A DNA stretch of 64,000 nucleotides from Candidatus Latescibacterota bacterium (GTDB lineage: Bacteria; Latescibacterota; CBDEFO01): assembly GCA_965248755.1 (NCBI GenBank), contig OZ252149.1:1920001-1984000 (forward strand), in the 5' to 3' direction. The notes below the pieces were generated by a model. The model made no database searches. It had not been told where the DNA came from and was given only the letters and a program-made list of their open reading frames with translations. Below are positions 1 to 64,000 of this stretch, piece after piece (the first letter of the stretch is position 1; each line of letters begins with the position of its first letter). The translations under genes were made by a program, and so were the position numbers.

Positions 1-1
1 A

Positions 2-763
2 ATTCGCCCCGAGCTTCAGGAGGCGGAAATAGAGGATTTCACGCGGTACATCGGATCGCTGTCAGGGTGGGCAGCGCCAAACGATTATGCCAGCGCGGCC
101 CATTTGTGGTTGCAGCAATGCTGTACGGGAAACATCGGGCGGGCGATTTATGCGGGCTTTGAGAGCATCGTCACACGGGAGGATAATCTCCATAAGATCA
201 ATCTCCTCATCAACCGATCAACCAAGGAATTGGATATTGACAGCTATCTGCCTTGGGAGGGAAAGGTGGTTGTCAGTGTGAAGCACCCGGTCAAATTGGC
301 CGTCCGCATGCCGCATTACGTGGCCCTTCAGGACGTCGTCACAAAGTTAAATGGCATGGCCATCAATCGGTCACTTTCCTGGAACGGAAGATATGTCCAA
401 TTCTCCTGTAAGGCAGGGGACACAATCGAACTGCTCTTTGAGGTGCCTGAATACACACAAACGTTTGGGTGGCCCGGCCGTCCCGAACTCGTCCTGAAAC
501 ATTCCATTACCGACGAGAATAGCGGCGGCGGAATGGAAAATCCTCGGACAGTTCTCGAAGCGAATAAGAACCCTGAATTGGTTAAAGAATTACTGGAGCC
601 CGTTGAGTACAAGATTACGTATCGTGGAAACACGGTAGTGGACATTGACCCAAATGGGGCGATCTATCCGATCTACGAGCGCGATCACATGCGACTCGGA
701 AAAGCTCCGATAAGCCGGTATGAACGATTCGTACCAACAGAGGATCTGGTCAATTGGCCTTGA
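2..763 (+). CDS. GH127/DUF1680-like glycoside hydrolase, C-terminal part (5'-truncated by window)
   Basis: Frame is open from base 2 (IRPELQ...). QQCCTGN motif followed by beta-sandwich segments (SYLPWEGKV, LAVRMP) typical of GH127-like proteins. Confidence 0.6.
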   Translation: MRPELQEAEIEDFTRYIGSLSGWAAPNDYASAAHLWLQQCCTGNIGRAIYAGFESIVTREDNLHKINLLINRSTKELDIDSYLPWEGKVVVSVKHPVKLAVRMPHYVALQDVVTKLNGMAINRSLSWNGRYVQFSCKAGDTIELLFEVPEYTQTFGWPGRPELVLKHSITDENSGGGMENPRTVLEANKNPELVKELLEPVEYKITYRGNTVVDIDPNGAIYPIYERDHMRLGKAPISRYERFVPTEDLVNWP

Positions 764-832
764 AGGAGCAGTGGGAGAAGATCAATAACGTTGAACAGAG
801 TCATTCTAAAACTCTTCTTCTACGCCTGACGG

Positions 833-986
833 CGAATGATTCTATCGGGGCTTCATCCCTCTGGTCATTCTGAGGGGCTTCTTCCCTCTTTCTCAAGAGG
901 GGCTTCACCCCGAAGCAAGCCCGCCTCTTACCTTGGCCCAGACTGAGCAACGTCATTGCGAGGCACTTCACCCCGAAGCAATCTCG
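833..986. repeat. Cluster of palindromic intergenic repeats (GTCATTGCGAG...GAAGCAATCTC type plus a 21-bp hairpin variant)
   Basis: gaatgattctatcgggg, repeated ggggcttc[a/t][t/c]ccc and gtcattgcgagg...cgaagcaatctc; a closely related cluster is at 19282-19410. Confidence 0.75.
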
Positions 987-1029
987 GAGGAATTGTTCCT
1001 TGATTCCTTAGCCGATAGGAACACCAGAT

Positions 1030-3489
1030 ATGAGAGTATTTTCAAAAGTTTTCGTGATTGCATCCCTATCTTTGACCTTTGCCGTAAACTGCATTTCCCC
1101 AGAAAGATCTGAATGGGAAAGACTAAACGAAAAGGCAGAAAGCCTCTACGAACAAGGTCAGTATGAGGAAGCAGTTAACTTTGCCAAAGAGGCTTTGAAA
1201 ATAGCTGAGGAAAGTTTCGGTACAGACCATCCCAATGTGGCGACCTGCCTTAACAATCTAGCATACCTTTATCATTCCCAGGGCAAGTATGCTGAGGCTG
1301 AGCCCCTTTATAAGCGGTCACTGGCAATAAGGGAAAAAGCTCTTGGCAAAGACCATCCTGATGTGGCGGCATCCCTGAACAATCTAGCGGGACTTTATGA
1401 ATCTCAGGGCAAGTATGCCGAGGCTGAGCCCCTTTACAATCGGTCACTGGCAATAGTAGAAAAAGCTCTTGGCAAAGACCACCCCGATGTGGCGTCCCCC
1501 CTGAACAATCTGGCGGAACTTTACAGAGCTCAGGGCAAGTATGCCGAGGCTGAGCCCCTTAACAAGCAGGCACTGGCAATATGGGAAAAAGCCCTTGGAA
1601 AAGACCATCCCGATGTGGCGACCTCCCTGAACAATCTGGCGGTACTTTATGATTCCCAGGGCAAGTATGCCGACGCTGAACACCTTTATATGCGGGCACT
1701 GGCAATAATGGAAAAAGCCCTTGGCAAAGACCACCCTGATGTGGCGACCTCCCTGAACAATCTGGCGGAACTTTACAGAGCTCAGGGCAAGTATGTCGAG
1801 GCTGAGCCCCTTTACAAGCAGTCACTGGCAATATGGGAGAAAGCTCTTGGGAAAGAGCATCCCAGTGTGGCGACCTCCCTGAACAATCTGGCGTTACTTT
1901 ATGATTCCCAGGGCAAGTATGCCGGGGCTGAACCACTTTACAAGCGGGCACTGGCAATAAGGGAAAAAGCCCTTGGAAAAGACCATCCCAGTGTGGCGAC
2001 CTCCCTGAACAATCTCGCGGTACTATATAAGACCCAGGGCAAGTATGTCGAAGCTGAGCCCCTTCACAAGCGGTCACTGGCAATAAGGGAAGAAGCTCTT
2101 GGAAAAGACCATCCCGATGTGGCGACCTCCCTGAACAATCTGGCGGTACTTTATAAGACCCAGGGCAAGTATGTCGAGGCTGAGCCCCTTTATGAGCGGG
2201 CACTGGGAATATGGGAAGAAGCCCTTGGCAAAGACCATCCTGATGTAGCTTACTCCCTGAACAATCTGGCGGGTCTTTATAAGACCCAGGGCAAGTATGC
2301 CGAGGCTGATCCGCTTTACAAGCAGTCACTGGCAATAGTAGAAAAAGCCCTTGGAAAAGACCACCCTGATGTAGCTTACTCCCTGGACAATCTGGCGGGA
2401 CTTTATAAGACCCAGGGCAAGTATGCCGAGGCTGATCCGCTTTACAAGCAGTCACTGGCAATAAGGGAAGAAGCTCTTGGAAAAGACCATCCCGATGTAG
2501 CGCAATCCCTGAACAATCTAGCAAACCTTTATCGTTCCCAGTGGAAGTATGTCGAAGCTGGGCCACTTTACAAGCGATCACTGGCAATAAGGGAAGAAGT
2601 CCTTGGAAAAGACCATCCCGATGTAGCGCAATCCCTGAACAATCTGGCGGCACTTTATCATTCTCAGGGCAAGTATGCCGACGCTGAGCCCCTGCACAAG
2701 CGTGCTCTGACAATAATAGAGAAAACCCTTGGCAGAGACCATCCCCATGTGGCGGCCTCTTTGAACTGTCTGGCGGAACTTTATAAGACTCAGGCCAAGT
2801 ATGTCAAAGCTGAACCCCTTGTCAAGCGGTCACTGGCAATTTTGGAAAAATCCTTTCGCAAAGATCATCCTGCTATGGCAACCTCCCTGAATAATCTGGC
2901 GCTAGTTTATGCTTCTCAGGGCAAGTACGTCGAGGCTGAGCCTCTTTATAAGCGGGCACTGGCAATGAGGGAAGAAGTCCTCGGGCCAGACCACCCCCAT
3001 GTCGCGCAATGCCTGAGCAACCTGGGGGAACTTTATGATTCCCAGGGCAAGAATGCTGAGGCTGAGCCCCTTCTGAAGCGAGCACTGGGAATAAGGGAAG
3101 AAGCTCTTGGCAAAGACCATCCCTATGTGGCGACCTCCCTGAACAATCTAGCAAACCTTTATCGTTCCCAGGGCAAGTATGCCGAGGCTGAGCCACTTTA
3201 CAAACGGGCACTGGCAATATACGAGAAAGCTCTTGGAAAAGACCATCCCAAAGTAGCTTACTCCCTTAGCGGTCTAGCGGAACTTTACAAAGATCAGGGC
3301 AAGTATGTCGATGCTGAGCCCCTTCTGAAGCGAGCACTGGGAATAAGGGAAGAAGCTCTTGGCAAAGACCATCCCTATGTGGCGACTGCGTTGGAGAATA
3401 TGGCAGTGCTCTACATAGAGATTGGAAAGGAAGATGAAGCCAAAAGGTTGGGGGAACGTGCAGAAGGAATTCGTTCAAGAAACCAATGA
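1030..3489 (+). CDS. Secreted or lipoprotein tetratricopeptide-repeat protein (kinesin-light-chain-type 42-aa TPRs)
   Basis: 18 HPxVAxSLNNLA..Y..QGKY.EAEPLY repeats plus an N-terminal TPR; hydrophobic N-terminus ending in AVNC (possible lipobox). Confidence 0.92.
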   Translation: MRVFSKVFVIASLSLTFAVNCISPERSEWERLNEKAESLYEQGQYEEAVNFAKEALKIAEESFGTDHPNVATCLNNLAYLYHSQGKYAEAEPLYKRSLAIREKALGKDHPDVAASLNNLAGLYESQGKYAEAEPLYNRSLAIVEKALGKDHPDVASPLNNLAELYRAQGKYAEAEPLNKQALAIWEKALGKDHPDVATSLNNLAVLYDSQGKYADAEHLYMRALAIMEKALGKDHPDVATSLNNLAELYRAQGKYVEAEPLYKQSLAIWEKALGKEHPSVATSLNNLALLYDSQGKYAGAEPLYKRALAIREKALGKDHPSVATSLNNLAVLYKTQGKYVEAEPLHKRSLAIREEALGKDHPDVATSLNNLAVLYKTQGKYVEAEPLYERALGIWEEALGKDHPDVAYSLNNLAGLYKTQGKYAEADPLYKQSLAIVEKALGKDHPDVAYSLDNLAGLYKTQGKYAEADPLYKQSLAIREEALGKDHPDVAQSLNNLANLYRSQWKYVEAGPLYKRSLAIREEVLGKDHPDVAQSLNNLAALYHSQGKYADAEPLHKRALTIIEKTLGRDHPHVAASLNCLAELYKTQAKYVKAEPLVKRSLAILEKSFRKDHPAMATSLNNLALVYASQGKYVEAEPLYKRALAMREEVLGPDHPHVAQCLSNLGELYDSQGKNAEAEPLLKRALGIREEALGKDHPYVATSLNNLANLYRSQGKYAEAEPLYKRALAIYEKALGKDHPKVAYSLSGLAELYKDQGKYVDAEPLLKRALGIREEALGKDHPYVATALENMAVLYIEIGKEDEAKRLGERAEGIRSRNQ
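1228..3430 (+). repeat. Intragenic 126-bp tandem repeat (TPR units)
   Basis: The HP codons recur every 126 nt from 1228 to 3370. Confidence 0.9.
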
Positions 3490-3587
3490 TGGCAACAGCG
3501 CCGTTCTCAGAGCTGGAAAGACAGCCGATCATCCTGCAGAACAGATAACTCCACAGACAGACATAGTCCGCCGCATCTCTACGGGAA

Positions 3588-3792
3588 GTCCCCGAGTGCT
3601 TCTATCGGGGACGTGTGCCTACCCCTGGGGCGAGTGAACCTCGCCCCTACATTCTATCTACTCAAAAGAGATTGCTTCGCTTCGCTCGCAAGGACAATTC
3701 ATTTTACCAAGGTCATTGCGAGGGGGCCTGCCCCGGAATGATTGATCCCCGAGCCCCCCGATAGATTCAATCGGGGGTTAAGTCGCAATCTC
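3588..3792. repeat. Intergenic repeat cluster: two 21-bp hairpins, a GTAG-type REP and GAGATTGCTTCG/GTCATTGCGAG elements
   Basis: ccccgagtgcttctatcgggg 3590-3610; ggggcgagtgaacctcgcccctac; gagattgcttcgcttcgctcgcaa; ccccgatagattcaatcgggg 3756-3776. Confidence 0.8.
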
Positions 3793-3797
3793 GCCGC

Positions 3798-5564
3798 TTA
3801 CTGCCGCGCGGTGACCGGCCAGATCGGATCGAGCTGCCAGGCGTCCAGCGAGACGAGCGTCGCATCGCCGCCGCGGGCGAACACGTCGATGCCCTTGCTG
3901 TCCGCTCGCGTCGGGTACACCCGCTGCGTCATGCAGAAACGCTTGTTCGGGAAGACCTCGACCATCGATCGATCGACAAACACGTGAAGCTCAAGCAGCT
4001 CATCGTCGGGCAGATCCAGGTCGCCGCTGTACACCGGCAGGTTCGGGTAACTACCGGCCTTTCTCATGACCAGCGTTTCGGGGTCGAGGCTTGCGTGGGT
4101 CTGATCGGCGATGAACTCTCTCTTCTTGCGGTCGTAGATGAATAGCGTCTGCTCCTTGCGGTCGGGCGAACAGAGAACCTTAATGCCGACGGCATCAGCG
4201 TCACCGGGGTCGATCACCGCGATGATCTCCAGCATATCTCCCTGCGGATCGGGTACGAAGTTCGATCCGGATTCGGTAATCGGCATCCGCTCGTACTGCC
4301 AGTGCTTCCGCCGCAGACTCTTGAGTTCCTCCACCGGCTCCTGGCCTAATGTGCCGTCGGGTCGCAGCGTGAGCATGCGGGGCAAAGAGTAGATGTTACT
4401 CCACCACTCGATGGGCGTTTTGTTCTCCGGATCCTCCTTGGAGAGCCACTCATTCTCCTGTCCCAGGTCTGCCGCTTCGTCTCTGGCGCGGTACCACGGG
4501 CTGTTACCCTCCCAGACCAGGCCGAAGATGATTCGCCTATTCTTGTCATCCTCGAAGCTCATAGCACAGCCGTAATAGCCGCCGGGGTCCAGAACAAACG
4601 CTTCGGATTCAGGGATGAAGCGATGATCCGAAAAACGGCCGATCCATCCCATCTCCTGCGTCATATCGAAAGCCTTTGGGTTGTCCCACTGCTCGCGGCC
4701 ATCTGCGGGCTTCTTCGGATAGGCGGTGATCAGTAGCACGTGTTTATCGCCCAACTTAAACATGTGCGACATGTCCCACTGTTCGCCGGAGACGGCGGGT
4801 GATTTGCCTTTCAGCAGAGGGTTGAGGTATCTCCAGTTCACCAGATCGTCGGATTGGAAGAGATAGGTAGTGCCGACGTTCTGCCCGGCGTCGTTCTGCG
4901 CACCGCCGGCCTTCCCACCGATCAGCGCGTACCAGGTCTGATCGTCCTCGTCCCACCAGGCGAACACATCCAGGTTAAGACGCTCTTCATCGGCGCACCT
5001 TTCCGGGATCACGGGGTTATCAGGGTGGCGCTTCCAGGTGACCATGCCGTCGTCACTTGTGGCTATGCTCTTGCAGCGGATTCTGGCCGAAGTGTATATG
5101 ATGGTGGGCACGCCGTTATTGATCACCGTCGAGCCGGTATAGATCCCGGCGTTGTCATAGCCATGAGGACCGTTCTCATCCTGCGGCGCCAGTGCTATGG
5201 GAAGGTCGTGCCAGTGAACCAGGTCCTCGCTGACGGCGTGCCCCCAGCTTTCGCTCGGACCCGAGGGCTCCTCCGAGGGCTTCGCACCGTGGGGTGCTGT
5301 CAGATAGAACAGGTGGTATCGGCCGTCGAACTGAATCGGTCCCTCCACGTCCCACCCGTAGCCGGTCGGTGGCAGGAAGTGGTACCCGGGTCTGTGCGGA
5401 TCACCCGCCAGCTTTTCCCGAACCGGGTGAATGCATTCGGGGAAGACGGACAGGAAATTCGGCCCGACGTAGTCTTGCTTATCAGCGTTGAGCCAAGCGG
5501 CCAGGTGCGGAAAGAGCTTTGAGTCCTTGGCTGTCTGTTGTGAGCGGTTACTGGGTATCTTCAT
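3798..5564 (-). CDS. Glycoside hydrolase family 32 protein (beta-fructosidase-like) with atypical catalytic motifs
   Basis: RPGYHFLPP, YHLFY, WGHAVSEDLVHW, YTGS, SLPRML, FVDRSMVEVF and TQRVYP motifs. Confidence 0.85.
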   Translation of the reverse strand: MKIPSNRSQQTAKDSKLFPHLAAWLNADKQDYVGPNFLSVFPECIHPVREKLAGDPHRPGYHFLPPTGYGWDVEGPIQFDGRYHLFYLTAPHGAKPSEEPSGPSESWGHAVSEDLVHWHDLPIALAPQDENGPHGYDNAGIYTGSTVINNGVPTIIYTSARIRCKSIATSDDGMVTWKRHPDNPVIPERCADEERLNLDVFAWWDEDDQTWYALIGGKAGGAQNDAGQNVGTTYLFQSDDLVNWRYLNPLLKGKSPAVSGEQWDMSHMFKLGDKHVLLITAYPKKPADGREQWDNPKAFDMTQEMGWIGRFSDHRFIPESEAFVLDPGGYYGCAMSFEDDKNRRIIFGLVWEGNSPWYRARDEAADLGQENEWLSKEDPENKTPIEWWSNIYSLPRMLTLRPDGTLGQEPVEELKSLRRKHWQYERMPITESGSNFVPDPQGDMLEIIAVIDPGDADAVGIKVLCSPDRKEQTLFIYDRKKREFIADQTHASLDPETLVMRKAGSYPNLPVYSGDLDLPDDELLELHVFVDRSMVEVFPNKRFCMTQRVYPTRADSKGIDVFARGGDATLVSLDAWQLDPIWPVTARQ

Positions 5565-5605
5565 TTTGAGTCCTTTCAGAAATATGCGAGTTCCAGAGTA
5601 AGACT

Positions 5606-6088
5606 CTACCTGCTCCCGATAGATTCATCGGAGGCTGCTGCCTGTAAGACCGCCTGAGTCACCTTAGTGTAGATTCCACATCTGCACAGGTTTCCCTTCA
5701 ACGCCTCTCTTATCTCCTCCTCCCTCGGATTCGGATTCTCATCCAAAAGGACTCTGGACGACAGAATGAATCCGGGTACGCAGTAGCCGCACTGGAGGGC
5801 GCCCGATTCTATGAAGGCCTCCTGCAGAGGATCTAATCTCTCCTCAACGGCGACTCCCTCTATCGTGGTTATCTGATATCTAGAGACACAGAGGGCGTTG
5901 ATTATACAGGACTTAACTATCTTTCCATCTACGATCACAGTGCACGACCCGCACCTTCCGTCCTCACACCCGCGCTTTGTGCCCGTCAGGCTCAAGTTTT
6001 CTCTTAAGACGTCCAGAAGTGTAGTATAGGGATCTACAAGTTCCTCGTAGCTCTCACCGTTCACAGTTAATTCCAGTCTGTACTTCAT
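5606..6088 (-). CDS. (2Fe-2S)-binding small subunit, xanthine/CO dehydrogenase family (CoxS/CutS-like)
   Basis: GTKRGCEDGRCGSCTV, QCGYC and GNLCRC motifs; RBS GGGGG before ATG 6088. Confidence 0.92.
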   Translation of the reverse strand: MKYRLELTVNGESYEELVDPYTTLLDVLRENLSLTGTKRGCEDGRCGSCTVIVDGKIVKSCIINALCVSRYQITTIEGVAVEERLDPLQEAFIESGALQCGYCVPGFILSSRVLLDENPNPREEEIREALKGNLCRCGIYTKVTQAVLQAAASDESIGSR

Positions 6089-6145
6089 CTTGTCCCCCTG
6101 AACAGACAAGAATGTCTGTTCTACCGTCTGTTTGTTTAGAGTGGC

Positions 6146-7021
6146 TCAGACATTCCTGTCTGACGCCCTCTTTGCAGCTTCTTCCAGAGCGTACCTGGAG
6201 ATAACTCCTACAAGATGCCTCTTGTACTCCGCCGAAGCTATTGGGTCCCCTATGGGTTCGATCTCCTGGGATGCAGTCTCTGCGGCATCTCTTATTACGT
6301 CTTCACCCAGAACCGACCCTATAAGCTTGCCCTCCGCCTCTTTTGCCCTTACGGGAGTGAAAGCGACAGACGATATAACGAGCCTTGCATCCTGACAGAC
6401 GCCCCCTGAATCCAGAAAGACCGAAGCGGCGGCGTTTGTGATGCCGTAGTCCCCCTCCCTTATAGTGAACTTTCTATATGCGCTCCCCGAGTTAGGAGGC
6501 ATTTCGGGGACCATTATTTCTGTTAAGACTTCATCGGCAAGAAGGGCAGATTCAAAATAGCCCACAAAGAAATCGTCCAGAGAGATCGTCCTTTCACCGT
6601 TGGCGCTTGCGGCTACCACGCTGGATTTCAGGCTCAAAAGAACGGGGGCGGGATCGGAAGCCGGATCGGCGTGGCACAGACTTCCGCCTATAGTCCCTGC
6701 GTTTCTGATCTGCACATCTGAGATTACGCCCACCATTTCCGATATAACAGGACAGTGATCCTTTATTACGTCCGATCTTTCGACATCCCGGTGCGTGGCC
6801 GCCGCTCCGATAGATAGCCCCTGGCCGTCTCTGTACTCGATAATATCCAGGTCAGGGATAAGTCTCAGACTTATCAGGAACTTAGGTTTTATCGCCCTGT
6901 TCCGAATCAGGGCCATAAGCGTCTGCCCGCCGGCTATTATCCTGGCCTCACCGCCCTTTTCGGCAAGGAGTTCACACGCTTCCTGAATCGTCTTCGGCTC
7001 AAAAAACTCACGTGCGTCCAT
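6146..7021 (-). CDS. FAD-binding medium subunit, xanthine/CO dehydrogenase family (CoxM/CutM-like)
   Basis: IAGGQTL, QIRNAGTIGGSLCHADPASD and SAEYKRHL; RBS GAGGGAG before ATG 7021. Confidence 0.92.
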   Translation of the reverse strand: MDAREFFEPKTIQEACELLAEKGGEARIIAGGQTLMALIRNRAIKPKFLISLRLIPDLDIIEYRDGQGLSIGAAATHRDVERSDVIKDHCPVISEMVGVISDVQIRNAGTIGGSLCHADPASDPAPVLLSLKSSVVAASANGERTISLDDFFVGYFESALLADEVLTEIMVPEMPPNSGSAYRKFTIREGDYGITNAAASVFLDSGGVCQDARLVISSVAFTPVRAKEAEGKLIGSVLGEDVIRDAAETASQEIEPIGDPIASAEYKRHLVGVISRYALEEAAKRASDRNV

Positions 7022-7147
7022 ATACTCCCTCGCTGTTATGTGCTTAATTTCTGCTCCATCTGTTCCAAGCGTCCTCTCAATTCTGTAATATCTTTTCGCT
7101 GCTGCTATATCAGGCCCTCCGGCCATTGCGCGGCGAATGAGTATTCG

Positions 7148-8095
7148 TCAGTTCACGATGTTTCGCTCCCTGCCTTCGCTGAAGGCCCGGATGTTCTCCG
7201 CCGTTTCATCCACCAGCTTCTGCCGCGCTTCGACTGCGGACCACGCCGTGTGTCCGGATATCATGATGTTCCTGGCGCCTAACAGCACATTCCCGTCACG
7301 CGGCGGCTCCACGCTCAGCACATCGAAGCCGGCGCCGGCAATGCGATCTGAATTGAGCGCGTCCGCGAGGGCCTGCTCGTCCACGATGCCGCCGCGCGCC
7401 GTGTTGATGAGCAGCGCCGTCGACTTCATTTTCGCGATGGCCGCAGCGTCGATCATGTCGCGGCTCAATTCGGTCAGCGGACAGTGTATCGCTACGATGT
7501 CCGACTCGCGCAGCAGCGTATCGAGATCGGTGTTGTCGTAGCCGCTGTCGCTGATGTCGCTGATGTCGTTGGCGAGCACGTTCATGAGGAAGCCCTCCGC
7601 GATCCTGGCCACGCCGCTGCCGATACAGCCGAGTCCGATGATGCCCAGGGTCTTGCCGGCGAGCTCGAACGAGCGGTAGGTCAACAGCCCGAACCCCCAA
7701 GTACGTTCCCATTCACCGTCCATGATGTCCAGATGATACCTCCACACGTTCGTAGCCAGATTCAGGATGAGTGCAAACGTGTGCTGCGGCACCGTGTTGG
7801 CAGCATAGCCCGCCACGTTCGTCACCCGGATGCCCTTCTCGGTCGCCGCCTCGAGGTCAATGTTGTTGTAACCGGTGGCAATGACAGCGATCATCTTCAA
7901 CTCGGGCAGCGCATCCATGAGCCGCCGCGTCATGGGCACTTTGCTGCAGACAATGACGTCGGCGCCTGCTGCGCGCTCGATCGCCTCCTCTTCCGTCGAG
8001 ATGCGGTACGCGACGTACTCGCCGAACTGCGCGAGGCATGAGAAATCGATGTCGTCGAGCGTCAGGGTGGATTCGTCCACGAAAACAACTTTCAT
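7148..8095 (-). CDS. D-2-hydroxyacid (glycerate/hydroxypyruvate) dehydrogenase
   Basis: ATGYNNID, GIIGLGCIG, HCPLT, INTARGGIVDE, DVLSVEPP and HTAW motifs. Confidence 0.92.
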   Translation of the reverse strand: MKVVFVDESTLTLDDIDFSCLAQFGEYVAYRISTEEEAIERAAGADVIVCSKVPMTRRLMDALPELKMIAVIATGYNNIDLEAATEKGIRVTNVAGYAANTVPQHTFALILNLATNVWRYHLDIMDGEWERTWGFGLLTYRSFELAGKTLGIIGLGCIGSGVARIAEGFLMNVLANDISDISDSGYDNTDLDTLLRESDIVAIHCPLTELSRDMIDAAAIAKMKSTALLINTARGGIVDEQALADALNSDRIAGAGFDVLSVEPPRDGNVLLGARNIMISGHTAWSAVEARQKLVDETAENIRAFSEGRERNIVN

Positions 8096-8456
8096 CGGCT
8101 TGGCCCCTTTCGTACTTCCGTTAACTCTTAACCTGAGCAGTCCGTGCGCCGCTTACTGCGAGCACGGATCTCACGGCAGCTCCCCGATCTACCGCAAGCA
8201 GCGCACCCTCGCAACGGGGTTCATGAATCTAATCTGGCAACGACAGGTCCCACTCTGTCTCTTACCCTGCAGCTATAGAGACCCTCCTTTCCCACCTCTA
8301 CGTCTTCACATCCGGGGATGCACCATCCCGATCTGTCTATGTCCCAGAGAAAATCCCACGCCTTGTGTATATCAGTTTCTACCGTGAAGCCTCAAGTTAT
8401 CAGCATTCAGGCTATCTGCCCATAAATGTACGTGGAGTTACTCCCCTGCGAATTCC

Positions 8457-8690
8457 CTATTCGTAGATAATCAGCGGAACGATCCGCACACCGGTGCGAT
8501 CCTGGATCTCTATCGCAATATCTTGAATCGTATCTTTTAATGCCCGCTTTGAGAGATACACTTTTGCTACCGCATCCTCGTCTTCGAAGGGATCCAGGAT
8601 CTCGATACGGACCTCATCGGTAAGCGACCTGACCCGCGACTCGAATTCTTGGATGCTGTGGACTTTTGTACCTAAAGGCGCCGTGCTCAT
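8457..8690 (-). CDS. Small hypothetical protein
   Basis: 77-aa ORF with GAGGTG RBS directly downstream of the YyaL-like gene. Confidence 0.5.
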   Translation of the reverse strand: MSTAPLGTKVHSIQEFESRVRSLTDEVRIEILDPFEDEDAVAKVYLSKRALKDTIQDIAIEIQDRTGVRIVPLIIYE

Positions 8691-8730
8691 GAAAGACACC
8701 TCTGATCTTCACGTGATCGTCCGAGGGGCC

Positions 8731-10821
8731 TCAAACGCTATCCAGAAACTCCCCGAGCTCCCGCGGGTCGTTCATGGGCTTGGAGCAGGTGAAGTTCTGG
8801 CATACGTAGACGGTGGCCTTTGAGTCGACCTGCGTCTTATCCTTCAAAAGGGGCGCTATGTCCACGATCCGTCCGTCGCCATCGGGATTCAGCAGCGCCA
8901 TGACCTTGTTCGGCAAAAAGCGGCTGTGGATGACCTCAAGCATCTCTTTGGTATCCTTCTGTTCGGGATCTCCGACTATGGCTATCTCCAAGGGACGCTG
9001 CAGGAAGAAATCCAGACCGCACAGAAGCTGACCGAATCCTGAAGGCCCTCCCTTCATAAAGTCGTGGAAGGTGGTAAGTGCCCTTTCGGCCATTTTCCAC
9101 AGATCCTCTCTGTAGGTTATGGCCGAGATCCTCAGAAGATCCAGAACACCTATAGAATTCCCCGCAGGAACTGCGTTGTCGTAGGGGTTCTTACTGCGAA
9201 CTATCAACTCTTCGTGATCATTAGGGGTGAAGAAGAACCCGCCGTCCACTTCGTCCCAGAAGTGGTCTATCATTATGTCGTTGAGCCTGATCGCCTCCGT
9301 GAGCCACGCACTATCGAACGTGGCTTCATAGAGATCCAACAGGGCACCTATGAAGAGGGCGTAGTCGTCCTGAAAGACGTTGGAACTTGTACGGTCATCC
9401 TTATACGAATGAAAGAGACGCCCGTTTCCAGTAATATTGTTCAGAATGAAAGACGCACTATTTTCGGCGGCGAGTCTGTACTCCTCTGTTCCCAGCACCT
9501 TATACGCCTCGGCGAAACTGGAGATCATCATTCCGTTCCAGTTCGTCTGAATCTTATCGTCCCTGCCGGGTTTGACCCTCTTTCCCCTTTCTGCAAAGAG
9601 CTTTGCCTTTCCCTCCTTTACAACTTGTCTCAAATGATCCTCATCCACCTTCAGAAACCTGGCCAAGTTCTCCAGCGGTGTAGAGACGTGCAGGATACTC
9701 AGACCGTTCTCGAAATTTCCGGAGGGAGTGATGTCGTAGTATCTGCAGAATAGAGCGGAGTCCTCGGCGCCCAATATCTCTTTGACCTGGTCAGGCGTCC
9801 ATACGAAGAACTTACCCTCTTCCCCCTCACTGTCGGCGTCCTGTGTTGAATAGAATCCGCCTGAGCCTCCGGCGTCGTCTCCGCCATGGAACATCTCCCT
9901 CAGAAGATAGGACGCCGTCTCTTCAACTATATTAGAGTAGAAATCGTCGCCTGTGGCCTGATAGGCCTCAAGGTATATGCTCATCAAGAGGGCGTTGTCG
10001 TAGAGCATCTTCTCAAAATGAGGCACCAGCCATTTACTGTCCACAGAATATCTGTGGAATCCACCGCCCAGTTGATCGTATATCCCGCCGTTTGCCATCT
10101 TACTGAGGCTCAAATTGACCATCTCAAGGGCGTTTTTAGCCCCTGTCCTCTTATACTCCCTCAGAAAGAGAGCAAGATTCATCGTCCCGGGGAATTTGGG
10201 CTGGCTGCCGAATCCGCCGTTGACGTTATCGAAGTTAGCCAAAGTGGCTCTAAAGGTGTTCGTCAGGAGACTCTCATCCGTGGATTCGGCGGAGGACTTC
10301 AGCCTTGCAAGCTGGTGGAGGTGGTCCTTCATCCTGCTGCCCTGCTTCAAAGCATCGTCCTTCCTGTCCCTGTAAAATTGGGCTACAGACTTGAGGAGGC
10401 GCGGGAAGCCGGGGATCCCCTGCCGGTCGTCAGGTGGAAAATACGTCCCCCCGTAAAAGGGTTCGCCGTGGGGAGTCAAGAAGACGGTCATAGGCCATCC
10501 GCCGTGGCTGGTCATAGCCTGTACAGCGTTCATGTATATCTCATCTATATCGGGCCTCTCCTCCCTGTCCACTTTGATGTTGATGAAGTTCTCGTTCATA
10601 ATGCGGGCTATTTCCTCATTCTCAAACGACTCATGCTCCATAACGTGGCACCAGTGGCAGGCGGAATACCCCACACTTAAGAGGATAGGCTTATCCTCCC
10701 TCTTTGCCCTTTCTAACGCCTCTTTATCCCAGGGATTCCAGTCCACAGGGTTGTGGGCGTGCTGAAGCAGATACGGACTTGTCTCCTCTATGAGCCTGTT
10801 AGTATATTTCTCACCGTTCAT
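8731..10821 (-). CDS. Thioredoxin-domain/six-hairpin protein (YyaL/SSP411 family)
   Basis: [42 protein letters not shown] and [12 protein letters not shown]. Confidence 0.95.
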
Positions 10822-11008
10822 GGTCTGTCCCTTCAATATAGAATTAAGGCGTGCTCTTAAGTCAAGCTTGCAGACATCGTATTTTGCTGCGCTGTAGCTA
10901 ATGTGTATGGTGACAGGTTCTGATATACTTTCAGCAAATGATAACACAAATAGAAGAATAGCGCAAGGATTTTTCTGGGGGCTTCAAGATCCCAAATTCT
11001 TTTTGTTG

Positions 11009-11037
11009 TTGACTTCGACCATGCAATAGACTACCTT
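11009..11037 (+). promoter_or_regulatory. Sigma70-like promoter candidate
   Basis: TTGACT-17-TACCTT upstream of the nucleotide-sugar dehydrogenase. Confidence 0.4.
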
Positions 11038-11125
11038 TAAGGTGAGGAAAATGACGCCTTTTTCAGCGCAGGTTAAAGTCATAAACCCTTTGTAAGAAAT
11101 ATAATAGTGGGCGTCGGGGCACAAT

Positions 11126-11346
11126 AGCAAACAGTAGACAGCAAACAGGAAAGAGGCAGTCTAAATCAGATTGTCTCGCCCACGTCGCGGCCTGGTGGTA
11201 CCCCAGCAAAGCGGCCACGGCGCTGCGCCCCTTCGTTCTGACTACAAGACATGTCCCCGATTAAACCCCTGATTGACTCTATCGGGGGTTGGGGGCAGCG
11301 AAGCAATCTGGTGGGAGGGGAGACGCGGCCTGTCTACTGTCTACTC
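11126..11346. repeat. Inverted heptamer-repeat element (AGTAGAC...GTCTACT) enclosing nested 21-bp hairpins
   Basis: agcaaacagtagacagcaaacag at left, ctgtctactgtctact at right, ccctgattgactctatcgggg at 11267-11287. Confidence 0.7.
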
Positions 11347-11368
11347 ATTCAGTGTGGAGGCTAAATTT

Positions 11369-12670
11369 ATGGATCTGAAGGGCAAAATAGCGGACAGAAG
11401 TGCGAAGGTCTGCGTGATGGGTTTAGGATACGTCGGGCTTCCCCTGATCACGTCTTTTGCCAAAGCCGGTTTTTCGTGCGTGGGCATAGACATAGATGAA
11501 AAGAAGATTTCCAGCCTTTCTTCAGGCATAAGCCACATAAATAGCATCCCCGACGACCTCCTTTCGGAACTTACCTCGGACTGCAGGCTTAAATTCACCC
11601 GTGATACCTCCATCCTGAAAGAGTGCGAAGTCATATTCATATGCGTCCCCACCCCTTTAAACAAGACCAAAGACCCGGATATTTCCCATATACTGTCCGC
11701 CATCGGGAGCATAAAGGAGAATCTGAGGAAGGATCAGCTTATAGTCCTTGAGAGCACCACGTATCCCGGAACCACAGAGGAACTTGTGCTGACGGATCTG
11801 ACCCAGACAGATCTGGAAGTCGGCGTGGACTTTTTCCTGGCCTTCTCCCCTGAAAGGGAGGACCCCGGAAACAAGGACTACAACATATCCAACACTCCCA
11901 AACTCGTGGCTGGAGTCACCGATGCCTGCACAGAGATGGCCCGCACGGTCTATGAGCAGATCTTGGAGGAAATCGTGGTCGTCTCGTCCCCCAGGGTGGC
12001 AGAGATGGTAAAGTTACTTGAGAACACCTTCAGGAGCGTCAACATAGCCCTGGTCAACGAAGTGGCCCTGATGTGCGATACGCTCGGCATAGACGTGTGG
12101 GAGGTCATTGACGCAGCGGGAACCAAGCCCTTCGGTTTCATGAAGTTCTATCCCGGACCCGGATTGGGAGGACACTGCATCCCTGTGGATCCACATTACC
12201 TTTCGTGGAAGCTGAAGTCTATGAACTACTATGCAAGGTTCATACAGCTTGCCAGCGAGATCAACGCCGGAATGCCCACCTACGTGGTCACGAAGGTTAC
12301 AGACGCCCTCAACCAGGTGGGAAAAAGCGTAAAGGGCTCGAAGATTTTAGTGTTGGGCGTCGCCTACAAAAAGGACGTCTCGGACGTTAGAGAATCGCCC
12401 TCTCTGGATATAATAGAACTCTTGATAGCAAAGGGAGCCTGTGTATCCTACGCTGATCCCTTTGTGCCTGACGTGCAGTTGGACAGCGTCAGACTGAAAT
12501 CGGAGATCCTGCAAGACCTGATCACAAGCCGATACGACTGCGTAGTCATAGCCACCGACCATTCGACATTAGATTACAAAGCTATAGTCGAACACGCCCA
12601 ATTAGTAGTGGATACCAGAAACGTTACGAAGGGAATGGACCAATACAAAGAGAAGATCGTGAAGATATAA
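11369..12670 (+). CDS. UDP-N-acetylhexosamine/nucleotide-sugar 6-dehydrogenase (WbpA/WecC-like)
   Basis: GLGYVGLP, ICVPTP, ESTTYPGTT, KLLENTFR, GLGGHCIPVDP and DVRESP. Confidence 0.93.
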   Translation: MDLKGKIADRSAKVCVMGLGYVGLPLITSFAKAGFSCVGIDIDEKKISSLSSGISHINSIPDDLLSELTSDCRLKFTRDTSILKECEVIFICVPTPLNKTKDPDISHILSAIGSIKENLRKDQLIVLESTTYPGTTEELVLTDLTQTDLEVGVDFFLAFSPEREDPGNKDYNISNTPKLVAGVTDACTEMARTVYEQILEEIVVVSSPRVAEMVKLLENTFRSVNIALVNEVALMCDTLGIDVWEVIDAAGTKPFGFMKFYPGPGLGGHCIPVDPHYLSWKLKSMNYYARFIQLASEINAGMPTYVVTKVTDALNQVGKSVKGSKILVLGVAYKKDVSDVRESPSLDIIELLIAKGACVSYADPFVPDVQLDSVRLKSEILQDLITSRYDCVVIATDHSTLDYKAIVEHAQLVVDTRNVTKGMDQYKEKIVKI

Positions 12671-12744
12671 CTGGGGGCTTCCCTCCATGGATGAATGTAG
12701 GGGCGGGGTTGCCCTGTCCCCGCTGTCTTGGAGGACTGACTGAC

Positions 12745-12780
12745 AAGCCAAGATTCATTTTTTGACTCTCGGCTTTTTTT
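12745..12780 (+). terminator. Rho-independent terminator candidate
   Basis: Imperfect stem aagccaagattca...tgactctcggctt followed by a T run. Confidence 0.5.
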
Positions 12781-12898
12781 ATTGATTTTAATCGAAGAAT
12801 TTGCTACCCGGGATGTTGTGCGATTCTCGTACTTGATTCTCCGAGGTGGAAAAGAGAATATGGATGTCTATGTATCGTTATGAGTTCAAAAGGAAAAG

Positions 12899-13900
12899 AT
12901 GTCTAAGGATCTGACTAAACACAAGATTCAGTTGGCTGAGGAGTTGCTCGATGACGTCGAGCTTTCGCGCCTAAAGCCCGAACAGGTACTGCTCAAGGTC
13001 TCGCGGCTGGCTCGGCTGGTTGACGCTGATGAGATTAGCAAGTGGATTCGTTTCGAACTGAATGGCTTCCCTAGCGATGACTGCGTAGCCCTGAAATACA
13101 TGGACAAAACAGGCCGTTGGACTAATAAAAACAATATGCTAGGCTATTGGAAGTCCTTAGCAGAAATCAACGGTCACATCACGGCGACGGAACTACAGAT
13201 CCAGCGTTTGAGGGTCCCCGATATCAACTTTTCGCCCTCAAGTTCCAACCCGACTGAGATTGTAACTGGTGCATTCGGTAGCCACATCGATCAAGTCACG
13301 AACTCTGTATCAACCGTTCTTAACCAACTACAATCTCTTGCGAACACAATCACCAAACTAAACGGCATTCGATCTCGCGTTCTATCGGCACTCCATGATT
13401 TCGTTGCGTCGACTTACTACGAACTGGTTTTTAGCGGCCTCGCCGAATCCATCTTTGAAAAGCACAAGTCAATGATTGATGCACCCCTTCGCGACACTGC
13501 AGGTGACGCCCTTGACAAGATCCCCGCGATTTACGACAGACTGACTGCCGGGGACCGGGAGGCAGTGAGCCAAGCCCTCAATACTTGCCGCAGGTTGATC
13601 AGGTCGTTAGCGGATTCGGTGTATCCTCCGCAAGATGGTACGATCACCATCGATGGCGAAGAGTTCCAGCTCGGAGCGAATGCCTATCTGAACCGGATCA
13701 AAGCCTACCTACATGAACACTGCCCCAGTGATTCGCGACGCAAACGTCTTCACAAAACTATCCGATCTGTGAATGAACGCGCCTCCGCAGGGGTGCACGC
13801 GGATGTGACACTTGATGAGGCCAAGTCTCTATTTCTGCAAACATATCTGACGCTGGGGGAAATTCTTCTAGTAAAAACCGACACCGCGCACGACACATAA
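12899..13900 (+). CDS. AbiTii-domain protein (putative abortive-infection/defence-associated)
   Basis: N-terminus LLKVSRLARLVDADEISKWIRFELNGF resembles AbiTii; C-terminal SAGVHA helical domain. Confidence 0.65.
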   Translation: MSKDLTKHKIQLAEELLDDVELSRLKPEQVLLKVSRLARLVDADEISKWIRFELNGFPSDDCVALKYMDKTGRWTNKNNMLGYWKSLAEINGHITATELQIQRLRVPDINFSPSSSNPTEIVTGAFGSHIDQVTNSVSTVLNQLQSLANTITKLNGIRSRVLSALHDFVASTYYELVFSGLAESIFEKHKSMIDAPLRDTAGDALDKIPAIYDRLTAGDREAVSQALNTCRRLIRSLADSVYPPQDGTITIDGEEFQLGANAYLNRIKAYLHEHCPSDSRRKRLHKTIRSVNERASAGVHADVTLDEAKSLFLQTYLTLGEILLVKTDTAHDT

Positions 13901-13961
13901 CGGCACAAACGACTGACGCCCAAATTGCTTCGCAATTTCGTTTGTGCTGGGATCATTATTT
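13895..13961 (+). other. Degenerate attC-like hairpin
   Basis: ACATAAC overlaps the stop codon; ggcacaaacg/cgtttgtgc arms; inner aaattgc-ttc-gcaattt; R' decayed (ATTATTT). Confidence 0.4.
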
Positions 13962-13999
13962 GAAAATAGGCAACGCAGATGCCATAAGGAGATAATATC

Positions 14000-14135
14000 A
14001 CGATAAGCACCTATACCGCCAAGTATACAAGAATAAGCTCTGGCTATATAGGGCAGTTAGTAGAATGACCTGAGGTGATAACGGAGGGGACCACATTAGA
14101 AGAATGCAGGGACATCAGTGAGGGTGCTTTACGTG
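14000..14135 (+). pseudogene. HicB-family antitoxin pseudogene
   Basis: After AAGGAG RBS the frame reads (ACG)ISTYTAKYTRISSGYIGQLVE*PEVITEG, then EECRD after a frameshift; start codon lost, TGA at 14066 replaces the conserved W. Confidence 0.7.
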
Positions 14136-14169
14136 CAACGATCGGGTTCACCCACGATAGAACGACACC

Positions 14170-16599
14170 TCATTCTGTCTGCATATTTAGAATCTGAATT
14201 GCTGCCTTTACGATAGACTCAGTAGAAATACCGTAAGCATCGTAAAGCTCCTGATAGGATCCCGACTGACCGAATTCATCTACCCCTAAAGCGGCGACCC
14301 TTGTCCCCAGAGCTCCGCCTATGAAAGATAAGGTGTGCGAATGTCCGTCCATAACCGTAACCGCCGGAATGCCAGATTTCTGCTTAGCATCGGCTCCTGC
14401 GTCCGATGCCAGATGTTCCAAGTAGGAGCTCACTTTGGTCTTCGGGTTCTCGGCTCTTAGAGCGTTCGCCTCTCTGTAGCCGCGATACAGAAGATCCGGG
14501 CTCGTTACGACGATAACGTTGGCAAAGATGCCCTCCTGGCTCAAAAGGCGGCTCGCCTCGACGGCTTCGGGAACCATAACGCCTACAGCGAATATGTTTA
14601 CCGCATTCTGGCCTACTCGGTAGTCCGGCTCAAGTGAGTGGTCTATCAGCCGATATCCGCCTTTGAGGACTCTATCTTTCAAAGATCCATCGCTGTCCCC
14701 GGGGAATAGATCCTGGGGAATCGGCTTTGTGGAGAGTCTCAGATAGACGCTCTTCCCGTGTTCCCGATCCAGAAGGTTCCGCAGAGCCGTAAGAAATATC
14801 CACTGCAACTCTTTGGCAAACGCTGGCTCGTAGTAAACCACGTTGGGCATTTGAAGTCCGATTCCAGGAACGATGATAGACTGATGTGCTCCGCCCTCAG
14901 AGCCGAGAGAAACTCCCGAAGGTGTCCCGATAAAGATAAACTTAGACTTACAATAGACCGCATATACCAGGGCATCCAGCCCTCTGGAGATAAAAGTGTC
15001 GTATATAGTCCCCACAGGCAGCAGCGTCTGGCCGGTGAATTCCCCTGAGAGCCCGAGCATGGACAATAGCAGAAAGAAATTGTTCTCCGAGATCCCAAGT
15101 TCGATGTGGCGTCCCGAGGGCTTCTGCTTCCAATCCATTACGCTTGGAATCTCATACTCCTCAAAGTAACTCTTCATCTGTGTTCTGGAGTACATTCCAT
15201 GCTTGTTGATCCACCCTCCTAAATGAGTCGAGACAGCCACATCGGGAGAAGTGGTCACCATAAAGGGCGCCACCTCTTCGTCTGAGCTCAACCTCCATAG
15301 AATCCGTCCCAACGCCTCCTGCGTCGATATATTGCTCTTAAAATTAACGTCGATATCCTCGGGGATCCTTATGGAAGTTTCCCCAGAGGGCTGAGTTCTT
15401 GTCCGGGATAGAGCCTCCACCGACTCGCGAATATACTTATCTTCCCTGCTATCGGGAGGAAAAGTGGAGAACTCCTTGCCATTTTCTATACCTAATTTTT
15501 CTCTGAGATTCTCTATCTGCTCAGACGTCATCTGCTGAGAGTGATTCAAAGGGTCGCCCGCCAGCGGAAGTCCCCATCCCTTGATGGTGTAAGCCATAAT
15601 CATCACAGGCTGATCCTCAAATCTCTCCGCCTCCTGGAAGGCTTCGATGATCTTTGCAAGATCGTGTCCCCCAAGGTCCGCCAGAAGCTCCCAGATCCCT
15701 TCATCAGAATAGGGCCTTAAGAGCCGCTCCAGATCCTCGTCTTTTGTATCCCAATAAGTCAAAAGCCTTTCCCTTATCTCTCCTCCCTTCAAAAACAGGA
15801 GGCTTTGATACTGGGAATTGCCCATATCGTCTATGACTCTTCTGAGCTTTTCCCCGTTCGGCTGGCTGTAGACCCCCTCTAATTTTGAGCCGTACTTAAG
15901 GTCTATTACGTGCCATCCATTGATCTTGAAGAGTTGTCTGAACTTTTGCGCTTTTCCGTCGGGGACGACTCTGTCGAGGCTCTGTCTGTTCAGATCCACA
16001 ATCCACAGCAGTTTACCGAGCTTTTCCAGATTCTCCTCCTCCAAGGCCTCCCACACGCTCCCCTCGTCCAGTTCTGCGTCCCCCACAATAGAGATGTAGC
16101 GATTGTAGGGTCCTCCGTCAAAGTGATCTATCACGTAATCTCTGGTAAGAGCGGCAAAGTTAGGAGCCACTGCACCCATTCCCACAGAACCGGTGGAGAA
16201 ATCCACGTTGTCGGGATCCTTAGTCCTGCTGGGATAGGACTGCAACCCTTCAAACTGCCTGAACTCCTTCAGCCTTTCAAAGGGTATTACGCCCCTTAGA
16301 GCCTGAATGGCGTGAAAGACTGGCGATGCGTGAGGCTTTACGGCTACATAATCTCCAGACCTGAGAGCGTAGAAATAGAGGACAGTCATAACGCTCGCCA
16401 ACGATGTGCAACTTGCCTGATGCCCTCCGACCTTGACGCCGTCCTTGCTCTTACGGATGGAATTGGCATAGTGGATCATGTAGGTAGAAAGCCACAAGAC
16501 CCTCTTTTGTATTCGATCCAGAATCTCCAGGTGGCCGTCCAACCCTAAAGTGCTCCTCTGGCTATCCTTTTGAACGAAAGTATTAGATGCAGCGGACAT
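14170..16599 (-). CDS. Pyruvate dehydrogenase E1-like (AceE-type/transketolase-family) TPP enzyme
   Basis: KVGGHQAS, FSTGSVG, GDAELDEG, LNRQSLD, HIELGISE, EGGAHQS and LGVDEFGQSG. Confidence 0.88.
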   Translation of the reverse strand: MSAASNTFVQKDSQRSTLGLDGHLEILDRIQKRVLWLSTYMIHYANSIRKSKDGVKVGGHQASCTSLASVMTVLYFYALRSGDYVAVKPHASPVFHAIQALRGVIPFERLKEFRQFEGLQSYPSRTKDPDNVDFSTGSVGMGAVAPNFAALTRDYVIDHFDGGPYNRYISIVGDAELDEGSVWEALEEENLEKLGKLLWIVDLNRQSLDRVVPDGKAQKFRQLFKINGWHVIDLKYGSKLEGVYSQPNGEKLRRVIDDMGNSQYQSLLFLKGGEIRERLLTYWDTKDEDLERLLRPYSDEGIWELLADLGGHDLAKIIEAFQEAERFEDQPVMIMAYTIKGWGLPLAGDPLNHSQQMTSEQIENLREKLGIENGKEFSTFPPDSREDKYIRESVEALSRTRTQPSGETSIRIPEDIDVNFKSNISTQEALGRILWRLSSDEEVAPFMVTTSPDVAVSTHLGGWINKHGMYSRTQMKSYFEEYEIPSVMDWKQKPSGRHIELGISENNFFLLLSMLGLSGEFTGQTLLPVGTIYDTFISRGLDALVYAVYCKSKFIFIGTPSGVSLGSEGGAHQSIIVPGIGLQMPNVVYYEPAFAKELQWIFLTALRNLLDREHGKSVYLRLSTKPIPQDLFPGDSDGSLKDRVLKGGYRLIDHSLEPDYRVGQNAVNIFAVGVMVPEAVEASRLLSQEGIFANVIVVTSPDLLYRGYREANALRAENPKTKVSSYLEHLASDAGADAKQKSGIPAVTVMDGHSHTLSFIGGALGTRVAALGVDEFGQSGSYQELYDAYGISTESIVKAAIQILNMQTE

Positions 16600-16676
16600 A
16601 GTAAGATCCCCTACTTTGTTTGCCATCTGAAGGGACAGAGCGGTGTGTCTGCCCCCAATATTCGGTCGAACCGCTT

Positions 16677-16713
16677 CCCCGAATTGAGCCCCCGATCTAA
16701 TCGGGGGTCGGGG
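16677..16713. repeat. Nested CCCCGA...TCGGGG hairpins
   Basis: ccccgaattgagc[ccccgatctaatcgggg]gtcgggg. Confidence 0.7.
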
Positions 16714-17079
16714 ACGGCTTGCTGCCCACTCCTCATCTACCCTACCCACTTCCTAGCTTGTTGCCACATCCCCTCTTCCACCATACAGGGGGAAAGGCCT
16801 TACATGATACCTCTAAAAAAGAATTCAAAGAATTCAATTGCCATAATATACTAAGAATATGCTGACACTACAAGGTTTAATTTTCCATGAATGCGATTTA
16901 CGATCTTTAGTCGTATGGCGGGAAATCTTTGTCCTGCACAAGTACTTTCTCCTTGATTGTCATCCTGACATTTTGTTATATTAGTGTCCTTAAACGCAAT
17001 TCACTTCTTGACCGAAAATATACTATGAATCATATCTTTCCAAAGAGTTCCTCGATACTCCCGTCAAGGACAATGTCAA

Positions 17080-19230
17080 ATGGATGAGGCAAATACTAAG
17101 ACAAGAAATCCAGAACTTGCTGAAGACGAGTCAAGGTCTCCCTCCAGCTACACGTTGAAGGCCTTTCTTATCGGCGCGTTCTTCTCCTTTTTCCTCTCCA
17201 TCGGAGGCCCTTACGGAAACATGGCCATAAGGGGCTCTTATATGACTCTGGACTTCAGCACGCCCGGGGCACTGTTCTTGTTTTTCTTTCTGGCAGGTGT
17301 CCTCAACGTCGTATTGAAGCTTGCAGGAAGAGCGCTTCTTCCATCCCTGTTATTCTTAGCTGTTGTGGCGCTCCCCTGCGTGACCAAAGTTACCGATCCG
17401 TCTTTCCAGTTTGAGCTGGCCTCACCGGGAGTCATATTCTCAATCTTTATCCTCCTTTTAGCCTCTGTCAACGTCATCTTTGCATCTTTGGGGAAGAGCT
17501 TGAGCCTTAATCGGGGAGAGCTTTTAGTCGTCTATGTCATGATGATCGTAGCGTCCGCCATACCCACGATGGGCAACTCAGAGTACCTGCTGCCGATTAT
17601 TACGGCCGTCTTTTACTATGCCTCGCCCGAGAACGAATGGAGTTACTTCATTCACCCCCATATACCCGATTGGATAGCGCCGCGAGACCCCCACGTCATT
17701 GAATACTTCTACGAGGGTCTGCCGGAAGGAGTGGCGATCCCCTGGTCTGACTGGGCTTTGCCCCTTATGTACTGGATAGCTTTTCTTTTTGCCCTCTATA
17801 TTGTTATGATATGCACGATGGTGATTGTACGGGGGCAGTGGGTCGAAAGGGAAAGATTGATATATCCCCTGGTTCAGGTGCCTCTGGAGATGGTCAGAAA
17901 CGAGTCAGGCTCGCTCTTGAATCCGTTCTTCAAGAGTCCCGTTATGTGGGCGGGTTTTGCAATCCCGGCAATAATAAGCACTCTAAATGCTCTGCATAGA
18001 TATTACAGCTTTATCCCCAGCCTGAACCTGACAAGTTACATGTCCCTGTTTCGCAACGCTGTGGACTTCCGCTTCAGATTGAGCTTTCCGATGATCGGCT
18101 TTTCCTATCTTATCAATCTGGACATAGCCTTTTCCCTCTGGTTTTTCAATATTCTCTCAAATATTCAAAAGGGGGTATTCAGAGTCATAGGCGTTTACAG
18201 CACGGAGAATCTGGGTATATACGGCGCTGGCGGGGTGGATCCTATCCTGGCTCATCAGGGTATGGGAGCGATTATGGTCCTGGTTATATCGGGGCTCTGG
18301 ATCGGCAGGGAACACCTCAAAAATGTCTTCTCAAAGGCTTTCGGGAGAGGAAACGATGTGGACGATTCGGGGGAGATGCTCTCCTACCGAAGTGCAGTCT
18401 TCGGGACGATAGGGGGGCTGGCATTTATGACATTCTGGCTGAACGCCTCCGGTCTGCCGCTCTGGATCGCAATTCTGTTCCTGTTCGGGGCCTTTCTGAT
18501 ATTCCTCGGATTGACCCGGATCGTGGTCGAAAGCGGAGTCGCCGAAGCGGTGGCTTCTACTATATCCTCCTCATTTGTTGTGTCCGGAATAGGGTCTTCT
18601 GCACTCGGCCCTGTCGGGATGACAGCCTTAGCCTTCACTTACGTCTGGTCGGCGGACATAAGGACGTTCGTTATGGCCTCCTCTGCCAACGGTCTGAAGT
18701 TAGCTGAGGAGATAGGGAAAAATAAGAAGCCCCTCTTCTGGGCTATGATGCTGTCTATCGTCGTCAGTCTGTTAGGCTCGATCTGGATGATAATGGAACT
18801 TTCTTATAGAGAAGGAGGCATCAACCTGAACGGGTGGTTCTTCGGCCGCGGCGCCTGGGAGCCGTTCAGCTTTATTCAGAGCTATGTTAGCAGTCCTACT
18901 ACTCCCAATTGGGGAGGCTGGATCCATACAGGAGTCGGAGCCTTTATTATGGGCCTCCTTATGACCGTTCGACGCCGCTTCTTAGCGCTGCCCTTTCATC
19001 CTATCGGGTACCCCATAGGCGCGGTGTGGCTGATGGATCATGTATGGTTCAGCATCTTTTTAGCGTGGCTTCTGAAGGCTCTGATTTTGAAATACGGGGG
19101 AATTAGATGGTACAGAGGCACCCGCCCCTTCTTCTTAGGTCTGATTTTAGGGCAGTTTGTGATAGCGGGCATTTGGCTCATTATAGACTATCTTACTGGA
19201 ATGACTGGCAACGTGGTGTTCTGGATATAG
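17080..19230 (+). CDS. DUF6785/DUF6784-like multi-pass membrane protein (putative transporter)
   Basis: ELLVVYVMM, QWVERERLIYPL, LTRIVVESG, PFHPIGY and KYGG...PFFLGLILG; many TM helices. Confidence 0.75.
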   Translation: MDEANTKTRNPELAEDESRSPSSYTLKAFLIGAFFSFFLSIGGPYGNMAIRGSYMTLDFSTPGALFLFFFLAGVLNVVLKLAGRALLPSLLFLAVVALPCVTKVTDPSFQFELASPGVIFSIFILLLASVNVIFASLGKSLSLNRGELLVVYVMMIVASAIPTMGNSEYLLPIITAVFYYASPENEWSYFIHPHIPDWIAPRDPHVIEYFYEGLPEGVAIPWSDWALPLMYWIAFLFALYIVMICTMVIVRGQWVERERLIYPLVQVPLEMVRNESGSLLNPFFKSPVMWAGFAIPAIISTLNALHRYYSFIPSLNLTSYMSLFRNAVDFRFRLSFPMIGFSYLINLDIAFSLWFFNILSNIQKGVFRVIGVYSTENLGIYGAGGVDPILAHQGMGAIMVLVISGLWIGREHLKNVFSKAFGRGNDVDDSGEMLSYRSAVFGTIGGLAFMTFWLNASGLPLWIAILFLFGAFLIFLGLTRIVVESGVAEAVASTISSSFVVSGIGSSALGPVGMTALAFTYVWSADIRTFVMASSANGLKLAEEIGKNKKPLFWAMMLSIVVSLLGSIWMIMELSYREGGINLNGWFFGRGAWEPFSFIQSYVSSPTTPNWGGWIHTGVGAFIMGLLMTVRRRFLALPFHPIGYPIGAVWLMDHVWFSIFLAWLLKALILKYGGIRWYRGTRPFFLGLILGQFVIAGIWLIIDYLTGMTGNVVFWI

Positions 19231-19245
19231 GAACCACAAATAAGC

Positions 19246-19410
19246 AGTCAGTAGACAGGGAATCGCCTTTCCTCCAAGCCCTCATTGCGCAAGCCGTCAT
19301 TGAGAGGGGCTTCATCCCTCTTGGTCATTGGAGAGGGGCTTCAGCCCGAATGATTCTATCGGGTCTTCATCCCGAAGCAATCCCCGACCCCCGATACAGT
19401 CAATCGGCGA
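19246..19410. repeat. Intergenic repeat cluster (heptamer arm, GTCATT..GAGGGGCTTCA..CCCGAAGCAATC and two 21-bp hairpin variants)
   Basis: Shares sequence with 833-986; hairpins at 19344-19364 and 19389-19409. Confidence 0.75.
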
Positions 19411-19488
19411 CCACTCGCCCGAGGGCATTCCTTCCCCAGTGCTGTTACTGTATGCTTTCTATCCGGTCCAACATCAGAGAGGAGATAC

Positions 19489-20955
19489 ATGAATAATAGA
19501 CGTCTGCTGTTTTACAACGATGGCCGTCACGAGTACATGTACTGCTACGACCCGCCCATGCGCATCGAAGACGCCTGGGCTCCTGTAGACGAGATAGCGG
19601 GGACGGCCGTGGATACGCTGGTGCTTGGCTTCGGTGTAGGTTCCAGTGTGTTCCACAATACCCAGGTCGGAGAGATCTGGGGAAAGCGTCTGGACGTGCT
19701 GCCGCTGGTGCATGACTGGCGTGCCTACGAAAATATTATGAGCCTGATAGACCGAGGCCTGGATCCGCTCACGCTGCTGATCGATCGGGCGCACGAAAAG
19801 GGGCTGGAGTTTTTCGGAAGCCTGCGGCTCGCCCAGGGCGGTGACCCTCGGGAGGTTGACATTCCTGATATCTCCCAGTTTGCGATCGACCACCCTGAGT
19901 TATGCCTGAAGGGAAGGGGAAAGTATAATTTTAACTTCGTATATCCGGAGGTGAGGGCCGAGCGTTTCGCCCTCATTGAGGAGACGGTCAACCGCTACGA
20001 TGTGGATGGCTTCGAGCTGGACTGGGTCTTCAACCCCATCTACATTGAAGATGAAGAAGTAGAACAGAATACGCCTATCCTGACCGAATATATGCGTGAG
20101 ATCCGGCAGACGGTTGAAAAGGCCGCCCGGAATCGTGGCCGGCCCATCGCGCTGGGTGCGAGGGTGCTGCCGGTCCTCTCTGGCAACCTGGCTGCCGGCC
20201 TGGATGTGCCGACCTGGATAAGAGAGGGACTGCTGGATTTCGTGGCGCCCAACTTCTACATAGACCATCAGATGGACTCGGATAACCCATTTGAGTGGCT
20301 CGTAGATCTGGCGCGGCCGACAGAATGTCAGGTCTATCCCCCGCTCCAGTACCGCGTCGAGAGCGCCGGGGAATGTGCGGCGAGTGTCGAACACTACCGG
20401 GCAGGGGCAGCGTCATACTGGGACAGGGGCGCCGACGGTATATACGTGCCCTGGTTCAACTGGCCTATCGGCGCCGAGCAGAGGCAGATCCTCTCCGAGA
20501 TCCACGATCCTGATCTCCTGACGGAGAAGACAAAGCATTACGTGGTAAGATGTCTTCACGAGGAAGCCGCCAGATACGGCTATACGGCCCAGTTGCCTTT
20601 GGAATTGACCGTGGGCATGGACGCCCCGGGACAGACGGTGAAGTTTTTCGTTGCGGATGATCTTGAGAGGGCGTATGCGTGCCTGAAGCTGCGGCTTATG
20701 GGTTCGACTGCGCTGGATTCTATGACTGTTAGCCTGAACGGCAAGCCGGTGCCTCCAGAGTTGTGCCGGCGGACAGAGCACCGCTACTTCTACACATGGC
20801 TGGAGTATTCGCTTCCGCGGGGGCTGCTGCACAGAGGCCACAACGAGCTGGGGGTTGCACTGCACACTCGGCCGAACAACCTGAAAGCTCATGTCAGTTT
20901 AGAGAGCGTTGAGCTGGTTGTGACGTATCCGGAAGTAAAGAGGGGCGAGCTTTAG
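19489..20955 (+). CDS. GHL10/DUF187-like TIM-barrel glycoside hydrolase-like protein
   Basis: YNDG, AHEKGLEFFGSLR, YDVDGFELDW, GADGIYVPWFNW and a C-terminal beta-sandwich. Confidence 0.7.
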   Translation: MNNRRLLFYNDGRHEYMYCYDPPMRIEDAWAPVDEIAGTAVDTLVLGFGVGSSVFHNTQVGEIWGKRLDVLPLVHDWRAYENIMSLIDRGLDPLTLLIDRAHEKGLEFFGSLRLAQGGDPREVDIPDISQFAIDHPELCLKGRGKYNFNFVYPEVRAERFALIEETVNRYDVDGFELDWVFNPIYIEDEEVEQNTPILTEYMREIRQTVEKAARNRGRPIALGARVLPVLSGNLAAGLDVPTWIREGLLDFVAPNFYIDHQMDSDNPFEWLVDLARPTECQVYPPLQYRVESAGECAASVEHYRAGAASYWDRGADGIYVPWFNWPIGAEQRQILSEIHDPDLLTEKTKHYVVRCLHEEAARYGYTAQLPLELTVGMDAPGQTVKFFVADDLERAYACLKLRLMGSTALDSMTVSLNGKPVPPELCRRTEHRYFYTWLEYSLPRGLLHRGHNELGVALHTRPNNLKAHVSLESVELVVTYPEVKRGEL

Positions 20956-21025
20956 GGGAACGGAATAAGGAAGTTATCTCCTCAAGATAAGCTTACTCAT
21001 CTGAAACGATTCATCTGCCGAAATA

Positions 21026-24000
21026 TTAGAGCCTATCCACAACAAACAGGATATCAAAAAGATTAACTATGCCATCAGCCCCATCTCCTCTTCCGTCCAC
21101 TGGATCCATAAGGAACCTTGTAACTTTATCCGATCCTGATATCACATCCGACACACCAGACTCAGAAATCCTGCTAAGAACTACATCCACCACGAAGTCC
21201 AAATCCTCTGTGCCAATCTCACCGTCAGGTGTTCCTCTGCCGGGAGGAAACTTCGACACATCCCCCATAATCCCCGTCACTGTCCGTATCATAAATCCTC
21301 CATCACCTGTTAATCCCACAAAATCAGATCCCCGCCTCCATCGTGTCACTCCTCCGATCTCATCGAAGGTCCAACTCTTGCTTGGATCAAGACCGATATT
21401 TACACCTATTGAAGGACCCGCAGCAGAAGATAACTCCATAGCCACAAACAGAGTCTGTCCTTGAGTTATTCCTACACTGACTCTGCCATCCTCAAACCTT
21501 GTGAACCCTTCTGATGCAAGCTGACTGAGACCCCCAGCAGGATCTATCACCTTGCTTGTCAACACCACGCCCGGCTCACTGCCGCTGGCATCAAAGACCT
21601 TCACCACAAAGGGATTAAGAACACCAGTGACGTTATAACTTACAGCCAAAAGACTATCCCTCAACTTCGCATCCACGCTGACCTTAACTGTATCTATCAG
21701 AATCTCAATAGCCGCCCTGTCCCCCACAGCATCAAAGGAGACAGTATCGGTTATCGCATCGATAGAAACAAAAGTAAATCCGCTAAAGAGCGTGTCTGCC
21801 TGACCATCTGGATTTGTAGGTATGACATCTACAGTACCGGCAGGATGAGCGGGAGTTGTGGCAGTAATGGTAGTCAGAGACACTACCACTACATTTGTGG
21901 CTGAGCTATCTCCGAAAGCAACAGTCGCTCCGCTTTTGAAATTGCTCCCTACTATCGTCACAGATGTACCTCCCAATTCCGTGCCAGAAGCGGGATTAAT
22001 AGATGTCACAACAGGAAGAGCAATAAAAGTGAATCCGTTCAAAAGCGTGTCTGCCTGACCATCTGGATTTGTGACTATCACATCTACTATACCAGCAGGA
22101 TGAACATGAGTTACAGCAGTAATGATGCTATCGGACAGAAAGACTACATTTGTGGCTGAGCTATCTCCGAAAGTAACAGTTGCTCCACTCTGAAAACTGC
22201 TCCCTGTTATCGTCACTGAAGAACTTCCCAATTCTGTGCCGGAAGTGGGACTAATAGATGTCACAACGGGAGGAGGTGGCACAAGGAACGGCGACCAAGA
22301 AGGATCGTTTTCATTAGCCGGGTTGTTGGTCAGATTGACCTGATTTGTCCCGTCAGCGTTCATTACGTAGATCTCGTCGTTGACATCGCGGCGTGAATAA
22401 AAGACGATCTTAGTACCGTCAGGTGACCAAGAAGGGTCAACGTCAAACGCCGGGTTGTTGGTCAGCCTTGTTGGGTTTGACCCGTCAGCGTTCATCACGT
22501 AGATCTCATTGTTGTCGTCTCGGAATGACTGAAAGGCGATCTTAGTCCCGTCAGGTGACCAAGAAGGACTCTCGTCATTCTCCGGGTTGTTGGTCAGCCT
22601 TGTTGGGTTTGACCCGTCAGCGTTCATCACGTATATCTCAAAGTTTCCATCGCGGTTTGATTGAAAGGCGATCTTAGTCCCATCATGTGACCAAGAAGGT
22701 TCAGGGTCAAACGCAGGGTTGTTGGTCAGCCTTGTTGGATTTGACCCGTCAGCGTTCATCACGTAGATCTCACCGTTGCCATCTCGGTGTGACATAAAGG
22801 CGATCTTAGTCCCGTCAGGTGACCAAGAAGGTTCACCGTCAGACGCCGGGTTGTTAGTCAGCCTTGTTAGATTTAAGCCGTCAGCGTTCATCACGTAAAT
22901 CTCATTGTTGCCATCTCGGTCTGACCGAAATGCGATCTTAGTCCCATCCGCAGACCAGGAAGGCAATTCGTCAAACGCCGGGTTGTTGGTCAGCCTTGTT
23001 AGATTTGACCCATCGGCAACCATCACGTAAATCTCATTGTTGCCATCTCGGTCTGACATAAAGGTGATCTTGGTGTTAGTAGAAAGATCACCAAAACCAA
23101 ATCCATTAAAGAGCGTGTCTACCTGACCGTCAGGATTTGTGACTATCACATCCACAGTGCCGGCAGTATGAGCGGGAGTCTTGGCGGTAATGGTACCTAA
23201 AAGCCCTACAGCTACATTTGTGGCTGAGCTATTTCCGAAAGTAACAGTCGCTCCACTCTGGAAATTGCTCCCCTTTATCGTCACAGGTGTACCGCCCGAT
23301 TCCGTGCCAGAAGTGGGATCAATAGATATTACGACAAGCACAGGGAGGAACGGCGACCAAGAAGCAGGCCCGTCGTCCGCTGTGTTGTTTGTCAAATTGA
23401 CAGGATTTGTCCCATCAGAGTTCATCACATAGATTTCACTGTTGACATCGCGATATGACCTAAAGGTGATCTTAGTTCCATCTGGCGACCAAGAAGGATT
23501 ATAGTCATTAGCACTGTTGTTGGTCAGATTAACCTGGTTTGTACCATCGGCGTTCATTACGTAGATTTCAGCGTTACCATCGCGCTCTGACCTAAAGGCG
23601 ATTTTAGTTCCATCTGGCGACCAAGAAGGATCCAAGTCATTCACCGTGTTGTTGGTCAAGTTGACAGGATTTGCTCCATCAGAGTTCATCACGAAGATTT
23701 CGTCGTCGCCATCGCGAAACGACCGAAATGCGATCTTCATGCCGTCTGGCGACCAAGAAGGATCATTTTCATTAGCCGGGTTGTTGGTCAGATTGACAGG
23801 ATTTGTCCCGTCAGCGTTCATCACGTAGATTTCATAGTCGCCATCGCGCTCTGACTCAAAGGTGATCTTAGTTCCATCTGGTGACCAAGAAGGACGGCTA
23901 TCAAACACTGTGTTGTTGGTCAGATTAACTTGGTTTGTCCCGTCTGCGTTCATCACGTAGATCTCATGGCTAACATCGCGAGTTGTCGTGAAGGCGATCA

Positions 24001-24223
24001 TAGTTCCATCTGGCGACCAAGAAGGATAATTGTCCTGCTGCGGGCTGTTTGTCAAATTGACAAGGTTTGTACCATCAGGGTTCATCACGTAGATTTCATC
24101 GCTGCTGCCATCGCGATTTGACACAAAGGCGATCTTGGTGTTGGAAAGATCTTGTGCATAGGCAGGCGCATTCAAAACGATCAGCAGTACCAAAGCGGTG
24201 TAGAAAATTGTCCATCTCATCAT
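21026..24223 (-). CDS. Secreted protein with two PD40/TolB-like beta-propellers, three IPT/TIG domains and a dockerin/EF-hand-like C-terminus
   Basis: Signal peptide ending AYA; 44-aa [26 protein letters not shown] repeats; PTSG..GGT.VTI.G.NF..GATV.FG TIG units; DGIVNLFD C-terminus. Confidence 0.88.
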
Positions 24224-25023
24224 AGCTTTCCCTCTGCCCGCATCTTTGATCCGTACTCCTCAAGTTCGGCTTTCTCATTTGGAGTTATCGTTGTGCGTTG
24301 AGATAGGGCAGATGCTACCTCCCAGAAAAGATCTACATTTCTCAATGCCATAATCGTCATATTGACTGAATCGTTGCTTAAAACGTAGCGGTAGAAGGCT
24401 TCAGGCGCAGGATCCCCGGAATCGCTGAAGAGCTTTTCGTTGCGCGAAGCGTTCATAACGACCACGCCAGTGTTGTGTGCCACAGCGTGTGGGAAGACAC
24501 TTTCCTCAGGCTCTCTCATCGCGCAGTTATACCAGCACAAGACGGTGTCAAAGAGACCTATAGCGACTGCCTCTCCCACCTGATCCCAGTCGTGACCTGT
24601 GACACCCATGAAGCGTATAAGTCCCTCCTCCTTGGCCTTATGGAATGTCTCCATCGCGCCGTCTTTGCCTAAGGCCTGCTCGCGCTGGGATTGAATGTTG
24701 AGATTGTGCACCTGCCAGATGTCTATGTAGTCTGTCCCGAGCAGTTTCAGGGATATCTCCAGGTCTTGGCGCGCTCCTTTGGCATCGCGTCTAGACGACT
24801 TGGTAGCCAGGATGATGTCCTCCCGCCTCCCTTTGATAGCCTCCCCTATGACCTTTTCGTCTTCTCCGTCTCTGTAGAGGCGGGCGGTATCAATATAGTT
24901 GACGCCGGAGTCCAGGGCCCTTCGATAACCGTCCGCATCTTCACAGTATGCACCCCCTATGCCAAGTCGCGTAACGGTCAAACCTGTGCGGCCCAGGGTC
25001 GTTGTGGGAATATCGTAGGCCAT
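24220..25023 (-). CDS. Aldo/keto reductase
   Basis: [35 protein letters not shown] and GVTGH. Confidence 0.9.
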
Positions 25024-25104
25024 CTTGATCAGAGGCTCCTTTGCGGTTTGGAGTTGGAACTAAGCAAATAGATAGCAGTCAGGGCATTTCGACCCCCATC
25101 GATG

Positions 25105-26238
25105 CTAACCACCGTCAACCGTCTCGAACCGAGCTATCCGTAGTGGCTGGATGTCGAAATGTGTCCCGCCGTCCAGAGCCATCTCCGAAAGGATCTTCCC
25201 GACTAGACTGCAGAACTTGAACCCGTGACCGGAGAATCCCGCAGCGATGATGATATCGGCACAGTCAGGATGCGTATCTATAATAAAGTCCTCATCCGGG
25301 GTCTCCGTGTAGAGACAGACCTCGCCGTGAATGGCATCGCCTGCTGCATCAGGGATGCGCTCTTTCAAAAATGCTCTAAGGTGCTCAATATATTCGGCAT
25401 CTGGCGTGCGATTGCAGGTGTCGGGCGATACCTTCTCCAGACCTATATCGTGCCGCGCTACCTTGACTCCCTCACGTCCGAAGGCAGGAAAGCCGTAGAA
25501 GAACTCGCCCCAGGTTACGTCCACAAAGATCGGGAACTGTCCTAACTGGAAGAGACTTGGATCCTTTGGGCGATAATAGACCACCTGCTGGCGCGTCACG
25601 GTCAAGGGCAGACCTAATTCACCGAGAATTTGTCCCGCCCACGGCCCTGCGGTCACAATGACTTTATCGGCTCGGAAGCGCTCCTCTTTTGTAATCACTT
25701 CGGGAGTATGCCCCTTAAAGTCGATGCCTTCAACAGATATCTCCTCTCTGACTTCCGCTCCGTGCTGTTCAGCTAATTTTAAATGAGTTAAGATGCACTC
25801 TGAGGCGTGGAGGAAGCCCGTATCCTCTTGCCAGAGGACGCTTGTTCCGTCCGGTATTTTGAATTGAGGGAACCGTTCAAAAAGTTGCTCCTTGCCCCAC
25901 CACTCTGATTCGACACCTGCCGCCTCCAAACCATCGCGCGCTGTGAGGACGTAATTGTGTCCCTCGGGAGCGATCAGCACGCTGCCGGTGGGAAAGAGCA
26001 GCTGTACTCCCGATGCTTTTTCCAGGCTGCGCCATTCTCTGTAGGCGGCCTTGGCAAGCTCAATGTAGAATTTCTTATCGTAGAACAGTCGGATGACCCG
26101 GCTGTAGCCGTGAGAACTCCCGAAGGTATGTCCCCTTTCAAATTTTTCCAGCACTAAAATTTTTGCCCCCGAACGAGCCAGATGATATGCCGCCCCACTA
26201 CCCATTCCACCTGCACCGATGACGATAGCGTCGTACAC
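25105..26238 (-). CDS. solA: N-methyl-L-tryptophan/monomeric sarcosine oxidase
   Basis: GAGGMGS, GSSHGYSRVIR, CLYTETPDEDFIID (covalent-FAD Cys) and GFSGHGFKF. Confidence 0.85.
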   Translation of the reverse strand: MYDAIVIGAGGMGSGAAYHLARSGAKILVLEKFERGHTFGSSHGYSRVIRLFYDKKFYIELAKAAYREWRSLEKASGVQLLFPTGSVLIAPEGHNYVLTARDGLEAAGVESEWWGKEQLFERFPQFKIPDGTSVLWQEDTGFLHASECILTHLKLAEQHGAEVREEISVEGIDFKGHTPEVITKEERFRADKVIVTAGPWAGQILGELGLPLTVTRQQVVYYRPKDPSLFQLGQFPIFVDVTWGEFFYGFPAFGREGVKVARHDIGLEKVSPDTCNRTPDAEYIEHLRAFLKERIPDAAGDAIHGEVCLYTETPDEDFIIDTHPDCADIIIAAGFSGHGFKFCSLVGKILSEMALDGGTHFDIQPLRIARFETVDGG

Positions 26239-26754
26239 TCCTTAACCTCCTCGTAATGACTGTTATTTCTACAGAAGCCAGTAAGTTCTGTGGCATCTTC
26301 GCGACCATAAGATACCTTAAACTGGCCCGAAGATCAAGCTATTTTTGCACTGCTTCCCCAAAGATAACATCAGATTTTACTTGATTTAGAGATAAAAAGT
26401 TCGTATTGTTTATCTAAATGTACGGGCGACCGCTCCGTGGCTTGTTGCGGCCTCTGCCCTCGCCCCTAATGTGTGGCCACGGTTCTTATGCCGGAGTCAA
26501 GAAATCTAATTTCCAGTAAGGATAAGCAATCTCGTAGACAGTAGACAGGGGTTTGCTCCCCCACACGATTCTAAACTGTCCAAAAACTGTCGCAGTTAGT
26601 CCGTTATGTTACCTTGATCGCTAACGTCTTGTAGACATAAGCATTTTGTAGACATAAACATTGAGCTTCAGTCACATGTATACAGTTTGCAGGAGCAAGT
26701 CAAGAGCGAGGAGGAAGTGCCGGCACAGCTCGGAGTGCCCTCGGCGCAAAAGTC

Positions 26755-27393
26755 ATGGATAAAAATCCCGTACAGAAGGTCATTCAGTCGGTCAAGGACT
26801 TCTATGAAGAGAGTGGTATCTTCCTGCAGAAGTTCGGGTTTGGGAGGAAACCTGCGCTGGTTATTATTGACATGGCCTACGGCTGGACTGACCCGGAATA
26901 CGCCTCTGGTTCTGCACGGCTGGATGAGGCAGTGGAGGGTATCCAGCGGCTGTTGCCAGTTTGCCGGGCAAAGGATCTGCCTATCATTTACACTACTTTA
27001 CCGTTCCGCGAGGGAACAGCAGGGCCGATGCATATACAGCCTGGGGCTGACATCAGGTATCGGCCCTGGGATGCACGAGCCTGCCAGATCGACGCTCGCC
27101 TAAAGCCTAAAAACGAGGATCTCATCATCTACAAGGAATATTCCAGCGCCTTCTTTGGAACGCATCTGGCTCCATATCTGATTGAGCGCGGTGTGGACAC
27201 GCTAATTACTACCGGTTGTTCTACCAGCGCGTGTGTAAGGGCAACGGTAGTGGACGCACGCTCTTACAGATTTAGGCCCGTCGTCCCACGGCAATGCGTC
27301 CAGGACCGAGCTGCAGAGGCTCACGAGTGGAACCTCTTTGATATAGACGCCAAGTTCGGCGATGTGGTGGATAATGCTGAAGTCATAGATTAA
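26755..27393 (+). CDS. Isochorismatase-family amidase (N-carbamoylsarcosine/maleamate amidohydrolase-like); probably slightly truncated
   Basis: GFGRKPALVIID, K.YSSAFFGT, GCSTSACVRAT and LFDIDAKFGDV; frame continues EVID*LNRLADQ* to 27417. Confidence 0.85.
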   Translation: MDKNPVQKVIQSVKDFYEESGIFLQKFGFGRKPALVIIDMAYGWTDPEYASGSARLDEAVEGIQRLLPVCRAKDLPIIYTTLPFREGTAGPMHIQPGADIRYRPWDARACQIDARLKPKNEDLIIYKEYSSAFFGTHLAPYLIERGVDTLITTGCSTSACVRATVVDARSYRFRPVVPRQCVQDRAAEAHEWNLFDIDAKFGDVVDNAEVID

Positions 27394-27484
27394 CTTAACA
27401 GGTTGGCGGATCAATAAACTGGCCCGCATCAGAAATGTATACTGCACAAGATCTTCAAAGACGACATTCGGGAGACGTGCGCAA

Positions 27485-28504
27485 TTGAATCGAAACGCAG
27501 CGATTTTACTCCTATCTTTACTTCAGCCCTATTTTTTCAACTGTTCCAATGCCACAGGTCCGTCTGATCCTGTTAGATATAATGGCTATCAAAGGGGCGT
27601 GTCTTTCTCCTGCTGGGAGTACTACTGCCTTACGGGCGAAAGCGCAGAAGGAGTTTTAAATGAGATTGCCTCCATCGGAGCAAACTGGGTCTCTCTGACC
27701 GCCACATGGTATCAAAACACTCCGAACTCGAGTCGCATACACAGAGACAGCAGAAAGACCATCTCCGACGACTACCTGCAGGAGACAATTGACTTGGCTC
27801 ACCAGATCGGCCTAAAGGTCATGCTGAAACCCCATGTGGACGTCCTGGACGGGACGTGGAGGGGACACATTGCACTCCGGGAGTCCCAGGATATAGAAAG
27901 ATGGTTTTCCAGCTACAAGGAATTCATCTTGCACTACGCAAAGATCGCATCAGAGCATAACGTGGAACAGTTCTGTATCGGCACAGAGTTTGTGGGGATG
28001 AGCGCATTTGCCTCACACTGGAGGGGGATCGTAAGGGATGTGAGGGGACATTTCAGGGGCGATCTGACGTATGCCGCCAACTTTGACGAGTATCAAGAGA
28101 TAGGATTCTGGGACGAATTAGACTACGCGGGGATCAACGCTTACTTCCCCCTGACAGAAAGAGCAGACGCCCCTTTCGGGGAGATAATAGATGGATGGGA
28201 AAGGTGGGCAGATAGCATAGAGGTCTGGCAGGCGGAAGTCGGAAGAAAAGTTGTCGTAACGGAGATCGGTTATTCTGTCTGGGACGGAACCAGCGTTGAG
28301 CCGTGGACCGTTCCCGAAGGGGCCAGAGAAGACCTTCAGGAGCAGGCCGACTCCTACAGAGCCGCTCTATCAGTGCTTTCTGCGAGTGCCTGGCTCGAAG
28401 GCATCTTCTGGTGGAACTGGGTCGATCTTGACTACTCCCCTAAGGGCAAGCCTGCGGAGGCCGTATTAGTCGACTTCTGGAAAGACGTGATACCTATGCC
28501 TTGA
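27485..28504 (+). CDS. Glycoside hydrolase family 113-like lipoprotein
   Basis: GLKVMLKPHVD, WRG, CIGTEF, TYAANFD, GINAYFPL, TEIGY and FWWNW; N-terminal hydrophobic stretch with Cys. Confidence 0.8.
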   Translation: MNRNAAILLLSLLQPYFFNCSNATGPSDPVRYNGYQRGVSFSCWEYYCLTGESAEGVLNEIASIGANWVSLTATWYQNTPNSSRIHRDSRKTISDDYLQETIDLAHQIGLKVMLKPHVDVLDGTWRGHIALRESQDIERWFSSYKEFILHYAKIASEHNVEQFCIGTEFVGMSAFASHWRGIVRDVRGHFRGDLTYAANFDEYQEIGFWDELDYAGINAYFPLTERADAPFGEIIDGWERWADSIEVWQAEVGRKVVVTEIGYSVWDGTSVEPWTVPEGAREDLQEQADSYRAALSVLSASAWLEGIFWWNWVDLDYSPKGKPAEAVLVDFWKDVIPMP

Positions 28505-28540
28505 GCGGTTATCGGCTACCTTAACCTTACGGAGTTTGCC

Positions 28541-29485
28541 GTGGAATATCGCCAGCTTGGAGATTCAGGCTTTAATGTCTCCGTGATAGGTCTGGGATGC
28601 TGGCCTATCGCGGGGATCGGTTGGAGCGGTGTGGATGATAAAGAGTCCATCGCTGCCATTAAAAAGTCCCTGGATATGGGGATAAACTTTATAGATACCG
28701 CGTATATGTACGGCAAGAACGGCGAGTCCGAAAGGCTTGTGGGAAAGGCTATCCAGGGTAGGAGAGATGAGGTGATCATAGCCACCAAAGGCGGACTCCA
28801 CTGGGAGGATGACGAACTGTGCCACGATAGCTCCAGAGGAAGAATAAAGCGACAGGTGGAGGAGAGCCTGAAGAGGTTGAATATAGATGTTATAGATCTT
28901 TATCAAGTCCATGCGTACGATGAAAATACGCCCCTCCAGGAGACAGCGCAGACGATGGATGACCTTCTGAGAGAAGGTAAGATAAGGGCGATCGGGGTGA
29001 GCAACTATAGTGTGTCCTCTATGAAGGAGTTTGCAAAATACGCACCGCTCCATTCTCTTCAACCTCCCTACAATATGATAATGCGGGCAATTGAAGATGA
29101 GATATTGCCCCACTGTATAGCGTCGGGGATAGGGGTGTGCGTGTACTGGCCCTTCTACAAGGGGCTGTTGACGGGCAAGTATCAAAAGGGACACAGCTTT
29201 CCCAAGGGGGACAGCAGAAAGAATGACCCTGAGTTTGGGGGGAAAAGGTTTGAAAGGACCTTAGATATGCTGGACAGATTGAGAGGGATAGCAGATGAGT
29301 GCGGAAGTTCTTTAGCGGAGTTAGTGACAAATTGGACTATCCATCAGCCGGGAGTGACGCTGGCTATATGCGGGGCCACGAGACCAGATCAGGTGGAGAA
29401 AAACGCCCGTGCGGGAGATTGGAAACTGGGGGAAGACCAGATGAAAAGGATCAACGAAATTATAGGCAAGGGGGATGCAGCTTAG
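28541..29485 (+). CDS. Aldo/keto reductase (IolS/YhdN-like)
   Basis: GINFIDTAYMYG, VIIATKGG, IDLYQVH, IGVSN, SLQPPYN and GLLTGKY. Confidence 0.92.
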   Translation: MEYRQLGDSGFNVSVIGLGCWPIAGIGWSGVDDKESIAAIKKSLDMGINFIDTAYMYGKNGESERLVGKAIQGRRDEVIIATKGGLHWEDDELCHDSSRGRIKRQVEESLKRLNIDVIDLYQVHAYDENTPLQETAQTMDDLLREGKIRAIGVSNYSVSSMKEFAKYAPLHSLQPPYNMIMRAIEDEILPHCIASGIGVCVYWPFYKGLLTGKYQKGHSFPKGDSRKNDPEFGGKRFERTLDMLDRLRGIADECGSSLAELVTNWTIHQPGVTLAICGATRPDQVEKNARAGDWKLGEDQMKRINEIIGKGDAA

Positions 29486-29592
29486 TGATGCCCCAGGCTC
29501 CCTGATAGAATTTTAGAGACTTTTGTGACAAAGTAAACTCTGATATGGAGACTTACGATTCAAAAAATTTATAAATTTACGAAGCCTCCATA

Positions 29593-29621
29593 TTGCATTA
29601 GGCCATTGATTTTATTATATT
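29593..29621 (+). promoter_or_regulatory. Sigma70-like promoter of the oxidoreductase operon
   Basis: TTGCAT-17-TATATT. Confidence 0.5.
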
Positions 29622-29688
29622 CAAAGTAACCTTTAGCTTTCGGTATGGTTGCTGATTGCATATACTTTGGATGAAAGGATAGATTACT

Positions 29689-30300
29689 GTGGTTGTGCAA
29701 TCGCCTGTATCAAACCAGACGAGTCTGGTGGAGATCGCCCTCTACGGCAGGGGGGGTCAAGGCGTAAAGATGTCAGGGGATATTATATCTTACGCCCTGT
29801 TCGATGAGGGGAAGAAGCTCTACAGCCAGCCGAAGTACGGAAGCGATAGGATGGGAACGCCTGTGGGATATTCCATAAAATTCGACAGGGAGGGGGAAAA
29901 GCTGAACGATCGGAGCTGGATTAAAAATCCGGGCTATCTGGTCGTGATGGATACGGTGATCTTCAGCAGTCAGGGGTTGGATCTTATAAGTTCCCTCAAG
30001 GAGGGCGGAATCCTCATAATCAACAGCAAGAAAGACCCTCTAAAATTCAGCTTTTTGGGGCCGTTCAACATAGCTACGGTAGATGCAAGCGGCGTTGCCA
30101 AGGAGCTGGGTCTTATCAAGGGGAGCGTGCCTCTTCTGAGTCCCATAATGCCGGGGGCATTCTCGAAGGTAACGGGGATGGTGAGCATGGAGAGTCTGGA
30201 AAAATCTCTTGAAAAGGTCCTCACAAAAAGCGGTCTGACCCGGCGGCTGGATCAGAACATAGAGGCCCTAAGGAGAGGCTACGAAGAGGTAAACCAGTAG
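29689..30300 (+). CDS. 2-oxoacid:acceptor oxidoreductase gamma subunit
   Basis: GRGGQG, PKYGSDRMGTPV, GGILIINS and VDASGVA. Confidence 0.88.
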   Translation: MVVQSPVSNQTSLVEIALYGRGGQGVKMSGDIISYALFDEGKKLYSQPKYGSDRMGTPVGYSIKFDREGEKLNDRSWIKNPGYLVVMDTVIFSSQGLDLISSLKEGGILIINSKKDPLKFSFLGPFNIATVDASGVAKELGLIKGSVPLLSPIMPGAFSKVTGMVSMESLEKSLEKVLTKSGLTRRLDQNIEALRRGYEEVNQ

Positions 30301-30378
30301 ACGGCAAACGGTAGACAGCAAAGAGTGGGGAGGCAGTGCCCTGTCTACTGTCTACTGAATTAAGGGGGTATATAGATA

Positions 30379-32115
30379 GTGGCAGGAAATAGTGGTCCTA
30401 TGCGTTTTGCTTCTACACGGAGCAGCACCGAGATTTTGACGGGAAGTCAGCGGTACGAAAAGCCGATATACGATTTTTATCTTAAGGACGCTCCGTGCCG
30501 TGAGGCGTGTCCCGCGGGACACGACATCGCTTGGGCTCTCTTTATGGTGGGTAAGGAAAGGTACGATCTGGCGTTTTCAACGTTCAAGGAGGAGAGCCCG
30601 TTTCCGTCGGTGACGGGGAGGGTGTGCTATCATCCGTGTGAGAGTGAGTGTAACAGAGGAAGATACGATCAGCCTCTTGCTATAAGCGCTTTAGAGCGGG
30701 TGTTTTCGGATTTAGGGGATAACGGGGAAGTTGAAAAGCCGGACACAAAATACAGCGAAAGGGTGGCGATCATAGGGAGCGGCCCGTCGGGTCTGACCTG
30801 TGCTTATCATCTAAGAAGGCTCGGTTATCCTATTACGGTGTTCGAGGCTGATGCGGAGCCGGGCGGTGCTCTTTTAACGGGGATTCCGGATTACAGGCTC
30901 TCCAACGATATTATAAGAGGGGAGATCGACAAGCTTTCAAGGATGGGTATTCGGTTCGAAGTGAAGACAAAGGTTGGCGAGGATGTCTCTTTTGAGCAGA
31001 TTCGCAAAGGTCATAAGGCGGTGTTCTTAGGTGTTGGACTCCCGAAGGGTCGAATGCTGGATACCCCCGGAGCGGATGGTGTCGATGTGATGACAGGCGT
31101 GGACTTCCTGTTCAAGGTAAATATAGAGGGCGGCGTAAAGATGGGCAAAAGGGTGATGGTGATAGGTGCAGGTGATGTGGCGATAGATGTTTCTCGTTCC
31201 GCTATAAGGTCGGGGGCTGAGGAGGTGACGATATGTTGTGTTGAGAAGTTGGAGGATATACCCGCCCATCCTGAGGAGGTGAAAGCCGCTATTAGTGAGG
31301 GGGTAAAGATAGAATCTTCTTTGGCTTCGACGCTTATTTCGCCGAACGGAGGCGGTCTGGATGTGAACTTTGCCGGGGTAAGATCGTTCGGAAGGCAATC
31401 AGATGGGGTCGTGAAGATCGAGATAGATGAACATACAAAGAGGACTATCAGCACGGATCAGATCATCTGCGCAATCGCTCAGCAGTCGGACCTTGGATTC
31501 CTACCTGAGGGATTGAACAACAAGGCCCAGATAAAGGTTGACATCTTCGGACGGACAAACGAGGAGGGTGTATTCTCAGGTGGCGACGTGACGGGGACTT
31601 ACAACGTGGTGAACGCCATAGGTTCGGGGAAAAGAGCTGCAATAGGGATAGATTGCTACTTGAGGGGACGGGATGTGGGCGGTCTTATGGAAAAGCTGAG
31701 GATAGGGGGACAAGGGGCACTTTCGATGAAGTCGTATATGGAGATCATAAAAGGCAAAGATCCTCAAGTAAGGTCCCAAAAGATAATCCCGATCGAAGAG
31801 ATCAATCTGGACTATTTTCCTGAAGAAGAAAAGACACATCACAAAGAGCTCTCCTTAGGCGAAAGAAAACAGAGTTTCAGAGAGGTCAACTTTGCGTTTA
31901 CTCCCGAGGAAGCTTTGCGGGAAGCACTACGGTGCTTCAACTGCGGTATGTGCAATATGTGCGGGAATTGCTACACGTTCTGTCCCGATTCTGCGGTTAT
32001 TCAGAAAGACGATTGGAGCTTTGAGATCGCCACGGATTACTGCAAGGGCTGCGGTGTATGCGTCCAGGAGTGTCCAAGGTCTGCTATGTCAATGGTAATA
32101 GAAGAGGAGCTATAG
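30379..32115 (+). CDS. GltD/SudA-like FAD/NAD(P)-dependent oxidoreductase fused to a delta-like 2x[4Fe-4S] domain
   Basis: PCREACPAG, GRVCYHPCESECNR, GSGPSG, GAGDVAID and C-terminal RCFNCGMCNMCGNC...CPD / YCKGCGVC...CP. Confidence 0.9.
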   Translation: MAGNSGPMRFASTRSSTEILTGSQRYEKPIYDFYLKDAPCREACPAGHDIAWALFMVGKERYDLAFSTFKEESPFPSVTGRVCYHPCESECNRGRYDQPLAISALERVFSDLGDNGEVEKPDTKYSERVAIIGSGPSGLTCAYHLRRLGYPITVFEADAEPGGALLTGIPDYRLSNDIIRGEIDKLSRMGIRFEVKTKVGEDVSFEQIRKGHKAVFLGVGLPKGRMLDTPGADGVDVMTGVDFLFKVNIEGGVKMGKRVMVIGAGDVAIDVSRSAIRSGAEEVTICCVEKLEDIPAHPEEVKAAISEGVKIESSLASTLISPNGGGLDVNFAGVRSFGRQSDGVVKIEIDEHTKRTISTDQIICAIAQQSDLGFLPEGLNNKAQIKVDIFGRTNEEGVFSGGDVTGTYNVVNAIGSGKRAAIGIDCYLRGRDVGGLMEKLRIGGQGALSMKSYMEIIKGKDPQVRSQKIIPIEEINLDYFPEEEKTHHKELSLGERKQSFREVNFAFTPEEALREALRCFNCGMCNMCGNCYTFCPDSAVIQKDDWSFEIATDYCKGCGVCVQECPRSAMSMVIEEEL

Positions 32116-32249
32116 AGCAGTAGACAGGGAAAGGCAAAGGCGAGTAGACAGGAGATGGTAGATCGGACATTCCTGTCTGACGTAGACAGCATACAGGGAG
32201 AGGGGGCGGTACCCGGCCTACTGTCTACTTGAATAAGGGGAGATAGAAA

Positions 32250-33410
32250 TTGGATAGAAATGGAAAAGTTGAGCTGATGAACGGGGCTGAGGCGCTCGCC
32301 TGCGCTTATGAACTTGCTGGCGTGAGGGTAGCGTACACATTCCCGATTACGCCTCAGACCGAGGTGTTAGAATACCTGTCCAAAAGCCAGAAGGTCAGGT
32401 GCATACAGGCGGATTCTGAGTACAACGTGCTGGCTGGGGCTGAAGGAGTTCTGTGGGCGGGTGAGAGGTGCGCAGTTTCGACATCGTCTCAGGGTCTGGT
32501 GCTTATGAGTGAGTTGATGTGGGAGACAGCCGGAAACAGATTACCTTTAGTTATGGGCGTGTTCAACAGGGCACTGAAGTGGCCTGCCTGGAATCTTCAG
32601 GCCCAACAGAATGACTCTCTATTTATGAGGGATACGGGCTGGCTTCAGTTCTATTGCGAGTCGGCTCAGGAGATATTAGACTTCGTGCTGATAGCGTTCA
32701 GAGTTTCAGAGGAGGTCCTGCTCCCTTCTATGGTGGCGGGAGATGGGTTCTATGTATCGCATGAAAAGGAGGAGGTGCACGTTCCGAGTGAGGATGAAGT
32801 TAGAGAGTTTGTGGGAAAGCCGAATTTTGGCGACCTGCCGAGTTTTGAAAACCCGAGAATCTACGGTGGACTTCCGCCTTCTTCGACGTATTTCAGCCTG
32901 TGCCGGAAGATGCACAGAGAGATGGAATCGGCTGCGGAGGTGTTCAGAAGTGCCGCAGATGAATTTGCGATACGCTTCGGGAGGAGATACGAACCAATTG
33001 AGACTATAAAGATAGAGGTTGCCGAGACGGTGATGGTAACAGCAGGAGCCATAAGCGGGACTGCAAGACAGGTCGTGGAGGATAACGGAGAATACTTGGG
33101 GCTGCTGAAGATTCATAACTTCCGTCCCTTTCCCAAGGATGAGATCAGAAGGGCCTTAAATGGAGCTCGTAAGGTGGCTGTGTTCGACAGGAACATAGCT
33201 ATGGGAATAGGAGGGATCTTCTCCTGGGAACTGAAGGCGGCTCTTTTCGATGTGGAAAAAAGACCTGTGATATATAATTTTGTGACGGGATTGGGGGGCA
33301 CGGATGTGACACCTGAGATGGTAAATATGGCTCTGGACTATATGGAAAGCACAGACCAACCGGAGGATGAATGTCTCTTCTTGACAGAGGAAGGCGTAAA
33401 TTTACAATAG
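32250..33410 (+). CDS. 2-oxoacid:acceptor oxidoreductase alpha subunit
   Basis: FPITPQTE, ADSEY, TSSQGL, RDTGWLQ, FRPFP and GLGGTD. Confidence 0.9.
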   Translation: MDRNGKVELMNGAEALACAYELAGVRVAYTFPITPQTEVLEYLSKSQKVRCIQADSEYNVLAGAEGVLWAGERCAVSTSSQGLVLMSELMWETAGNRLPLVMGVFNRALKWPAWNLQAQQNDSLFMRDTGWLQFYCESAQEILDFVLIAFRVSEEVLLPSMVAGDGFYVSHEKEEVHVPSEDEVREFVGKPNFGDLPSFENPRIYGGLPPSSTYFSLCRKMHREMESAAEVFRSAADEFAIRFGRRYEPIETIKIEVAETVMVTAGAISGTARQVVEDNGEYLGLLKIHNFRPFPKDEIRRALNGARKVAVFDRNIAMGIGGIFSWELKAALFDVEKRPVIYNFVTGLGGTDVTPEMVNMALDYMESTDQPEDECLFLTEEGVNLQ

Positions 33411-33437
33411 ATAAACTATCCCGATCGAGGTTTTAAT

Positions 33438-34340
33438 ATGGACACAAATATAGATGAAAAGAGCAGTCTGCTCAATACACTGGGTATTCCCACGTTCGCC
33501 GAGGAGAGCCTATCTGCAGGGCACAACGCCTGTCCTGGGTGTGGTTCTACGATTGCCTTGAGAATGGTCTTAGATGCAATTGGGCCTAAAACTTACTATT
33601 TCGTTCCGGCGGGATGCGCCAGCCTATATTTTGGCCCTGCCGACACAATAGCTTCATCGACGCCGATGATCCATACAGCGTTTGCGGCCTCGTTCGCTCA
33701 GGCTGAGGGCATGGCTCACGCTCTGGAACTCCAGGGAAGAACGGATGAGCGCGTTGCGGTCTGGGCTGGCGATGGGGCTACGTACGACATCGGTATGGGC
33801 GGTCTTTCAGGCGTCGCTGCGAGGAACGGAAATGTGATCGTAATCTGTGACGACAACGAGGGGTATCAAAATACTGGCGGGCACAGCAGTACGGCTACTT
33901 CTACGGGGGCCTTAACTAGATCTACACAGCCGAACTTTTCCCTTTCTCCACTGAAGAAGGATATCATAGAGGTTCTGGCGGCTCACAGGGTGCCGTATCT
34001 GGCAACTATCTGTGCTGCATACCCAGAGGATCTTAAAAGGAAGATCGAAAAAGCAAAGAGCATTTACGGCTTCAAGTTTCTTCTGCTTTTAACGTCGTGT
34101 GTCGCCTGGGGACACGAAAGTCAGGTCGCAGTGAAGCTGGTCAGGATGTCTGTGGAGACAGGCTTTTTCCCTCTGTATGAGATCGAGAACGGCAACAAAT
34201 ATAATATAACGCATGAGCCTCAGTTCCTTCCTTTAGAAGACTTTACGAAACTTCAAAGGAGGTTCTACGGAATAGATCTGGACCCTCTGAAGGAACAGGT
34301 AAAGCAAAAGTGGGATTATCTGAAGGCCAGAGTGGCCTAA
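33438..34340 (+). CDS. 2-oxoacid:acceptor oxidoreductase beta (TPP-binding) subunit
   Basis: GHNACPGCG, GDGATYDIG, DNEGYQNTGG and ETGFFPLYE. Confidence 0.9.
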   Translation: MDTNIDEKSSLLNTLGIPTFAEESLSAGHNACPGCGSTIALRMVLDAIGPKTYYFVPAGCASLYFGPADTIASSTPMIHTAFAASFAQAEGMAHALELQGRTDERVAVWAGDGATYDIGMGGLSGVAARNGNVIVICDDNEGYQNTGGHSSTATSTGALTRSTQPNFSLSPLKKDIIEVLAAHRVPYLATICAAYPEDLKRKIEKAKSIYGFKFLLLLTSCVAWGHESQVAVKLVRMSVETGFFPLYEIENGNKYNITHEPQFLPLEDFTKLQRRFYGIDLDPLKEQVKQKWDYLKARVA

Positions 34341-34455
34341 AGTAGTGGTCGTAGTGGTTCTTAGGATTACTGCTTGGACGACGAAAGCAATTGGACTAAC
34401 TAATGTGCCCAAGGTACCCTTAGTCTTGTACTTCCCCTCTGAATAAGGAGCTAAA

Positions 34456-34608
34456 ATGGGCGACGATCTTGTTCATCTCTTTGCGGCTTACTCGGTAATA
34501 TGGGTAGCTCTTGCGTCTTATATATTTACTCTTTCGAGGCGACAGAAGAAGATATGGAGAGAGATTGAGACTCTCAAGGAGTCTCTCAATAGGAATAACT
34601 CGGAGTAG
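34456..34608 (+). CDS. ccmD: CcmD-family small membrane protein (not in ORF track)
   Basis: AAGGAG RBS then MGDDLVHLFAAYSVIWVALASYIFTLSRRQKKIWREIETLKESLNRNNSE: an AAY..W..Y TM helix and a charged coiled tail. Confidence 0.7.
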   Translation: MGDDLVHLFAAYSVIWVALASYIFTLSRRQKKIWREIETLKESLNRNNSE

Positions 34609-34614
34609 CCCACG

Positions 34615-35754
34615 TTGCAGAATGATGAGGAATTCGACGCTGTATTGATAATTGCTGACAGCGAGCGGGACTCTGATCTTTACTACGCTACGGGATTTCT
34701 GGCTCCCGATCCTTTCATATTTATTCAAAGGAAAGAGCAGAAAATCCTGATTATGAGCGATCTGGAGATAGATAGGGCAAAGTCCGAGTCCAGAGCTGAT
34801 CTGATATTGTCTTACTCCAAATATGAGAATATGCTTAAAAGGGCGGGCAAAGAGTCGCCCTTTTTTATTGATGTGCTGGATTCGGTTCTACAGGAGATGG
34901 AGGTAGAGTCGTTGCTCGTTCCAGGGAACTTCGGGATCGAATACGCAGATGGACTCAGAGAGATGGGCTATCAGATAGCTTTCCGGAAGCCTCCCTTCTT
35001 CTCTGAGAGGGAGGTAAAGTCGGAGGAAGAAATAGGGTACATAAAGGAGACGCTTAAGTCCGCCCAGAACGCTTTAGATGCAGCCATACGTACGATAGGG
35101 GATTCAAAGATCGGAGTTGACGATACTCTGTATCGTAATGGGGAGCCGCTGACTTCGGAAGCTGTAAGGAAGATAATCAACGTGAAATTGATGGAGGAGA
35201 ATTGCATAGCGTCGGGTACGATAGTGGCGTCCGAAGATCAGTGTTGCGATCCTCACAATCGGGGATCGGGATGCTTAAAGGCACATCAGACGATAATCAT
35301 GGATATCTTTCCCAAGTCCGTTCGTACGGGCTACTACGCGGATATCACAAGGACGGTTGTAAAAGGAGAAGCTTCTTCTGAGGTAAAGGGGATGTACGGC
35401 GCGGTGGCCAAGGCTCAGGAGATAGTGCTAAAGGAGACAAAGGAGGGAGCGGACGGTTCGAAGATACACTCTCTTGTGCTGAGATCCTTCGAGGAGGCAG
35501 GGTACAAGAGTGGCGAGATTGACGGCAGGATGCAGGGATTCTTTCACGGGACAGGGCACGGCGTGGGGTTGGACATCCATGAGCCGCCCAGGATGAGCAA
35601 GACAGGTCAAGTACTCAAATCGGGGCACGTTGTGACTAATGAGCCGGGGCTTTACTATATCGGGATCGGGGGCATAAGGATAGAGGATTTAATGGTGGTA
35701 AGGAAAGATGTGTGTGAGAATCTGACGAGCTATCCGAAGGAACTTGAGATCTAA
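34615..35754 (+). CDS. Xaa-Pro aminopeptidase (M24B)
   Basis: DPH, MDIFP, GYYADITRT, HGTGHGVGLDIHE, EPGLY and GIRIED. Confidence 0.93.
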   Translation: MQNDEEFDAVLIIADSERDSDLYYATGFLAPDPFIFIQRKEQKILIMSDLEIDRAKSESRADLILSYSKYENMLKRAGKESPFFIDVLDSVLQEMEVESLLVPGNFGIEYADGLREMGYQIAFRKPPFFSEREVKSEEEIGYIKETLKSAQNALDAAIRTIGDSKIGVDDTLYRNGEPLTSEAVRKIINVKLMEENCIASGTIVASEDQCCDPHNRGSGCLKAHQTIIMDIFPKSVRTGYYADITRTVVKGEASSEVKGMYGAVAKAQEIVLKETKEGADGSKIHSLVLRSFEEAGYKSGEIDGRMQGFFHGTGHGVGLDIHEPPRMSKTGQVLKSGHVVTNEPGLYYIGIGGIRIEDLMVVRKDVCENLTSYPKELEI

Positions 35755-35761
35755 TCTCTAT

Positions 35762-36511
35762 ATGAAGGCAATAATCATAGGAGCAGGAAGGGGCACAAGA
35801 CTTATGCCTCTTACCGAGGGACTCCCCAAATGTATGGCTTGTGTGGGGCATAAGCCTATACTCGATTGGGGGATCGAAGCTTTTCGGGCTTCGAAAGTAG
35901 AGGAGATTGTATTTATAGGAGGTTATCGGCTAGAAAAGATTCGAAAAGCTTATCCAGGGCTTAAATTTTATCATAACAGGGACTGGGAGAACAACAATAT
36001 TTTATCGTCTCTGTTCTGCGCTGAGCCGGAGATGGATAGTCCCTTTATCTGTGCCTATTCAGACATACTGTATCAAAAGTCCATAGTGAAAAAGCTTATG
36101 GAGAGCACAGCGGCCATCACGTTAGCTGTGGACGTGGATTGGCGCAAGCGGTACAAGAGACGCACAGAGCACCCTGAATCTGAGGCTGAGAAGGTCCTTG
36201 TAGAAGAGGACAGGGTAGTTGAGATAGGCAGGCACGTGGACTCGGATATGGCCTACGCGGAATATATCGGTGCAGCCAAGTTCAGCAATGATGGGGCTGA
36301 CATCCTAAGGAGACACTACAGGCGGGTTTTGAGGGAATATGATGGGAGACCGTTTCAGTTCGCGCCTTCGGTCCAAAAGGCATATTTGATAGATATGTTT
36401 CGGGAGTTGATCACCAACAATGTCCAGGTACATAAAATAGACACGGTGGGCGGATATATGGAGGTGGATACGACACAGGATTACAAGATAGCACTAAAGG
36501 AGTGGAGATAA
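35762..36511 (+). CDS. Phosphocholine-cytidylyltransferase-family NTP transferase
   Basis: KAIIIGAGRGTRL...PKC, NNILSSL, YSDILY, EAEKV and MEVDTTQD. Confidence 0.85.
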   Translation: MKAIIIGAGRGTRLMPLTEGLPKCMACVGHKPILDWGIEAFRASKVEEIVFIGGYRLEKIRKAYPGLKFYHNRDWENNNILSSLFCAEPEMDSPFICAYSDILYQKSIVKKLMESTAAITLAVDVDWRKRYKRRTEHPESEAEKVLVEEDRVVEIGRHVDSDMAYAEYIGAAKFSNDGADILRRHYRRVLREYDGRPFQFAPSVQKAYLIDMFRELITNNVQVHKIDTVGGYMEVDTTQDYKIALKEWR

Positions 36512-36538
36512 AAAGTAACTGGTGGACAAAGGCCGACT

Positions 36539-37603
36539 ATGAATGTTGATGATATTCTTTTCCCCACGACAGTCGTCGGAAGCATGCCGAGGTCTCAGTT
36601 CGTCAAAGACCTCCTCGATTCTGAGCAGAATAAGACTCCTTCGCAGGATGGGTTCAAAAGGCAGATGGACGCCTCGGTGGAGTATATAATCGCTATGCAG
36701 GAATCGGCGGGAATCGACATCATCTCTGACGGTGAGTGGAGGAGGACGTCTTACATTGGGATAATAGCTGAGGTTATGGACGGTTTTGAAAGGGAGATAA
36801 AAGACGGCGTTTACTGGCATACGGTCGTAGATAAGATGACTCCGAAGCGTCCGGGGGTGATCGCGGAGGAGGTCAGATTTCTAAGGGAGCATACCGACCG
36901 CGGGACCAAGGTGTGCCTGCCTTCACCCTATCTTTTAGGACAGAGGATGTGGGATCCCCAGAGATCGAGAGACGCTTACCCCAAAAGGGAGGATTTTACC
37001 GAGGCACTGATTCCTGTTTTGAGGAACGAGCTTATCGCCGTAAGGGACGCAGGAGCTACGGTGGCTCAGTTTGACGATCCTCATCTCTGTCTCTTTGTGG
37101 ATGAAGATGTACGAGAGAAATTTGACGATCCGAAAGGGGAGATGGCGTACTGCGTAGATATGTTGAACAGGATCGTGGACGGAGTCGAGGGGACAAAGAT
37201 TTCGGTTCACCTTTGCAGGAGAAACAAGGGACGCAGTGGCTGGGTTGGTGAGGGAGGATATGAGCCGATTCTGCCGTATTTGAAGAGGCTGAAAGTGGAT
37301 CAACTCCTTATGGAGTTCACAATCCCTGTGGCAGGCGATTTGAAGGTGCTTTCGGAATTGCCCGATGATGTGGAAGTAGGGCTCGGGTGTGTGGATTGTC
37401 GGGGAGAGCACATAGATACGCCTGAGGAAATAGTGAGCCGTGTGGAGAACGCTCTTGAGTATATAAAACCCGAGCGGATAACTTTAAATCCCGACTGCGG
37501 ATTTGCCCCCGGCAGTGCCGCTGATATCCCTATTGATGAGGCTTATCAGAAACTGAAGAATGAGGCTAAAGCCGCAGAGATTTTGAGGGGCAAATACGCC
37601 TAA
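36539..37603 (+). CDS. Cobalamin-independent methionine synthase II family protein (single domain)
   Basis: TTVVGSMPR, DIISDGEWRR, QFDDP, HLC, LMEF and NPDCGF zinc ligands. Confidence 0.88.
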   Translation: MNVDDILFPTTVVGSMPRSQFVKDLLDSEQNKTPSQDGFKRQMDASVEYIIAMQESAGIDIISDGEWRRTSYIGIIAEVMDGFEREIKDGVYWHTVVDKMTPKRPGVIAEEVRFLREHTDRGTKVCLPSPYLLGQRMWDPQRSRDAYPKREDFTEALIPVLRNELIAVRDAGATVAQFDDPHLCLFVDEDVREKFDDPKGEMAYCVDMLNRIVDGVEGTKISVHLCRRNKGRSGWVGEGGYEPILPYLKRLKVDQLLMEFTIPVAGDLKVLSELPDDVEVGLGCVDCRGEHIDTPEEIVSRVENALEYIKPERITLNPDCGFAPGSAADIPIDEAYQKLKNEAKAAEILRGKYA

Positions 37604-37677
37604 CACAGTTACTCTTCCCACCTGAACGAACCGTAGGAAATCCCAACATACCGATATCCGGCGGAAGATAGGATAAA

Positions 37678-39449
37678 ATGGAGAAAAGCTATTTCAAACT
37701 TTATATAAGGCTCGTAAAGGAATTTCTACTTCCATATTGGAAGGCTATAGTCACCGCGCTTGTGTGTATGATCTGTATATCGGGGCTGAACGTGATTCCG
37801 GCTCTATCGGTAAAGTTTCTGATCGACGATATTATTCCCGATAAGGATTTGACTTTGCTCGGTCTCCTTGCCGGGGGTCTTGTTGTAGCCTATACTTTGA
37901 GGGCCATCACCGAGTTCGGTCAGGATTATCTAGCTCACAGGGTCGCCGAACAGGTGATGTTCGATCTGAGGGTGCAGGTATACGGACACGTTCAAAAGCT
38001 TTCGTCCAATTTCTTCAGGAACAGGCGCACAGGTGAGATCATGTCGAGGATAATCAACGACATCGATTCTCTAAGGGATATGTTAGCTCACAGCGGTGAT
38101 GCCATTGTAACTCAGAGTTTGAATGTTTTAGTCGTGGCTGCGGTTCTTTCAAACTCCAATGGAAACTTGCGCTCTTTACGTTGATTCCAATTCCTCTCAC
38201 TATCATTTTGGTCCTCTACTTTAATAAGGCTGTGCGTCAGGTGTACCAAAATGTGCGGGAAAAACTTGCGGACGTAAACGCACGGCTTCTGGATAACTTA
38301 TCGGGGATAGAGGTTATAAAGTCGTTTGTAATGGAGAGGCGGGAATTGAACAGATTTGCAGCGGAGAGCAAAGACTATTTCAATGAAAATATGGTAGCTA
38401 TAAAGCTATGGGCATATATATTTCCGACTATGATATTTGTCGTGGGTATTGGATCAGTGATAGTGATTTGGTACGGCGGAGGTCAGGTTATAAGTGGGGA
38501 GCTTACTGTGGGTGGCCTTGTAGCGTTTTCCGCTTTGGCTTGGAGGCTGTACTGGCCCCTTATGGACCTAGGTAGAGAGAACGAGAAGATTCAAAAGGCG
38601 ATGGCGGCTGTGAAGAGGATATTTGAGCTTTTAGATACCGAGCCTGAGATAAAGGACTCGCCTTCAGCGGTGGAGCTTACCCACCCCCGATTGAATCTAT
38701 CGGGGGTTAAAGGGGAGATTGAGTTCCAGGGAGTCTCGTTTGCTTACGACAGGGATTACGTTCTCAAAAATATAGATCTGAAGATCGAGCCTGGGGAAAT
38801 CATCGCACTTGTGGGTCCAAGCGGTGTGGGCAAGACTACTCTGGCGGGATTGATCCCGAGGTTCTACGATCCCGATGAGGGCACGGTTTCGATATACGGT
38901 ATAGACATTAAAGGGATAAAGCTTGAGTCCTTGAGGAGCAATATCGGGATTGTGCATCAGGAGACGTTTCTTTTCAATGGGACGATAGCAGAAAACGTAG
39001 GCTACGGGAAGATAGGAGCTACATTAGACGAGGTAGTTGAGGCTGCAAAGGCGGCGAATATATACGATTTTATATCCGAACTCCCCGATGGGTTTGACAC
39101 TGTGGTGGGAGAAAGAGGAGTCAAACTTTCCGGGGGACAGAAGCAGAGGATAGCTATCGCAAGGGCTATTTTGAAGGATCCGCCCATACTGATTTTAGAT
39201 GAGGCGACTTCATCTGTGGATACGGAGTCGGAACAGCTTATACAGCAGAGCTTGTCTTTCCTTTTGAAGGACAGGATGACCCTCATAATCGCTCACAGGT
39301 TAGCCACGATCAAGTCAGCCCACAGGATAGTGGTCTTAAAGGATGGAGAGATAGAGGAGATAGGGTCTCACTTCGAACTGATAGATAATGGCGGCGCATA
39401 CAGCCGCCTCCACGATGCGCAGTTCGGCAGCCGAGAAGCGGTGGAGTAG
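37678..39449 (+). pseudogene. MsbA-like ABC exporter (TMD+NBD), frameshifted near 38148
   Basis: ORFs 37678-38184 and 38181-39449 join if one T is restored (AVLFKLQWKLALFTLIP); GPSGVGKT, LSGGQKQR and LILDEATS. Confidence 0.85.
38685..38705. repeat. 21-bp hairpin inserted in frame in the ABC gene
   Basis: ccccgattgaatctatcgggg encodes PRLNLSG within ELTH|VKGEIEF. Confidence 0.85.
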
Positions 39450-39498
39450 TGAATATGCATAGTGGCACTTGTCAGACATAGACGCTATCTAAAAAATT

Positions 39499-39530
39499 GG
39501 CCCCTCCGATGGTGGAAGGGGCCTTCTTCT
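39499..39530. terminator. Bidirectional terminator-like hairpin between convergent genes
   Basis: ggcccctcc-gatggt-ggaaggggcc with an A run on the left and a pyrimidine run on the right. Confidence 0.55.
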
Positions 39531-39589
39531 ATCTACTTCTTACTTGTCAGCTACGCTTCTGGTCTTCTATCTTCTCTGCTCTTCTTTTC

Positions 39590-39874
39590 TTAGACTGGCA
39601 CGTCTTCAATCTTATCCAGGAAGTATATGTCAGGCTGGTCAGCAACACCGGCCCTCTGCATCGCCTCCCGCAAATCCTCAGATTGGACAAACTGACGAGC
39701 CTTCTCCAGATCATCCCACTCAAAGAGGATAACGAGCTCATTGGGGTCATCGGCACTGCGGAAGAGATGCCCCCCTTTCGAACCGCCGGCCTTGCGTGTT
39801 GCCCCGTGCTCATCGAATATAGGCTTCCACTTGGCGTAATCTTCGACTTTATGGCGGACAAGTACGTACGGCAT
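39590..39874 (-). CDS. Small ferredoxin-fold (ABM/cyclase-like) protein
   Basis: VRHKVEDYAKWKPIFD...DDPNELVILFEW...LREAMQRAGV; GGAGGTG RBS. Confidence 0.8.
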   Translation of the reverse strand: MPYVLVRHKVEDYAKWKPIFDEHGATRKAGGSKGGHLFRSADDPNELVILFEWDDLEKARQFVQSEDLREAMQRAGVADQPDIYFLDKIEDVPV

Positions 39875-40035
39875 AATATATCACCTCCATTCTTGTAGGT
39901 ATTCTGATAACTACAGTAAAATTTCTTCAGGATATACGATATCTCAGCAATTGTCAAGGGAAAACTCACCCCGCTAGACAAAAAAAAGCTAAAACCGTGA
40001 CAGCTCCGTAACTTAGAATAAAACGGTCTTTCACG

Positions 40036-40725
40036 TCACAGATCAACCCTTCCTTTTACAGCTCTGAAGAGTCCTTGTCGCACCCATTTCGTGGTTTGCT
40101 GCCGACGCCCTGTCCACCCCACCCACGCTTGATCTTCTACGTTTATGCCCGCGCTTTGAAACTCACAGACTAAGTCATTAACTATGTAGCTGCGAAAGCC
40201 CGGAGATTCCAGAAATTCAAACGAAATAACACCCAGAGTTATCCATCTTTTGAGTCCTCCCTCAGGGATCCAGTAATCGCCTACGACCACTCTCTTTTTT
40301 GCTATGCGGGCCATCTCTTTCAGCACTGTCATCCTCTCATTATCCCACATCTCGTGCAGCGACATTGACATTACAACGTGATCGAAGCTCTTATCTCTAA
40401 ACCCTAACTCCCTTGCGTCCATCTGATAAAACTGAGGTATCTTTACGTTTGAATCTTGTATATGCGACGCCTTCGATCTTGCCACATTTAGCATAGCCTC
40501 GGACATATCGACTCCAACGACCTTGGCCCCTTCAAGTGCAGAAAGATATGCCACACCACCTGTCCCTGTACATACATCCAGAAGCTTATCCCCCGGCTCG
40601 ACTCCAGCCAATCGGACGATTTCCCTCCACAAGGGCTGTAAAACACGTCCTATCCTGTCATAGTGCTTTGCCACCCTGTTGAAGAGGCGATACGGCTCTG
40701 TGCGCTTATGTACAGTTGGATCCAT
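40036..40725 (-). CDS. Class I SAM-dependent methyltransferase (UbiE-like)
   Basis: LLDVCTGTG, GVDMSEAML, DARELGF and SLHEM. Confidence 0.85.
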   Translation of the reverse strand: MDPTVHKRTEPYRLFNRVAKHYDRIGRVLQPLWREIVRLAGVEPGDKLLDVCTGTGGVAYLSALEGAKVVGVDMSEAMLNVARSKASHIQDSNVKIPQFYQMDARELGFRDKSFDHVVMSMSLHEMWDNERMTVLKEMARIAKKRVVVGDYWIPEGGLKRWITLGVISFEFLESPGFRSYIVNDLVCEFQSAGINVEDQAWVGWTGRRQQTTKWVRQGLFRAVKGRVDL

Positions 40726-40735
40726 TTATTCTGAG

Positions 40736-41914
40736 CTATTGACTTTTTCCTTTCAATATCGAATCTGAGATCCTCTCTAACCCATCCAAGAGTATTTCTA
40801 TATCCTCATCAGAATGGGTAGCCATAAGGCTGAGCCTGAGACGGCTCGTCCCCTCTTTGACAGTTGGAGGACGTACCCCCCAAAGGAATATTCCCATTTC
40901 CAGGAGATTTAACCCCGCCTCCATAGCCCGCTCAGCGTCACCTACAAAGATGGGAATAATCTGAGACTCTGATCCCATAGTATCCAGACCCATCTCTTGC
41001 AGGTTTTGTTTGACTGTGCTTACGTTCTTCCACAACTTAGCTCTCAGGTGAGGCTCCCTTTCGACCAGATCAAGCGCAACTATCGTTGAGGCGCACATCT
41101 CAGGCGGCAGTGCTGTGGTATATATGTAGCTCTTGGATCTGTTCCGCAAAAAATCGACTAATTCCCCACTCCCTGCTATGAAGCCCCCAAACGTCCCTAA
41201 AGCCTTGCTTAAAGAACCCATATATACAGGGATTTTGTTTTCTACTTTCAGGCTCTCTGTAACTCCTTTTCCCTTTCCCCCAAAGACGCCCAAGCCGTGT
41301 GCTTCGTCCACCATAAGGGATGCTCCGTACCTTTCGCAAAGGTCGGCAATCTCTCTCAAAGGCGCAATGTCTCCGTCCATAGAAAAGACGCTGTCCGTTA
41401 CCACAAGCCGTCTTCTGAATTTCTGTGCTCTTGTCAGAATCTTCTCTAAACCACCTAGATCCTGATGCTTATACACTAACACTTTAGCTTTGGACGTCCA
41501 GCATGCCTCGATTATGCTGGCGTGGTTCTGCCTGTCTATAATAACAGCGTCGCCTTCTTGTACGAGCGATGTAATGGCACCTAAATTTGCTGTGTATCCC
41601 GATGGGAAGAGAATGGAATCCTCAAGTCCCAAGAACTCTGCTAATCTTTCTTCTAAATGGCGATGTATCTTCGTAGTTCCTGAAATGAGCCTCGACGACG
41701 CCGTGCTGCACCCGTATTCCTCCAGAGTCTCTATTGCAGCCTCCTTCAGCTCAGGACGGTCGGCAAGACCCAGATAGTTATTCGAGCAGAAGACTATTAC
41801 CTCTTTACCGTCTATTTCCACCCTATTTTTCTGTGGCCCCGAGATCACAAGTTCCCGCCGATATAGTCCCTTGTCCTTAATCTTTCTAAGTTCGTCCTTT
41901 AGAAAATCGAGCAT
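40736..41914 (-). CDS. bioF: 8-amino-7-oxononanoate synthase
   Basis: FCSNNYLGL, SRLISG, SGYTAN, NHASII, DSVFSMDGD, VDEAH, GSLSKALG and RPPTV. Confidence 0.85.
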   Translation of the reverse strand: MLDFLKDELRKIKDKGLYRRELVISGPQKNRVEIDGKEVIVFCSNNYLGLADRPELKEAAIETLEEYGCSTASSRLISGTTKIHRHLEERLAEFLGLEDSILFPSGYTANLGAITSLVQEGDAVIIDRQNHASIIEACWTSKAKVLVYKHQDLGGLEKILTRAQKFRRRLVVTDSVFSMDGDIAPLREIADLCERYGASLMVDEAHGLGVFGGKGKGVTESLKVENKIPVYMGSLSKALGTFGGFIAGSGELVDFLRNRSKSYIYTTALPPEMCASTIVALDLVEREPHLRAKLWKNVSTVKQNLQEMGLDTMGSESQIIPIFVGDAERAMEAGLNLLEMGIFLWGVRPPTVKEGTSRLRLSLMATHSDEDIEILLDGLERISDSILKGKSQ

Positions 41915-41959
41915 CCTCTGCTAATTCCTGTAAGTAGCAAAAAGAGATTGCTTCGCTGT

Positions 41960-43672
41960 CTACGGACTACTGTCTACTTTCTTTTGGGTCCACCAGGTAA
42001 AATCCACGTCCTCAAAGAGGCTGTCCTGTTTCTTACAGGACTCCAAGAATGCCTTATCTTCGTCGGTTATTTCTTTGTTCTTTTCGGCCATATCACAGAG
42101 GCGTTTGAAGTTCTCATAGTGCAGACTTGTCCTCGCCTCAGCGTAATTCCTTGCGTGCCATGTGCTGATTAAAAACTGCCAGTCACTGCTTTGCAAAAGG
42201 AGGAGTTCCACAGCCGCCTGGTCTAATATCTCTTTTAGTTGCCTGTTTTCCGTCCCTTCGAATTTACCAGCCAGCTCTTCGAACCTTTCTTCTGCCTCGT
42301 AGATGTACTTCCACGTCCATTTGGTCCAATCGTTCAGCCATATATAGTGAAATCCTCCTTCGCCCCAACTGCCTTCAGGTATGTGCACAACCGCTTTGGG
42401 GCTGTGACTTTCAAGGTACTCACCGCAGGTGGCTAGGTCAATTTGGCTATCGTTGTGGAGCTTCTTTAGGACTCTGTAGATCCACCTTGGACCCTCAAAC
42501 CACCAGTGACCGAAGAGTTCTCCGTCGTAGGGAGCGACTATGATCCCTTCGTCCTCATTGTAATCGGATAGTATCCCCTTAGCAAGCTCCACAAAGTGAT
42601 CGGTTTGATTTTCCAAGATTTCATCTATCCTTGCTGGCTCGTACTCTTGTTTGTCGCCTAAATCAGCGTTAGTGTCTGTTACCCTCCAGTATCTGTGTCC
42701 TCCCGGAAAGTGTTTTTTGTGAAAGTCCAGATAGTCGCCGTCCCCCGGATAACCCGATTCACCGCTCCAGACCTGAAGTGCTGTCTTTGGGTCTCTGGCA
42801 AATATGGCGACAGGCTTGTTCCCTCCCGGCGAACTTGCCAGATAGTAGGCGTAAGGTGTTTTTTCTCTATCCTCCTCTTTGGGCTGATAAGATCTGGCGA
42901 ACTGCTCCCACAATCTCTTGAGGCCCTCAAACCTGTCTATATAGACGCCTACAGCTTTCCCTCCTCTCAGAAGGTGCGAATCTATTATAAAATACTCTAT
43001 CCCCTCATCGAAAAGGAATTCCTCCACTCCCGCTCTTAAGGTTTTCTGACCTCCGCCCTCTTCAAGGGGCGATGCCCACTCGTATCTGGGTCTGTAAGCG
43101 CACTCTGGGAGCCAGATCCCTCGGGGTCTTCTCCCGAAATGCCTTTCGTAGGTAGTCACTCCCCCTCGTATCTGAGCTCGTACCGAAGAATCCCTCCCCA
43201 GAAGGGGGAGATAGCCGTGTGTGGCAGCCGATGTGATGATCTCTATATGCCCGTCGTCCTGGAGCTTTCTGAACGCGCTTGTGATGTCTGTGTTATATCT
43301 GTTCTCAAAATGATCTCCTACCCTCTCGTAGAAGTCGATCCAAAATTGCGCAAGATACGCTTTGTGACCGTCTCCGTATCTTTGGAATTCATCCCTATCG
43401 GTCTGAGCCGACTCTATCTTCTGCTTAAGGTATTCCTCGAAGTTCTGCTTGAATCTTCTGTCCTTAAGCTGCTCGCATAAAACCGGGGTCAAGCCCACTG
43501 TGATCTTGGGAGAAATGCCTTCAGCTTCAAGGTCGTACAGCGCATCCAGGACGGGGATATAGGTCTCCGAAGCGGCCTCATTCAGCCAATCTAAGCCGTG
43601 AGGCCATTTTCCGTGCGATATGACGTAGGGAAGATGATTATGCAAAACCAAAGCGAGATAACTTTTTGCCAT
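41960..43672 (-). CDS. GH57 1,4-alpha-glucan branching enzyme (DUF1957)
   Basis: LHNHLPY, ETYIP, ATHGYLPL, GIWLPECAY, PYDGELFGHWWFEG and QSSDWQF. Confidence 0.92.
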   Translation of the reverse strand: MAKSYLALVLHNHLPYVISHGKWPHGLDWLNEAASETYIPVLDALYDLEAEGISPKITVGLTPVLCEQLKDRRFKQNFEEYLKQKIESAQTDRDEFQRYGDGHKAYLAQFWIDFYERVGDHFENRYNTDITSAFRKLQDDGHIEIITSAATHGYLPLLGRDSSVRAQIRGGVTTYERHFGRRPRGIWLPECAYRPRYEWASPLEEGGGQKTLRAGVEEFLFDEGIEYFIIDSHLLRGGKAVGVYIDRFEGLKRLWEQFARSYQPKEEDREKTPYAYYLASSPGGNKPVAIFARDPKTALQVWSGESGYPGDGDYLDFHKKHFPGGHRYWRVTDTNADLGDKQEYEPARIDEILENQTDHFVELAKGILSDYNEDEGIIVAPYDGELFGHWWFEGPRWIYRVLKKLHNDSQIDLATCGEYLESHSPKAVVHIPEGSWGEGGFHYIWLNDWTKWTWKYIYEAEERFEELAGKFEGTENRQLKEILDQAAVELLLLQSSDWQFLISTWHARNYAEARTSLHYENFKRLCDMAEKNKEITDEDKAFLESCKKQDSLFEDVDFTWWTQKKVDSSP

Positions 43673-43697
43673 TAAAATCGTCTCCTAACCTTAAATG

Positions 43698-43826
43698 AGT
43701 AGACAGGCAAAAGCGTAGCCACAAAGACACTAATGTTTTATCTCTTTGTGCATCTTTGTGTCTTGGTGCCTTAGTGGCTAATGGGAGGTGGTGTCCCTGT
43801 TTACTGACTACTGTCTACTGTTTACT
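43698..43826. repeat. Heptamer inverted-repeat element containing a nested 9-mer (CTTTGTGxx) inverted element
   Basis: agtagacag at left and ctgtttactgactactgtctactgtttact at right; inner tagccacaaagacactaa...ctttgtgtcttggtgccttagtggcta at 43716-43780. Confidence 0.7.
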
Positions 43827-43829
43827 ATT

Positions 43830-45188
43830 TTATACTTCTTTTTCCTTCCATTTGCCTCTCTTGAACCAGTATATCATTAACGACCCTCTAACAATCCCTG
43901 TGACGCTGATGGCCCACCAGACGCCGTTTATGCCCAGGGGGATCGAAAAATAATGTGCAAGGGGGATTCTGGCTATAGTCAACGGAACCGAAATTACGGT
44001 TGGCGGGATAGTATCTCCCGCTCCTCCGAACGCTCCCTCCAAAACCGATTCAATTCCCATGAAGATCTCCGCGATTGCGATGATCTTTAGATAATTGGAG
44101 CCAATTCTTACAACTTCCGAATCCGATATAAAAATCGAGATAATGTAAGCCGGCAAGGTAAGATATATGACGGCGAAAAAACCGTTTATTACCGAAAGTA
44201 TGCCACAGGTCTGCCAGGCTGTGGACTCTGCTCTTCGGGGTTTTCCCGCTCCCATGTTCTGTCCTACCAGAGTCGAAACTGCTGTGGAAAACGCTATGGC
44301 TATCATGTAGGATATAGACTGGACCTTATGTCCTGCTCCGAGAGCCGCTACTGCCTCTGTCCCGAATTTAGTTGTGATTTTGGTCAAGAACATGAAGACG
44401 ATGCATATCAAAAATCCCGCTACAGCTACCGGTATGCCTATCCTCAGTATCCTCCACATCAACTTCAAGTCGAGCTTTTTAGCGCCAAACGATATTGGGA
44501 TTGTCTTGGCTCTGCTCAAGAGGATGTAGAAAGCCACGATGATTCCTGCCGCTCTGGAGATGACAGTAGCAAGGGCGGCCCCCGCCACTTCCAGCCTTGG
44601 AAAGGGTCCCAGGCCGAAGATCAAAAATGGGTCCAGTGCGGCATTCAAAAGGACCGACATAAAGAGCACTTTCATAGGAGTCTTCGTATCACCGCTTCCC
44701 CGAAAGATAGCATTTATCGTCGTAAAGAGGAAGATCGTTGAGACTCCCCCAAACATCGTGCGCAGGTACCCTGTACCCATGGAGGTTACATCTTCGGCAG
44801 TGCCCATAAGGTCAAAAAGAGAAAAGCTGAAGTAAAGCCCCAGAGTCCCCACGATCGCAGAAAATATGACACAAAGGAGTAACCCATGGCCGGCCACGTA
44901 GGAAGCCGTCTTTGTGTCCCCTGACCCTGTAAACCGCGCCACCATTGCTGTTACTCCTACGGCGATCATCTCCGTCAGTGCAAATACGCTCCAGACTACG
45001 AATCCGGCAGTGCTGACAGCCGCCAGGGCAGCCGGACCCAATCTCCCGACCCAAATGGCATCTACTATATTGAAGGCGGTCTGAAGGAGCATAGAGACCA
45101 CGATGGGCCATGCTAAAAACACTATGTTTTTAGATATGTTCCCTGTAATTAGTCTGTTATCCGCAGTCTTTTGCAATGTTTCTTGCAA
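43830..45188 (-). CDS. MATE-family efflux transporter (start uncertain)
   Basis: FNIVDAIWVGRLG, FRGSGDTKTP, NAALDPFLIFG, GAALATVISR and VGQNMGAG. Confidence 0.92.
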   Translation of the reverse strand: MQETLQKTADNRLITGNISKNIVFLAWPIVVSMLLQTAFNIVDAIWVGRLGPAALAAVSTAGFVVWSVFALTEMIAVGVTAMVARFTGSGDTKTASYVAGHGLLLCVIFSAIVGTLGLYFSFSLFDLMGTAEDVTSMGTGYLRTMFGGVSTIFLFTTINAIFRGSGDTKTPMKVLFMSVLLNAALDPFLIFGLGPFPRLEVAGAALATVISRAAGIIVAFYILLSRAKTIPISFGAKKLDLKLMWRILRIGIPVAVAGFLICIVFMFLTKITTKFGTEAVAALGAGHKVQSISYMIAIAFSTAVSTLVGQNMGAGKPRRAESTAWQTCGILSVINGFFAVIYLTLPAYIISIFISDSEVVRIGSNYLKIIAIAEIFMGIESVLEGAFGGAGDTIPPTVISVPLTIARIPLAHYFSIPLGINGVWWAISVTGIVRGSLMIYWFKRGKWKEKEV

Positions 45189-45429
45189 AGCTTCTTTCCT
45201 CTGTTTATAAAGAATATTTGCTGTATCTTCTTTGCTTGATAGTCGACTCCCTGTCTGATACTTTGTCGCATCAAATAATAACAATGGCTGAAGACAAAGT
45301 CAATCGAAATGCAGAAACATTCCACAAATCCTTAAGTACAGTTGACCTCTGGCAAGATCGGGGCAGCTTTAGGAACACAATTCATAAGGAAAGGTTGAAA
45401 CGCTCTTCATAAGGAAGATTAAGATGTAG

Positions 45430-45650
45430 TGGCATAGAGTGTGGCCACTGCAAGCTGACGGTGCGTGAGGAATTGCCGGGGCAACAAAAAGGTCGTAGGT
45501 GACCTTGCCATCCCCGATCGATTCTATCGGGGAAGAACTTTTTGGGGGACAAAGGAATTGGAGGTCTTAAAAAAAGCCGTGGCAGATGATAAAAGCGGAA
45601 AAGTAAAGATCACTGTCGAAAATGAAGGTGCTCCTGACGCAGATCTAATT
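45430..45650 (+). pseudogene. Gene fragments (HMA-like CGHC segment, then a short ORF carrying a 21-bp hairpin)
   Basis: SGIECGHCKLTVREELPG; hairpin 45512-45532, whose removal restores LAIRTFW. Confidence 0.3.
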
Positions 45651-45700
45651 GGAAATCTGAACACGCACGATATTCCCAGCAATTCTAGTGCCGGACGAAG

Positions 45701-46675
45701 CTAGGTGATTAGCTGATTTGCAAGCTCACGGTACTTCCCGGCGAGTGTTGGAAGCCTCTGTGTGTCACGTTCAATCATCGACGCGACTTTGGGCTGCACC
45801 GTCAATCGATCTTCGAGGAATACAGAACTGCACGCTTTACGAAGGTAATTAACGAATCCAAGCTTCAAGTCTTCGCGCGTCAGTGCTGCTCGCTTTCTGT
45901 ACGCGTGTATGAAGTGAGACGCCTTTTACACGTTCGAAGGGCCAAAACCTGAATTGAAGCACGCAAGCATTATGAACATCACCACATCCTCGACTGCGTG
46001 ACCAGTCCGAACGTGTTCGAGGTCAAGCAGGGCGGTCACATCACCATCGCTGTTGAATAGCAGGTTCTCGTTATGGTAGTCACCATGGATTAGCGTGGAT
46101 GACCCAACCGCCATATTTTCAGCTTCTCGAAGTCTCGTCAGTATTTTCGACTTAATCGTCAATAAACGGGTGACGAGATCTGCACTGTCTTTCCGTTGGA
46201 ATTTCCGCAATGTTCGATGCAAGCGTCTAATTGCGGTCGAATGGTCTGTGCGCTGCTGATCCGAAGACTCAAGACGCAGGCAAGAGTACCCGCGGAGCTC
46301 GTGCAGCTTGACCAAGAGTCCTGCAGCTTTGCTGAGCGAGTTCTGTGTTAGCGAGCGTTCGTGCAGCGTAATGCCAGGGACTAATGGGTAAAGTGCGTAC
46401 AGTCTTCCGTGAATGACAGCATGACGGCCACCGGTGACGCTTTTAACAGGCTCAACAAAAGGTATGTCGTTGTTCTTAAGGAATATAGTAACTGCCTCAA
46501 GTCTCAGTGCCCTTGCTACTGAACCCTGATATCGTTTCAGAATAAGCTCACGCTCACCACATCTGACGACGTAGTTTTCTGCGGATACGCCACCCGCATA
46601 CTTAACGACACTGATGTCCGAGGTAGCGTATTTCTCGCACAACTCCCGCATTATACTGTGGCCCAAATATCTCAT
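45701..46675 (-). pseudogene. Aminoglycoside-phosphotransferase/homoserine-kinase-II-like protein with in-frame TAA
   Basis: GGVSAENY, IHGDYHNENLLF and LDLE; frame continues about 74 codons after TAA 45926-45928 to TAG 45701. Confidence 0.75.
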
Positions 46676-46800
46676 CGTGTCCCTGCGTTCGCGAGGATCA
46701 TCTCGGGGACACGGCATTCCCTGGCCATGGCCCACTTTCCGCGGTAAACTCCAAGATCAAGTTTCTGATCTAATATGCGACTTCTCCCTATAAAAGCTAA

Positions 46801-47187
46801 GGTACTGCATAACTAAGGTTGCACTAATTTAGCTCTTGGACAGCTTATTGATAGAGTAGTTTTCTAATAAGTGGAAGGAGATTTTCGTGGCGATGGTTGA
46901 AGCGCCACTCGAGTTCTTTAAGATAAAGGTGGAAGTAGTTCTTGTCAATACCTCCCCGATAGAATCAATCGGGGATCGCTGGTAAAGCCAGTGTTTGGCA
47001 TATGACCAGAAGCCTTCCACTCCATTGAGGTGATCTCTTCCTTTAGCTATTCCTTTCTCTTTGGGCACTACCACATGATTGCCACTGATAGAAAGGGAGG
47101 CATAGGCTATCCAATCAACAGTATAATATAAGCTCCCTGGTTTGGTGTGTTGGGCAATAAGAGGAAGCAGTGACTTTCGACTCCTTG
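46801..47187 (-). mobile_element. IS1595-family (ISXO2-like) remnant: transposase 3' part and right end
   Basis: HLNGVEGFWSYAKHWL then, frameshifted, FHLYLKELEWRFNHR; end ttagttatgcagtacc; truncated by IS256. Confidence 0.85.
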
Positions 47188-48534
47188 GGGTGTGTAAGGA
47201 AATTTGTGTAAATGGGGAAATGAGTTATATTAGTTGGCCACCATTTACATAAGGAGTTCTTACATGGACAAGCTAGACCCGAAGTTGATTGATGAGCTTT
47301 TGAAGGACTACAAGAAGCCGGAAGACATAATTGGTGAGGAAGGTCTTTTGAAGCAGTTGACGAAGGCGATTCTTGAGCGGGCTCTGGAGTCAGAGCTTAC
47401 GTATGAGTTAGGCTACGATAAGAGTTCTCCAGAAGGGAGGAACAGCGGTAATTCGCGCAACGGTAGGAGCACAAAGGGATTGAAGACAGATTATGGTGAT
47501 CTGGAGATATCGGTGCCACGGGATCGGAACAGTCAGTTTGATCCGCAGATAGTGAGGAAGGGGCAGAGGCGATTTACAGGTTTTGATGATAAGATACTGT
47601 CTATGTATGCCCGAGGGATGACCACACGTGATATACAGGCTCATTTGGAGGAGATATACGGTGTAGAGGTGTCCCCTGATTTGATATCGACTGTGACCGA
47701 TGGGATCATATCAGAGGTGAAGCAGTGGCAGGATCGTCCTTTTGAAGGGGTGTATCCCATAGTATTCTTTGATTCTCTGGTGATGAAGATTAGAGACGAA
47801 GGCCGGATCGTAAACAAGGCGGTGTATCTTGCGGTAGGGGTCGGTCTGGATGGGATGAAAGACGTTTTGGGTATCTGGATTGCAAAGAGCGAGGGGGCGA
47901 AGTTCTGGCTGCAAGTTTTCACGGAGCTTAAGAATCAGGGGATGAACGATGTGTTGATAGCTTGCGTGGATGGTCTCCAGGGTCTTCCAGAGGCTATTGA
48001 ATCCGTATTTCCCCAAGCAGAGGTCCAGCTCTGTATTGTCCATGTGGTGAGGAATTCCTTGAAGTTCGTGTCGTATAAGGACCGTAAGGAGATTGCCGCC
48101 GACCTCAAGAATATATACCGAGCCCCCACGGTAGAACAGGCTGAAGAGGCCCTTGGAGATTTTCAGGAGGCTTGGGACAGCCGTTATCCGATGATAAGTA
48201 AATCGTGGCAGAATAACTGGTCTCGGATCATCCCGTTTTTCGCCTACTCTGAAGAGATCCGAAGGGTGATCTATACCACAAACGCCATCGAATCGCTTAA
48301 TAACTCTCTACGGAAAGTAATAAAGAACAGAAATAGCTTCCCAAACGACGAGGCAGCGATTAAGTTACTCTATATGGCACTCGAGAATATCAAGAAAAAA
48401 TGGACGATGCCGATCAGGAACTGGAGCTTGGCCATTCACCAATTCTCCATCCACTTCGAGGGGAGATTTGGTATAGAATAAGCCGAAAAGGGTACAGAAG
48501 AAAATCCCATTTACACAAAAAAACTGACAGACCC
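47188..48534 (+). mobile_element. IS256-family insertion sequence
   Basis: 29-bp imperfect terminal IRs gggtgtgtaaggaaatttgtgtaaatggg / rc gggtctgtcagtttttttgtgtaaatggg; no target duplication. Confidence 0.92.
47264..48481 (+). CDS. IS256-family transposase
   Basis: VPRDR, MYARGMTTRD, FFD, CVDGL, QLCIVH and YTTNAIES; AAGGAG RBS. Confidence 0.95.
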   Translation: MDKLDPKLIDELLKDYKKPEDIIGEEGLLKQLTKAILERALESELTYELGYDKSSPEGRNSGNSRNGRSTKGLKTDYGDLEISVPRDRNSQFDPQIVRKGQRRFTGFDDKILSMYARGMTTRDIQAHLEEIYGVEVSPDLISTVTDGIISEVKQWQDRPFEGVYPIVFFDSLVMKIRDEGRIVNKAVYLAVGVGLDGMKDVLGIWIAKSEGAKFWLQVFTELKNQGMNDVLIACVDGLQGLPEAIESVFPQAEVQLCIVHVVRNSLKFVSYKDRKEIAADLKNIYRAPTVEQAEEALGDFQEAWDSRYPMISKSWQNNWSRIIPFFAYSEEIRRVIYTTNAIESLNNSLRKVIKNRNSFPNDEAAIKLLYMALENIKKKWTMPIRNWSLAIHQFSIHFEGRFGIE

Positions 48535-48705
48535 ATCAGAAGCTATATTCTTCTGCAAAAACGCTTTGACAGAGTCTGCATCTACCAACAGTTGCTTTCC
48601 TTCCTTCTTATACACGAAGAACCCTTTTTCACAGTATCTCCTCACCTGTCTGTCGGTTTTTCCTAGAAGGACTGAAGTTGTTTCTGTAGTCAGGTATCTA
48701 GCCAT
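48535..48705 (-). pseudogene. Excisionase-like HTH protein, 3'-truncated by IS256
   Basis: YLTTETTSVLLGKTDRQVRRYC..G...K.GKQLLVD..SV; the ORF runs into the IS256 IR. Confidence 0.6.
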
Positions 48706-48757
48706 TTTTCAGCTTCCTTTCTGTGAATCCACCGGTTTCACGTTGTCTCTTTCTGAT

Positions 48758-49436
48758 TCAAAGGTTTCTAATGATGTCCTTAAAACGGTCTATCTCTCCC
48801 CCTATAAGAGGCTTGGTGAAATACGCCAACACCCCCGGGCATCCACGCCCATCCACAATACTCCGGTAGTCCTTTAAGTAGCTGAGGAAAATTATCGGGA
48901 TGTCCTGGATCGTTTCTATTTTAGACCTTTGCCAAGCCATCTTAATACCATCCAAACGGGAGAGGTCAACATCAGAGATGACCAAGGTCTGGATCCTCCC
49001 GTTCCATTACATCTAACGCCTTCTCTCCGTCCTCAACTGTCAACACCTCAGCTCCCAGTTCCTGCAGAATAGTAGTGATCTGTCGTACAGCAATCGGACT
49101 GTCATCTACGATTAGCACTTTCAACCAACTGTCTTGCAACCTCTCCGTAACATGTACTTGCTCACCTTCCGGACACGAGTCACCTGTCGGAACTTGTCTA
49201 GGGTCTCTGTCCTTACCTACAGTATTTATGATGCTTATCTCCTGTATAAGGTTACTTCTTGAACCTTCGACATCTTTCAGAACATCTGCTGTTCGGAATC
49301 GCAGTTCATCGCCGTGATCGCCTTTAACATACCTGCTTCGATATTGCTTTTTCCAAGCACGGCGACGGACGTTCTGATCACAAGCTCCTGTTAAATCAAC
49401 AGCTTCTTTCACCGTTAGCCATTTCTTGGTTATCAT
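48758..49436 (-). pseudogene. HTH plus response-regulator receiver fusion, frameshifted near 48983
   Basis: WLTVKEAVDLTG; KVLIVDDS...DGEKAL...PDL / VISDVDLSRLDG...IPIIFLS...YFTKP. Confidence 0.7.
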
Positions 49437-49488
49437 AATGTACTCCTCTCAGTTGGGGCTTTTATTACCCTGGTCTAGGGTGGATTCG

Positions 49489-49516
49489 ATGTCGTATAAC
49501 CCGAATTATACGACAT
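49489..49516. other. Perfect 11-6-11 tyrosine-recombinase (dif/xer-like) core site
   Basis: ATGTCGTATAA-CCCGAA-TTATACGACAT, about 50 bp after the stop of a tyrosine-recombinase fragment. Confidence 0.7.
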
Positions 49517-49567
49517 TCTATTTTCTCCTTTGCAATCCAAGGGCCTCATATATTAGAGAATAAAATT

Positions 49568-49795
49568 TTATTCCTCGGGTGCATCTAACCTTCTGATAAT
49601 CTCCCGCTTTTGTTTTGGGTCTGGGTGCAAATATAGGGATGAGGTTTCAATACTTTCGTGGCCCAGGAGCTCCTTAACATCAATAATGCGGCCACCGCTG
49701 TGTAATAAGCTGGTCGCAAAAGTATGCCTGCATTTGTGAGGGCTTATATCCTTCTGAATCCTAGCCTCCTGAAAGCTGACGTGAACCCATTTTTC
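49568..49795 (-). pseudogene. XerC/D-like tyrosine recombinase C-terminal fragment
   Basis: SPHKCRHTFATSLL..G...VKELLGHESIETSSLYLH (H-x-x-R, LGH, catalytic Y); 5' part replaced by an IS3 remnant. Confidence 0.85.
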
Positions 49796-50350
49796 TGAGC
49801 ACGAAATCGGACGGGTTAAGCAAGTTTTTTGCAATTTTGTGCTCCATGCTGTGCCTTGAATTCTCCAGGCGTCAGATAACCCAGTGCTGAGTGGATACGC
49901 TGATCATTGAAACCACATCCAGAAAGTGACTCAAATGCACCAAAGCGTCCTCAAAATGCACGTATTCTTGCTGCCATACTTCCTCATCCTTCAGATGACC
50001 AATCGCGCTTTCTACAAACGGGTTCTCCCAAGCTTTGGCCTTAGATGCCATGCTTATCTCGGTATTTACTTCCCCAAGCACCTTACGGTAGCCAGCCTCC
50101 GTGTATTGAGACCCCCGATCCGAATGGTGTATCTCCGGTCGGTGTCCTTTCTTGAATGCTTTGGAAAGTTCTTCTTGGGGCAAGGCACAAGACAGACTAC
50201 GACTCAAAGCCCAACCCCGTATCATACGGGTAAAGATAGCTAAAAGCAGAGCTTAGATGACATGGCAACCCCCTTTGGGACTCTTTTTAAACTCTTACAT
50301 GATTATAAAGCTTGTTAAGCCATCTGTCCAGTTCTTGGGGTTCACGTCAC
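49796..50350 (-). mobile_element. IS3-family remnant (OrfB fragment and IS-end-like sequences)
   Basis: HHSDRGSQY, AWENPFVES..GHLKDEE; end-like tgagcacgaaatcggacggg near 49796 and tgtccagttcttggggttcacgtca near 50325-50349. Confidence 0.75.
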
Positions 50351-50692
50351 TAAGAGGGTAAGATAAATCCGAAGAAAACAGCAAATTGTTTTCCGCTTTC
50401 CCTTAAACCTTCTTGCCTTCTGTTTAAACAGCTTTTTCAACCTCAATAATTCTGTCTCATTGAAGATTCTAAAGTTACTCTCGGGCTCTCTCCTAGGCAT
50501 TTGGAAGCAGCCCTGTTTCTCCCAATCTTTATAAGTGGTTCTTGAAATATGCAGAGCTTCACACACATCTTTAGTCTTGTATTTGTCCTTCTTGCTGATC
50601 TGCAAATCGTCAACAAACAGCCTGTCTTGCAGTCTGAACTCCCTAAACTTTTCATAGGTAGTAATGTCCTCGTAGTCGCTAGAACATAACAA
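50342..50692 (-). pseudogene. MerR-type HTH domain at the end of a degraded larger gene
   Basis: YKTKDVCEALHISRTTYKDWEKQG...PRR...NFRIFNE; upstream frame broken by stops and frameshifts. Confidence 0.65.
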
Positions 50693-51466
50693 CAGGATGG
50701 ATTCCTTACGCTTCTAGTTGGTGCTGGGAAACTAAACACTATCTTGAAGGTTCCATATTAACTTGCTCGGGAGATGATGCCTGAATCTTGGTAAAAAGGG
50801 TACTCTTCAGAGTTGTCGGCGGTTATTGTTAGCCCGAGCGAACCACTGCACAATTTCATTGACATTCACAATCTTATTTTGTATCTTCCTACCTAATTAG
50901 CCTATACCTTTGTAACCTTACCTTTCGAATATGATACGCATATAGAATTTTAAATTAGATCCTGACAGACATAGATTTGCTATAGCAAGTCCTAAAACAA
51001 AGACCGTTTAGAATACTGAAAAAACCGAACTTTCTGGGTAGTAGGAAGAGATCTCTAGAATCCCTCTTTTGTGTCGCTAAGTACAACAAATTAGGTAGTG
51101 TTGTAGGGACTGTGACAGAAGATATCATAATCAAATACATTTTCTCTAGTCGTGGTGGAAAAGCCCTATAGCAAAATCCAGTTTGGGTAATCTGCCTGGA
51201 AAAAGGAGGACCTGAGGTAATTTGAAGGTCCTTCAGCAGGTCGGAAGACGATGGACGGTTTACATCACTCAGGGCATATCCAAGCGGCTTGATTTGGGCT
51301 GCCTCCACTGACAACGCCTCGCTGTTGCAAAGGCCCTTGGGACCCTTTAGGGAAAAGTCGATCTTCCAAATCCCCAGCAGATAGACTGTAAGACCAAAGA
51401 TAGGAAGCACGCCCAGGTATGGCTCATTACGAATGCTAACGATTCATGAATTTGGTCATTTTTCGC

Positions 51467-51526
51467 TTGACAAACCGGTGATTCCTGTGTATATTTGAAA
51501 AACAGAAAAATAAGGTGCCTTTTCTG
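51467..51526 (+). promoter_or_regulatory. Sigma70 promoter with downstream inverted-repeat operator
   Basis: TTGACA-17-TATATT (51467-51495) then CAGAAAA-N10-TTTTCTG (51503-51526). Confidence 0.7.
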
Positions 51527-51554
51527 ATTTAGAATAGCAATTACCTGAAACCTT

Positions 51555-52610
51555 ATGAAACTATCCCACTCAGCACTCTACGCTATCCAAGGTGTCCTTT
51601 ATCTGGCCCAGAAGAAGGATCGCGACCTGATAACGACCCACGAGATCAGCGAAAGCTACAGTATTTCTGAGATTCACCTGGCAAAGATATTCCAAGTCCT
51701 TGCCCGAAGGGGCCTTTTGCGTTCCAGCCGTGGTCGCTCTGGAGGATTCGGACTGGCCCGTCCACCGAACCAGATCACCATGCTGGAGGTCATCGAGGCG
51801 GTGGAGGGCTCATTTGTCAACTATGCTCAGATGACCTGTTCAGATCAGTTCCATTGTGAGAAAGACCAAAGTTCGAGACAGATGGATACTTCCGATGCCT
51901 TTGAGGAGCCGACGGCGGAGTGCCAGCCCTTTGGCTCTCTGACGGTAGGTGACTGTGCCGGGACGCCGTCGGTCACCTCCCTTTTGATAAAGGGTCAACA
52001 GAAGATGCTCGACACCTGGAGGCAGGCGACCTTCGACCGCCTGGTCGAGCTAGACTCGAGCCTGCGCACCGAATCGCGGCGCCGTGCGGAGAACCGATCG
52101 CGCATCGGACGGATCTTTGACCTCGCTATTCAGGTTGAGCTGAAGGCATCGGCCATCTACCTTGCCCTGCACACGCAGTTCTGGCAGAACCCAGAGCTTG
52201 CCTACATCTGGTATAACCTTTCTCTGGAGGAGAAGGGACACGCCAGTTGGTTGGAGATGGAACGTAACCTGTTCCATGATCAATCACCCAACGTGGCGGT
52301 GGAGGAGCCTCCCCAGGGGTATTCGGAGGACCAGCTTCTGCAGCTTCTGAACAAGATAGCGCGCATCCAGGACGAAGTCAACCGGCGGGAGGTATCCAAG
52401 TCGCGCAGCTTCGAGATCTTTCAGGAGATCGAGTCGGACATTTCTGAGAAGAACTACCCGAGAGTGCTTACTGGCTATGACGAGGTGATAGGTTCGCTGC
52501 TGAAGAGTCCATTTGCGGAGGAGTCACAGTTCCATTGTCTGATGGAGCAGCATGCTCAGGAACTTACCAGTGAGTCCGATGTATCCGTGCCCAAGTCGCG
52601 TAACGCGTAA
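51555..52610 (+). CDS. Rrf2-family regulator fused to a ferritin/rubrerythrin-like domain
   Basis: HLAKIFQVLARRGLLRSSRGRSGGFGLARPP..I...EVIEAVEG; Cys-rich linker; AIQVE..A..IY...LSLEEKGHA. Confidence 0.8.
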   Translation: MKLSHSALYAIQGVLYLAQKKDRDLITTHEISESYSISEIHLAKIFQVLARRGLLRSSRGRSGGFGLARPPNQITMLEVIEAVEGSFVNYAQMTCSDQFHCEKDQSSRQMDTSDAFEEPTAECQPFGSLTVGDCAGTPSVTSLLIKGQQKMLDTWRQATFDRLVELDSSLRTESRRRAENRSRIGRIFDLAIQVELKASAIYLALHTQFWQNPELAYIWYNLSLEEKGHASWLEMERNLFHDQSPNVAVEEPPQGYSEDQLLQLLNKIARIQDEVNRREVSKSRSFEIFQEIESDISEKNYPRVLTGYDEVIGSLLKSPFAEESQFHCLMEQHAQELTSESDVSVPKSRNA

Positions 52611-52779
52611 TTGATATGAAGCCAGTGCGCGACCTCTAGGTAGCGGATTCTGGAATTTGTCATTATGGATATGAGCCTCAACGGTTGCCGTCTTTTCCTT
52701 TTGTCATGTTGATCGGTAGCCCCAAACAGTGGGTTAGCCTCTGCTAGGCCAAAAAGGTTTAATTAGTGTGTCCACAAAA

Positions 52780-52803
52780 CAGAAAAACAGGGTTATATTT
52801 CTG
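52780..52803 (+). promoter_or_regulatory. Second copy of the candidate Rrf2 operator
   Basis: CAGAAAA-ACAGGGTTAT-ATTTCTG upstream of the FTR1 gene. Confidence 0.6.
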
Positions 52804-52837
52804 CTTAAACACGCTGTAATTACCAGGAGTGATAAAG

Positions 52838-54243
52838 ATGTTCGAGGCCTTTGTGATCGGGTTAAGAGAGGGCGTTGAGATAGCCCTCGTTATCGGTATT
52901 ATCCTGGTGGTGCTCAAGCGCACATCGCGCCGTGATCTGGCGCCTTCGGTATTCTGGGGGTTAGGTTCGGCGATTCTTGCCAGTATCGGTGCGGCCATAG
53001 CACTTAATGTCCTGCCTATCAATGAAGAGGCCTACGAAGGTGTAATGTACTGGGTCTCGGCCCTCTTTGTCGCCTCGATGATGTGGTGGATGCACCGTAA
53101 ATCGAGGACGCTTCGTTTGGATATCGAAGCAAGGGTCGAGCGGTTGGTTGGGAGTAAGAAGGGGGCATGGGCTCTGGGGGCATTCGTGTTCCTCATGGCA
53201 TTTCGCGAAGGCGCAGAGATAGTAATGTTCCTGAGTGCGGACCATCTCACTACGGATTCCCTGCTGGTTTTTATCGGCTCGATCCTGGGGATTGCTACTG
53301 CGGTGGTGTTTTGCGTCATGTTTGTGCGCGGCAGCCTGCAGGTTAACCTGCGACGGTTTTTCGTCGTTACCGAATGGGTACTTGCTATCTTCGTCGTGCA
53401 ATTGTTGGTCAATGGATACCACGAGTTCGCTGAAGCCGGTATTGTGCCGACTACGCAGAAAAGTATGGCCTTGGTAGGGCTAATCGTGAGAAATAATTCG
53501 CTTTTCATCCTGGCCATCGTGGGAATTCCGCTTTTCATCTGGCTGAGCGGGAAACACGAGTCAGCAAAGCCTACCGAGGGGGTACCAGCTGCGGAAAAGC
53601 GGTTACTGGGGGCCAGGGCTAGGCGAGAGTGGGCTTACCGATATGGAGCTGTTGCCAGTATTCTAGTAGTGCTTGCTGTTGTGGGTATCGTCTATGCCCA
53701 GGAACTGATGCCCAAGGAGGTACCACTGCCCGAATTCGTATCGCGTGAAGGTGATGCGGTGGTTGTACCTCTGGAGAAGTTTGACGATGGTAGGCTGCAC
53801 CATCTGGGTTTCATCACCAGCGGACGTATGGTGCGGTTTCTGGCACTGAAGACCTCTGACGGCAAGTGTACCGTGCAGCGCTCGAAGCCTGCGGGATCTG
53901 TGGCTCTTTCGGATACATTCAGGAAGGGGAGAATCTTCTTTGTCTCAATTGTGCTGCAACGATTAATCCCCTAACAGTGGGTGTCCCTGGTGGATGCAAC
54001 CCCATACCGCTGGAGTCCGAGATCACTGCAACACAGCTCTGCATCCGCGTAGAGGCACTGGAGAAGGCAGCTCCGATGTTTGTTGACCTGCTGGGGTTGG
54101 AGGAGATCGATCCGGTCTGTGGGATGTGGGTGAAGTTGAGCAACTCCTTGGGATTTGAGAACTTCAAGGGGAAGACTTACTACTTCTGCCGTGCAGAGTG
54201 TCTGCACACGTTCCAGGTCAACCCAGGTGCATATGCCAAATAA
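52838..54243 (+). pseudogene. FTR1 iron permease-DUF2318-YHS fusion, frameshifted near 53868
   Basis: LREGVE and FREGAE motifs; after the shift ACGIC..GY....LLCLNC...GGCNPIP; DPVCGM...YYFC..C. Confidence 0.85.
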
Positions 54244-54259
54244 GTGGAGGTGACGAGGA

Positions 54260-55543
54260 ATGCTCCTAAGGCTCCTAACCAATTCCCTGGCTCGCAGAGG
54301 ATCTCGCAAATTCCTTGCCATTGTCGCCATCTGGATCGGCATTAGCTTGGTGATTGCCCTCTTGGCACTCAATGTTGATGTAGGTGACAAGATGAGCCTG
54401 GAGCTTCAGTCCTTCAGCTCCAATATCAAGATTGAGCCGGTAGTCGCATCGACTTCGGCTACAGTCGGCGGGCACGAGATCGCCTTCAAAACTACTTCGG
54501 CATATTTGCATGAAGATGATTTTGCCGAGCTCAAGGCTATCTTTTGGCGCAACAACATCCTGGGTATCTCGCCCCGCCTGTGGGCTCGCGGCCGAGTCAG
54601 AAGCGCGGATGTGCTTCTTCTTGGAGTGTGGTTCGATCATGTGATCCCTGTGAAGGAGGATGAGCCGTTCATCACCGGCGCAAAACAGATATATCCGCAC
54701 TGGCAGGTGGACGGTTCGTGGCCTCTGTATAAGGTAGGATCGCCTCCCCAATGTCTGATTGGTGCTGACTTAGCCCGGAGGCTTAATATCGCTGCGGGGG
54801 ACAAGATCGAGGTCAAGACGGCTCACGGGGCAGAGGCTTTTCTAGTATCGGGCATAGTAACAGGCGGAGAGCGTGAGGATGCAGCGATCATTGCTCCACT
54901 GGAGACCGTTCAGGTGCTGGCCGGAGTTCCCGGCAAGGTTTCCGAGGCTGACGTGAGCGCGCTTACGACACCGGAGAACAAACTGTCCAAGAAATATCGG
55001 CAGGATCCAAGCTCTCTGACCCCGTCTGATTACGAACGCTGGTCTTGCACGTCCTACCCGGGGTCAGTGGCTGCGGATATACAGACGGCGATTCCTGGCT
55101 CTGTGGCGCGCGTGGTGCGCAGGGTTTCTGAAACGCAAGGGGTAGTCCTCACGCGCATCGAAGGGTTAATGTTCCTCTTGGCAATCTTGACATTGGTGGT
55201 CTGCTGTTTGAGCATAACCGGCGTATTAGCCTCAGCGGTCCTGGAACGCCAGGGTGAAGTCGCCTTGATGCAGGCAATTGGAGCACATCGTGCAGACGTG
55301 CTCCTTCTGTTTTTGAGTGAGGCGAGCCTCCTCGGACTGATAGGGGGATTACTTGCCGCAGCAACCGGGTCCTTACTGGGACGATGGTTGGTGCAAGCCA
55401 TCTTTGGAAGCGCGTCGAATATTCACCTCGCGTTAGTCGTGTTTTCACCATTCTTGGGACTGCTTATTGCATGGGTGGGCAGCGTGTGGGCTGTCTGGCG
55501 TATGGTGAATCAGGACACAGTGATGGTGCTGTACGAGAACTGA
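54260..55543 (+). CDS. MacB/FtsX-type ABC permease (Fet/P19-cluster type)
   Basis: FWRNNILGISP, W.VDGSWP, YERWSCTSY and ERQGEVALMQAIGA. Confidence 0.88.
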   Translation: MLLRLLTNSLARRGSRKFLAIVAIWIGISLVIALLALNVDVGDKMSLELQSFSSNIKIEPVVASTSATVGGHEIAFKTTSAYLHEDDFAELKAIFWRNNILGISPRLWARGRVRSADVLLLGVWFDHVIPVKEDEPFITGAKQIYPHWQVDGSWPLYKVGSPPQCLIGADLARRLNIAAGDKIEVKTAHGAEAFLVSGIVTGGEREDAAIIAPLETVQVLAGVPGKVSEADVSALTTPENKLSKKYRQDPSSLTPSDYERWSCTSYPGSVAADIQTAIPGSVARVVRRVSETQGVVLTRIEGLMFLLAILTLVVCCLSITGVLASAVLERQGEVALMQAIGAHRADVLLLFLSEASLLGLIGGLLAAATGSLLGRWLVQAIFGSASNIHLALVVFSPFLGLLIAWVGSVWAVWRMVNQDTVMVLYEN

Positions 55544-55553
55544 GGAGCGGAAG

Positions 55554-56675
55554 ATGCTTGGCAAGATGGTCCGAAAATCGTTGCTCAAGAGCGTCCCCAT
55601 CAATGTTTGGACGCTGGCAACGCTGACTATGTGTGCAGCGATGGTGGCTATGTTTACCACTATCTACGTCGATGTAGAAAGGAAAATTAGCCATTCGCTG
55701 CGTCGTCTGGGAGCGAACGCGGTCGTCCACTGGGAAGAGGAATCTCCGAAATCCATGCGCAAGACAGCGATTACGAGGGACATACCTAATTGGCCGGTGG
55801 TAGATAAATTGGCGAATGCAGTCGGCGCCGATGTGCTGATGCTTCGAGTACACGTCGGGACTGTCACAGACAAGCCACTGGTGGTGGTCTCAACAGATCC
55901 AGCTACACTTGTCCTAATGACTCCGTACTGGGCGGTGAGTGGAAAGCGTGCCACTGCACCTGGGGAGTGTTTGGTAGGTAAGCGTCTCGCCAGCTCCTTG
56001 AACATCAAGACGGGGACGGTGGTAACGGTGCAGTGGACAACGCCTCAGATGACCAGCGATCTGCAAGTTGTTGGTATCTTCGAATCTGGAGATGAAGATG
56101 AGGATCGGATCTTCACGAACTCTCTTTCCTCCACGGCACAGCCGTCGTTGACCTATGCCCTTCTTTCAGTGCCCGGAGGAGAGCAGGGGATCCGCCTTTT
56201 GGACGAACAGTTGCGCGCTACGGGTTCCGGCGTAACAGTGAAGCCACTCAGGCATATCCTGCACGGTGAGCGAACAGTCCTTCAGAAGATAACGCTCCTG
56301 TCAAGTCTGACGACAATCGTCGTCTTGGTGTTGTCTTCGCTGGGTGTATCAGCCGCCACTCTGCCCCGTATAGTGGAACGCCGACGAGAACTGGCCTTGC
56401 TTCAGGCATTAGGTGCAGTGCGACGGTCAGTCGTGTTTTTCTTGCTGTACGAAAGCACAGTTATGGGCGCTGTCGCGGCTGTTGCTGGCTTTGTTCTTGG
56501 CACAATATTGGCCCAGGCAGTGGTTCAGCATGTGTTTCGTGTGTCAATCACTCCACATCTGGTAGCGTTTCTCGCCGCGCTCGCGGCCACTTTGGGTGTT
56601 GCACTCTTGGCAGGTGGTGTGGTTTCACGTCGTGCCCTGCATATAGAGCCTGCGATAGCGCTGGGAGGAGAATAA
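55554..56675 (+). CDS. MacB/FtsX-type ABC permease
   Basis: LRRLGANAVV, PYWAVSG, ERRRELALLQALGA and IEPAIALGGE. Confidence 0.88.
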   Translation: MLGKMVRKSLLKSVPINVWTLATLTMCAAMVAMFTTIYVDVERKISHSLRRLGANAVVHWEEESPKSMRKTAITRDIPNWPVVDKLANAVGADVLMLRVHVGTVTDKPLVVVSTDPATLVLMTPYWAVSGKRATAPGECLVGKRLASSLNIKTGTVVTVQWTTPQMTSDLQVVGIFESGDEDEDRIFTNSLSSTAQPSLTYALLSVPGGEQGIRLLDEQLRATGSGVTVKPLRHILHGERTVLQKITLLSSLTTIVVLVLSSLGVSAATLPRIVERRRELALLQALGAVRRSVVFFLLYESTVMGAVAAVAGFVLGTILAQAVVQHVFRVSITPHLVAFLAALAATLGVALLAGGVVSRRALHIEPAIALGGE

Positions 56676-57378
56676 TGGAAACACTGGCGATCATCTTGAA
56701 TGGAGTCAGCAAGATCTATCCTGTCGGGGTCCGTGCATTGGATGGGGTCAGCCTGAGCATCTCGCAGGGCGAATGTGTAGTCATCACGGGCCCGTCGGGG
56801 TCCGGCAAGACCACACTTTTGAACCTGCTCGATGGTCTTGATAGACCAACAAGCGGCTCTCTCGAGGTGCTGGGAGTAGATATCACCCGTTTGAGCTCAG
56901 ACGAGGCGGCGACGTTTCGGCGAGAACACATTGGGATGGTGTTTCAACAGTTCCATCTTATCCCCTACCTGACTGCACTGGAGAATGTGATGTTGGCACA
57001 GTACTACCACTCGATGGTGGATGAGGCGGAGGCCAGATGCGTCTTGGAATGCTTCGAAATGGTCCATCGTACCGACCACCTGCCTGCCCAGCTCTCCGTG
57101 GGTGAGCAGCAGCGTGTCTGCATTGCCCGTGCGCTGATCAACGATCCGAAATCATTTTGGCTGACGAGCCGACCGGGAATCTGGATGAGACCAATGAGGA
57201 GAAAGTGCTGGAGATCTTTCGCAGGTTGCACAGAGACGGAAAGACGCTCGTCGTTGTGACCCACAACAGGGCACTGGCGTGTGTGGCTGAGAGAACAATC
57301 TTGCTGCGGCATGGGCGAGTCGTAAGGGATAGCCACAGAGCGGGGAGTGCAGAGCTATTGTCTTCACCGGGGTCCTGA
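56675..57378 (+). pseudogene. LolD/MacB-type ABC ATPase, frameshifted near 57150
   Basis: GPSGSGKT and LSVGEQQR; Walker B (I)ILADEPTGNLD is restored by adding one A. Confidence 0.88.
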
Positions 57379-57537
57379 GCTGGTTCGAATGATGGCTTAT
57401 GTCCGGGAGTTCATTCTGTTTACTGGTCTACGATAATCTGCTCTATAAGGAACAGAACGTTGAAAGGAAGCTAAAGAGATCCTAACGCCTAAAAGAAAAC
57501 GGATGGCCCTATCAAACCGATTCGGGAAGCGATCAAC

Positions 57538-58069
57538 ATGTTAGAAGAGGTCTGGAAAAGCTTCAACAAGAACAAGATCACCCACAGCGCGGTGCATCAT
57601 CTAATGTCAATTATGGAACTGACTTAGGAGCATGGATACGCCCGCGTATCAGACATTGCCAGGAATTTAGACATCACAAGGGGGAGTGTATCAGTTACTC
57701 TCAGACCACTAAAGGAGAGGGGATACATACTTGAAGACCGAAATAAATTCCTTCTCCTTTCGTCTGAGGGGGAGGGGATCGCGCAGGCTGTTCAGTCCAA
57801 AAGAAAGATATTAATAAAATTCTTCAATGAGGTGCTAAAAGTGGACTCGATGCAGGCGGAGATAGATGCCTGCAAGGTGGAACATCTGATCAGCAGTCAA
57901 ACGGCTGAGAAACTTCTGAGCTTTTTACAATTTCTATTTGACAGGAACAAGGAGACTCAGGCATTCATTGGATGTGTTTTTAAAGCGTAAAGAACGCAAC
58001 GATATATGTGCTGATTTAGATCAATGTCCAGTGTGGGACGGGGGTGAATGTCTTATGCAACAGTTCTAA
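57538..58069 (+). pseudogene. DtxR/MntR-family metal-dependent repressor pseudogene (not in ORF track)
   Basis: ITHSAVHHLMSI.EL.*EHGYARVSDIARNL...GSVS...AEIDACKVEHLIS; TAG at 57625; Cys-rich tail after a frameshift near 57966. Confidence 0.85.
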
Positions 58070-58133
58070 TGAAGTTCTAATCGCAGCCGACGCTTACCAT
58101 TCATCTTTTACAAGATCAAAGGAGGTCATCAAA

Positions 58134-59294
58134 ATGCTTTTAACAAGGCGTATGGTATTGGCAGTATTATGCATCTTGGTTACTTACAGTGGCTTGACGT
58201 GGGCGGAGGAAGTTGAAAAGGAGCGTCCAACAGTGCCGGGAGGGATGTACGACAAACCCTATATACGGCGAGCCGGAAGGGGTGCTCTCCTGGGAGGATA
58301 CATGGACCACGAGTTCGAGTGGGCGGAAGACGGGGATAAGACCTTCGATCAGCACAGATTTATCCCCTTCATCTATTCGGAGATCACAGACCGCATCCAC
58401 GTATCTACAGAGATAGAGTACGAGCACGGAGGATTGGTAAAGGGAAAAGGGGAGACGGACGGCGAGATAAAGTTGGAGTTTGCCACCCTCGACTTTGCAA
58501 TAGCCGAATGGCTGAACTTCCGCGGCGGAGTCATATTGTCGCCACTTGGGAAATTCAACCTCATACACGACAGCCCGATAAACGATCTTACAGCCAGACC
58601 TATGGTTGACAGACAGATAATCCCTACGACCTTGAGCGAATCGGGCATGGGAATCTACGGGACGCTCTATCCAACCGAGCTTTCGCTTTTGGGCTATGAG
58701 ATATATGTAGTGAACGGTTTCAACCAAAGGATTATAAAGGGCACGGATACAAGGATCAGGAGCGGAAGGGGGAGTCAGAAGAAGGATAACAACGAGGATA
58801 AGGCGATTACAGCGAGAGTGAACTTCAGTCCGAAATTGGGCATAGATCTGGGGGCGTCGGTTCATACGGGAGATTACGATGATGAGGGCAAATACAATCT
58901 GACGATTTTTGCTCTGGACGGCGCATATACAAGAGGAGCTTTAGATCTTTTAGGCGAGTATGCAAGGGCGGAGATAGATGTAGACAAGGCTGACTTGCCA
59001 AACGCCGCAGAATCTCAGCAGGGATATTACCTTCAGGCAAGCTATCACTTTCTGCACGACGTCATCCTTCCCACCTCTGTCTTTACAGGCGTGGTCAGAT
59101 GGGACTCCGTAGATTTCGACGCGGATATAGATGGCGACGATCAGGAGCGCCTGACCTTGGGCTTAAATTTCAGACCTGTGGAGGATTCCGTCTTCAAGAT
59201 AGACTGGCAGTTCAATTGGAAAAGGGGCGAAAATAGCAGCACCCGGAGCAAGCCCCAAAACCGCTTCTTTTTCTCGATAGCTTCTTATTTTTAG
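58134..59294 (+). CDS. Outer-membrane porin (OprO/P-like beta-barrel)
   Basis: Signal peptide; EIEYEHGG, GKFNLIHDSP, RP.VDRQIIPTT, LGLNFRP..VFKID and terminal YF; GGAGG RBS. Confidence 0.8.
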   Translation: MLLTRRMVLAVLCILVTYSGLTWAEEVEKERPTVPGGMYDKPYIRRAGRGALLGGYMDHEFEWAEDGDKTFDQHRFIPFIYSEITDRIHVSTEIEYEHGGLVKGKGETDGEIKLEFATLDFAIAEWLNFRGGVILSPLGKFNLIHDSPINDLTARPMVDRQIIPTTLSESGMGIYGTLYPTELSLLGYEIYVVNGFNQRIIKGTDTRIRSGRGSQKKDNNEDKAITARVNFSPKLGIDLGASVHTGDYDDEGKYNLTIFALDGAYTRGALDLLGEYARAEIDVDKADLPNAAESQQGYYLQASYHFLHDVILPTSVFTGVVRWDSVDFDADIDGDDQERLTLGLNFRPVEDSVFKIDWQFNWKRGENSSTRSKPQNRFFFSIASYF

Positions 59295-59414
59295 ACAGGT
59301 TCTGTCCTCTTGGGGATTCGGTGCGGCTCTGAGTCTATGAGTGTAACATTATCTGTTCCTCCCTCTTGACTTGGAGCCTATCCGGATCCTTGTCAACAAC
59401 AAAGACAAAAAGGG

Positions 59415-60041
59415 ATGCCGATAAAGGAGACTAGCATCTTTAGTCTGAAGACTTTCCTGTATGCTGTAATAGTGAGCTTTCTCTGGGCATCCGTCTGGGC
59501 TCAACAGGAAAGACCGAGCGAAGAGGAGATAGGTTCTATCCAGGTCTATCTGACTCAGGAAGAAGCCTTAAATAAGATGTTCCCGAATGCCGACAGCGTC
59601 TCCCTAGAAGAACGCATTTTAAGCGATGAGGAGAAAAAGGAAATAGAGGAGCGTTTGGGATGGAGGTTAGAAAATAACGAATTCAAGGTCTATATCGGAT
59701 GGAAGGATGATAAGGTCGACGGCTATGCACTGATAACGAACCAGATAGGTATGTACAGACCGATTACCTTTATAGTTAAGGTCAATCCCAAAGGGAAAAT
59801 AGAGAATATGGCTATTATGGTGTATAGAGAATCCAGAGGAGGCGAAGTTAAAAGAAAGCGTTTTTTGCATCAGTTTTTCGGAAAAAGTTCTCAAAGAAAA
59901 ATCAGAATGAACAGGAATATCATCAATATCACAGGGGCTACTCTATCTGTAAGGGCTGTGATTGCTGGCACCAAGAGGGTCTTGACTATAATAGATGAGC
60001 TCTATCTTAGGGAGGACAATGGCACAAATAAGTACAGATAA
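59415..60041 (+). CDS. Secreted FMN-binding (flavinylation-substrate) domain protein
   Basis: YRESRGGEV...FL.QF.GK and the NITGATLS flavinylation motif. Confidence 0.85.
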   Translation: MPIKETSIFSLKTFLYAVIVSFLWASVWAQQERPSEEEIGSIQVYLTQEEALNKMFPNADSVSLEERILSDEEKKEIEERLGWRLENNEFKVYIGWKDDKVDGYALITNQIGMYRPITFIVKVNPKGKIENMAIMVYRESRGGEVKRKRFLHQFFGKSSQRKIRMNRNIINITGATLSVRAVIAGTKRVLTIIDELYLREDNGTNKYR

Positions 60042-60759
60042 ACCGATTAAGAGAGGCATGCCCGTCAGCAGATCTAATGGAGGCGTAAAAAGACTTAAGA
60101 ATATAACAAAGCAGGTTCATCGGTATATAGGAGCTTCAAGCGCTGTCTTTATATTTCTGCTATCTGTAAGCGGCTTACTTTTGCACTATCCTGGGCTTTT
60201 AGGAGGCGAAGCCGAAAAAATCCTTTCGATGGTTGTGGACCCCGAGGATTACACAAGGATGTTCAAAGGGACTAATATAGGATTGTACCTATCCCGGGAC
60301 GGTGGCGAAAGCTGGGACGAAGTCCCCATGATGCTTCCAGCTGAGAATGTAGTGGATATAGCCTTTGCGCCGGATGAGACGAATAGAATCTATGCGGCTA
60401 TGAGAGATTTCGGAGTAATACGATCAGATGACAGTGGGAGGATATGGGAGAACCTAAATCTGCCCCTTGTACCGGCTGCGGAGGGAGTTGAGATTAGAGG
60501 TCTGGCTTTAGGACCCAAAGGGACGATTTGGTTGAATACATCTCAGGGCGCTCTGTTGAGTTCAAACGCAGGCAAAACCTGGAATTGGGTGGAAAAGAAG
60601 TATAAATCAAATGGACTCTGGGATGTGGTCCATTCAATTCATACAGGCTATTTCTTCGGGAAGTGGTTTACTTACGTCTATGATGCTGCTGCTGTCGGAT
60701 TAGTCCTGCTTATAGGCACCGGCATGTATATCTGGCGAAAAACCAACGGCAGGAATTAG
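60019..60759 (+). CDS. PepSY-associated TM-helix protein with BNR/Asp-box insert
   Basis: HRYIG...SVSGLLLH; S.DGG.SW Asp-boxes; IHTGYFFG...TGMYIW. Confidence 0.8.
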   Translation: MAQISTDKPIKRGMPVSRSNGGVKRLKNITKQVHRYIGASSAVFIFLLSVSGLLLHYPGLLGGEAEKILSMVVDPEDYTRMFKGTNIGLYLSRDGGESWDEVPMMLPAENVVDIAFAPDETNRIYAAMRDFGVIRSDDSGRIWENLNLPLVPAAEGVEIRGLALGPKGTIWLNTSQGALLSSNAGKTWNWVEKKYKSNGLWDVVHSIHTGYFFGKWFTYVYDAAAVGLVLLIGTGMYIWRKTNGRN

Positions 60760-60785
60760 AAGGGACATCGAAAACTTATTCCTTA

Positions 60786-60974
60786 ATGGGTGATGATGTG
60801 TAAAATACCGCTGCACGTCTTGCCTCACATGCAGGATCGGGAGAGATCATTGTAAGTGAGGATACCTGCAATGCTGCCGCACTGGATATTGAGAGACTGG
60901 AGAAACGCCGACTTGAGCTGAAGGGACATAGTGAACCTGTAAATGCGCGTGTTATCCGTGTCAGACCTTCTTAA
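60786..60974 (+). pseudogene. Class III adenylate/guanylate cyclase C-terminal fragment
   Basis: GDD(V)NTAARLASHAGSGEIIVSE...LELKGHSEPV*. Confidence 0.75.
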
Positions 60975-60989
60975 ACTTGACCATGCTAC

Positions 60990-61140
60990 TACTGGCTATA
61001 AAAAATCAAATGCGGGATACTACAGGGTTCCGCGGGACGGTAAAGATAATAATGGAGAGAGTCTTGCAAGTGGTGTATATCTCTATCGGATGGAGACGGA
61101 TGGATTTGTGCAGATGAGGAAACTGATATTGATGAGGTAG
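60990..61140 (+). pseudogene. FlgD-Ig/T9SS-type C-terminal domain fragment
   Basis: AGYYRV..DGKDNNGESLASGVYLYRM....VQMRKLILMR*. Confidence 0.75.
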
Positions 61141-61185
61141 GTTCTAAACCCTTTTTCACAAAAGCTCGCAGAGTATCAAATATGC

Positions 61186-61217
61186 AGTCCGTCAGAAATG
61201 TCGGACTTTCTTCTTTT
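61186..61217 (+). terminator. Rho-independent terminator (paralog of 63396-63424)
   Basis: agtccgtca-GAAA-tgtcggact followed by a T-rich tail. Confidence 0.6.
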
Positions 61218-61383
61218 AAGGTCTTTTTCATGAGTTTTTATAGTTCCTATAAACAATATCACAAAGCACTTGAACCTCACTGTTGACAGTGTTATTATTC
61301 AGTAAAGCAATTCAGCATTACAACCACTTGATAACACGGAGGCTCATAGAGAAGGTAATACAACTGACAACAAAACGGCAAAT

Positions 61384-61480
61384 TCAATTGCCCTTTCCCT
61401 TAAACCTTCTTGCCTTCTGTTTAAACAGCCTTTTTAACTCCAATAATTCCTGATCATTGAATATCCTGAAATTACTTTGG
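61384..61480 (-). pseudogene. 3' end of a second MerR-HTH paralog, truncated by IS3
   Basis: QSNFRIFNDQELLELKRLFKQKARRFKGKGN*, homologous to about 50395-50485. Confidence 0.8.
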
Positions 61481-62773
61481 TGTAGTGTGCCCCAGGAAAG
61501 CGACACCAATTAAGCAACTTGGGGTAGCAGATAGAATTGTTTTCTTCACTCTTCCGGGGTCTTGTACCCCAGGGATGAATGAAGACGGTTCTTGTTGTAA
61601 TTATCGATCCACTGAGATATGACCTTCTCAGCCTGTTCAAAGGATACAAAATTGTGAAGCCAAACACACTCTTGCTTGAGGGTCCTGAAAAAACGCTCTA
61701 CAACACCGTTCCAATCAGCCTTGCTACCTGGAATGTATTCTTGACGGATCCCCTAATATTTGGTGCTTGCCAAATAGGCCCGAGCCAAAAAGATGGAACC
61801 ATTGTCAGAGCGCAAAGTGAGACCCTGGGGGACAGCCTCCTTGGAAGTGTATCGAGAGATCACGGCCCGATCCAGGGCATCTGTGGCCTCCAGTGCCCTC
61901 CCTCTTCGACTAAAACGATACCCAGGAACCTCCCGACTCCCGTTGTCCACTACCGCAATAAGAGGACACCAACCATCTTTTCCACAATAGATCTTGGTCA
62001 AGTCAGCCGACCAGAGACTGTCAGGACGATCCATCACAGAACGCTTCTGGGCAACCTGTGTCTCCTTTCTCCCGGGACGATTCCACAGCTTACACTAGCC
62101 ATCCCTTAAGCTTCATTATCCTATGAACCTTCTTGATGTTGACACATGCCCCTTCCTTGAAACGAAGATGCGCCCAAACCCGCCTGTGACCAAATGCCTC
62201 TTCTTGGTCGAGTATCCCTCAAATACGAAAAGCAAGCTGTTCATCTATCACAGGCTCTTTGACAGAAGAACTGACACCTCTATCCCTAAGCCTATACAGA
62301 GTCGAACGATGCAAACCCAAAGCCATAGCTACCACCTTGCGGAAATAGCCTCGACCCCAAAACCGTCCACTCAAGACAACCGCTTCGTTTTTTTTAGACG
62401 GGCTGCCCCCGGAGTATCTCCAACTGGAGCGTCAACTGCCCTACCTTGCGCTCCAACCGGCTGACCTCCCGCTCCTTCGGATCCTTGCGACCACGCCGAG
62501 ACTTCAGACTCTCCTGGCCTCCTTCTAAGAAACTATCACGCCAAGCATACGCCTGTGACTGGCTAATTCCATTCTTCCGACACACCTCTGATACATCCAC
62601 TCCACTTAAAAGAGCCAACACAACCTCTGCCTTACGGGTCGCCGTCCAGCGCTTACCATCTTTCACTTCGGGGCTTGACACTGTGACCTCCTTTCCCCGA
62701 TAGTATCACTAGGGGACAAGCCGCAAACCCCAATTTGCAAATTCTTTGTCGCTCTGTCAAGGGGAGCGGTATG
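61481..62773 (-). mobile_element. IS3-family element, decayed
   Basis: OrfA 62394-62681 (HTH); A-run near 62388-62395; OrfB WSADLT, RSDNGSIF with TAG at 61753; end tgtagtgtgcccaggaaagcgaca and a decayed counterpart near 62747-62773. Confidence 0.85.
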
Positions 62774-63217
62774 CTTGTTCATCACCAGCTAACCATAAAT
62801 GCCTTTCGGTCAACTGTATGGCATTGCGGCTAACGTCTTAAGATACCCACCTTGGCTCGCCAGAGTTGCCGGGAGGCGCAGCGCCTGTCGTCGAAGCCGG
62901 AGAGAACCTGGTGAGCTTCACCTGCGACGTTCGAGGGGACATCAATCCGCGAGCCTTTGTGACAGTAATCAGCCGGGGTGAGTCGCTATAGAAACTTCTT
63001 GAATATTCCCTTAACGTTCTGTGAAAAAGTTTTGGCATAGGTGGTCGCAGAGCCTTCACTCCCTGCACTGAGCCAGATGTGCGAAGCGTTTTCCAGGTGT
63101 CTGAGAAACTTTCTCACATAATCTGTCCTAATCATTCCTCTGTCTCAATCATTCCAAGGAGGCCTGCCCCCGATTGATTCTATCGGGAGGGTTGCTTGGC
63201 GTCGCTGGCATTGACAG

Positions 63218-63424
63218 TGCTGACCGTGAAGAAAGAATAGGTAAGAGGGTGAGATTCCCTCAGGATACACGATGAAGCAATGGGAGTCAATGACAGAGGC
63301 TCAAAGGACTCTGCGAAGGCACAAGTGGAAGAATGAGGGTCAGCAAAAGGTTGTATAGATCGGCACAGACACCTCAAATCGATCCTTGAATACTCAGCCC
63401 GTCAGAAATGACGGGCTTTCTTTG
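63218..63424 (+). ncRNA. Candidate structured ncRNA followed by a terminator (family not identified)
   Basis: tgctgacc/ggtcagca closes gaggg/ccctc, gagtc/gactc and tgc-GAAG-gca; then aag..gatcg/cgatc.ctt; terminator agcccgtca-GAAA-tgacgggct. Confidence 0.45.
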
Positions 63425-63501
63425 GGGTCATTTACAAGACTGCTCACTTTAACAGAAGTGGGCAGTCTTAGCAACATTAGTGGAGGTAGTGATATGATTG
63501 A

Positions 63502-63725
63502 CTATTCTTTTTTAAAGCCTGCGACAATCCATATTCCGAATAAATAAAGAATAAAACTCACAATTGGAACGCTAATGATTATACCGATTGCCCCTACTAT
63601 ATCGTATCGTGAGAAACTGCCTATTCCTTCGCATAAAACTTCGGCCACCAATGCGAGCACCCATAAGAGCACCCAAATAGCGGATAGAGAAATCAGTAAT
63701 CTCTGAATACCCTTTTCATATTCAT
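63502..63725 (-). pseudogene. Small two-TM membrane protein, start frameshifted
   Basis: YEKGIQRLLISLSAIWVLLW...FILYLFGIWIVAGFKKE*; the nearest ATG is out of frame. Confidence 0.35.
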
Positions 63726-63770
63726 ATTTGTATCCTTCTAATAATTCACCCCTTAATCGCTTACCAAACT

Positions 63771-63998
63771 TCAGTTTACAAGAATCTTGTCTAAACTCTC
63801 AACCTCCAGATCACTTGGTACTTCTATGTCCGCGCTGTAGTGTTTACGAGGATTATAATCAAAAGGAATAGTACTAGGGTACGATATTGATAAATTTGGA
63901 GGGAAGGTACAAAATAAGATAGGAGATGTCAATTGAAATCGGGCAGGTTTTGTCTCACAACAAAATATCACTCTTAATAAGAATGAATTCCTAAGTAG
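63771..63998 (-). CDS. Hypothetical protein, 5'-truncated by window
   Basis: Frame is open from the window end to TGA at 63771. Confidence 0.35.
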   Translation of the reverse strand, partial: LLRNSFLLRVIFCCETKPARFQLTSPILFCTFPPNLSISYPSTIPFDYNPRKHYSADIEVPSDLEVESLDKILVN

Positions 63999-64000
63999 GC

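Follow-up and report, generated by a model that had tools for sequence, protein, structure and literature searches.

Small dispersed repeats (SDR) were reportedly described in heterocyst-forming cyanobacteria by Elhai and colleagues in 2008, and how repeats of 20–30 bases move has been an open question since. In passages of later work, SDR5 is given as 21 nt long with a function that is not known (PMC13756078), and as inserting precisely within HIP1 (PMC4390886). CGTC-tagged REP hairpins are described, in the passages of Di Nocera et al. (2013) that deal with them, as having no dedicated transposase, and the link between tagged and untagged hairpins is left open there (PMC3733652). Passages of Chenal et al. 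(2025) report that cutting by SsnA is dependent both on the palindrome's own sequence and on the bases upstream of it, and the Ssn activity presented in them is cutting, without joining or transposition (PMC11893778).

The window analyzed here, a stretch of 64,000 nucleotides from a Candidatus Latescibacterota genome (G000; 4.54 Mb, one contig, 98% complete), contains a dispersed hairpin that resembles the SDRs in being about 20–30 nt long, non-coding, dispersed, mobile and without a known mover, with units of 23 or 27 bp, 554 genomic copies and 75 filled/empty pairs. Judged by the descriptions of SDR5, it appears to work like the cyanobacterial SDRs. It differs from them in having no fixed target, in usually removing or doubling about four target bases rather than inserting precisely as SDR5 does in HIP1, in occurring in other phyla, and in having a core that can be traced to CGTC REP arms. 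With the CGTC REPs (PMC3733652) and the Ssn NTS/SRM hairpin (PMC11893778), as portrayed in the passages concerned, it shares an 8-bp stem, and its core is identical to REP arms; the tagged form starts its stem with AT and often has a CCA-type tail, as in PMC3733652, and some tagged arms adjoin Ssn-like genes. In contrast to the CGTC families presented there, the hairpin lacks the CGTC tag and tail, has a loop longer than their 4–5 nt, and moves singly, not as a dimer, landing inside REPs, IS genes and itself. Like the REPIN/RAYT systems in the sections of Bertels and Rainey (2011; PMC3116915) that define them, it is non-autonomous, palindromic, mostly extragenic and present in hundreds of copies, but REPINs are REP doublets tied to a RAYT, whereas here single hairpins occur in a genome in which no RAYT was found. 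In-frame insertion into ordinary genes, with a peptide added, is shared with Rickettsia palindromic elements (RPEs); however, in the passages of PMC10969869 RPEs measure ∼150 bp and MITEs 70–300 bp, against 23–27 bp for this hairpin, which mostly deletes target bases. MITEs have a fixed target-site duplication, whereas here a 4-bp duplication accompanies 17 of 404 copies and deletions are commoner. No published description of the family was found in our literature search, most subscription papers lying outside its reach. The hairpin is likely one of the smallest mobile DNAs.

A sequence-only reading of the window had proposed a family of about 21-bp hairpins, CCCCGAT-N7-ATCGGGG, at 13 positions. 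All 13 are present as the hairpin or a variant, four of them perfect (3756, 38685, 45512 and 46954), and the expectation of a genome-wide excess was confirmed: G000 holds its 554 copies at ≤3 substitutions, far above the single copy (none perfect) in each of two simulated order-5 Markov genomes. Perfect arms occurred 237 times at loop length 7, where 0.13 were expected per spacing, and otherwise 16 times at length 3 and never at lengths 4, 5 or 8–13. Loops lay in both orientations, as had been noted (131 vs 106 perfect copies), and copies had no replication-strand bias (236 vs 250). The proposed length has to be revised, since the unit is 23 bp, the core traveling with T...A or C...G ends in a computed DNA hairpin with an 8-bp stem, a 7-nt loop and a T-A or C-G closing pair; a 27-bp subfamily has a CCTG/CTTG leader on the left of the unit. 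Among 404 non-redundant copies, the end pair was TA in 188 and CG in 118, a choice linked to the loop variant (p = 9e-7). Among copies whose core lacks T at position 7, 21 of 43 had the leader on the left, compared with 10 of 261 others (p = 1.6e-13). Copies were mostly intergenic (75/554 inside ORFs ≥200 aa, which span 71% of G000), and 22 of 553 neighbor distances were below 100 bp. Besides genes, IS elements and other repeats, where they had been read before, insertions in both orientations also hit hairpin copies themselves. An assembly or adapter artifact, which the earlier reading had named as a possible refutation, is excluded by the recurrence of copies in contigs of other studies (X5, X6 and X9; ∼96–97% alike): the copy at 38685 is spanned in X5 and X6, that at 45512 in all three, and that at 46954 in X9. 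Contigs of a further run (X1), which may be the source sample of G000, span five window copies with zero differences. Among the matches listed in contigs of other runs, no empty allele was found at the window copies.

Along the window, a degenerate intergenic copy (829..851, plus strand; core better bounded at 830–850) precedes a copy next to a GTAG-type repeat (3589..3611, plus), 23 bp long with T...A ends and a loop of REP type. A 23-bp copy with C...G ends (3755..3777, minus) appears from its sequence to be nested amid older-copy remains within a GTCATTGCGAG-type repeat, and a worn copy with a loop one base shorter (5613..5633, minus) occupies the 3′ end of a CoxS-like 2Fe-2S ORF (5606–6109). 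The copy at 11266..11288 (plus) likewise reads as nested within the loop of an older hairpin, while a 19-bp short-loop form with a 17-bp core (16689..16707, plus), of a type with 16 cores genome-wide, lies inside an older copy, within what is predicted to be the 5′ portion of a transketolase-like ORF. An intergenic repeat cluster holds a degenerate copy (19343..19365, plus), and another copy follows the left arm of an older hairpin (19388..19410, minus). Two copies are common to G001, a close relative: a perfect 23-bp copy that keeps the reading frame of an ABC transporter gene (38684..38706, plus) and an intergenic 23-bp copy with T...A ends (45511..45533, plus). A perfect 23-bp copy marks the frame-shift point of an IS1595-family transposase remnant (46953..46975, minus), and one of its sisters measures +20 relative to an empty paralogue. 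An IS3-type element (61480..62773, minus), with ∼69 long copies in the genome, has one filled and one empty site here. The empty target, ACGA in orfB (62077..62080, plus), is empty in 56 genome copies and filled in 15 (+20 bp). Close to the IS end stands a 27-bp leader form, GCTTGT plus core (62695..62721, minus), of which exactly 27 bp are absent from other IS copies; a further leader form consists of CCTG and the 23-bp unit (63163..63189, plus). For 8 of the 13 window copies, the DNA compared offered no partner with both flanks.

The hairpin family is real and mobile. Empty sites, which the sequence-only reading had named as a check, were obtained in 75 non-redundant filled/empty pairs, from paralogues and from G001, which is ∼96% alike and was compared over 2.4 of 4.6 Mb plus a few loci. 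Single-copy loci gave 21 gains for G000 and 31 for G001, next to 89 and 88 shared copies, respectively, and at many matching sites G001 has about four ordinary bases in place of the hairpin. Given that the empty alleles of +19 pairs hold 4 bases missing from the filled site, these pairs are not excisions. Wear was only slightly lower in lineage-specific copies than in the shared set (p = 0.068). The description of the hairpin as a minimal non-autonomous element thus holds for a short non-coding unit inserted into genes, IS elements, repeats and itself. The rival idea of an immobile feature, a protein-binding site or terminator that point mutation or gene conversion had built, or an artifact of assembly, could draw on the mostly intergenic placement, but it is refuted by the filled/empty pairs, with clean presence or absence between flanks that are otherwise the same. 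Further counter-evidence comes from nesting, from insertions that shift the frame of IS genes and from the copies in contigs of other studies, and we regard it as scarcely tenable.

Gain sizes among the 75 pairs followed a sharp rule: +27 in 19, +19 in 17, +18 in 9, +20 in 8 and +21 in 7, with no gain of +22 or +23, although several pairs had untidy junctions fitting no rule, and some tandem events were counted twice among the 19 gains of +27. In a gain of +19, 4 target bases are replaced; +27 corresponds either to a 4-bp duplication or to the 27-bp CCTG-led subfamily, the only form inserted cleanly. The usual outcome was the replacement of 3–5 target bases. The earlier statement that target duplication is absent fails for a minority class, since 17 of 404 non-redundant copies have a 4-bp duplication flanking the 23-bp unit (mean 2.6, maximum 8 in 300 shuffles), all 17 reading YNNR. 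A duplication immediately beside the 21-bp core was rejected in the 237 perfect copies. Targets are loose, with no fixed site, and flanks are symmetric, with a purine at −2 (81% left, 76% right) and a pyrimidine at −4 and −5. Of the flank complementarity reported earlier, the first pair stands (201/237 perfect copies), but the second is at chance (61/237). Both end bases are altered between filled and empty allele in some pairs, and, of 15 sites, 14 have complementary ends when filled but only 8 have the matching bases when empty, indicating that the complementary flank base is supplied by the element. Insertion at the center of palindromes was therefore abandoned: target bases are usually replaced, complementarity comes with the element, and the second flank pair is complementary in 29% of cases.

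A GTCAT-tagged form of the hairpin occurs in at least 125 metagenome loci (about 980 estimated), mostly as REP dimers, and at least 122 ORFs lie close to them. The leader-subfamily cores match tagged REP arms letter for letter (e.g., L265 and L292), and the main form departs from them in its loop and at position 7 of the core. One tagged REP in another genome (G041) contains a bare copy whose loop is of REP type, and the paralogue of this REP is empty (L398 vs L392). G000 itself contains GTAG- and CGTC-type REPs and only 2 tagged copies of the hairpin, and neither a CGTC/TGTC nor a GTAG tag was among the commonest flanks of the 404 copies. The identical 23-mer is present in Deltaproteobacteria MAGs, and the exact sequence was amplified in 3/41 and 3/301 genomes searched. 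Genes beside copies in other carriers (24 loci) were housekeeping-like, with no common neighbor. Viral contigs gave no match to the family pattern and 118 to the arms alone, of which 3 had a similar loop; these were taken as chance. No RNA carriers of the hairpin were found among the matches listed.

We consider it probable that the family is a mobile 23-bp hairpin, likely a tag-less derivative of a CGTC-tagged REP hairpin, likely pasted by a trans-acting, hairpin-recognizing enzyme at two nicks ∼4 nt apart. Loss of the tag would have set a CGTC-tagged REP hairpin free as a 23-bp unit. The enzyme would nick both target strands, ∼4 nt apart, and each element end would be attached at a purine|pyrimidine step that follows a loose YYNR target motif. 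The four intervening bases would be lost (+19, or +20 or +18 when 3 or 5 are lost) or copied (+27), and 0–5 bases of donor flank may occasionally be carried along. The identity of the enzyme is the weakest part of this two-nick reading. Within it, an Ssn-type GIY-YIG nuclease acting with host repair and a dedicated enzyme of another kind are about equally possible, each short of an even chance; a host topoisomerase is unlikely in this role, a RAYT more so, and a DDE transposase very much so. A bolder version, less likely than not, has the tag-less REP hairpin as a free 23-bp unit crossing phyla unchanged and pasted at nicks four bases apart with loss or doubling, not by a transposase of its own in the host but by a host topoisomerase-type enzyme or a hitherto undescribed Ssn-type joining activity. 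If true, it would reveal a new insertion chemistry and explain the source of untagged small repeats.

The search for a mover favored no single gene. An Ssn-like gene was found in 2 of 8 carrier genomes, six of the eight being smaller drafts of unstated completeness. G001, where the gene sits between CGTC REPs, is one of the two; in G000 only stubs of its 5′ end were found. Both of the Ssn-like genes in carriers are flanked by other hairpin sequences, and the bare 23-bp unit has no tag, while SsnA cutting is reported to depend on bases preceding the palindrome. No Ssn gene flanked by the motif was found in G000. Of the 125 tagged loci listed, 5 lie 12–118 bp from an Ssn-like gene, a count with no matched control scan. 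ORFs flanked by copies on both sides in G000 are ordinary genes, judged by their translations. The single GIY-YIG frame in G000 is UvrC-sized (608 aa), DUF559 was not found there, and GxxExxY was found in neither G000 nor G001. G000 has two reverse transcriptases and one stop-containing copy of a four-helix-bundle protein, neither of which was found in G001. Ku was found in 0 of 8 carriers, which makes Ku-type end joining unlikely, and it is disfavored.

Type II topoisomerases cut with a 4-nt stagger and act at REPs and hairpins, and a conserved host enzyme of this kind (gyrase or topoisomerase IV) joining an extruded hairpin into a staggered break with phosphotyrosine-held ends would yield the +19 and +27 classes as 23 minus and plus 4. 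It would also suit the 21 lineage-specific gains in G000 despite the lack of a dedicated enzyme common to carriers; however, a universal enzyme leaves unexplained why one exact sequence is amplified in so few genomes, a literature search for such a link gave nothing, and we rate it as rather unlikely. Movement of the hairpin as a single strand by a RAYT/Y1 (HUH) transposase, a mover suggested in the sequence-only reading, accords with the DNA hairpin fold, the REPs of G000 and the Y1_Tnp genes in all 4 Deltaproteobacteria-type carriers searched. Insertion by the Y1 enzymes of IS200/IS605 is precise, without loss or duplication, whereas +23 was never observed, and with no match to Y1_Tnp (PF01797) in either of the two richest carriers, G000 and G001, and so few tagged copies in G000, this route seems improbable. 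Highly improbable, in our view, is an ultra-short MITE mobilized by a DDE transposase that duplicates 4 bp: the 8-bp inverted ends, the duplications in 17/404 copies and the many IS copies in G000 would fit it, but losses of 2–5 target bases are commoner than duplications, the hairpin ends are unlike the IS3-type ends of the window, which were the IS ends compared, and 23 bp probably leaves too little room for a transposase complex engaging both ends. The family offers dozens of filled/empty pairs and a junction rule of 23 minus 4 or 23 plus 4, not 23; its parent can be traced to CGTC REP arms, some of them next to Ssn-like genes, and the candidate enzymes are few, so that the way such repeats move can be tested with oligonucleotides.

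The hairpin acts as a mutagen, adding loops of 6–9 residues to ordinary proteins and frameshifting IS genes. The idea that a length of 3n makes it tolerable in ORFs did not survive, given that the common gains +19 and +20 shift the frame; in-frame copies in genes are an outcome of selection, with gains of 3n in 9 of 10 cases within long ORFs versus 23 of 50 outside. In the ABC transporter gene, the copy at 38684..38706 encodes 7 extra residues (PRLNLSG) ahead of the ATPase domain, where paralogues have a 7-residue gap, and the G001 orthologue is open for 591 aa, insert included.

All 13 places in the window at which the sequence-only reading had listed a hairpin, CCCCGAT-N7-ATCGGGG, carry it or a worn variant, four of them perfect. 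In the source genome (G000; 4.54 Mb, one contig), the two arms occur at a 7-base spacing 237 times against 0.13 expected, and 554 copies are found with up to three substitutions, compared with one in each of two simulated genomes of equal 6-mer statistics, which places the motif above background as supposed. The same arms stand 3 bases apart 16 times and 6 bases apart three times; the remaining spacings between 4 and 13 bases gave none. Contigs of public sequencing runs, including those of three other studies holding a relative about 96–97% alike, span several window copies, and thus an assembly artefact is ruled out.

The unit proved to be 23 bp rather than the 21 bp first given. The core is bounded by T…A in 188 and by C…G in 118 of 404 non-redundant copies in G000. 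Which end pair a copy has varies with its loop variant (p = 9e-7), so the pair is passed on as part of the element. The complementarity noticed in the flanks holds for the pair adjoining the core and fails for the next pair outward (complementary in only 29%). Either strand of the 23-mer is predicted to fold into a hairpin whose 8-bp stem closes a 7-nt loop. Of 43 copies whose seventh core base is A or G, 21 bear a leader, CCTG or CTTG, that extends the unit to 27 bp, vs 10/261 others; the copies at window positions 62695 and 63168 have such a leader too.

Two comparisons of G000 were made: against 2.4 Mb of the 4.6-Mb genome of G001, a close relative of the same genus (80 fragments, median identity 96.1%), and among paralogues within G000 itself. 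Of the copies at single-copy loci, 21 are private to G000 and 31 to G001, so that empty orthologous sites exist and the hairpin is mobile, as had been proposed; 89 (G000) and 88 (G001) are shared, and 28 in each genome differ otherwise, often through nested copies. Within G000, one site in an IS3-type element (window 61480–62773, site empty at 62077–62080) is empty in 56 copies and filled in 15, and a REP-dimer repeat site is empty in 14 and filled by the exact pattern in 16. The 15 filled IS3-type copies carry a gain of +20 in orfB, also present in G001, and eight of them are identical over the 340 bases compared; this frameshifted subfamily has apparently multiplied in trans. A REP-dimer repeat of ~160 bp (contig C1 of G000, ~1311930, and ~30 other places) has two separate hairpin hot spots, and the presence of both loop orientations at one of them points to repeated insertion or loop inversion.

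The junction classes were read directly from 75 non-redundant filled/empty pairs whose flanks matched at 82% or more. The net gain was +27 in 19 pairs (a few of which view one tandem event twice), +19 in 17, +18 in 9, +20 in 8, +21 in 7, +24 in 3 and scattered in 12, with none at +22 or +23, and an 88% flank cut left the pattern unchanged (60 pairs). A gain of +19 represents four target bases replaced by the 23-mer: ends were complementary in 14/15 filled sites and the matching bases in 8/15 empty sites, and in some pairs both end bases were altered. Since the empty +19 sites hold bases absent from the filled site, they cannot be excisions. The +27 gains have two forms: the 23-mer flanked by a 4-bp duplication, and the leader form cleanly inserted, as at window 62695–62721. 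Genome-wide in G000, 4-bp duplications, all YNNR, surround the 23-mer at 17/404 copies vs 2.6 in shuffled data, contradicting the earlier statement that there is no target duplication; in another searched genome, G206, CAAG stands on both sides of all three copies, with no empty site seen. The flanks are symmetric, with pyrimidine-pyrimidine-any-purine ahead of each end. Insertion at the centre of short palindromes does not fit the 29% complementarity of the second flank pair or the replacement of four target bases. Recurrent extra or altered bases beside the unit, such as a left-hand G in two unrelated +20 families, suggest that some donor flank travels with it. At one REP site with an empty CTTG, filled copies read CAAG…CAAG, CTTG…CTTG or CAAG…CTTG (G000 C1 4145403 and 679742; G001 C8 1850156), so that the four bases beside the unit can turn up inverted, not only doubled.

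Copies lie close to other repeats: 284/554 have a repeat of another type or a further copy no more than 45 bp away, vs 243/5000 random places, and 116/554 have a further copy at that distance. Only 75/554, some in doubtful 5' extensions, fall inside ORFs of at least 200 aa, which cover 71% of the genome. Gains were multiples of three in 9/10 cases inside such ORFs vs 23/50 outside; the in-frame gains are thus due to selection, not to a length of 3n as built-in tolerance. The window copy at 38684 gives an ABC transporter seven residues more than its paralogues, and another lies inside a gene that we take to be PheS from its motif. The transporter gene (window 37678–39449) is split into two ORFs near 38146–38184, a frameshift that looks real and strain-specific, because contigs of two public runs (X5, X6) have one base more there, a contig of a third (X2) matches the window, and the G001 orthologue has an uninterrupted frame of 591 aa.

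The pattern was present in 3/41 genomes among relatives (237 copies in G000, 268 in G001, one in G024). A one-genome-per-species scan gave at least 94 loci; among the matches listed, most came from one Candidatus Latescibacterota record and the remainder from Deltaproteobacteria or Thermodesulfobacteriota MAGs and one short Nanoarchaeia-titled contig. The exact 23-mer occurred in 3/301 genomes of the phylum of another searched genome, G041 (18, 3 and 1 copies). Across these scans, a single sequence is common to distant lineages, patchily. CGTC-type REPs at the Deltaproteobacteria loci have this hairpin as an arm. A metagenome scan for this tagged form gave at least 125 loci (about 980 estimated); those listed were mostly REP dimers, included the leader-subfamily cores letter for letter, and at 5/125 had a gene like those of the Ssn GIY-YIG nuclease family 12–118 bp away, its product 49–59% identical to the Ssn-like protein of G001. 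By rough extrapolation from two Ssn-like genes in ~21 Mb of carrier genomes, chance would give far less than one such adjacency. In G041, an untagged copy with a REP-type loop replaced TCGG, with one base more, inside a REP, the paralogue being empty.

As to mechanism, we infer that the target is nicked twice, on opposite strands about four bases apart, and that the element is copied in between; its ends would be joined at purine/pyrimidine steps, and the four intervening bases lost or copied depending on the polarity of the nicks or the way they are repaired. Type II topoisomerases, which cut with a 4-nt stagger, are one candidate mover, and an enzyme of no named family is another. The RAYT-like mover acting in trans that had been suggested found no support, as Y1/RAYT was not found in G000 or G001; likewise, no reverse transcriptase, DUF559, four-helix-bundle, GxxExxY or Ku was common to both richest carriers. 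Reverse-transcriptase matches number two in G000 (L525 and L527; C1 3731598 and 3678513) and none in G001, and the single four-helix-bundle gene of G000 has a stop.

Among named enzymes, the likely CGTC REP origin makes an Ssn-type nuclease, aided by host repair, the leading candidate. Chenal et al. (PMC11893778) show cutting of single-stranded DNA by Ssn proteins at hairpins of the CGTC type and put mobility forward only as a hypothesis. However, an Ssn-like gene was found in only 2/8 carriers, and G000 is not among them. Both are short GIY-YIG genes between inverted CGTC-type REPs (L225:1410–1770 in G001; L551:1075–1430 in G062, another searched genome), 70% identical across distant lineages and flanked by hairpins other than the mobile 23-mer. 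In G000, only stubs remain, each a CGTC REP with the first codons of an Ssn-like gene (C1 3547897, 2979200, 3031450, 2714207, 1272115 and 1852133), several of them lying inside a longer repeat unit. Copies private to G000 or G001 show no clear sign of being younger than copies common to both (p = 0.068), so the mobilising enzyme may have disappeared after these two species diverged.

In its mode of action, the 23-mer resembles cyanobacterial small dispersed repeats as far as the sources describe them, although the target and junctions described there for SDR5 differ. By their defining features it lies outside REPINs, MITEs and CGTC REPs, yet its core is a CGTC REP hairpin. GTAG-type REPs, GTCATTGCGAG-type REPs and CTACTGT/C heptamer arrays, the last linked to the four-helix-bundle family, are also abundant in G000; these repeats have apparently persisted beyond their partner genes, given that searches there found neither RAYT nor Ssn genes and the four-helix-bundle gene is interrupted. 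The window also holds an AbiTii-domain gene (12899–13900), with little or no cover by relatives' contigs, and an IS256/Mutator-family transposase (47234–48481) that is inserted beside the IS1595 remnant and is multi-copy and nearly identical in the genome.

Follow-up and report, generated by a model that had tools for sequence, protein, structure and literature searches.

The window, a stretch of 64,000 nucleotides from a Candidatus Latescibacterota bacterium (contig OZ252149.1, positions 1,920,001 to 1,984,000), contains a gene for an ABC exporter that carries within its reading frame a short palindromic sequence, further copies of which are scattered through the rest of the window. The features are as follows:

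37678–38184, + strand: ABC exporter, 5′ part (first half of ABC_membrane; out of frame past the missing T; from the ORF, Pfam and comparison with the sister genome G001)
38146–38147, + strand: frameshift; a T that G001 and runs X5, X9 and X11 have is missing (from allele comparison)
38181–39449, + strand: ABC exporter, 3′ part (remaining ABC_membrane, linker with the insert, ABC_tran; from the ORF and Pfam)
38684–38706, + strand: putative 23-nt hairpin unit, in which a C and a G enclose the 21-nt core; translated in frame to PRLNLSG (from pairing and homologue alignment)
45512–45532, + strand: second copy (2 mismatches), in a ~65-bp composite repeat, overlapping a doubtful 79-codon ORF and shared with G001
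3590–3610, + strand: further family copy (3 mismatches)
3756–3776, − strand: further family copy (exact)
11267–11287, + strand: further family copy (2 mismatches), with flanks that resemble pieces of an older copy
19389–19409, − strand: further family copy (3 mismatches)
46954–46974, − strand: further family copy (1 mismatch)
63168–63188, + strand: further family copy (2 mismatches)

The order of the Pfam domains, ABC_membrane followed by ABC_tran, is the TMD-NBD architecture of MsbA/Sav1866-type ABC exporters, although the protein is not MsbA itself, because it scored below every NCBIfam cut-off among the 25 models listed. In the genome under study (G000, 4.54 Mb) the gene is split by a missing T behind position 38146, which the initial annotation had missed. 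The T is likewise missing from a contig of run X1 (a run that may be the source data), whereas G001 (a sister genome of the same genus) and runs X5, X9 and X11 have it. Since G001 encodes an intact 591-amino-acid exporter with the insert included, the frameshift appears to postdate the insertion and to be either a recent change or an error. Of 575 codons, 29 differ synonymously and 16 non-synonymously between the G000 and G001 alleles, counts that would fit purifying selection on the exporter with the insert in place. Because the G000 allele is frameshifted, the case that the insert is tolerated rests on these relatives.

The 21-mer (CCCCGATTGAATCTATCGGGG) is located at 38685–38705 and adds seven codons in frame, PRLNLSG (residues 169–175 of ORF 38181–39449), between ABC_membrane, which ends at residue 125, and ABC_tran, which starts at residue 195, just as the initial annotation had proposed. 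The same annotation had predicted that homologues would show a gap exactly there, and this was borne out: all 118 other database homologues (120 hits minus the G000 and G001-type proteins) lack the insert, 45 of them being shorter by 7 residues than the insert-bearing exporter and 73 by 8, and a gap of ~7 residues lies at this point in each of 13 aligned paralogues and distant relatives. The closest homologue lacking the insert is 54% identical and shorter by 7 residues, such that the net gain at this site is +7 codons against the closest homologues; identities in the protein database drop from 97% straight to this 54%. The insert is present in G001 and in contigs of runs X5 and X9, and we found no empty allele in G001, X5, X9 or the protein database, with a metagenome scan for one returning distant matches only. 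That PRLNLSG is a real insertion into the exporter is almost certain. A single-sequence structure model of the exporter was unusable (pLDDT 38), and the domain boundaries are the basis on which the seven-residue loop is predicted to be exposed. Taken singly, the insert is an unremarkable case of a flexible linker gaining a short loop, and the family from which it comes is more useful than this one instance.

Within the window we found 13 strand-matches to the 21-mer at ≤3 mismatches (8 sites), compared with 0.00 in 100 shuffles. The whole of G000 has 105 exact copies and 530 at ≤3 mismatches, spaced with a median of 5.1 kb and with 21 of the 529 gaps shorter than 100 bp. At ≤1 mismatch there are 313 copies in G001 versus 293 in G000, and none in the other 39 genomes searched; a looser core was absent from 164 of 168 genomes of the phylum and present as one copy each in two, placing the amplification in a single genus. 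Among the matches listed, exact copies also occurred in Deltaproteobacteria-labelled sequences, in Thermodesulfobacteriota and in one Nanoarchaeia MAG. The core was present at 7 viral loci, and the loop motif TG..TCTA was kept across unrelated phyla. An Rfam search with the hairpin gave no match of weight.

Tracts of GTAGACA-type 7-mers lie near 95 of the 530 copies, and 112 of the 530 have a GTCAT/GAAGCAATC-type repeat no more than 45 nt away, so the hairpin unit does land in CGTC-type repeats. These repeats are themselves a second family in G000 (~200 GTCAT[TC]GCGA words and 267 GAAGCAATC[TC] words), which often hosts the hairpin. In other genomes, small hairpins of unrelated sequence are found inside CGTC-type repeats (L085, L274 and L267), which suggests that there are more families of the same kind. 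The ~65-bp composite repeat that contains the hairpin at window positions 45487–45553 occurs at 4 places in G000 in all, so some copies spread inside larger units. The initial annotation had put forward this copy (45512–45532) as a second protein insertion because its removal keeps the frame, as does removal of any 21-mer. It is a poor example, since the 79-codon ORF over it has no Pfam match, the GTG start of that ORF is GGG in G001, and the copy is part of the composite repeat.

We then considered where the unit ends. The bases flanking the 21-mer pair with each other, as T-A in 250 of the 530 copies and as C-G in 159 of the 530, and the next pair outward is R..Y, which is mostly non-complementary. 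Because pairing extends just outside the 21-mer and mostly stops there, we took the unit to be 23 nt (Y + 21 + R), and the C and G flanking the 21-mer at the exporter site most likely belong to the element, which at 38684–38706 would form an 8-bp stem with a 7-nt loop.

Sites that are occupied in one genome and empty in the other gave the net gain. The comparison covered 2.8 Mb of G001 (out of 4.6 Mb) against G000 and anchored 243 of the 530 copies in G000 and 229 of the 334 in G001. The flank filter retained 384 of the 472 anchored rows. Of these, 227 were shared and 65 (64 of them unique) lay within the −6 to +8 base window, with the caveat that some G000/G001 partners may be paralogous repeats. 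At the 64 unique polymorphic sites the net gain was +19 (24 sites), +27 (11 sites), +18 (9 sites), +20 (7 sites) or +21 (4 sites), with others at 9 sites and no site at +22 or +23. For a 23-nt unit, +19 corresponds to the loss of 4 target bases and +27 to a 4-bp duplication. A uniform target-site duplication does not describe these sites, because a 4-bp duplication accounts for 11 of the 64 and target loss is found at most others.

The flanks of the 530 copies told a similar story. In 20 copies the 23-mer lies between perfect direct repeats of 4 nt, against an expectation of 3.2 from shuffling (maximum 9 of 300). Every one of the 20 has the form Y-N-N-R, and at the 21-nt boundary only 4 such repeats are found. 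For 3-nt direct flanks the count was 45 against 12.7 expected, an excess that combines true 3-bp duplications with cases in which 4 bases were lost inside 7-mer tracts. Where one copy is nested in another, the inner one takes the place of the same 4-mer of the older copy (TCTA/TAGA, in both orientations) in 30 of 45 cases, which sets the direction of change for this class as insertion. At three of the 24 "+19" sites, clean insertion or excision of 19 nt would explain the difference just as well. We consider it quite probable that the family consists of a 23-nt unit with two footprints.

Copies inside genes sample these outcomes through a filter. Using our own rough gene caller (3,233 genes), which makes the division into gene and non-gene partly circular, we found copies at least 60 codons inside called genes in 44 cases out of 530, versus 285 expected. 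A total of 106 copies lie in ORFs, 33 of them with coding-like sequence on both sides. The net size was a multiple of three at 13 of 18 polymorphic sites in genes versus 13 of 46 outside (Fisher p = 0.002). This enrichment of in-frame sizes inside genes implies that the frame is kept by selection and not by design, and, together with the scarcity of copies deep in genes, that the in-frame loops are what selection lets through. Four of the six frames of the unit are open, giving the consensus peptides PRLNLSG, SPIESIG, SPIDSIG and PDRFNRG, and the other two contain a stop. For nine in-gene copies with a paralogue (the exporter included), the paralogue showed a 7-residue gap in five cases, a 9-residue gap in two and an ambiguous one in two. 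The proposal in the initial annotation that the element creates new peptide loops thus holds in that seven residues were added here and other ORFs have been entered, although the in-frame copies look like survivors of selection. An in-frame copy therefore says little about the element's true size, since the outcomes that survive in genes are the minority whose size is divisible by three.

Relatives of the hairpin core in other genomes offered a clue to its origin. In one genome (G075), the core CCCGA-NTGNN-TCTATCGGG occurs 56 times, each time with a GTCA tag and as one continuous ATTCCC...GGGAAT stem; a GTCA tag is found on 10 of 93 copies in G041 and, directly 5′, on 1 of 530 in G000. Tagged relatives of the core occur in 10 of 96 genomes of another class, and in other genomes the core is also found as GTCA-tagged, CCA-tailed repeats beside small GIY-YIG genes. 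At one G075 locus (L258) the core hairpin lies directly upstream of a GIY-YIG gene whose product is 71% identical to a 94-amino-acid GIY-YIG protein of G001. The G001 gene forms a cassette (L243:1415–1765, on G001:C4) in which it sits between inverted GTCATTCCC...GGGAATCCAG hairpins, an order of hairpin, gene and hairpin that Chenal et al. (2025; PMC11893778) describe for Ssn nucleases. The loop of these nuclease-flanking repeats differs from that of the hairpin unit. The cassette has no BLAST match in G000, though its neighbours match.

The class to which one carrier MAG belongs has relatives of the G001 GIY-YIG protein in 27 of 96 genomes, and visual inspection of 30 such loci showed GTCA-tagged hairpins beside the gene in nearly all of them. 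Genomes with the core had an Ssn-like gene in 9 of 21 cases versus 18 of 75 for those without it (p = 0.10, with related genomes not independent), a weak co-occurrence. The published SRM pattern, as coded in our analysis, matched none of the 530 G000 copies; because it also missed the tagged forms and matched only 7 of the 30 Ssn-like loci, the pattern is narrow. The junctions between tag and stem and between stem and tail (A|T...A|T) coincide with the inferred ends of the unit. Since the unit equals the tagged repeat minus its tag and tail, descent of the hairpin from tagged (CGTC-type, Ssn-associated) repeats seems likely on these sequence comparisons.

We searched the genomes for a mover. 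G000 (98% complete) and G001 (96%) had no match to Y1_Tnp, the RAYT/IS200 domain, and eight Y1_Tnp loci from other carrier genomes had no copy of the hairpin unit. Ku was not found in G000, a protein search of G000 returned no Ssn-like gene (its sole GIY-YIG match lay in a 608-amino-acid frame), and a pattern search of the viral contigs returned no Ssn relative. G000 does have two reverse transcriptase genes (C1:3677786–3679310 and near 3731598–3733370) and one four-helix-bundle gene (PF05635, C1:2579539–2579850), none of them bracketed by the hairpin unit. The four-helix-bundle gene has an internal stop and adjoins 7-mer tracts of CTACTGT; G000 contains the word GTAGACAG 677 times. An element with ~85 copies in G000 (the first near 289340 of C1) has overlapping ORFs of 119 and 316 codons, and from this layout we take it to be IS3-like; its left end, the one IS end compared, does not resemble the hairpin unit. 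The window itself has a Mutator/IS256-family transposase at 47187–48481, which may be strain-specific because similarity to G001 stops at 47187.

On balance we favor an account in which a family of 23-nt hairpins of Ssn-associated origin is captured at staggered breaks, with the exporter copy being one that was tolerated. A 23-nt hairpin fragment of single-stranded DNA would be taken up where the two strands are nicked ~4 nt apart, around a Y-N-N-R 4-mer, after which end trimming would yield +19 and fill-in would yield +27, with a wobble of 1–2 nt giving +18, +20 and +21. The exporter copy would then represent the rare +21 outcome (23 nt in exchange for 2), fixed before the split between G000 and G001 and probably kept because the linker tolerates seven more residues. 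An Ssn-type single-stranded-DNA nuclease, acting in trans or since lost, could supply either the hairpin fragments or the nicks. That an enzyme of this type is the mover is a tentative suggestion and somewhat doubtful. The Neisseria enzyme SsnA cuts upstream of the tag and needs bases before the palindrome and a C after it (PMC11893778), so the bare unit is not a described SsnA substrate. In a bolder version, Ssn-type GIY-YIG nucleases would move CGTC repeats and shed a minimal 23-nt hairpin that spreads by itself across phyla, integrating at 4-nt staggered breaks with mirror-image results, 4 bases being either lost or duplicated. This version strikes us as unlikely; if true, it would amount to transposition by nuclease and repair with no transposase, and to a steady source of protein loops of 6, 7 and 9 residues.

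The initial annotation had envisaged a precise 21-bp insertion into ACGT-like sites that makes 7-residue loops by design, in keeping with the net +7 codons relative to the closest exporter homologue, the 7-residue gaps in five paralogue comparisons and CG being the commonest center of the empty 4-mers. As the mode of the family, it is highly improbable: +19 and +27 dominate, the net gain was +21 at 4 of the 64 sites with none of these clean (the two replaced bases equal the end bases of the unit in 0 of 4), and the bases flanking the 21-mer covary as a base pair. With so few +21 sites and none of them clean, the ACGT empty site that had been read out of the exporter is unsupported.

Other explanations dispense with a GIY-YIG nuclease and keep the footprints. 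Type II topoisomerases leave 4-nt 5′ overhangs, and host repair or replication might capture hairpin single-stranded DNA with no dedicated enzyme, at 4-nt staggered breaks of the topoisomerase or restriction type or through template switching with 1–2 nt of microhomology; nearby templating would then close the end pair, and the mobile core might measure 21 nt, its insertion duplicating 6 bp or deleting 2 bp. Compatible with this are the lack of RAYT/IS200 in both genomes and of Ku and Ssn-like genes in G000, the occurrence of both trimmed and filled outcomes, and the 13 of 20 duplicated copies in which the 5′ end base of the unit equals the base after the duplicated 4-mer. The conservation of the TG..TCTA loop motif across unrelated phyla, however, suggests recognition by a protein, and the limitation of the amplification to one genus among the 168 genomes also speaks against repair acting unaided, which we regard as rather improbable. 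Another possibility is an independent mini-element moved by some other transposase, such as the ~85-copy IS3-like one, with the tagged forms representing landings in CGTC repeats. Duplications of 4 bp suit several DDE families, and the 112 copies near GTCAT/GAAGCAATC-type repeats are in accord with such landings, but loss of target bases is the most frequent footprint, the IS3-like element's left end is unlike the unit, and the G075 copies are all tagged, each making up a single continuous stem. We therefore give this possibility very little weight, and return to capture of an Ssn-associated hairpin at staggered breaks as the reading that we prefer.

The spread of tiny palindromic repeats such as CGTC REPs, SDRs and RPE-like elements is a wider question, to which this pair of genomes brings dozens of before-and-after sites. 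Two footprints and a favored 4-mer emerge from them, along with a link in sequence to Ssn-flanking hairpins, and therefore the question can be tested with a 94-residue enzyme and short oligonucleotides. We found no published description of the hairpin family or of such footprints in a literature search that left subscription journals outside its scope, and the supplements of PMC3733652 and PMC11893778 could hold the family. A search of the same scope returned only Chenal et al. on repeat-flanked mobile GIY-YIG genes, and nothing on in-frame hairpin insertions in Patescibacteria.

The nearest known systems are the CGTC-tagged REPs (Di Nocera et al., 2013; PMC3733652) and the NTS/SRM repeats with their Ssn GIY-YIG single-stranded-DNA nucleases (Chenal et al., 2025; PMC11893778). 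The accessible part of the former reports intragenic GTAG and CGTC REPs, the idea that insertions into linkers are neutral, and no dedicated transposase; that of the latter raises mobility of an NTS-ssnA-NTS cassette as a hypothesis only. As described there, CGTC REP/SRM repeats resemble the G000 family in being short GC-rich hairpins with hundreds of copies, some inside ORFs. They have a tag and a tail, whereas the G000 unit is tagged in 1 of 530 copies and has no conserved tail; their loop is 4–5 nt on an 8–9 bp stem, compared with 7–9 nt on an 8-bp stem here; and, unlike them, the G000 hairpins are mostly single and have measured footprints. REP/REPIN-RAYT systems, as far as the portion available of PMC3116915 describes them, share the character of non-autonomous hairpins thought to move as single-stranded DNA, but the G000 family has no GTAG tag and no regular doublets, and neither G000 nor G001 has Y1_Tnp. 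The hairpin unit works like such elements, yet it departs from defining features of the CGTC REP/SRM repeats, of REPINs and of classical MITEs.

The Nostoc SDR families that Elhai and colleagues reportedly described in 2008 are said to be 21–27 nt long and to lie within 7-mer tandem repeats, other repeats and coding genes. Size is one likeness to our family, and the 7-mer tracts near 95 of the 530 copies are another, likened by description only. The accessible accounts of SDR5 of Nostoc punctiforme give it 21 nt, a mover and a function that are unknown, and a precise insertion into HIP1 (PMC4390886, PMC5861425, PMC13756078), whereas the G000 family replaces or duplicates ~4 bases. Rickettsia palindromic elements are ~150 bp, with nearly half in ORFs (PMC10969869, PMC3733652, as far as these were available), and the analogy drawn to them in the initial annotation is fair: in both cases a dispersed palindrome contributes in-frame residues to unrelated proteins and is absent from their homologues. 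The Rickettsia elements encode a conserved peptide at that length, whereas the unit described here is 23 nt, is read in four frames as four peptides, and has ~6–8% of its copies deep in genes. Palindromes inside genes were thus already known; in this family, four target bases are usually swapped out or duplicated.
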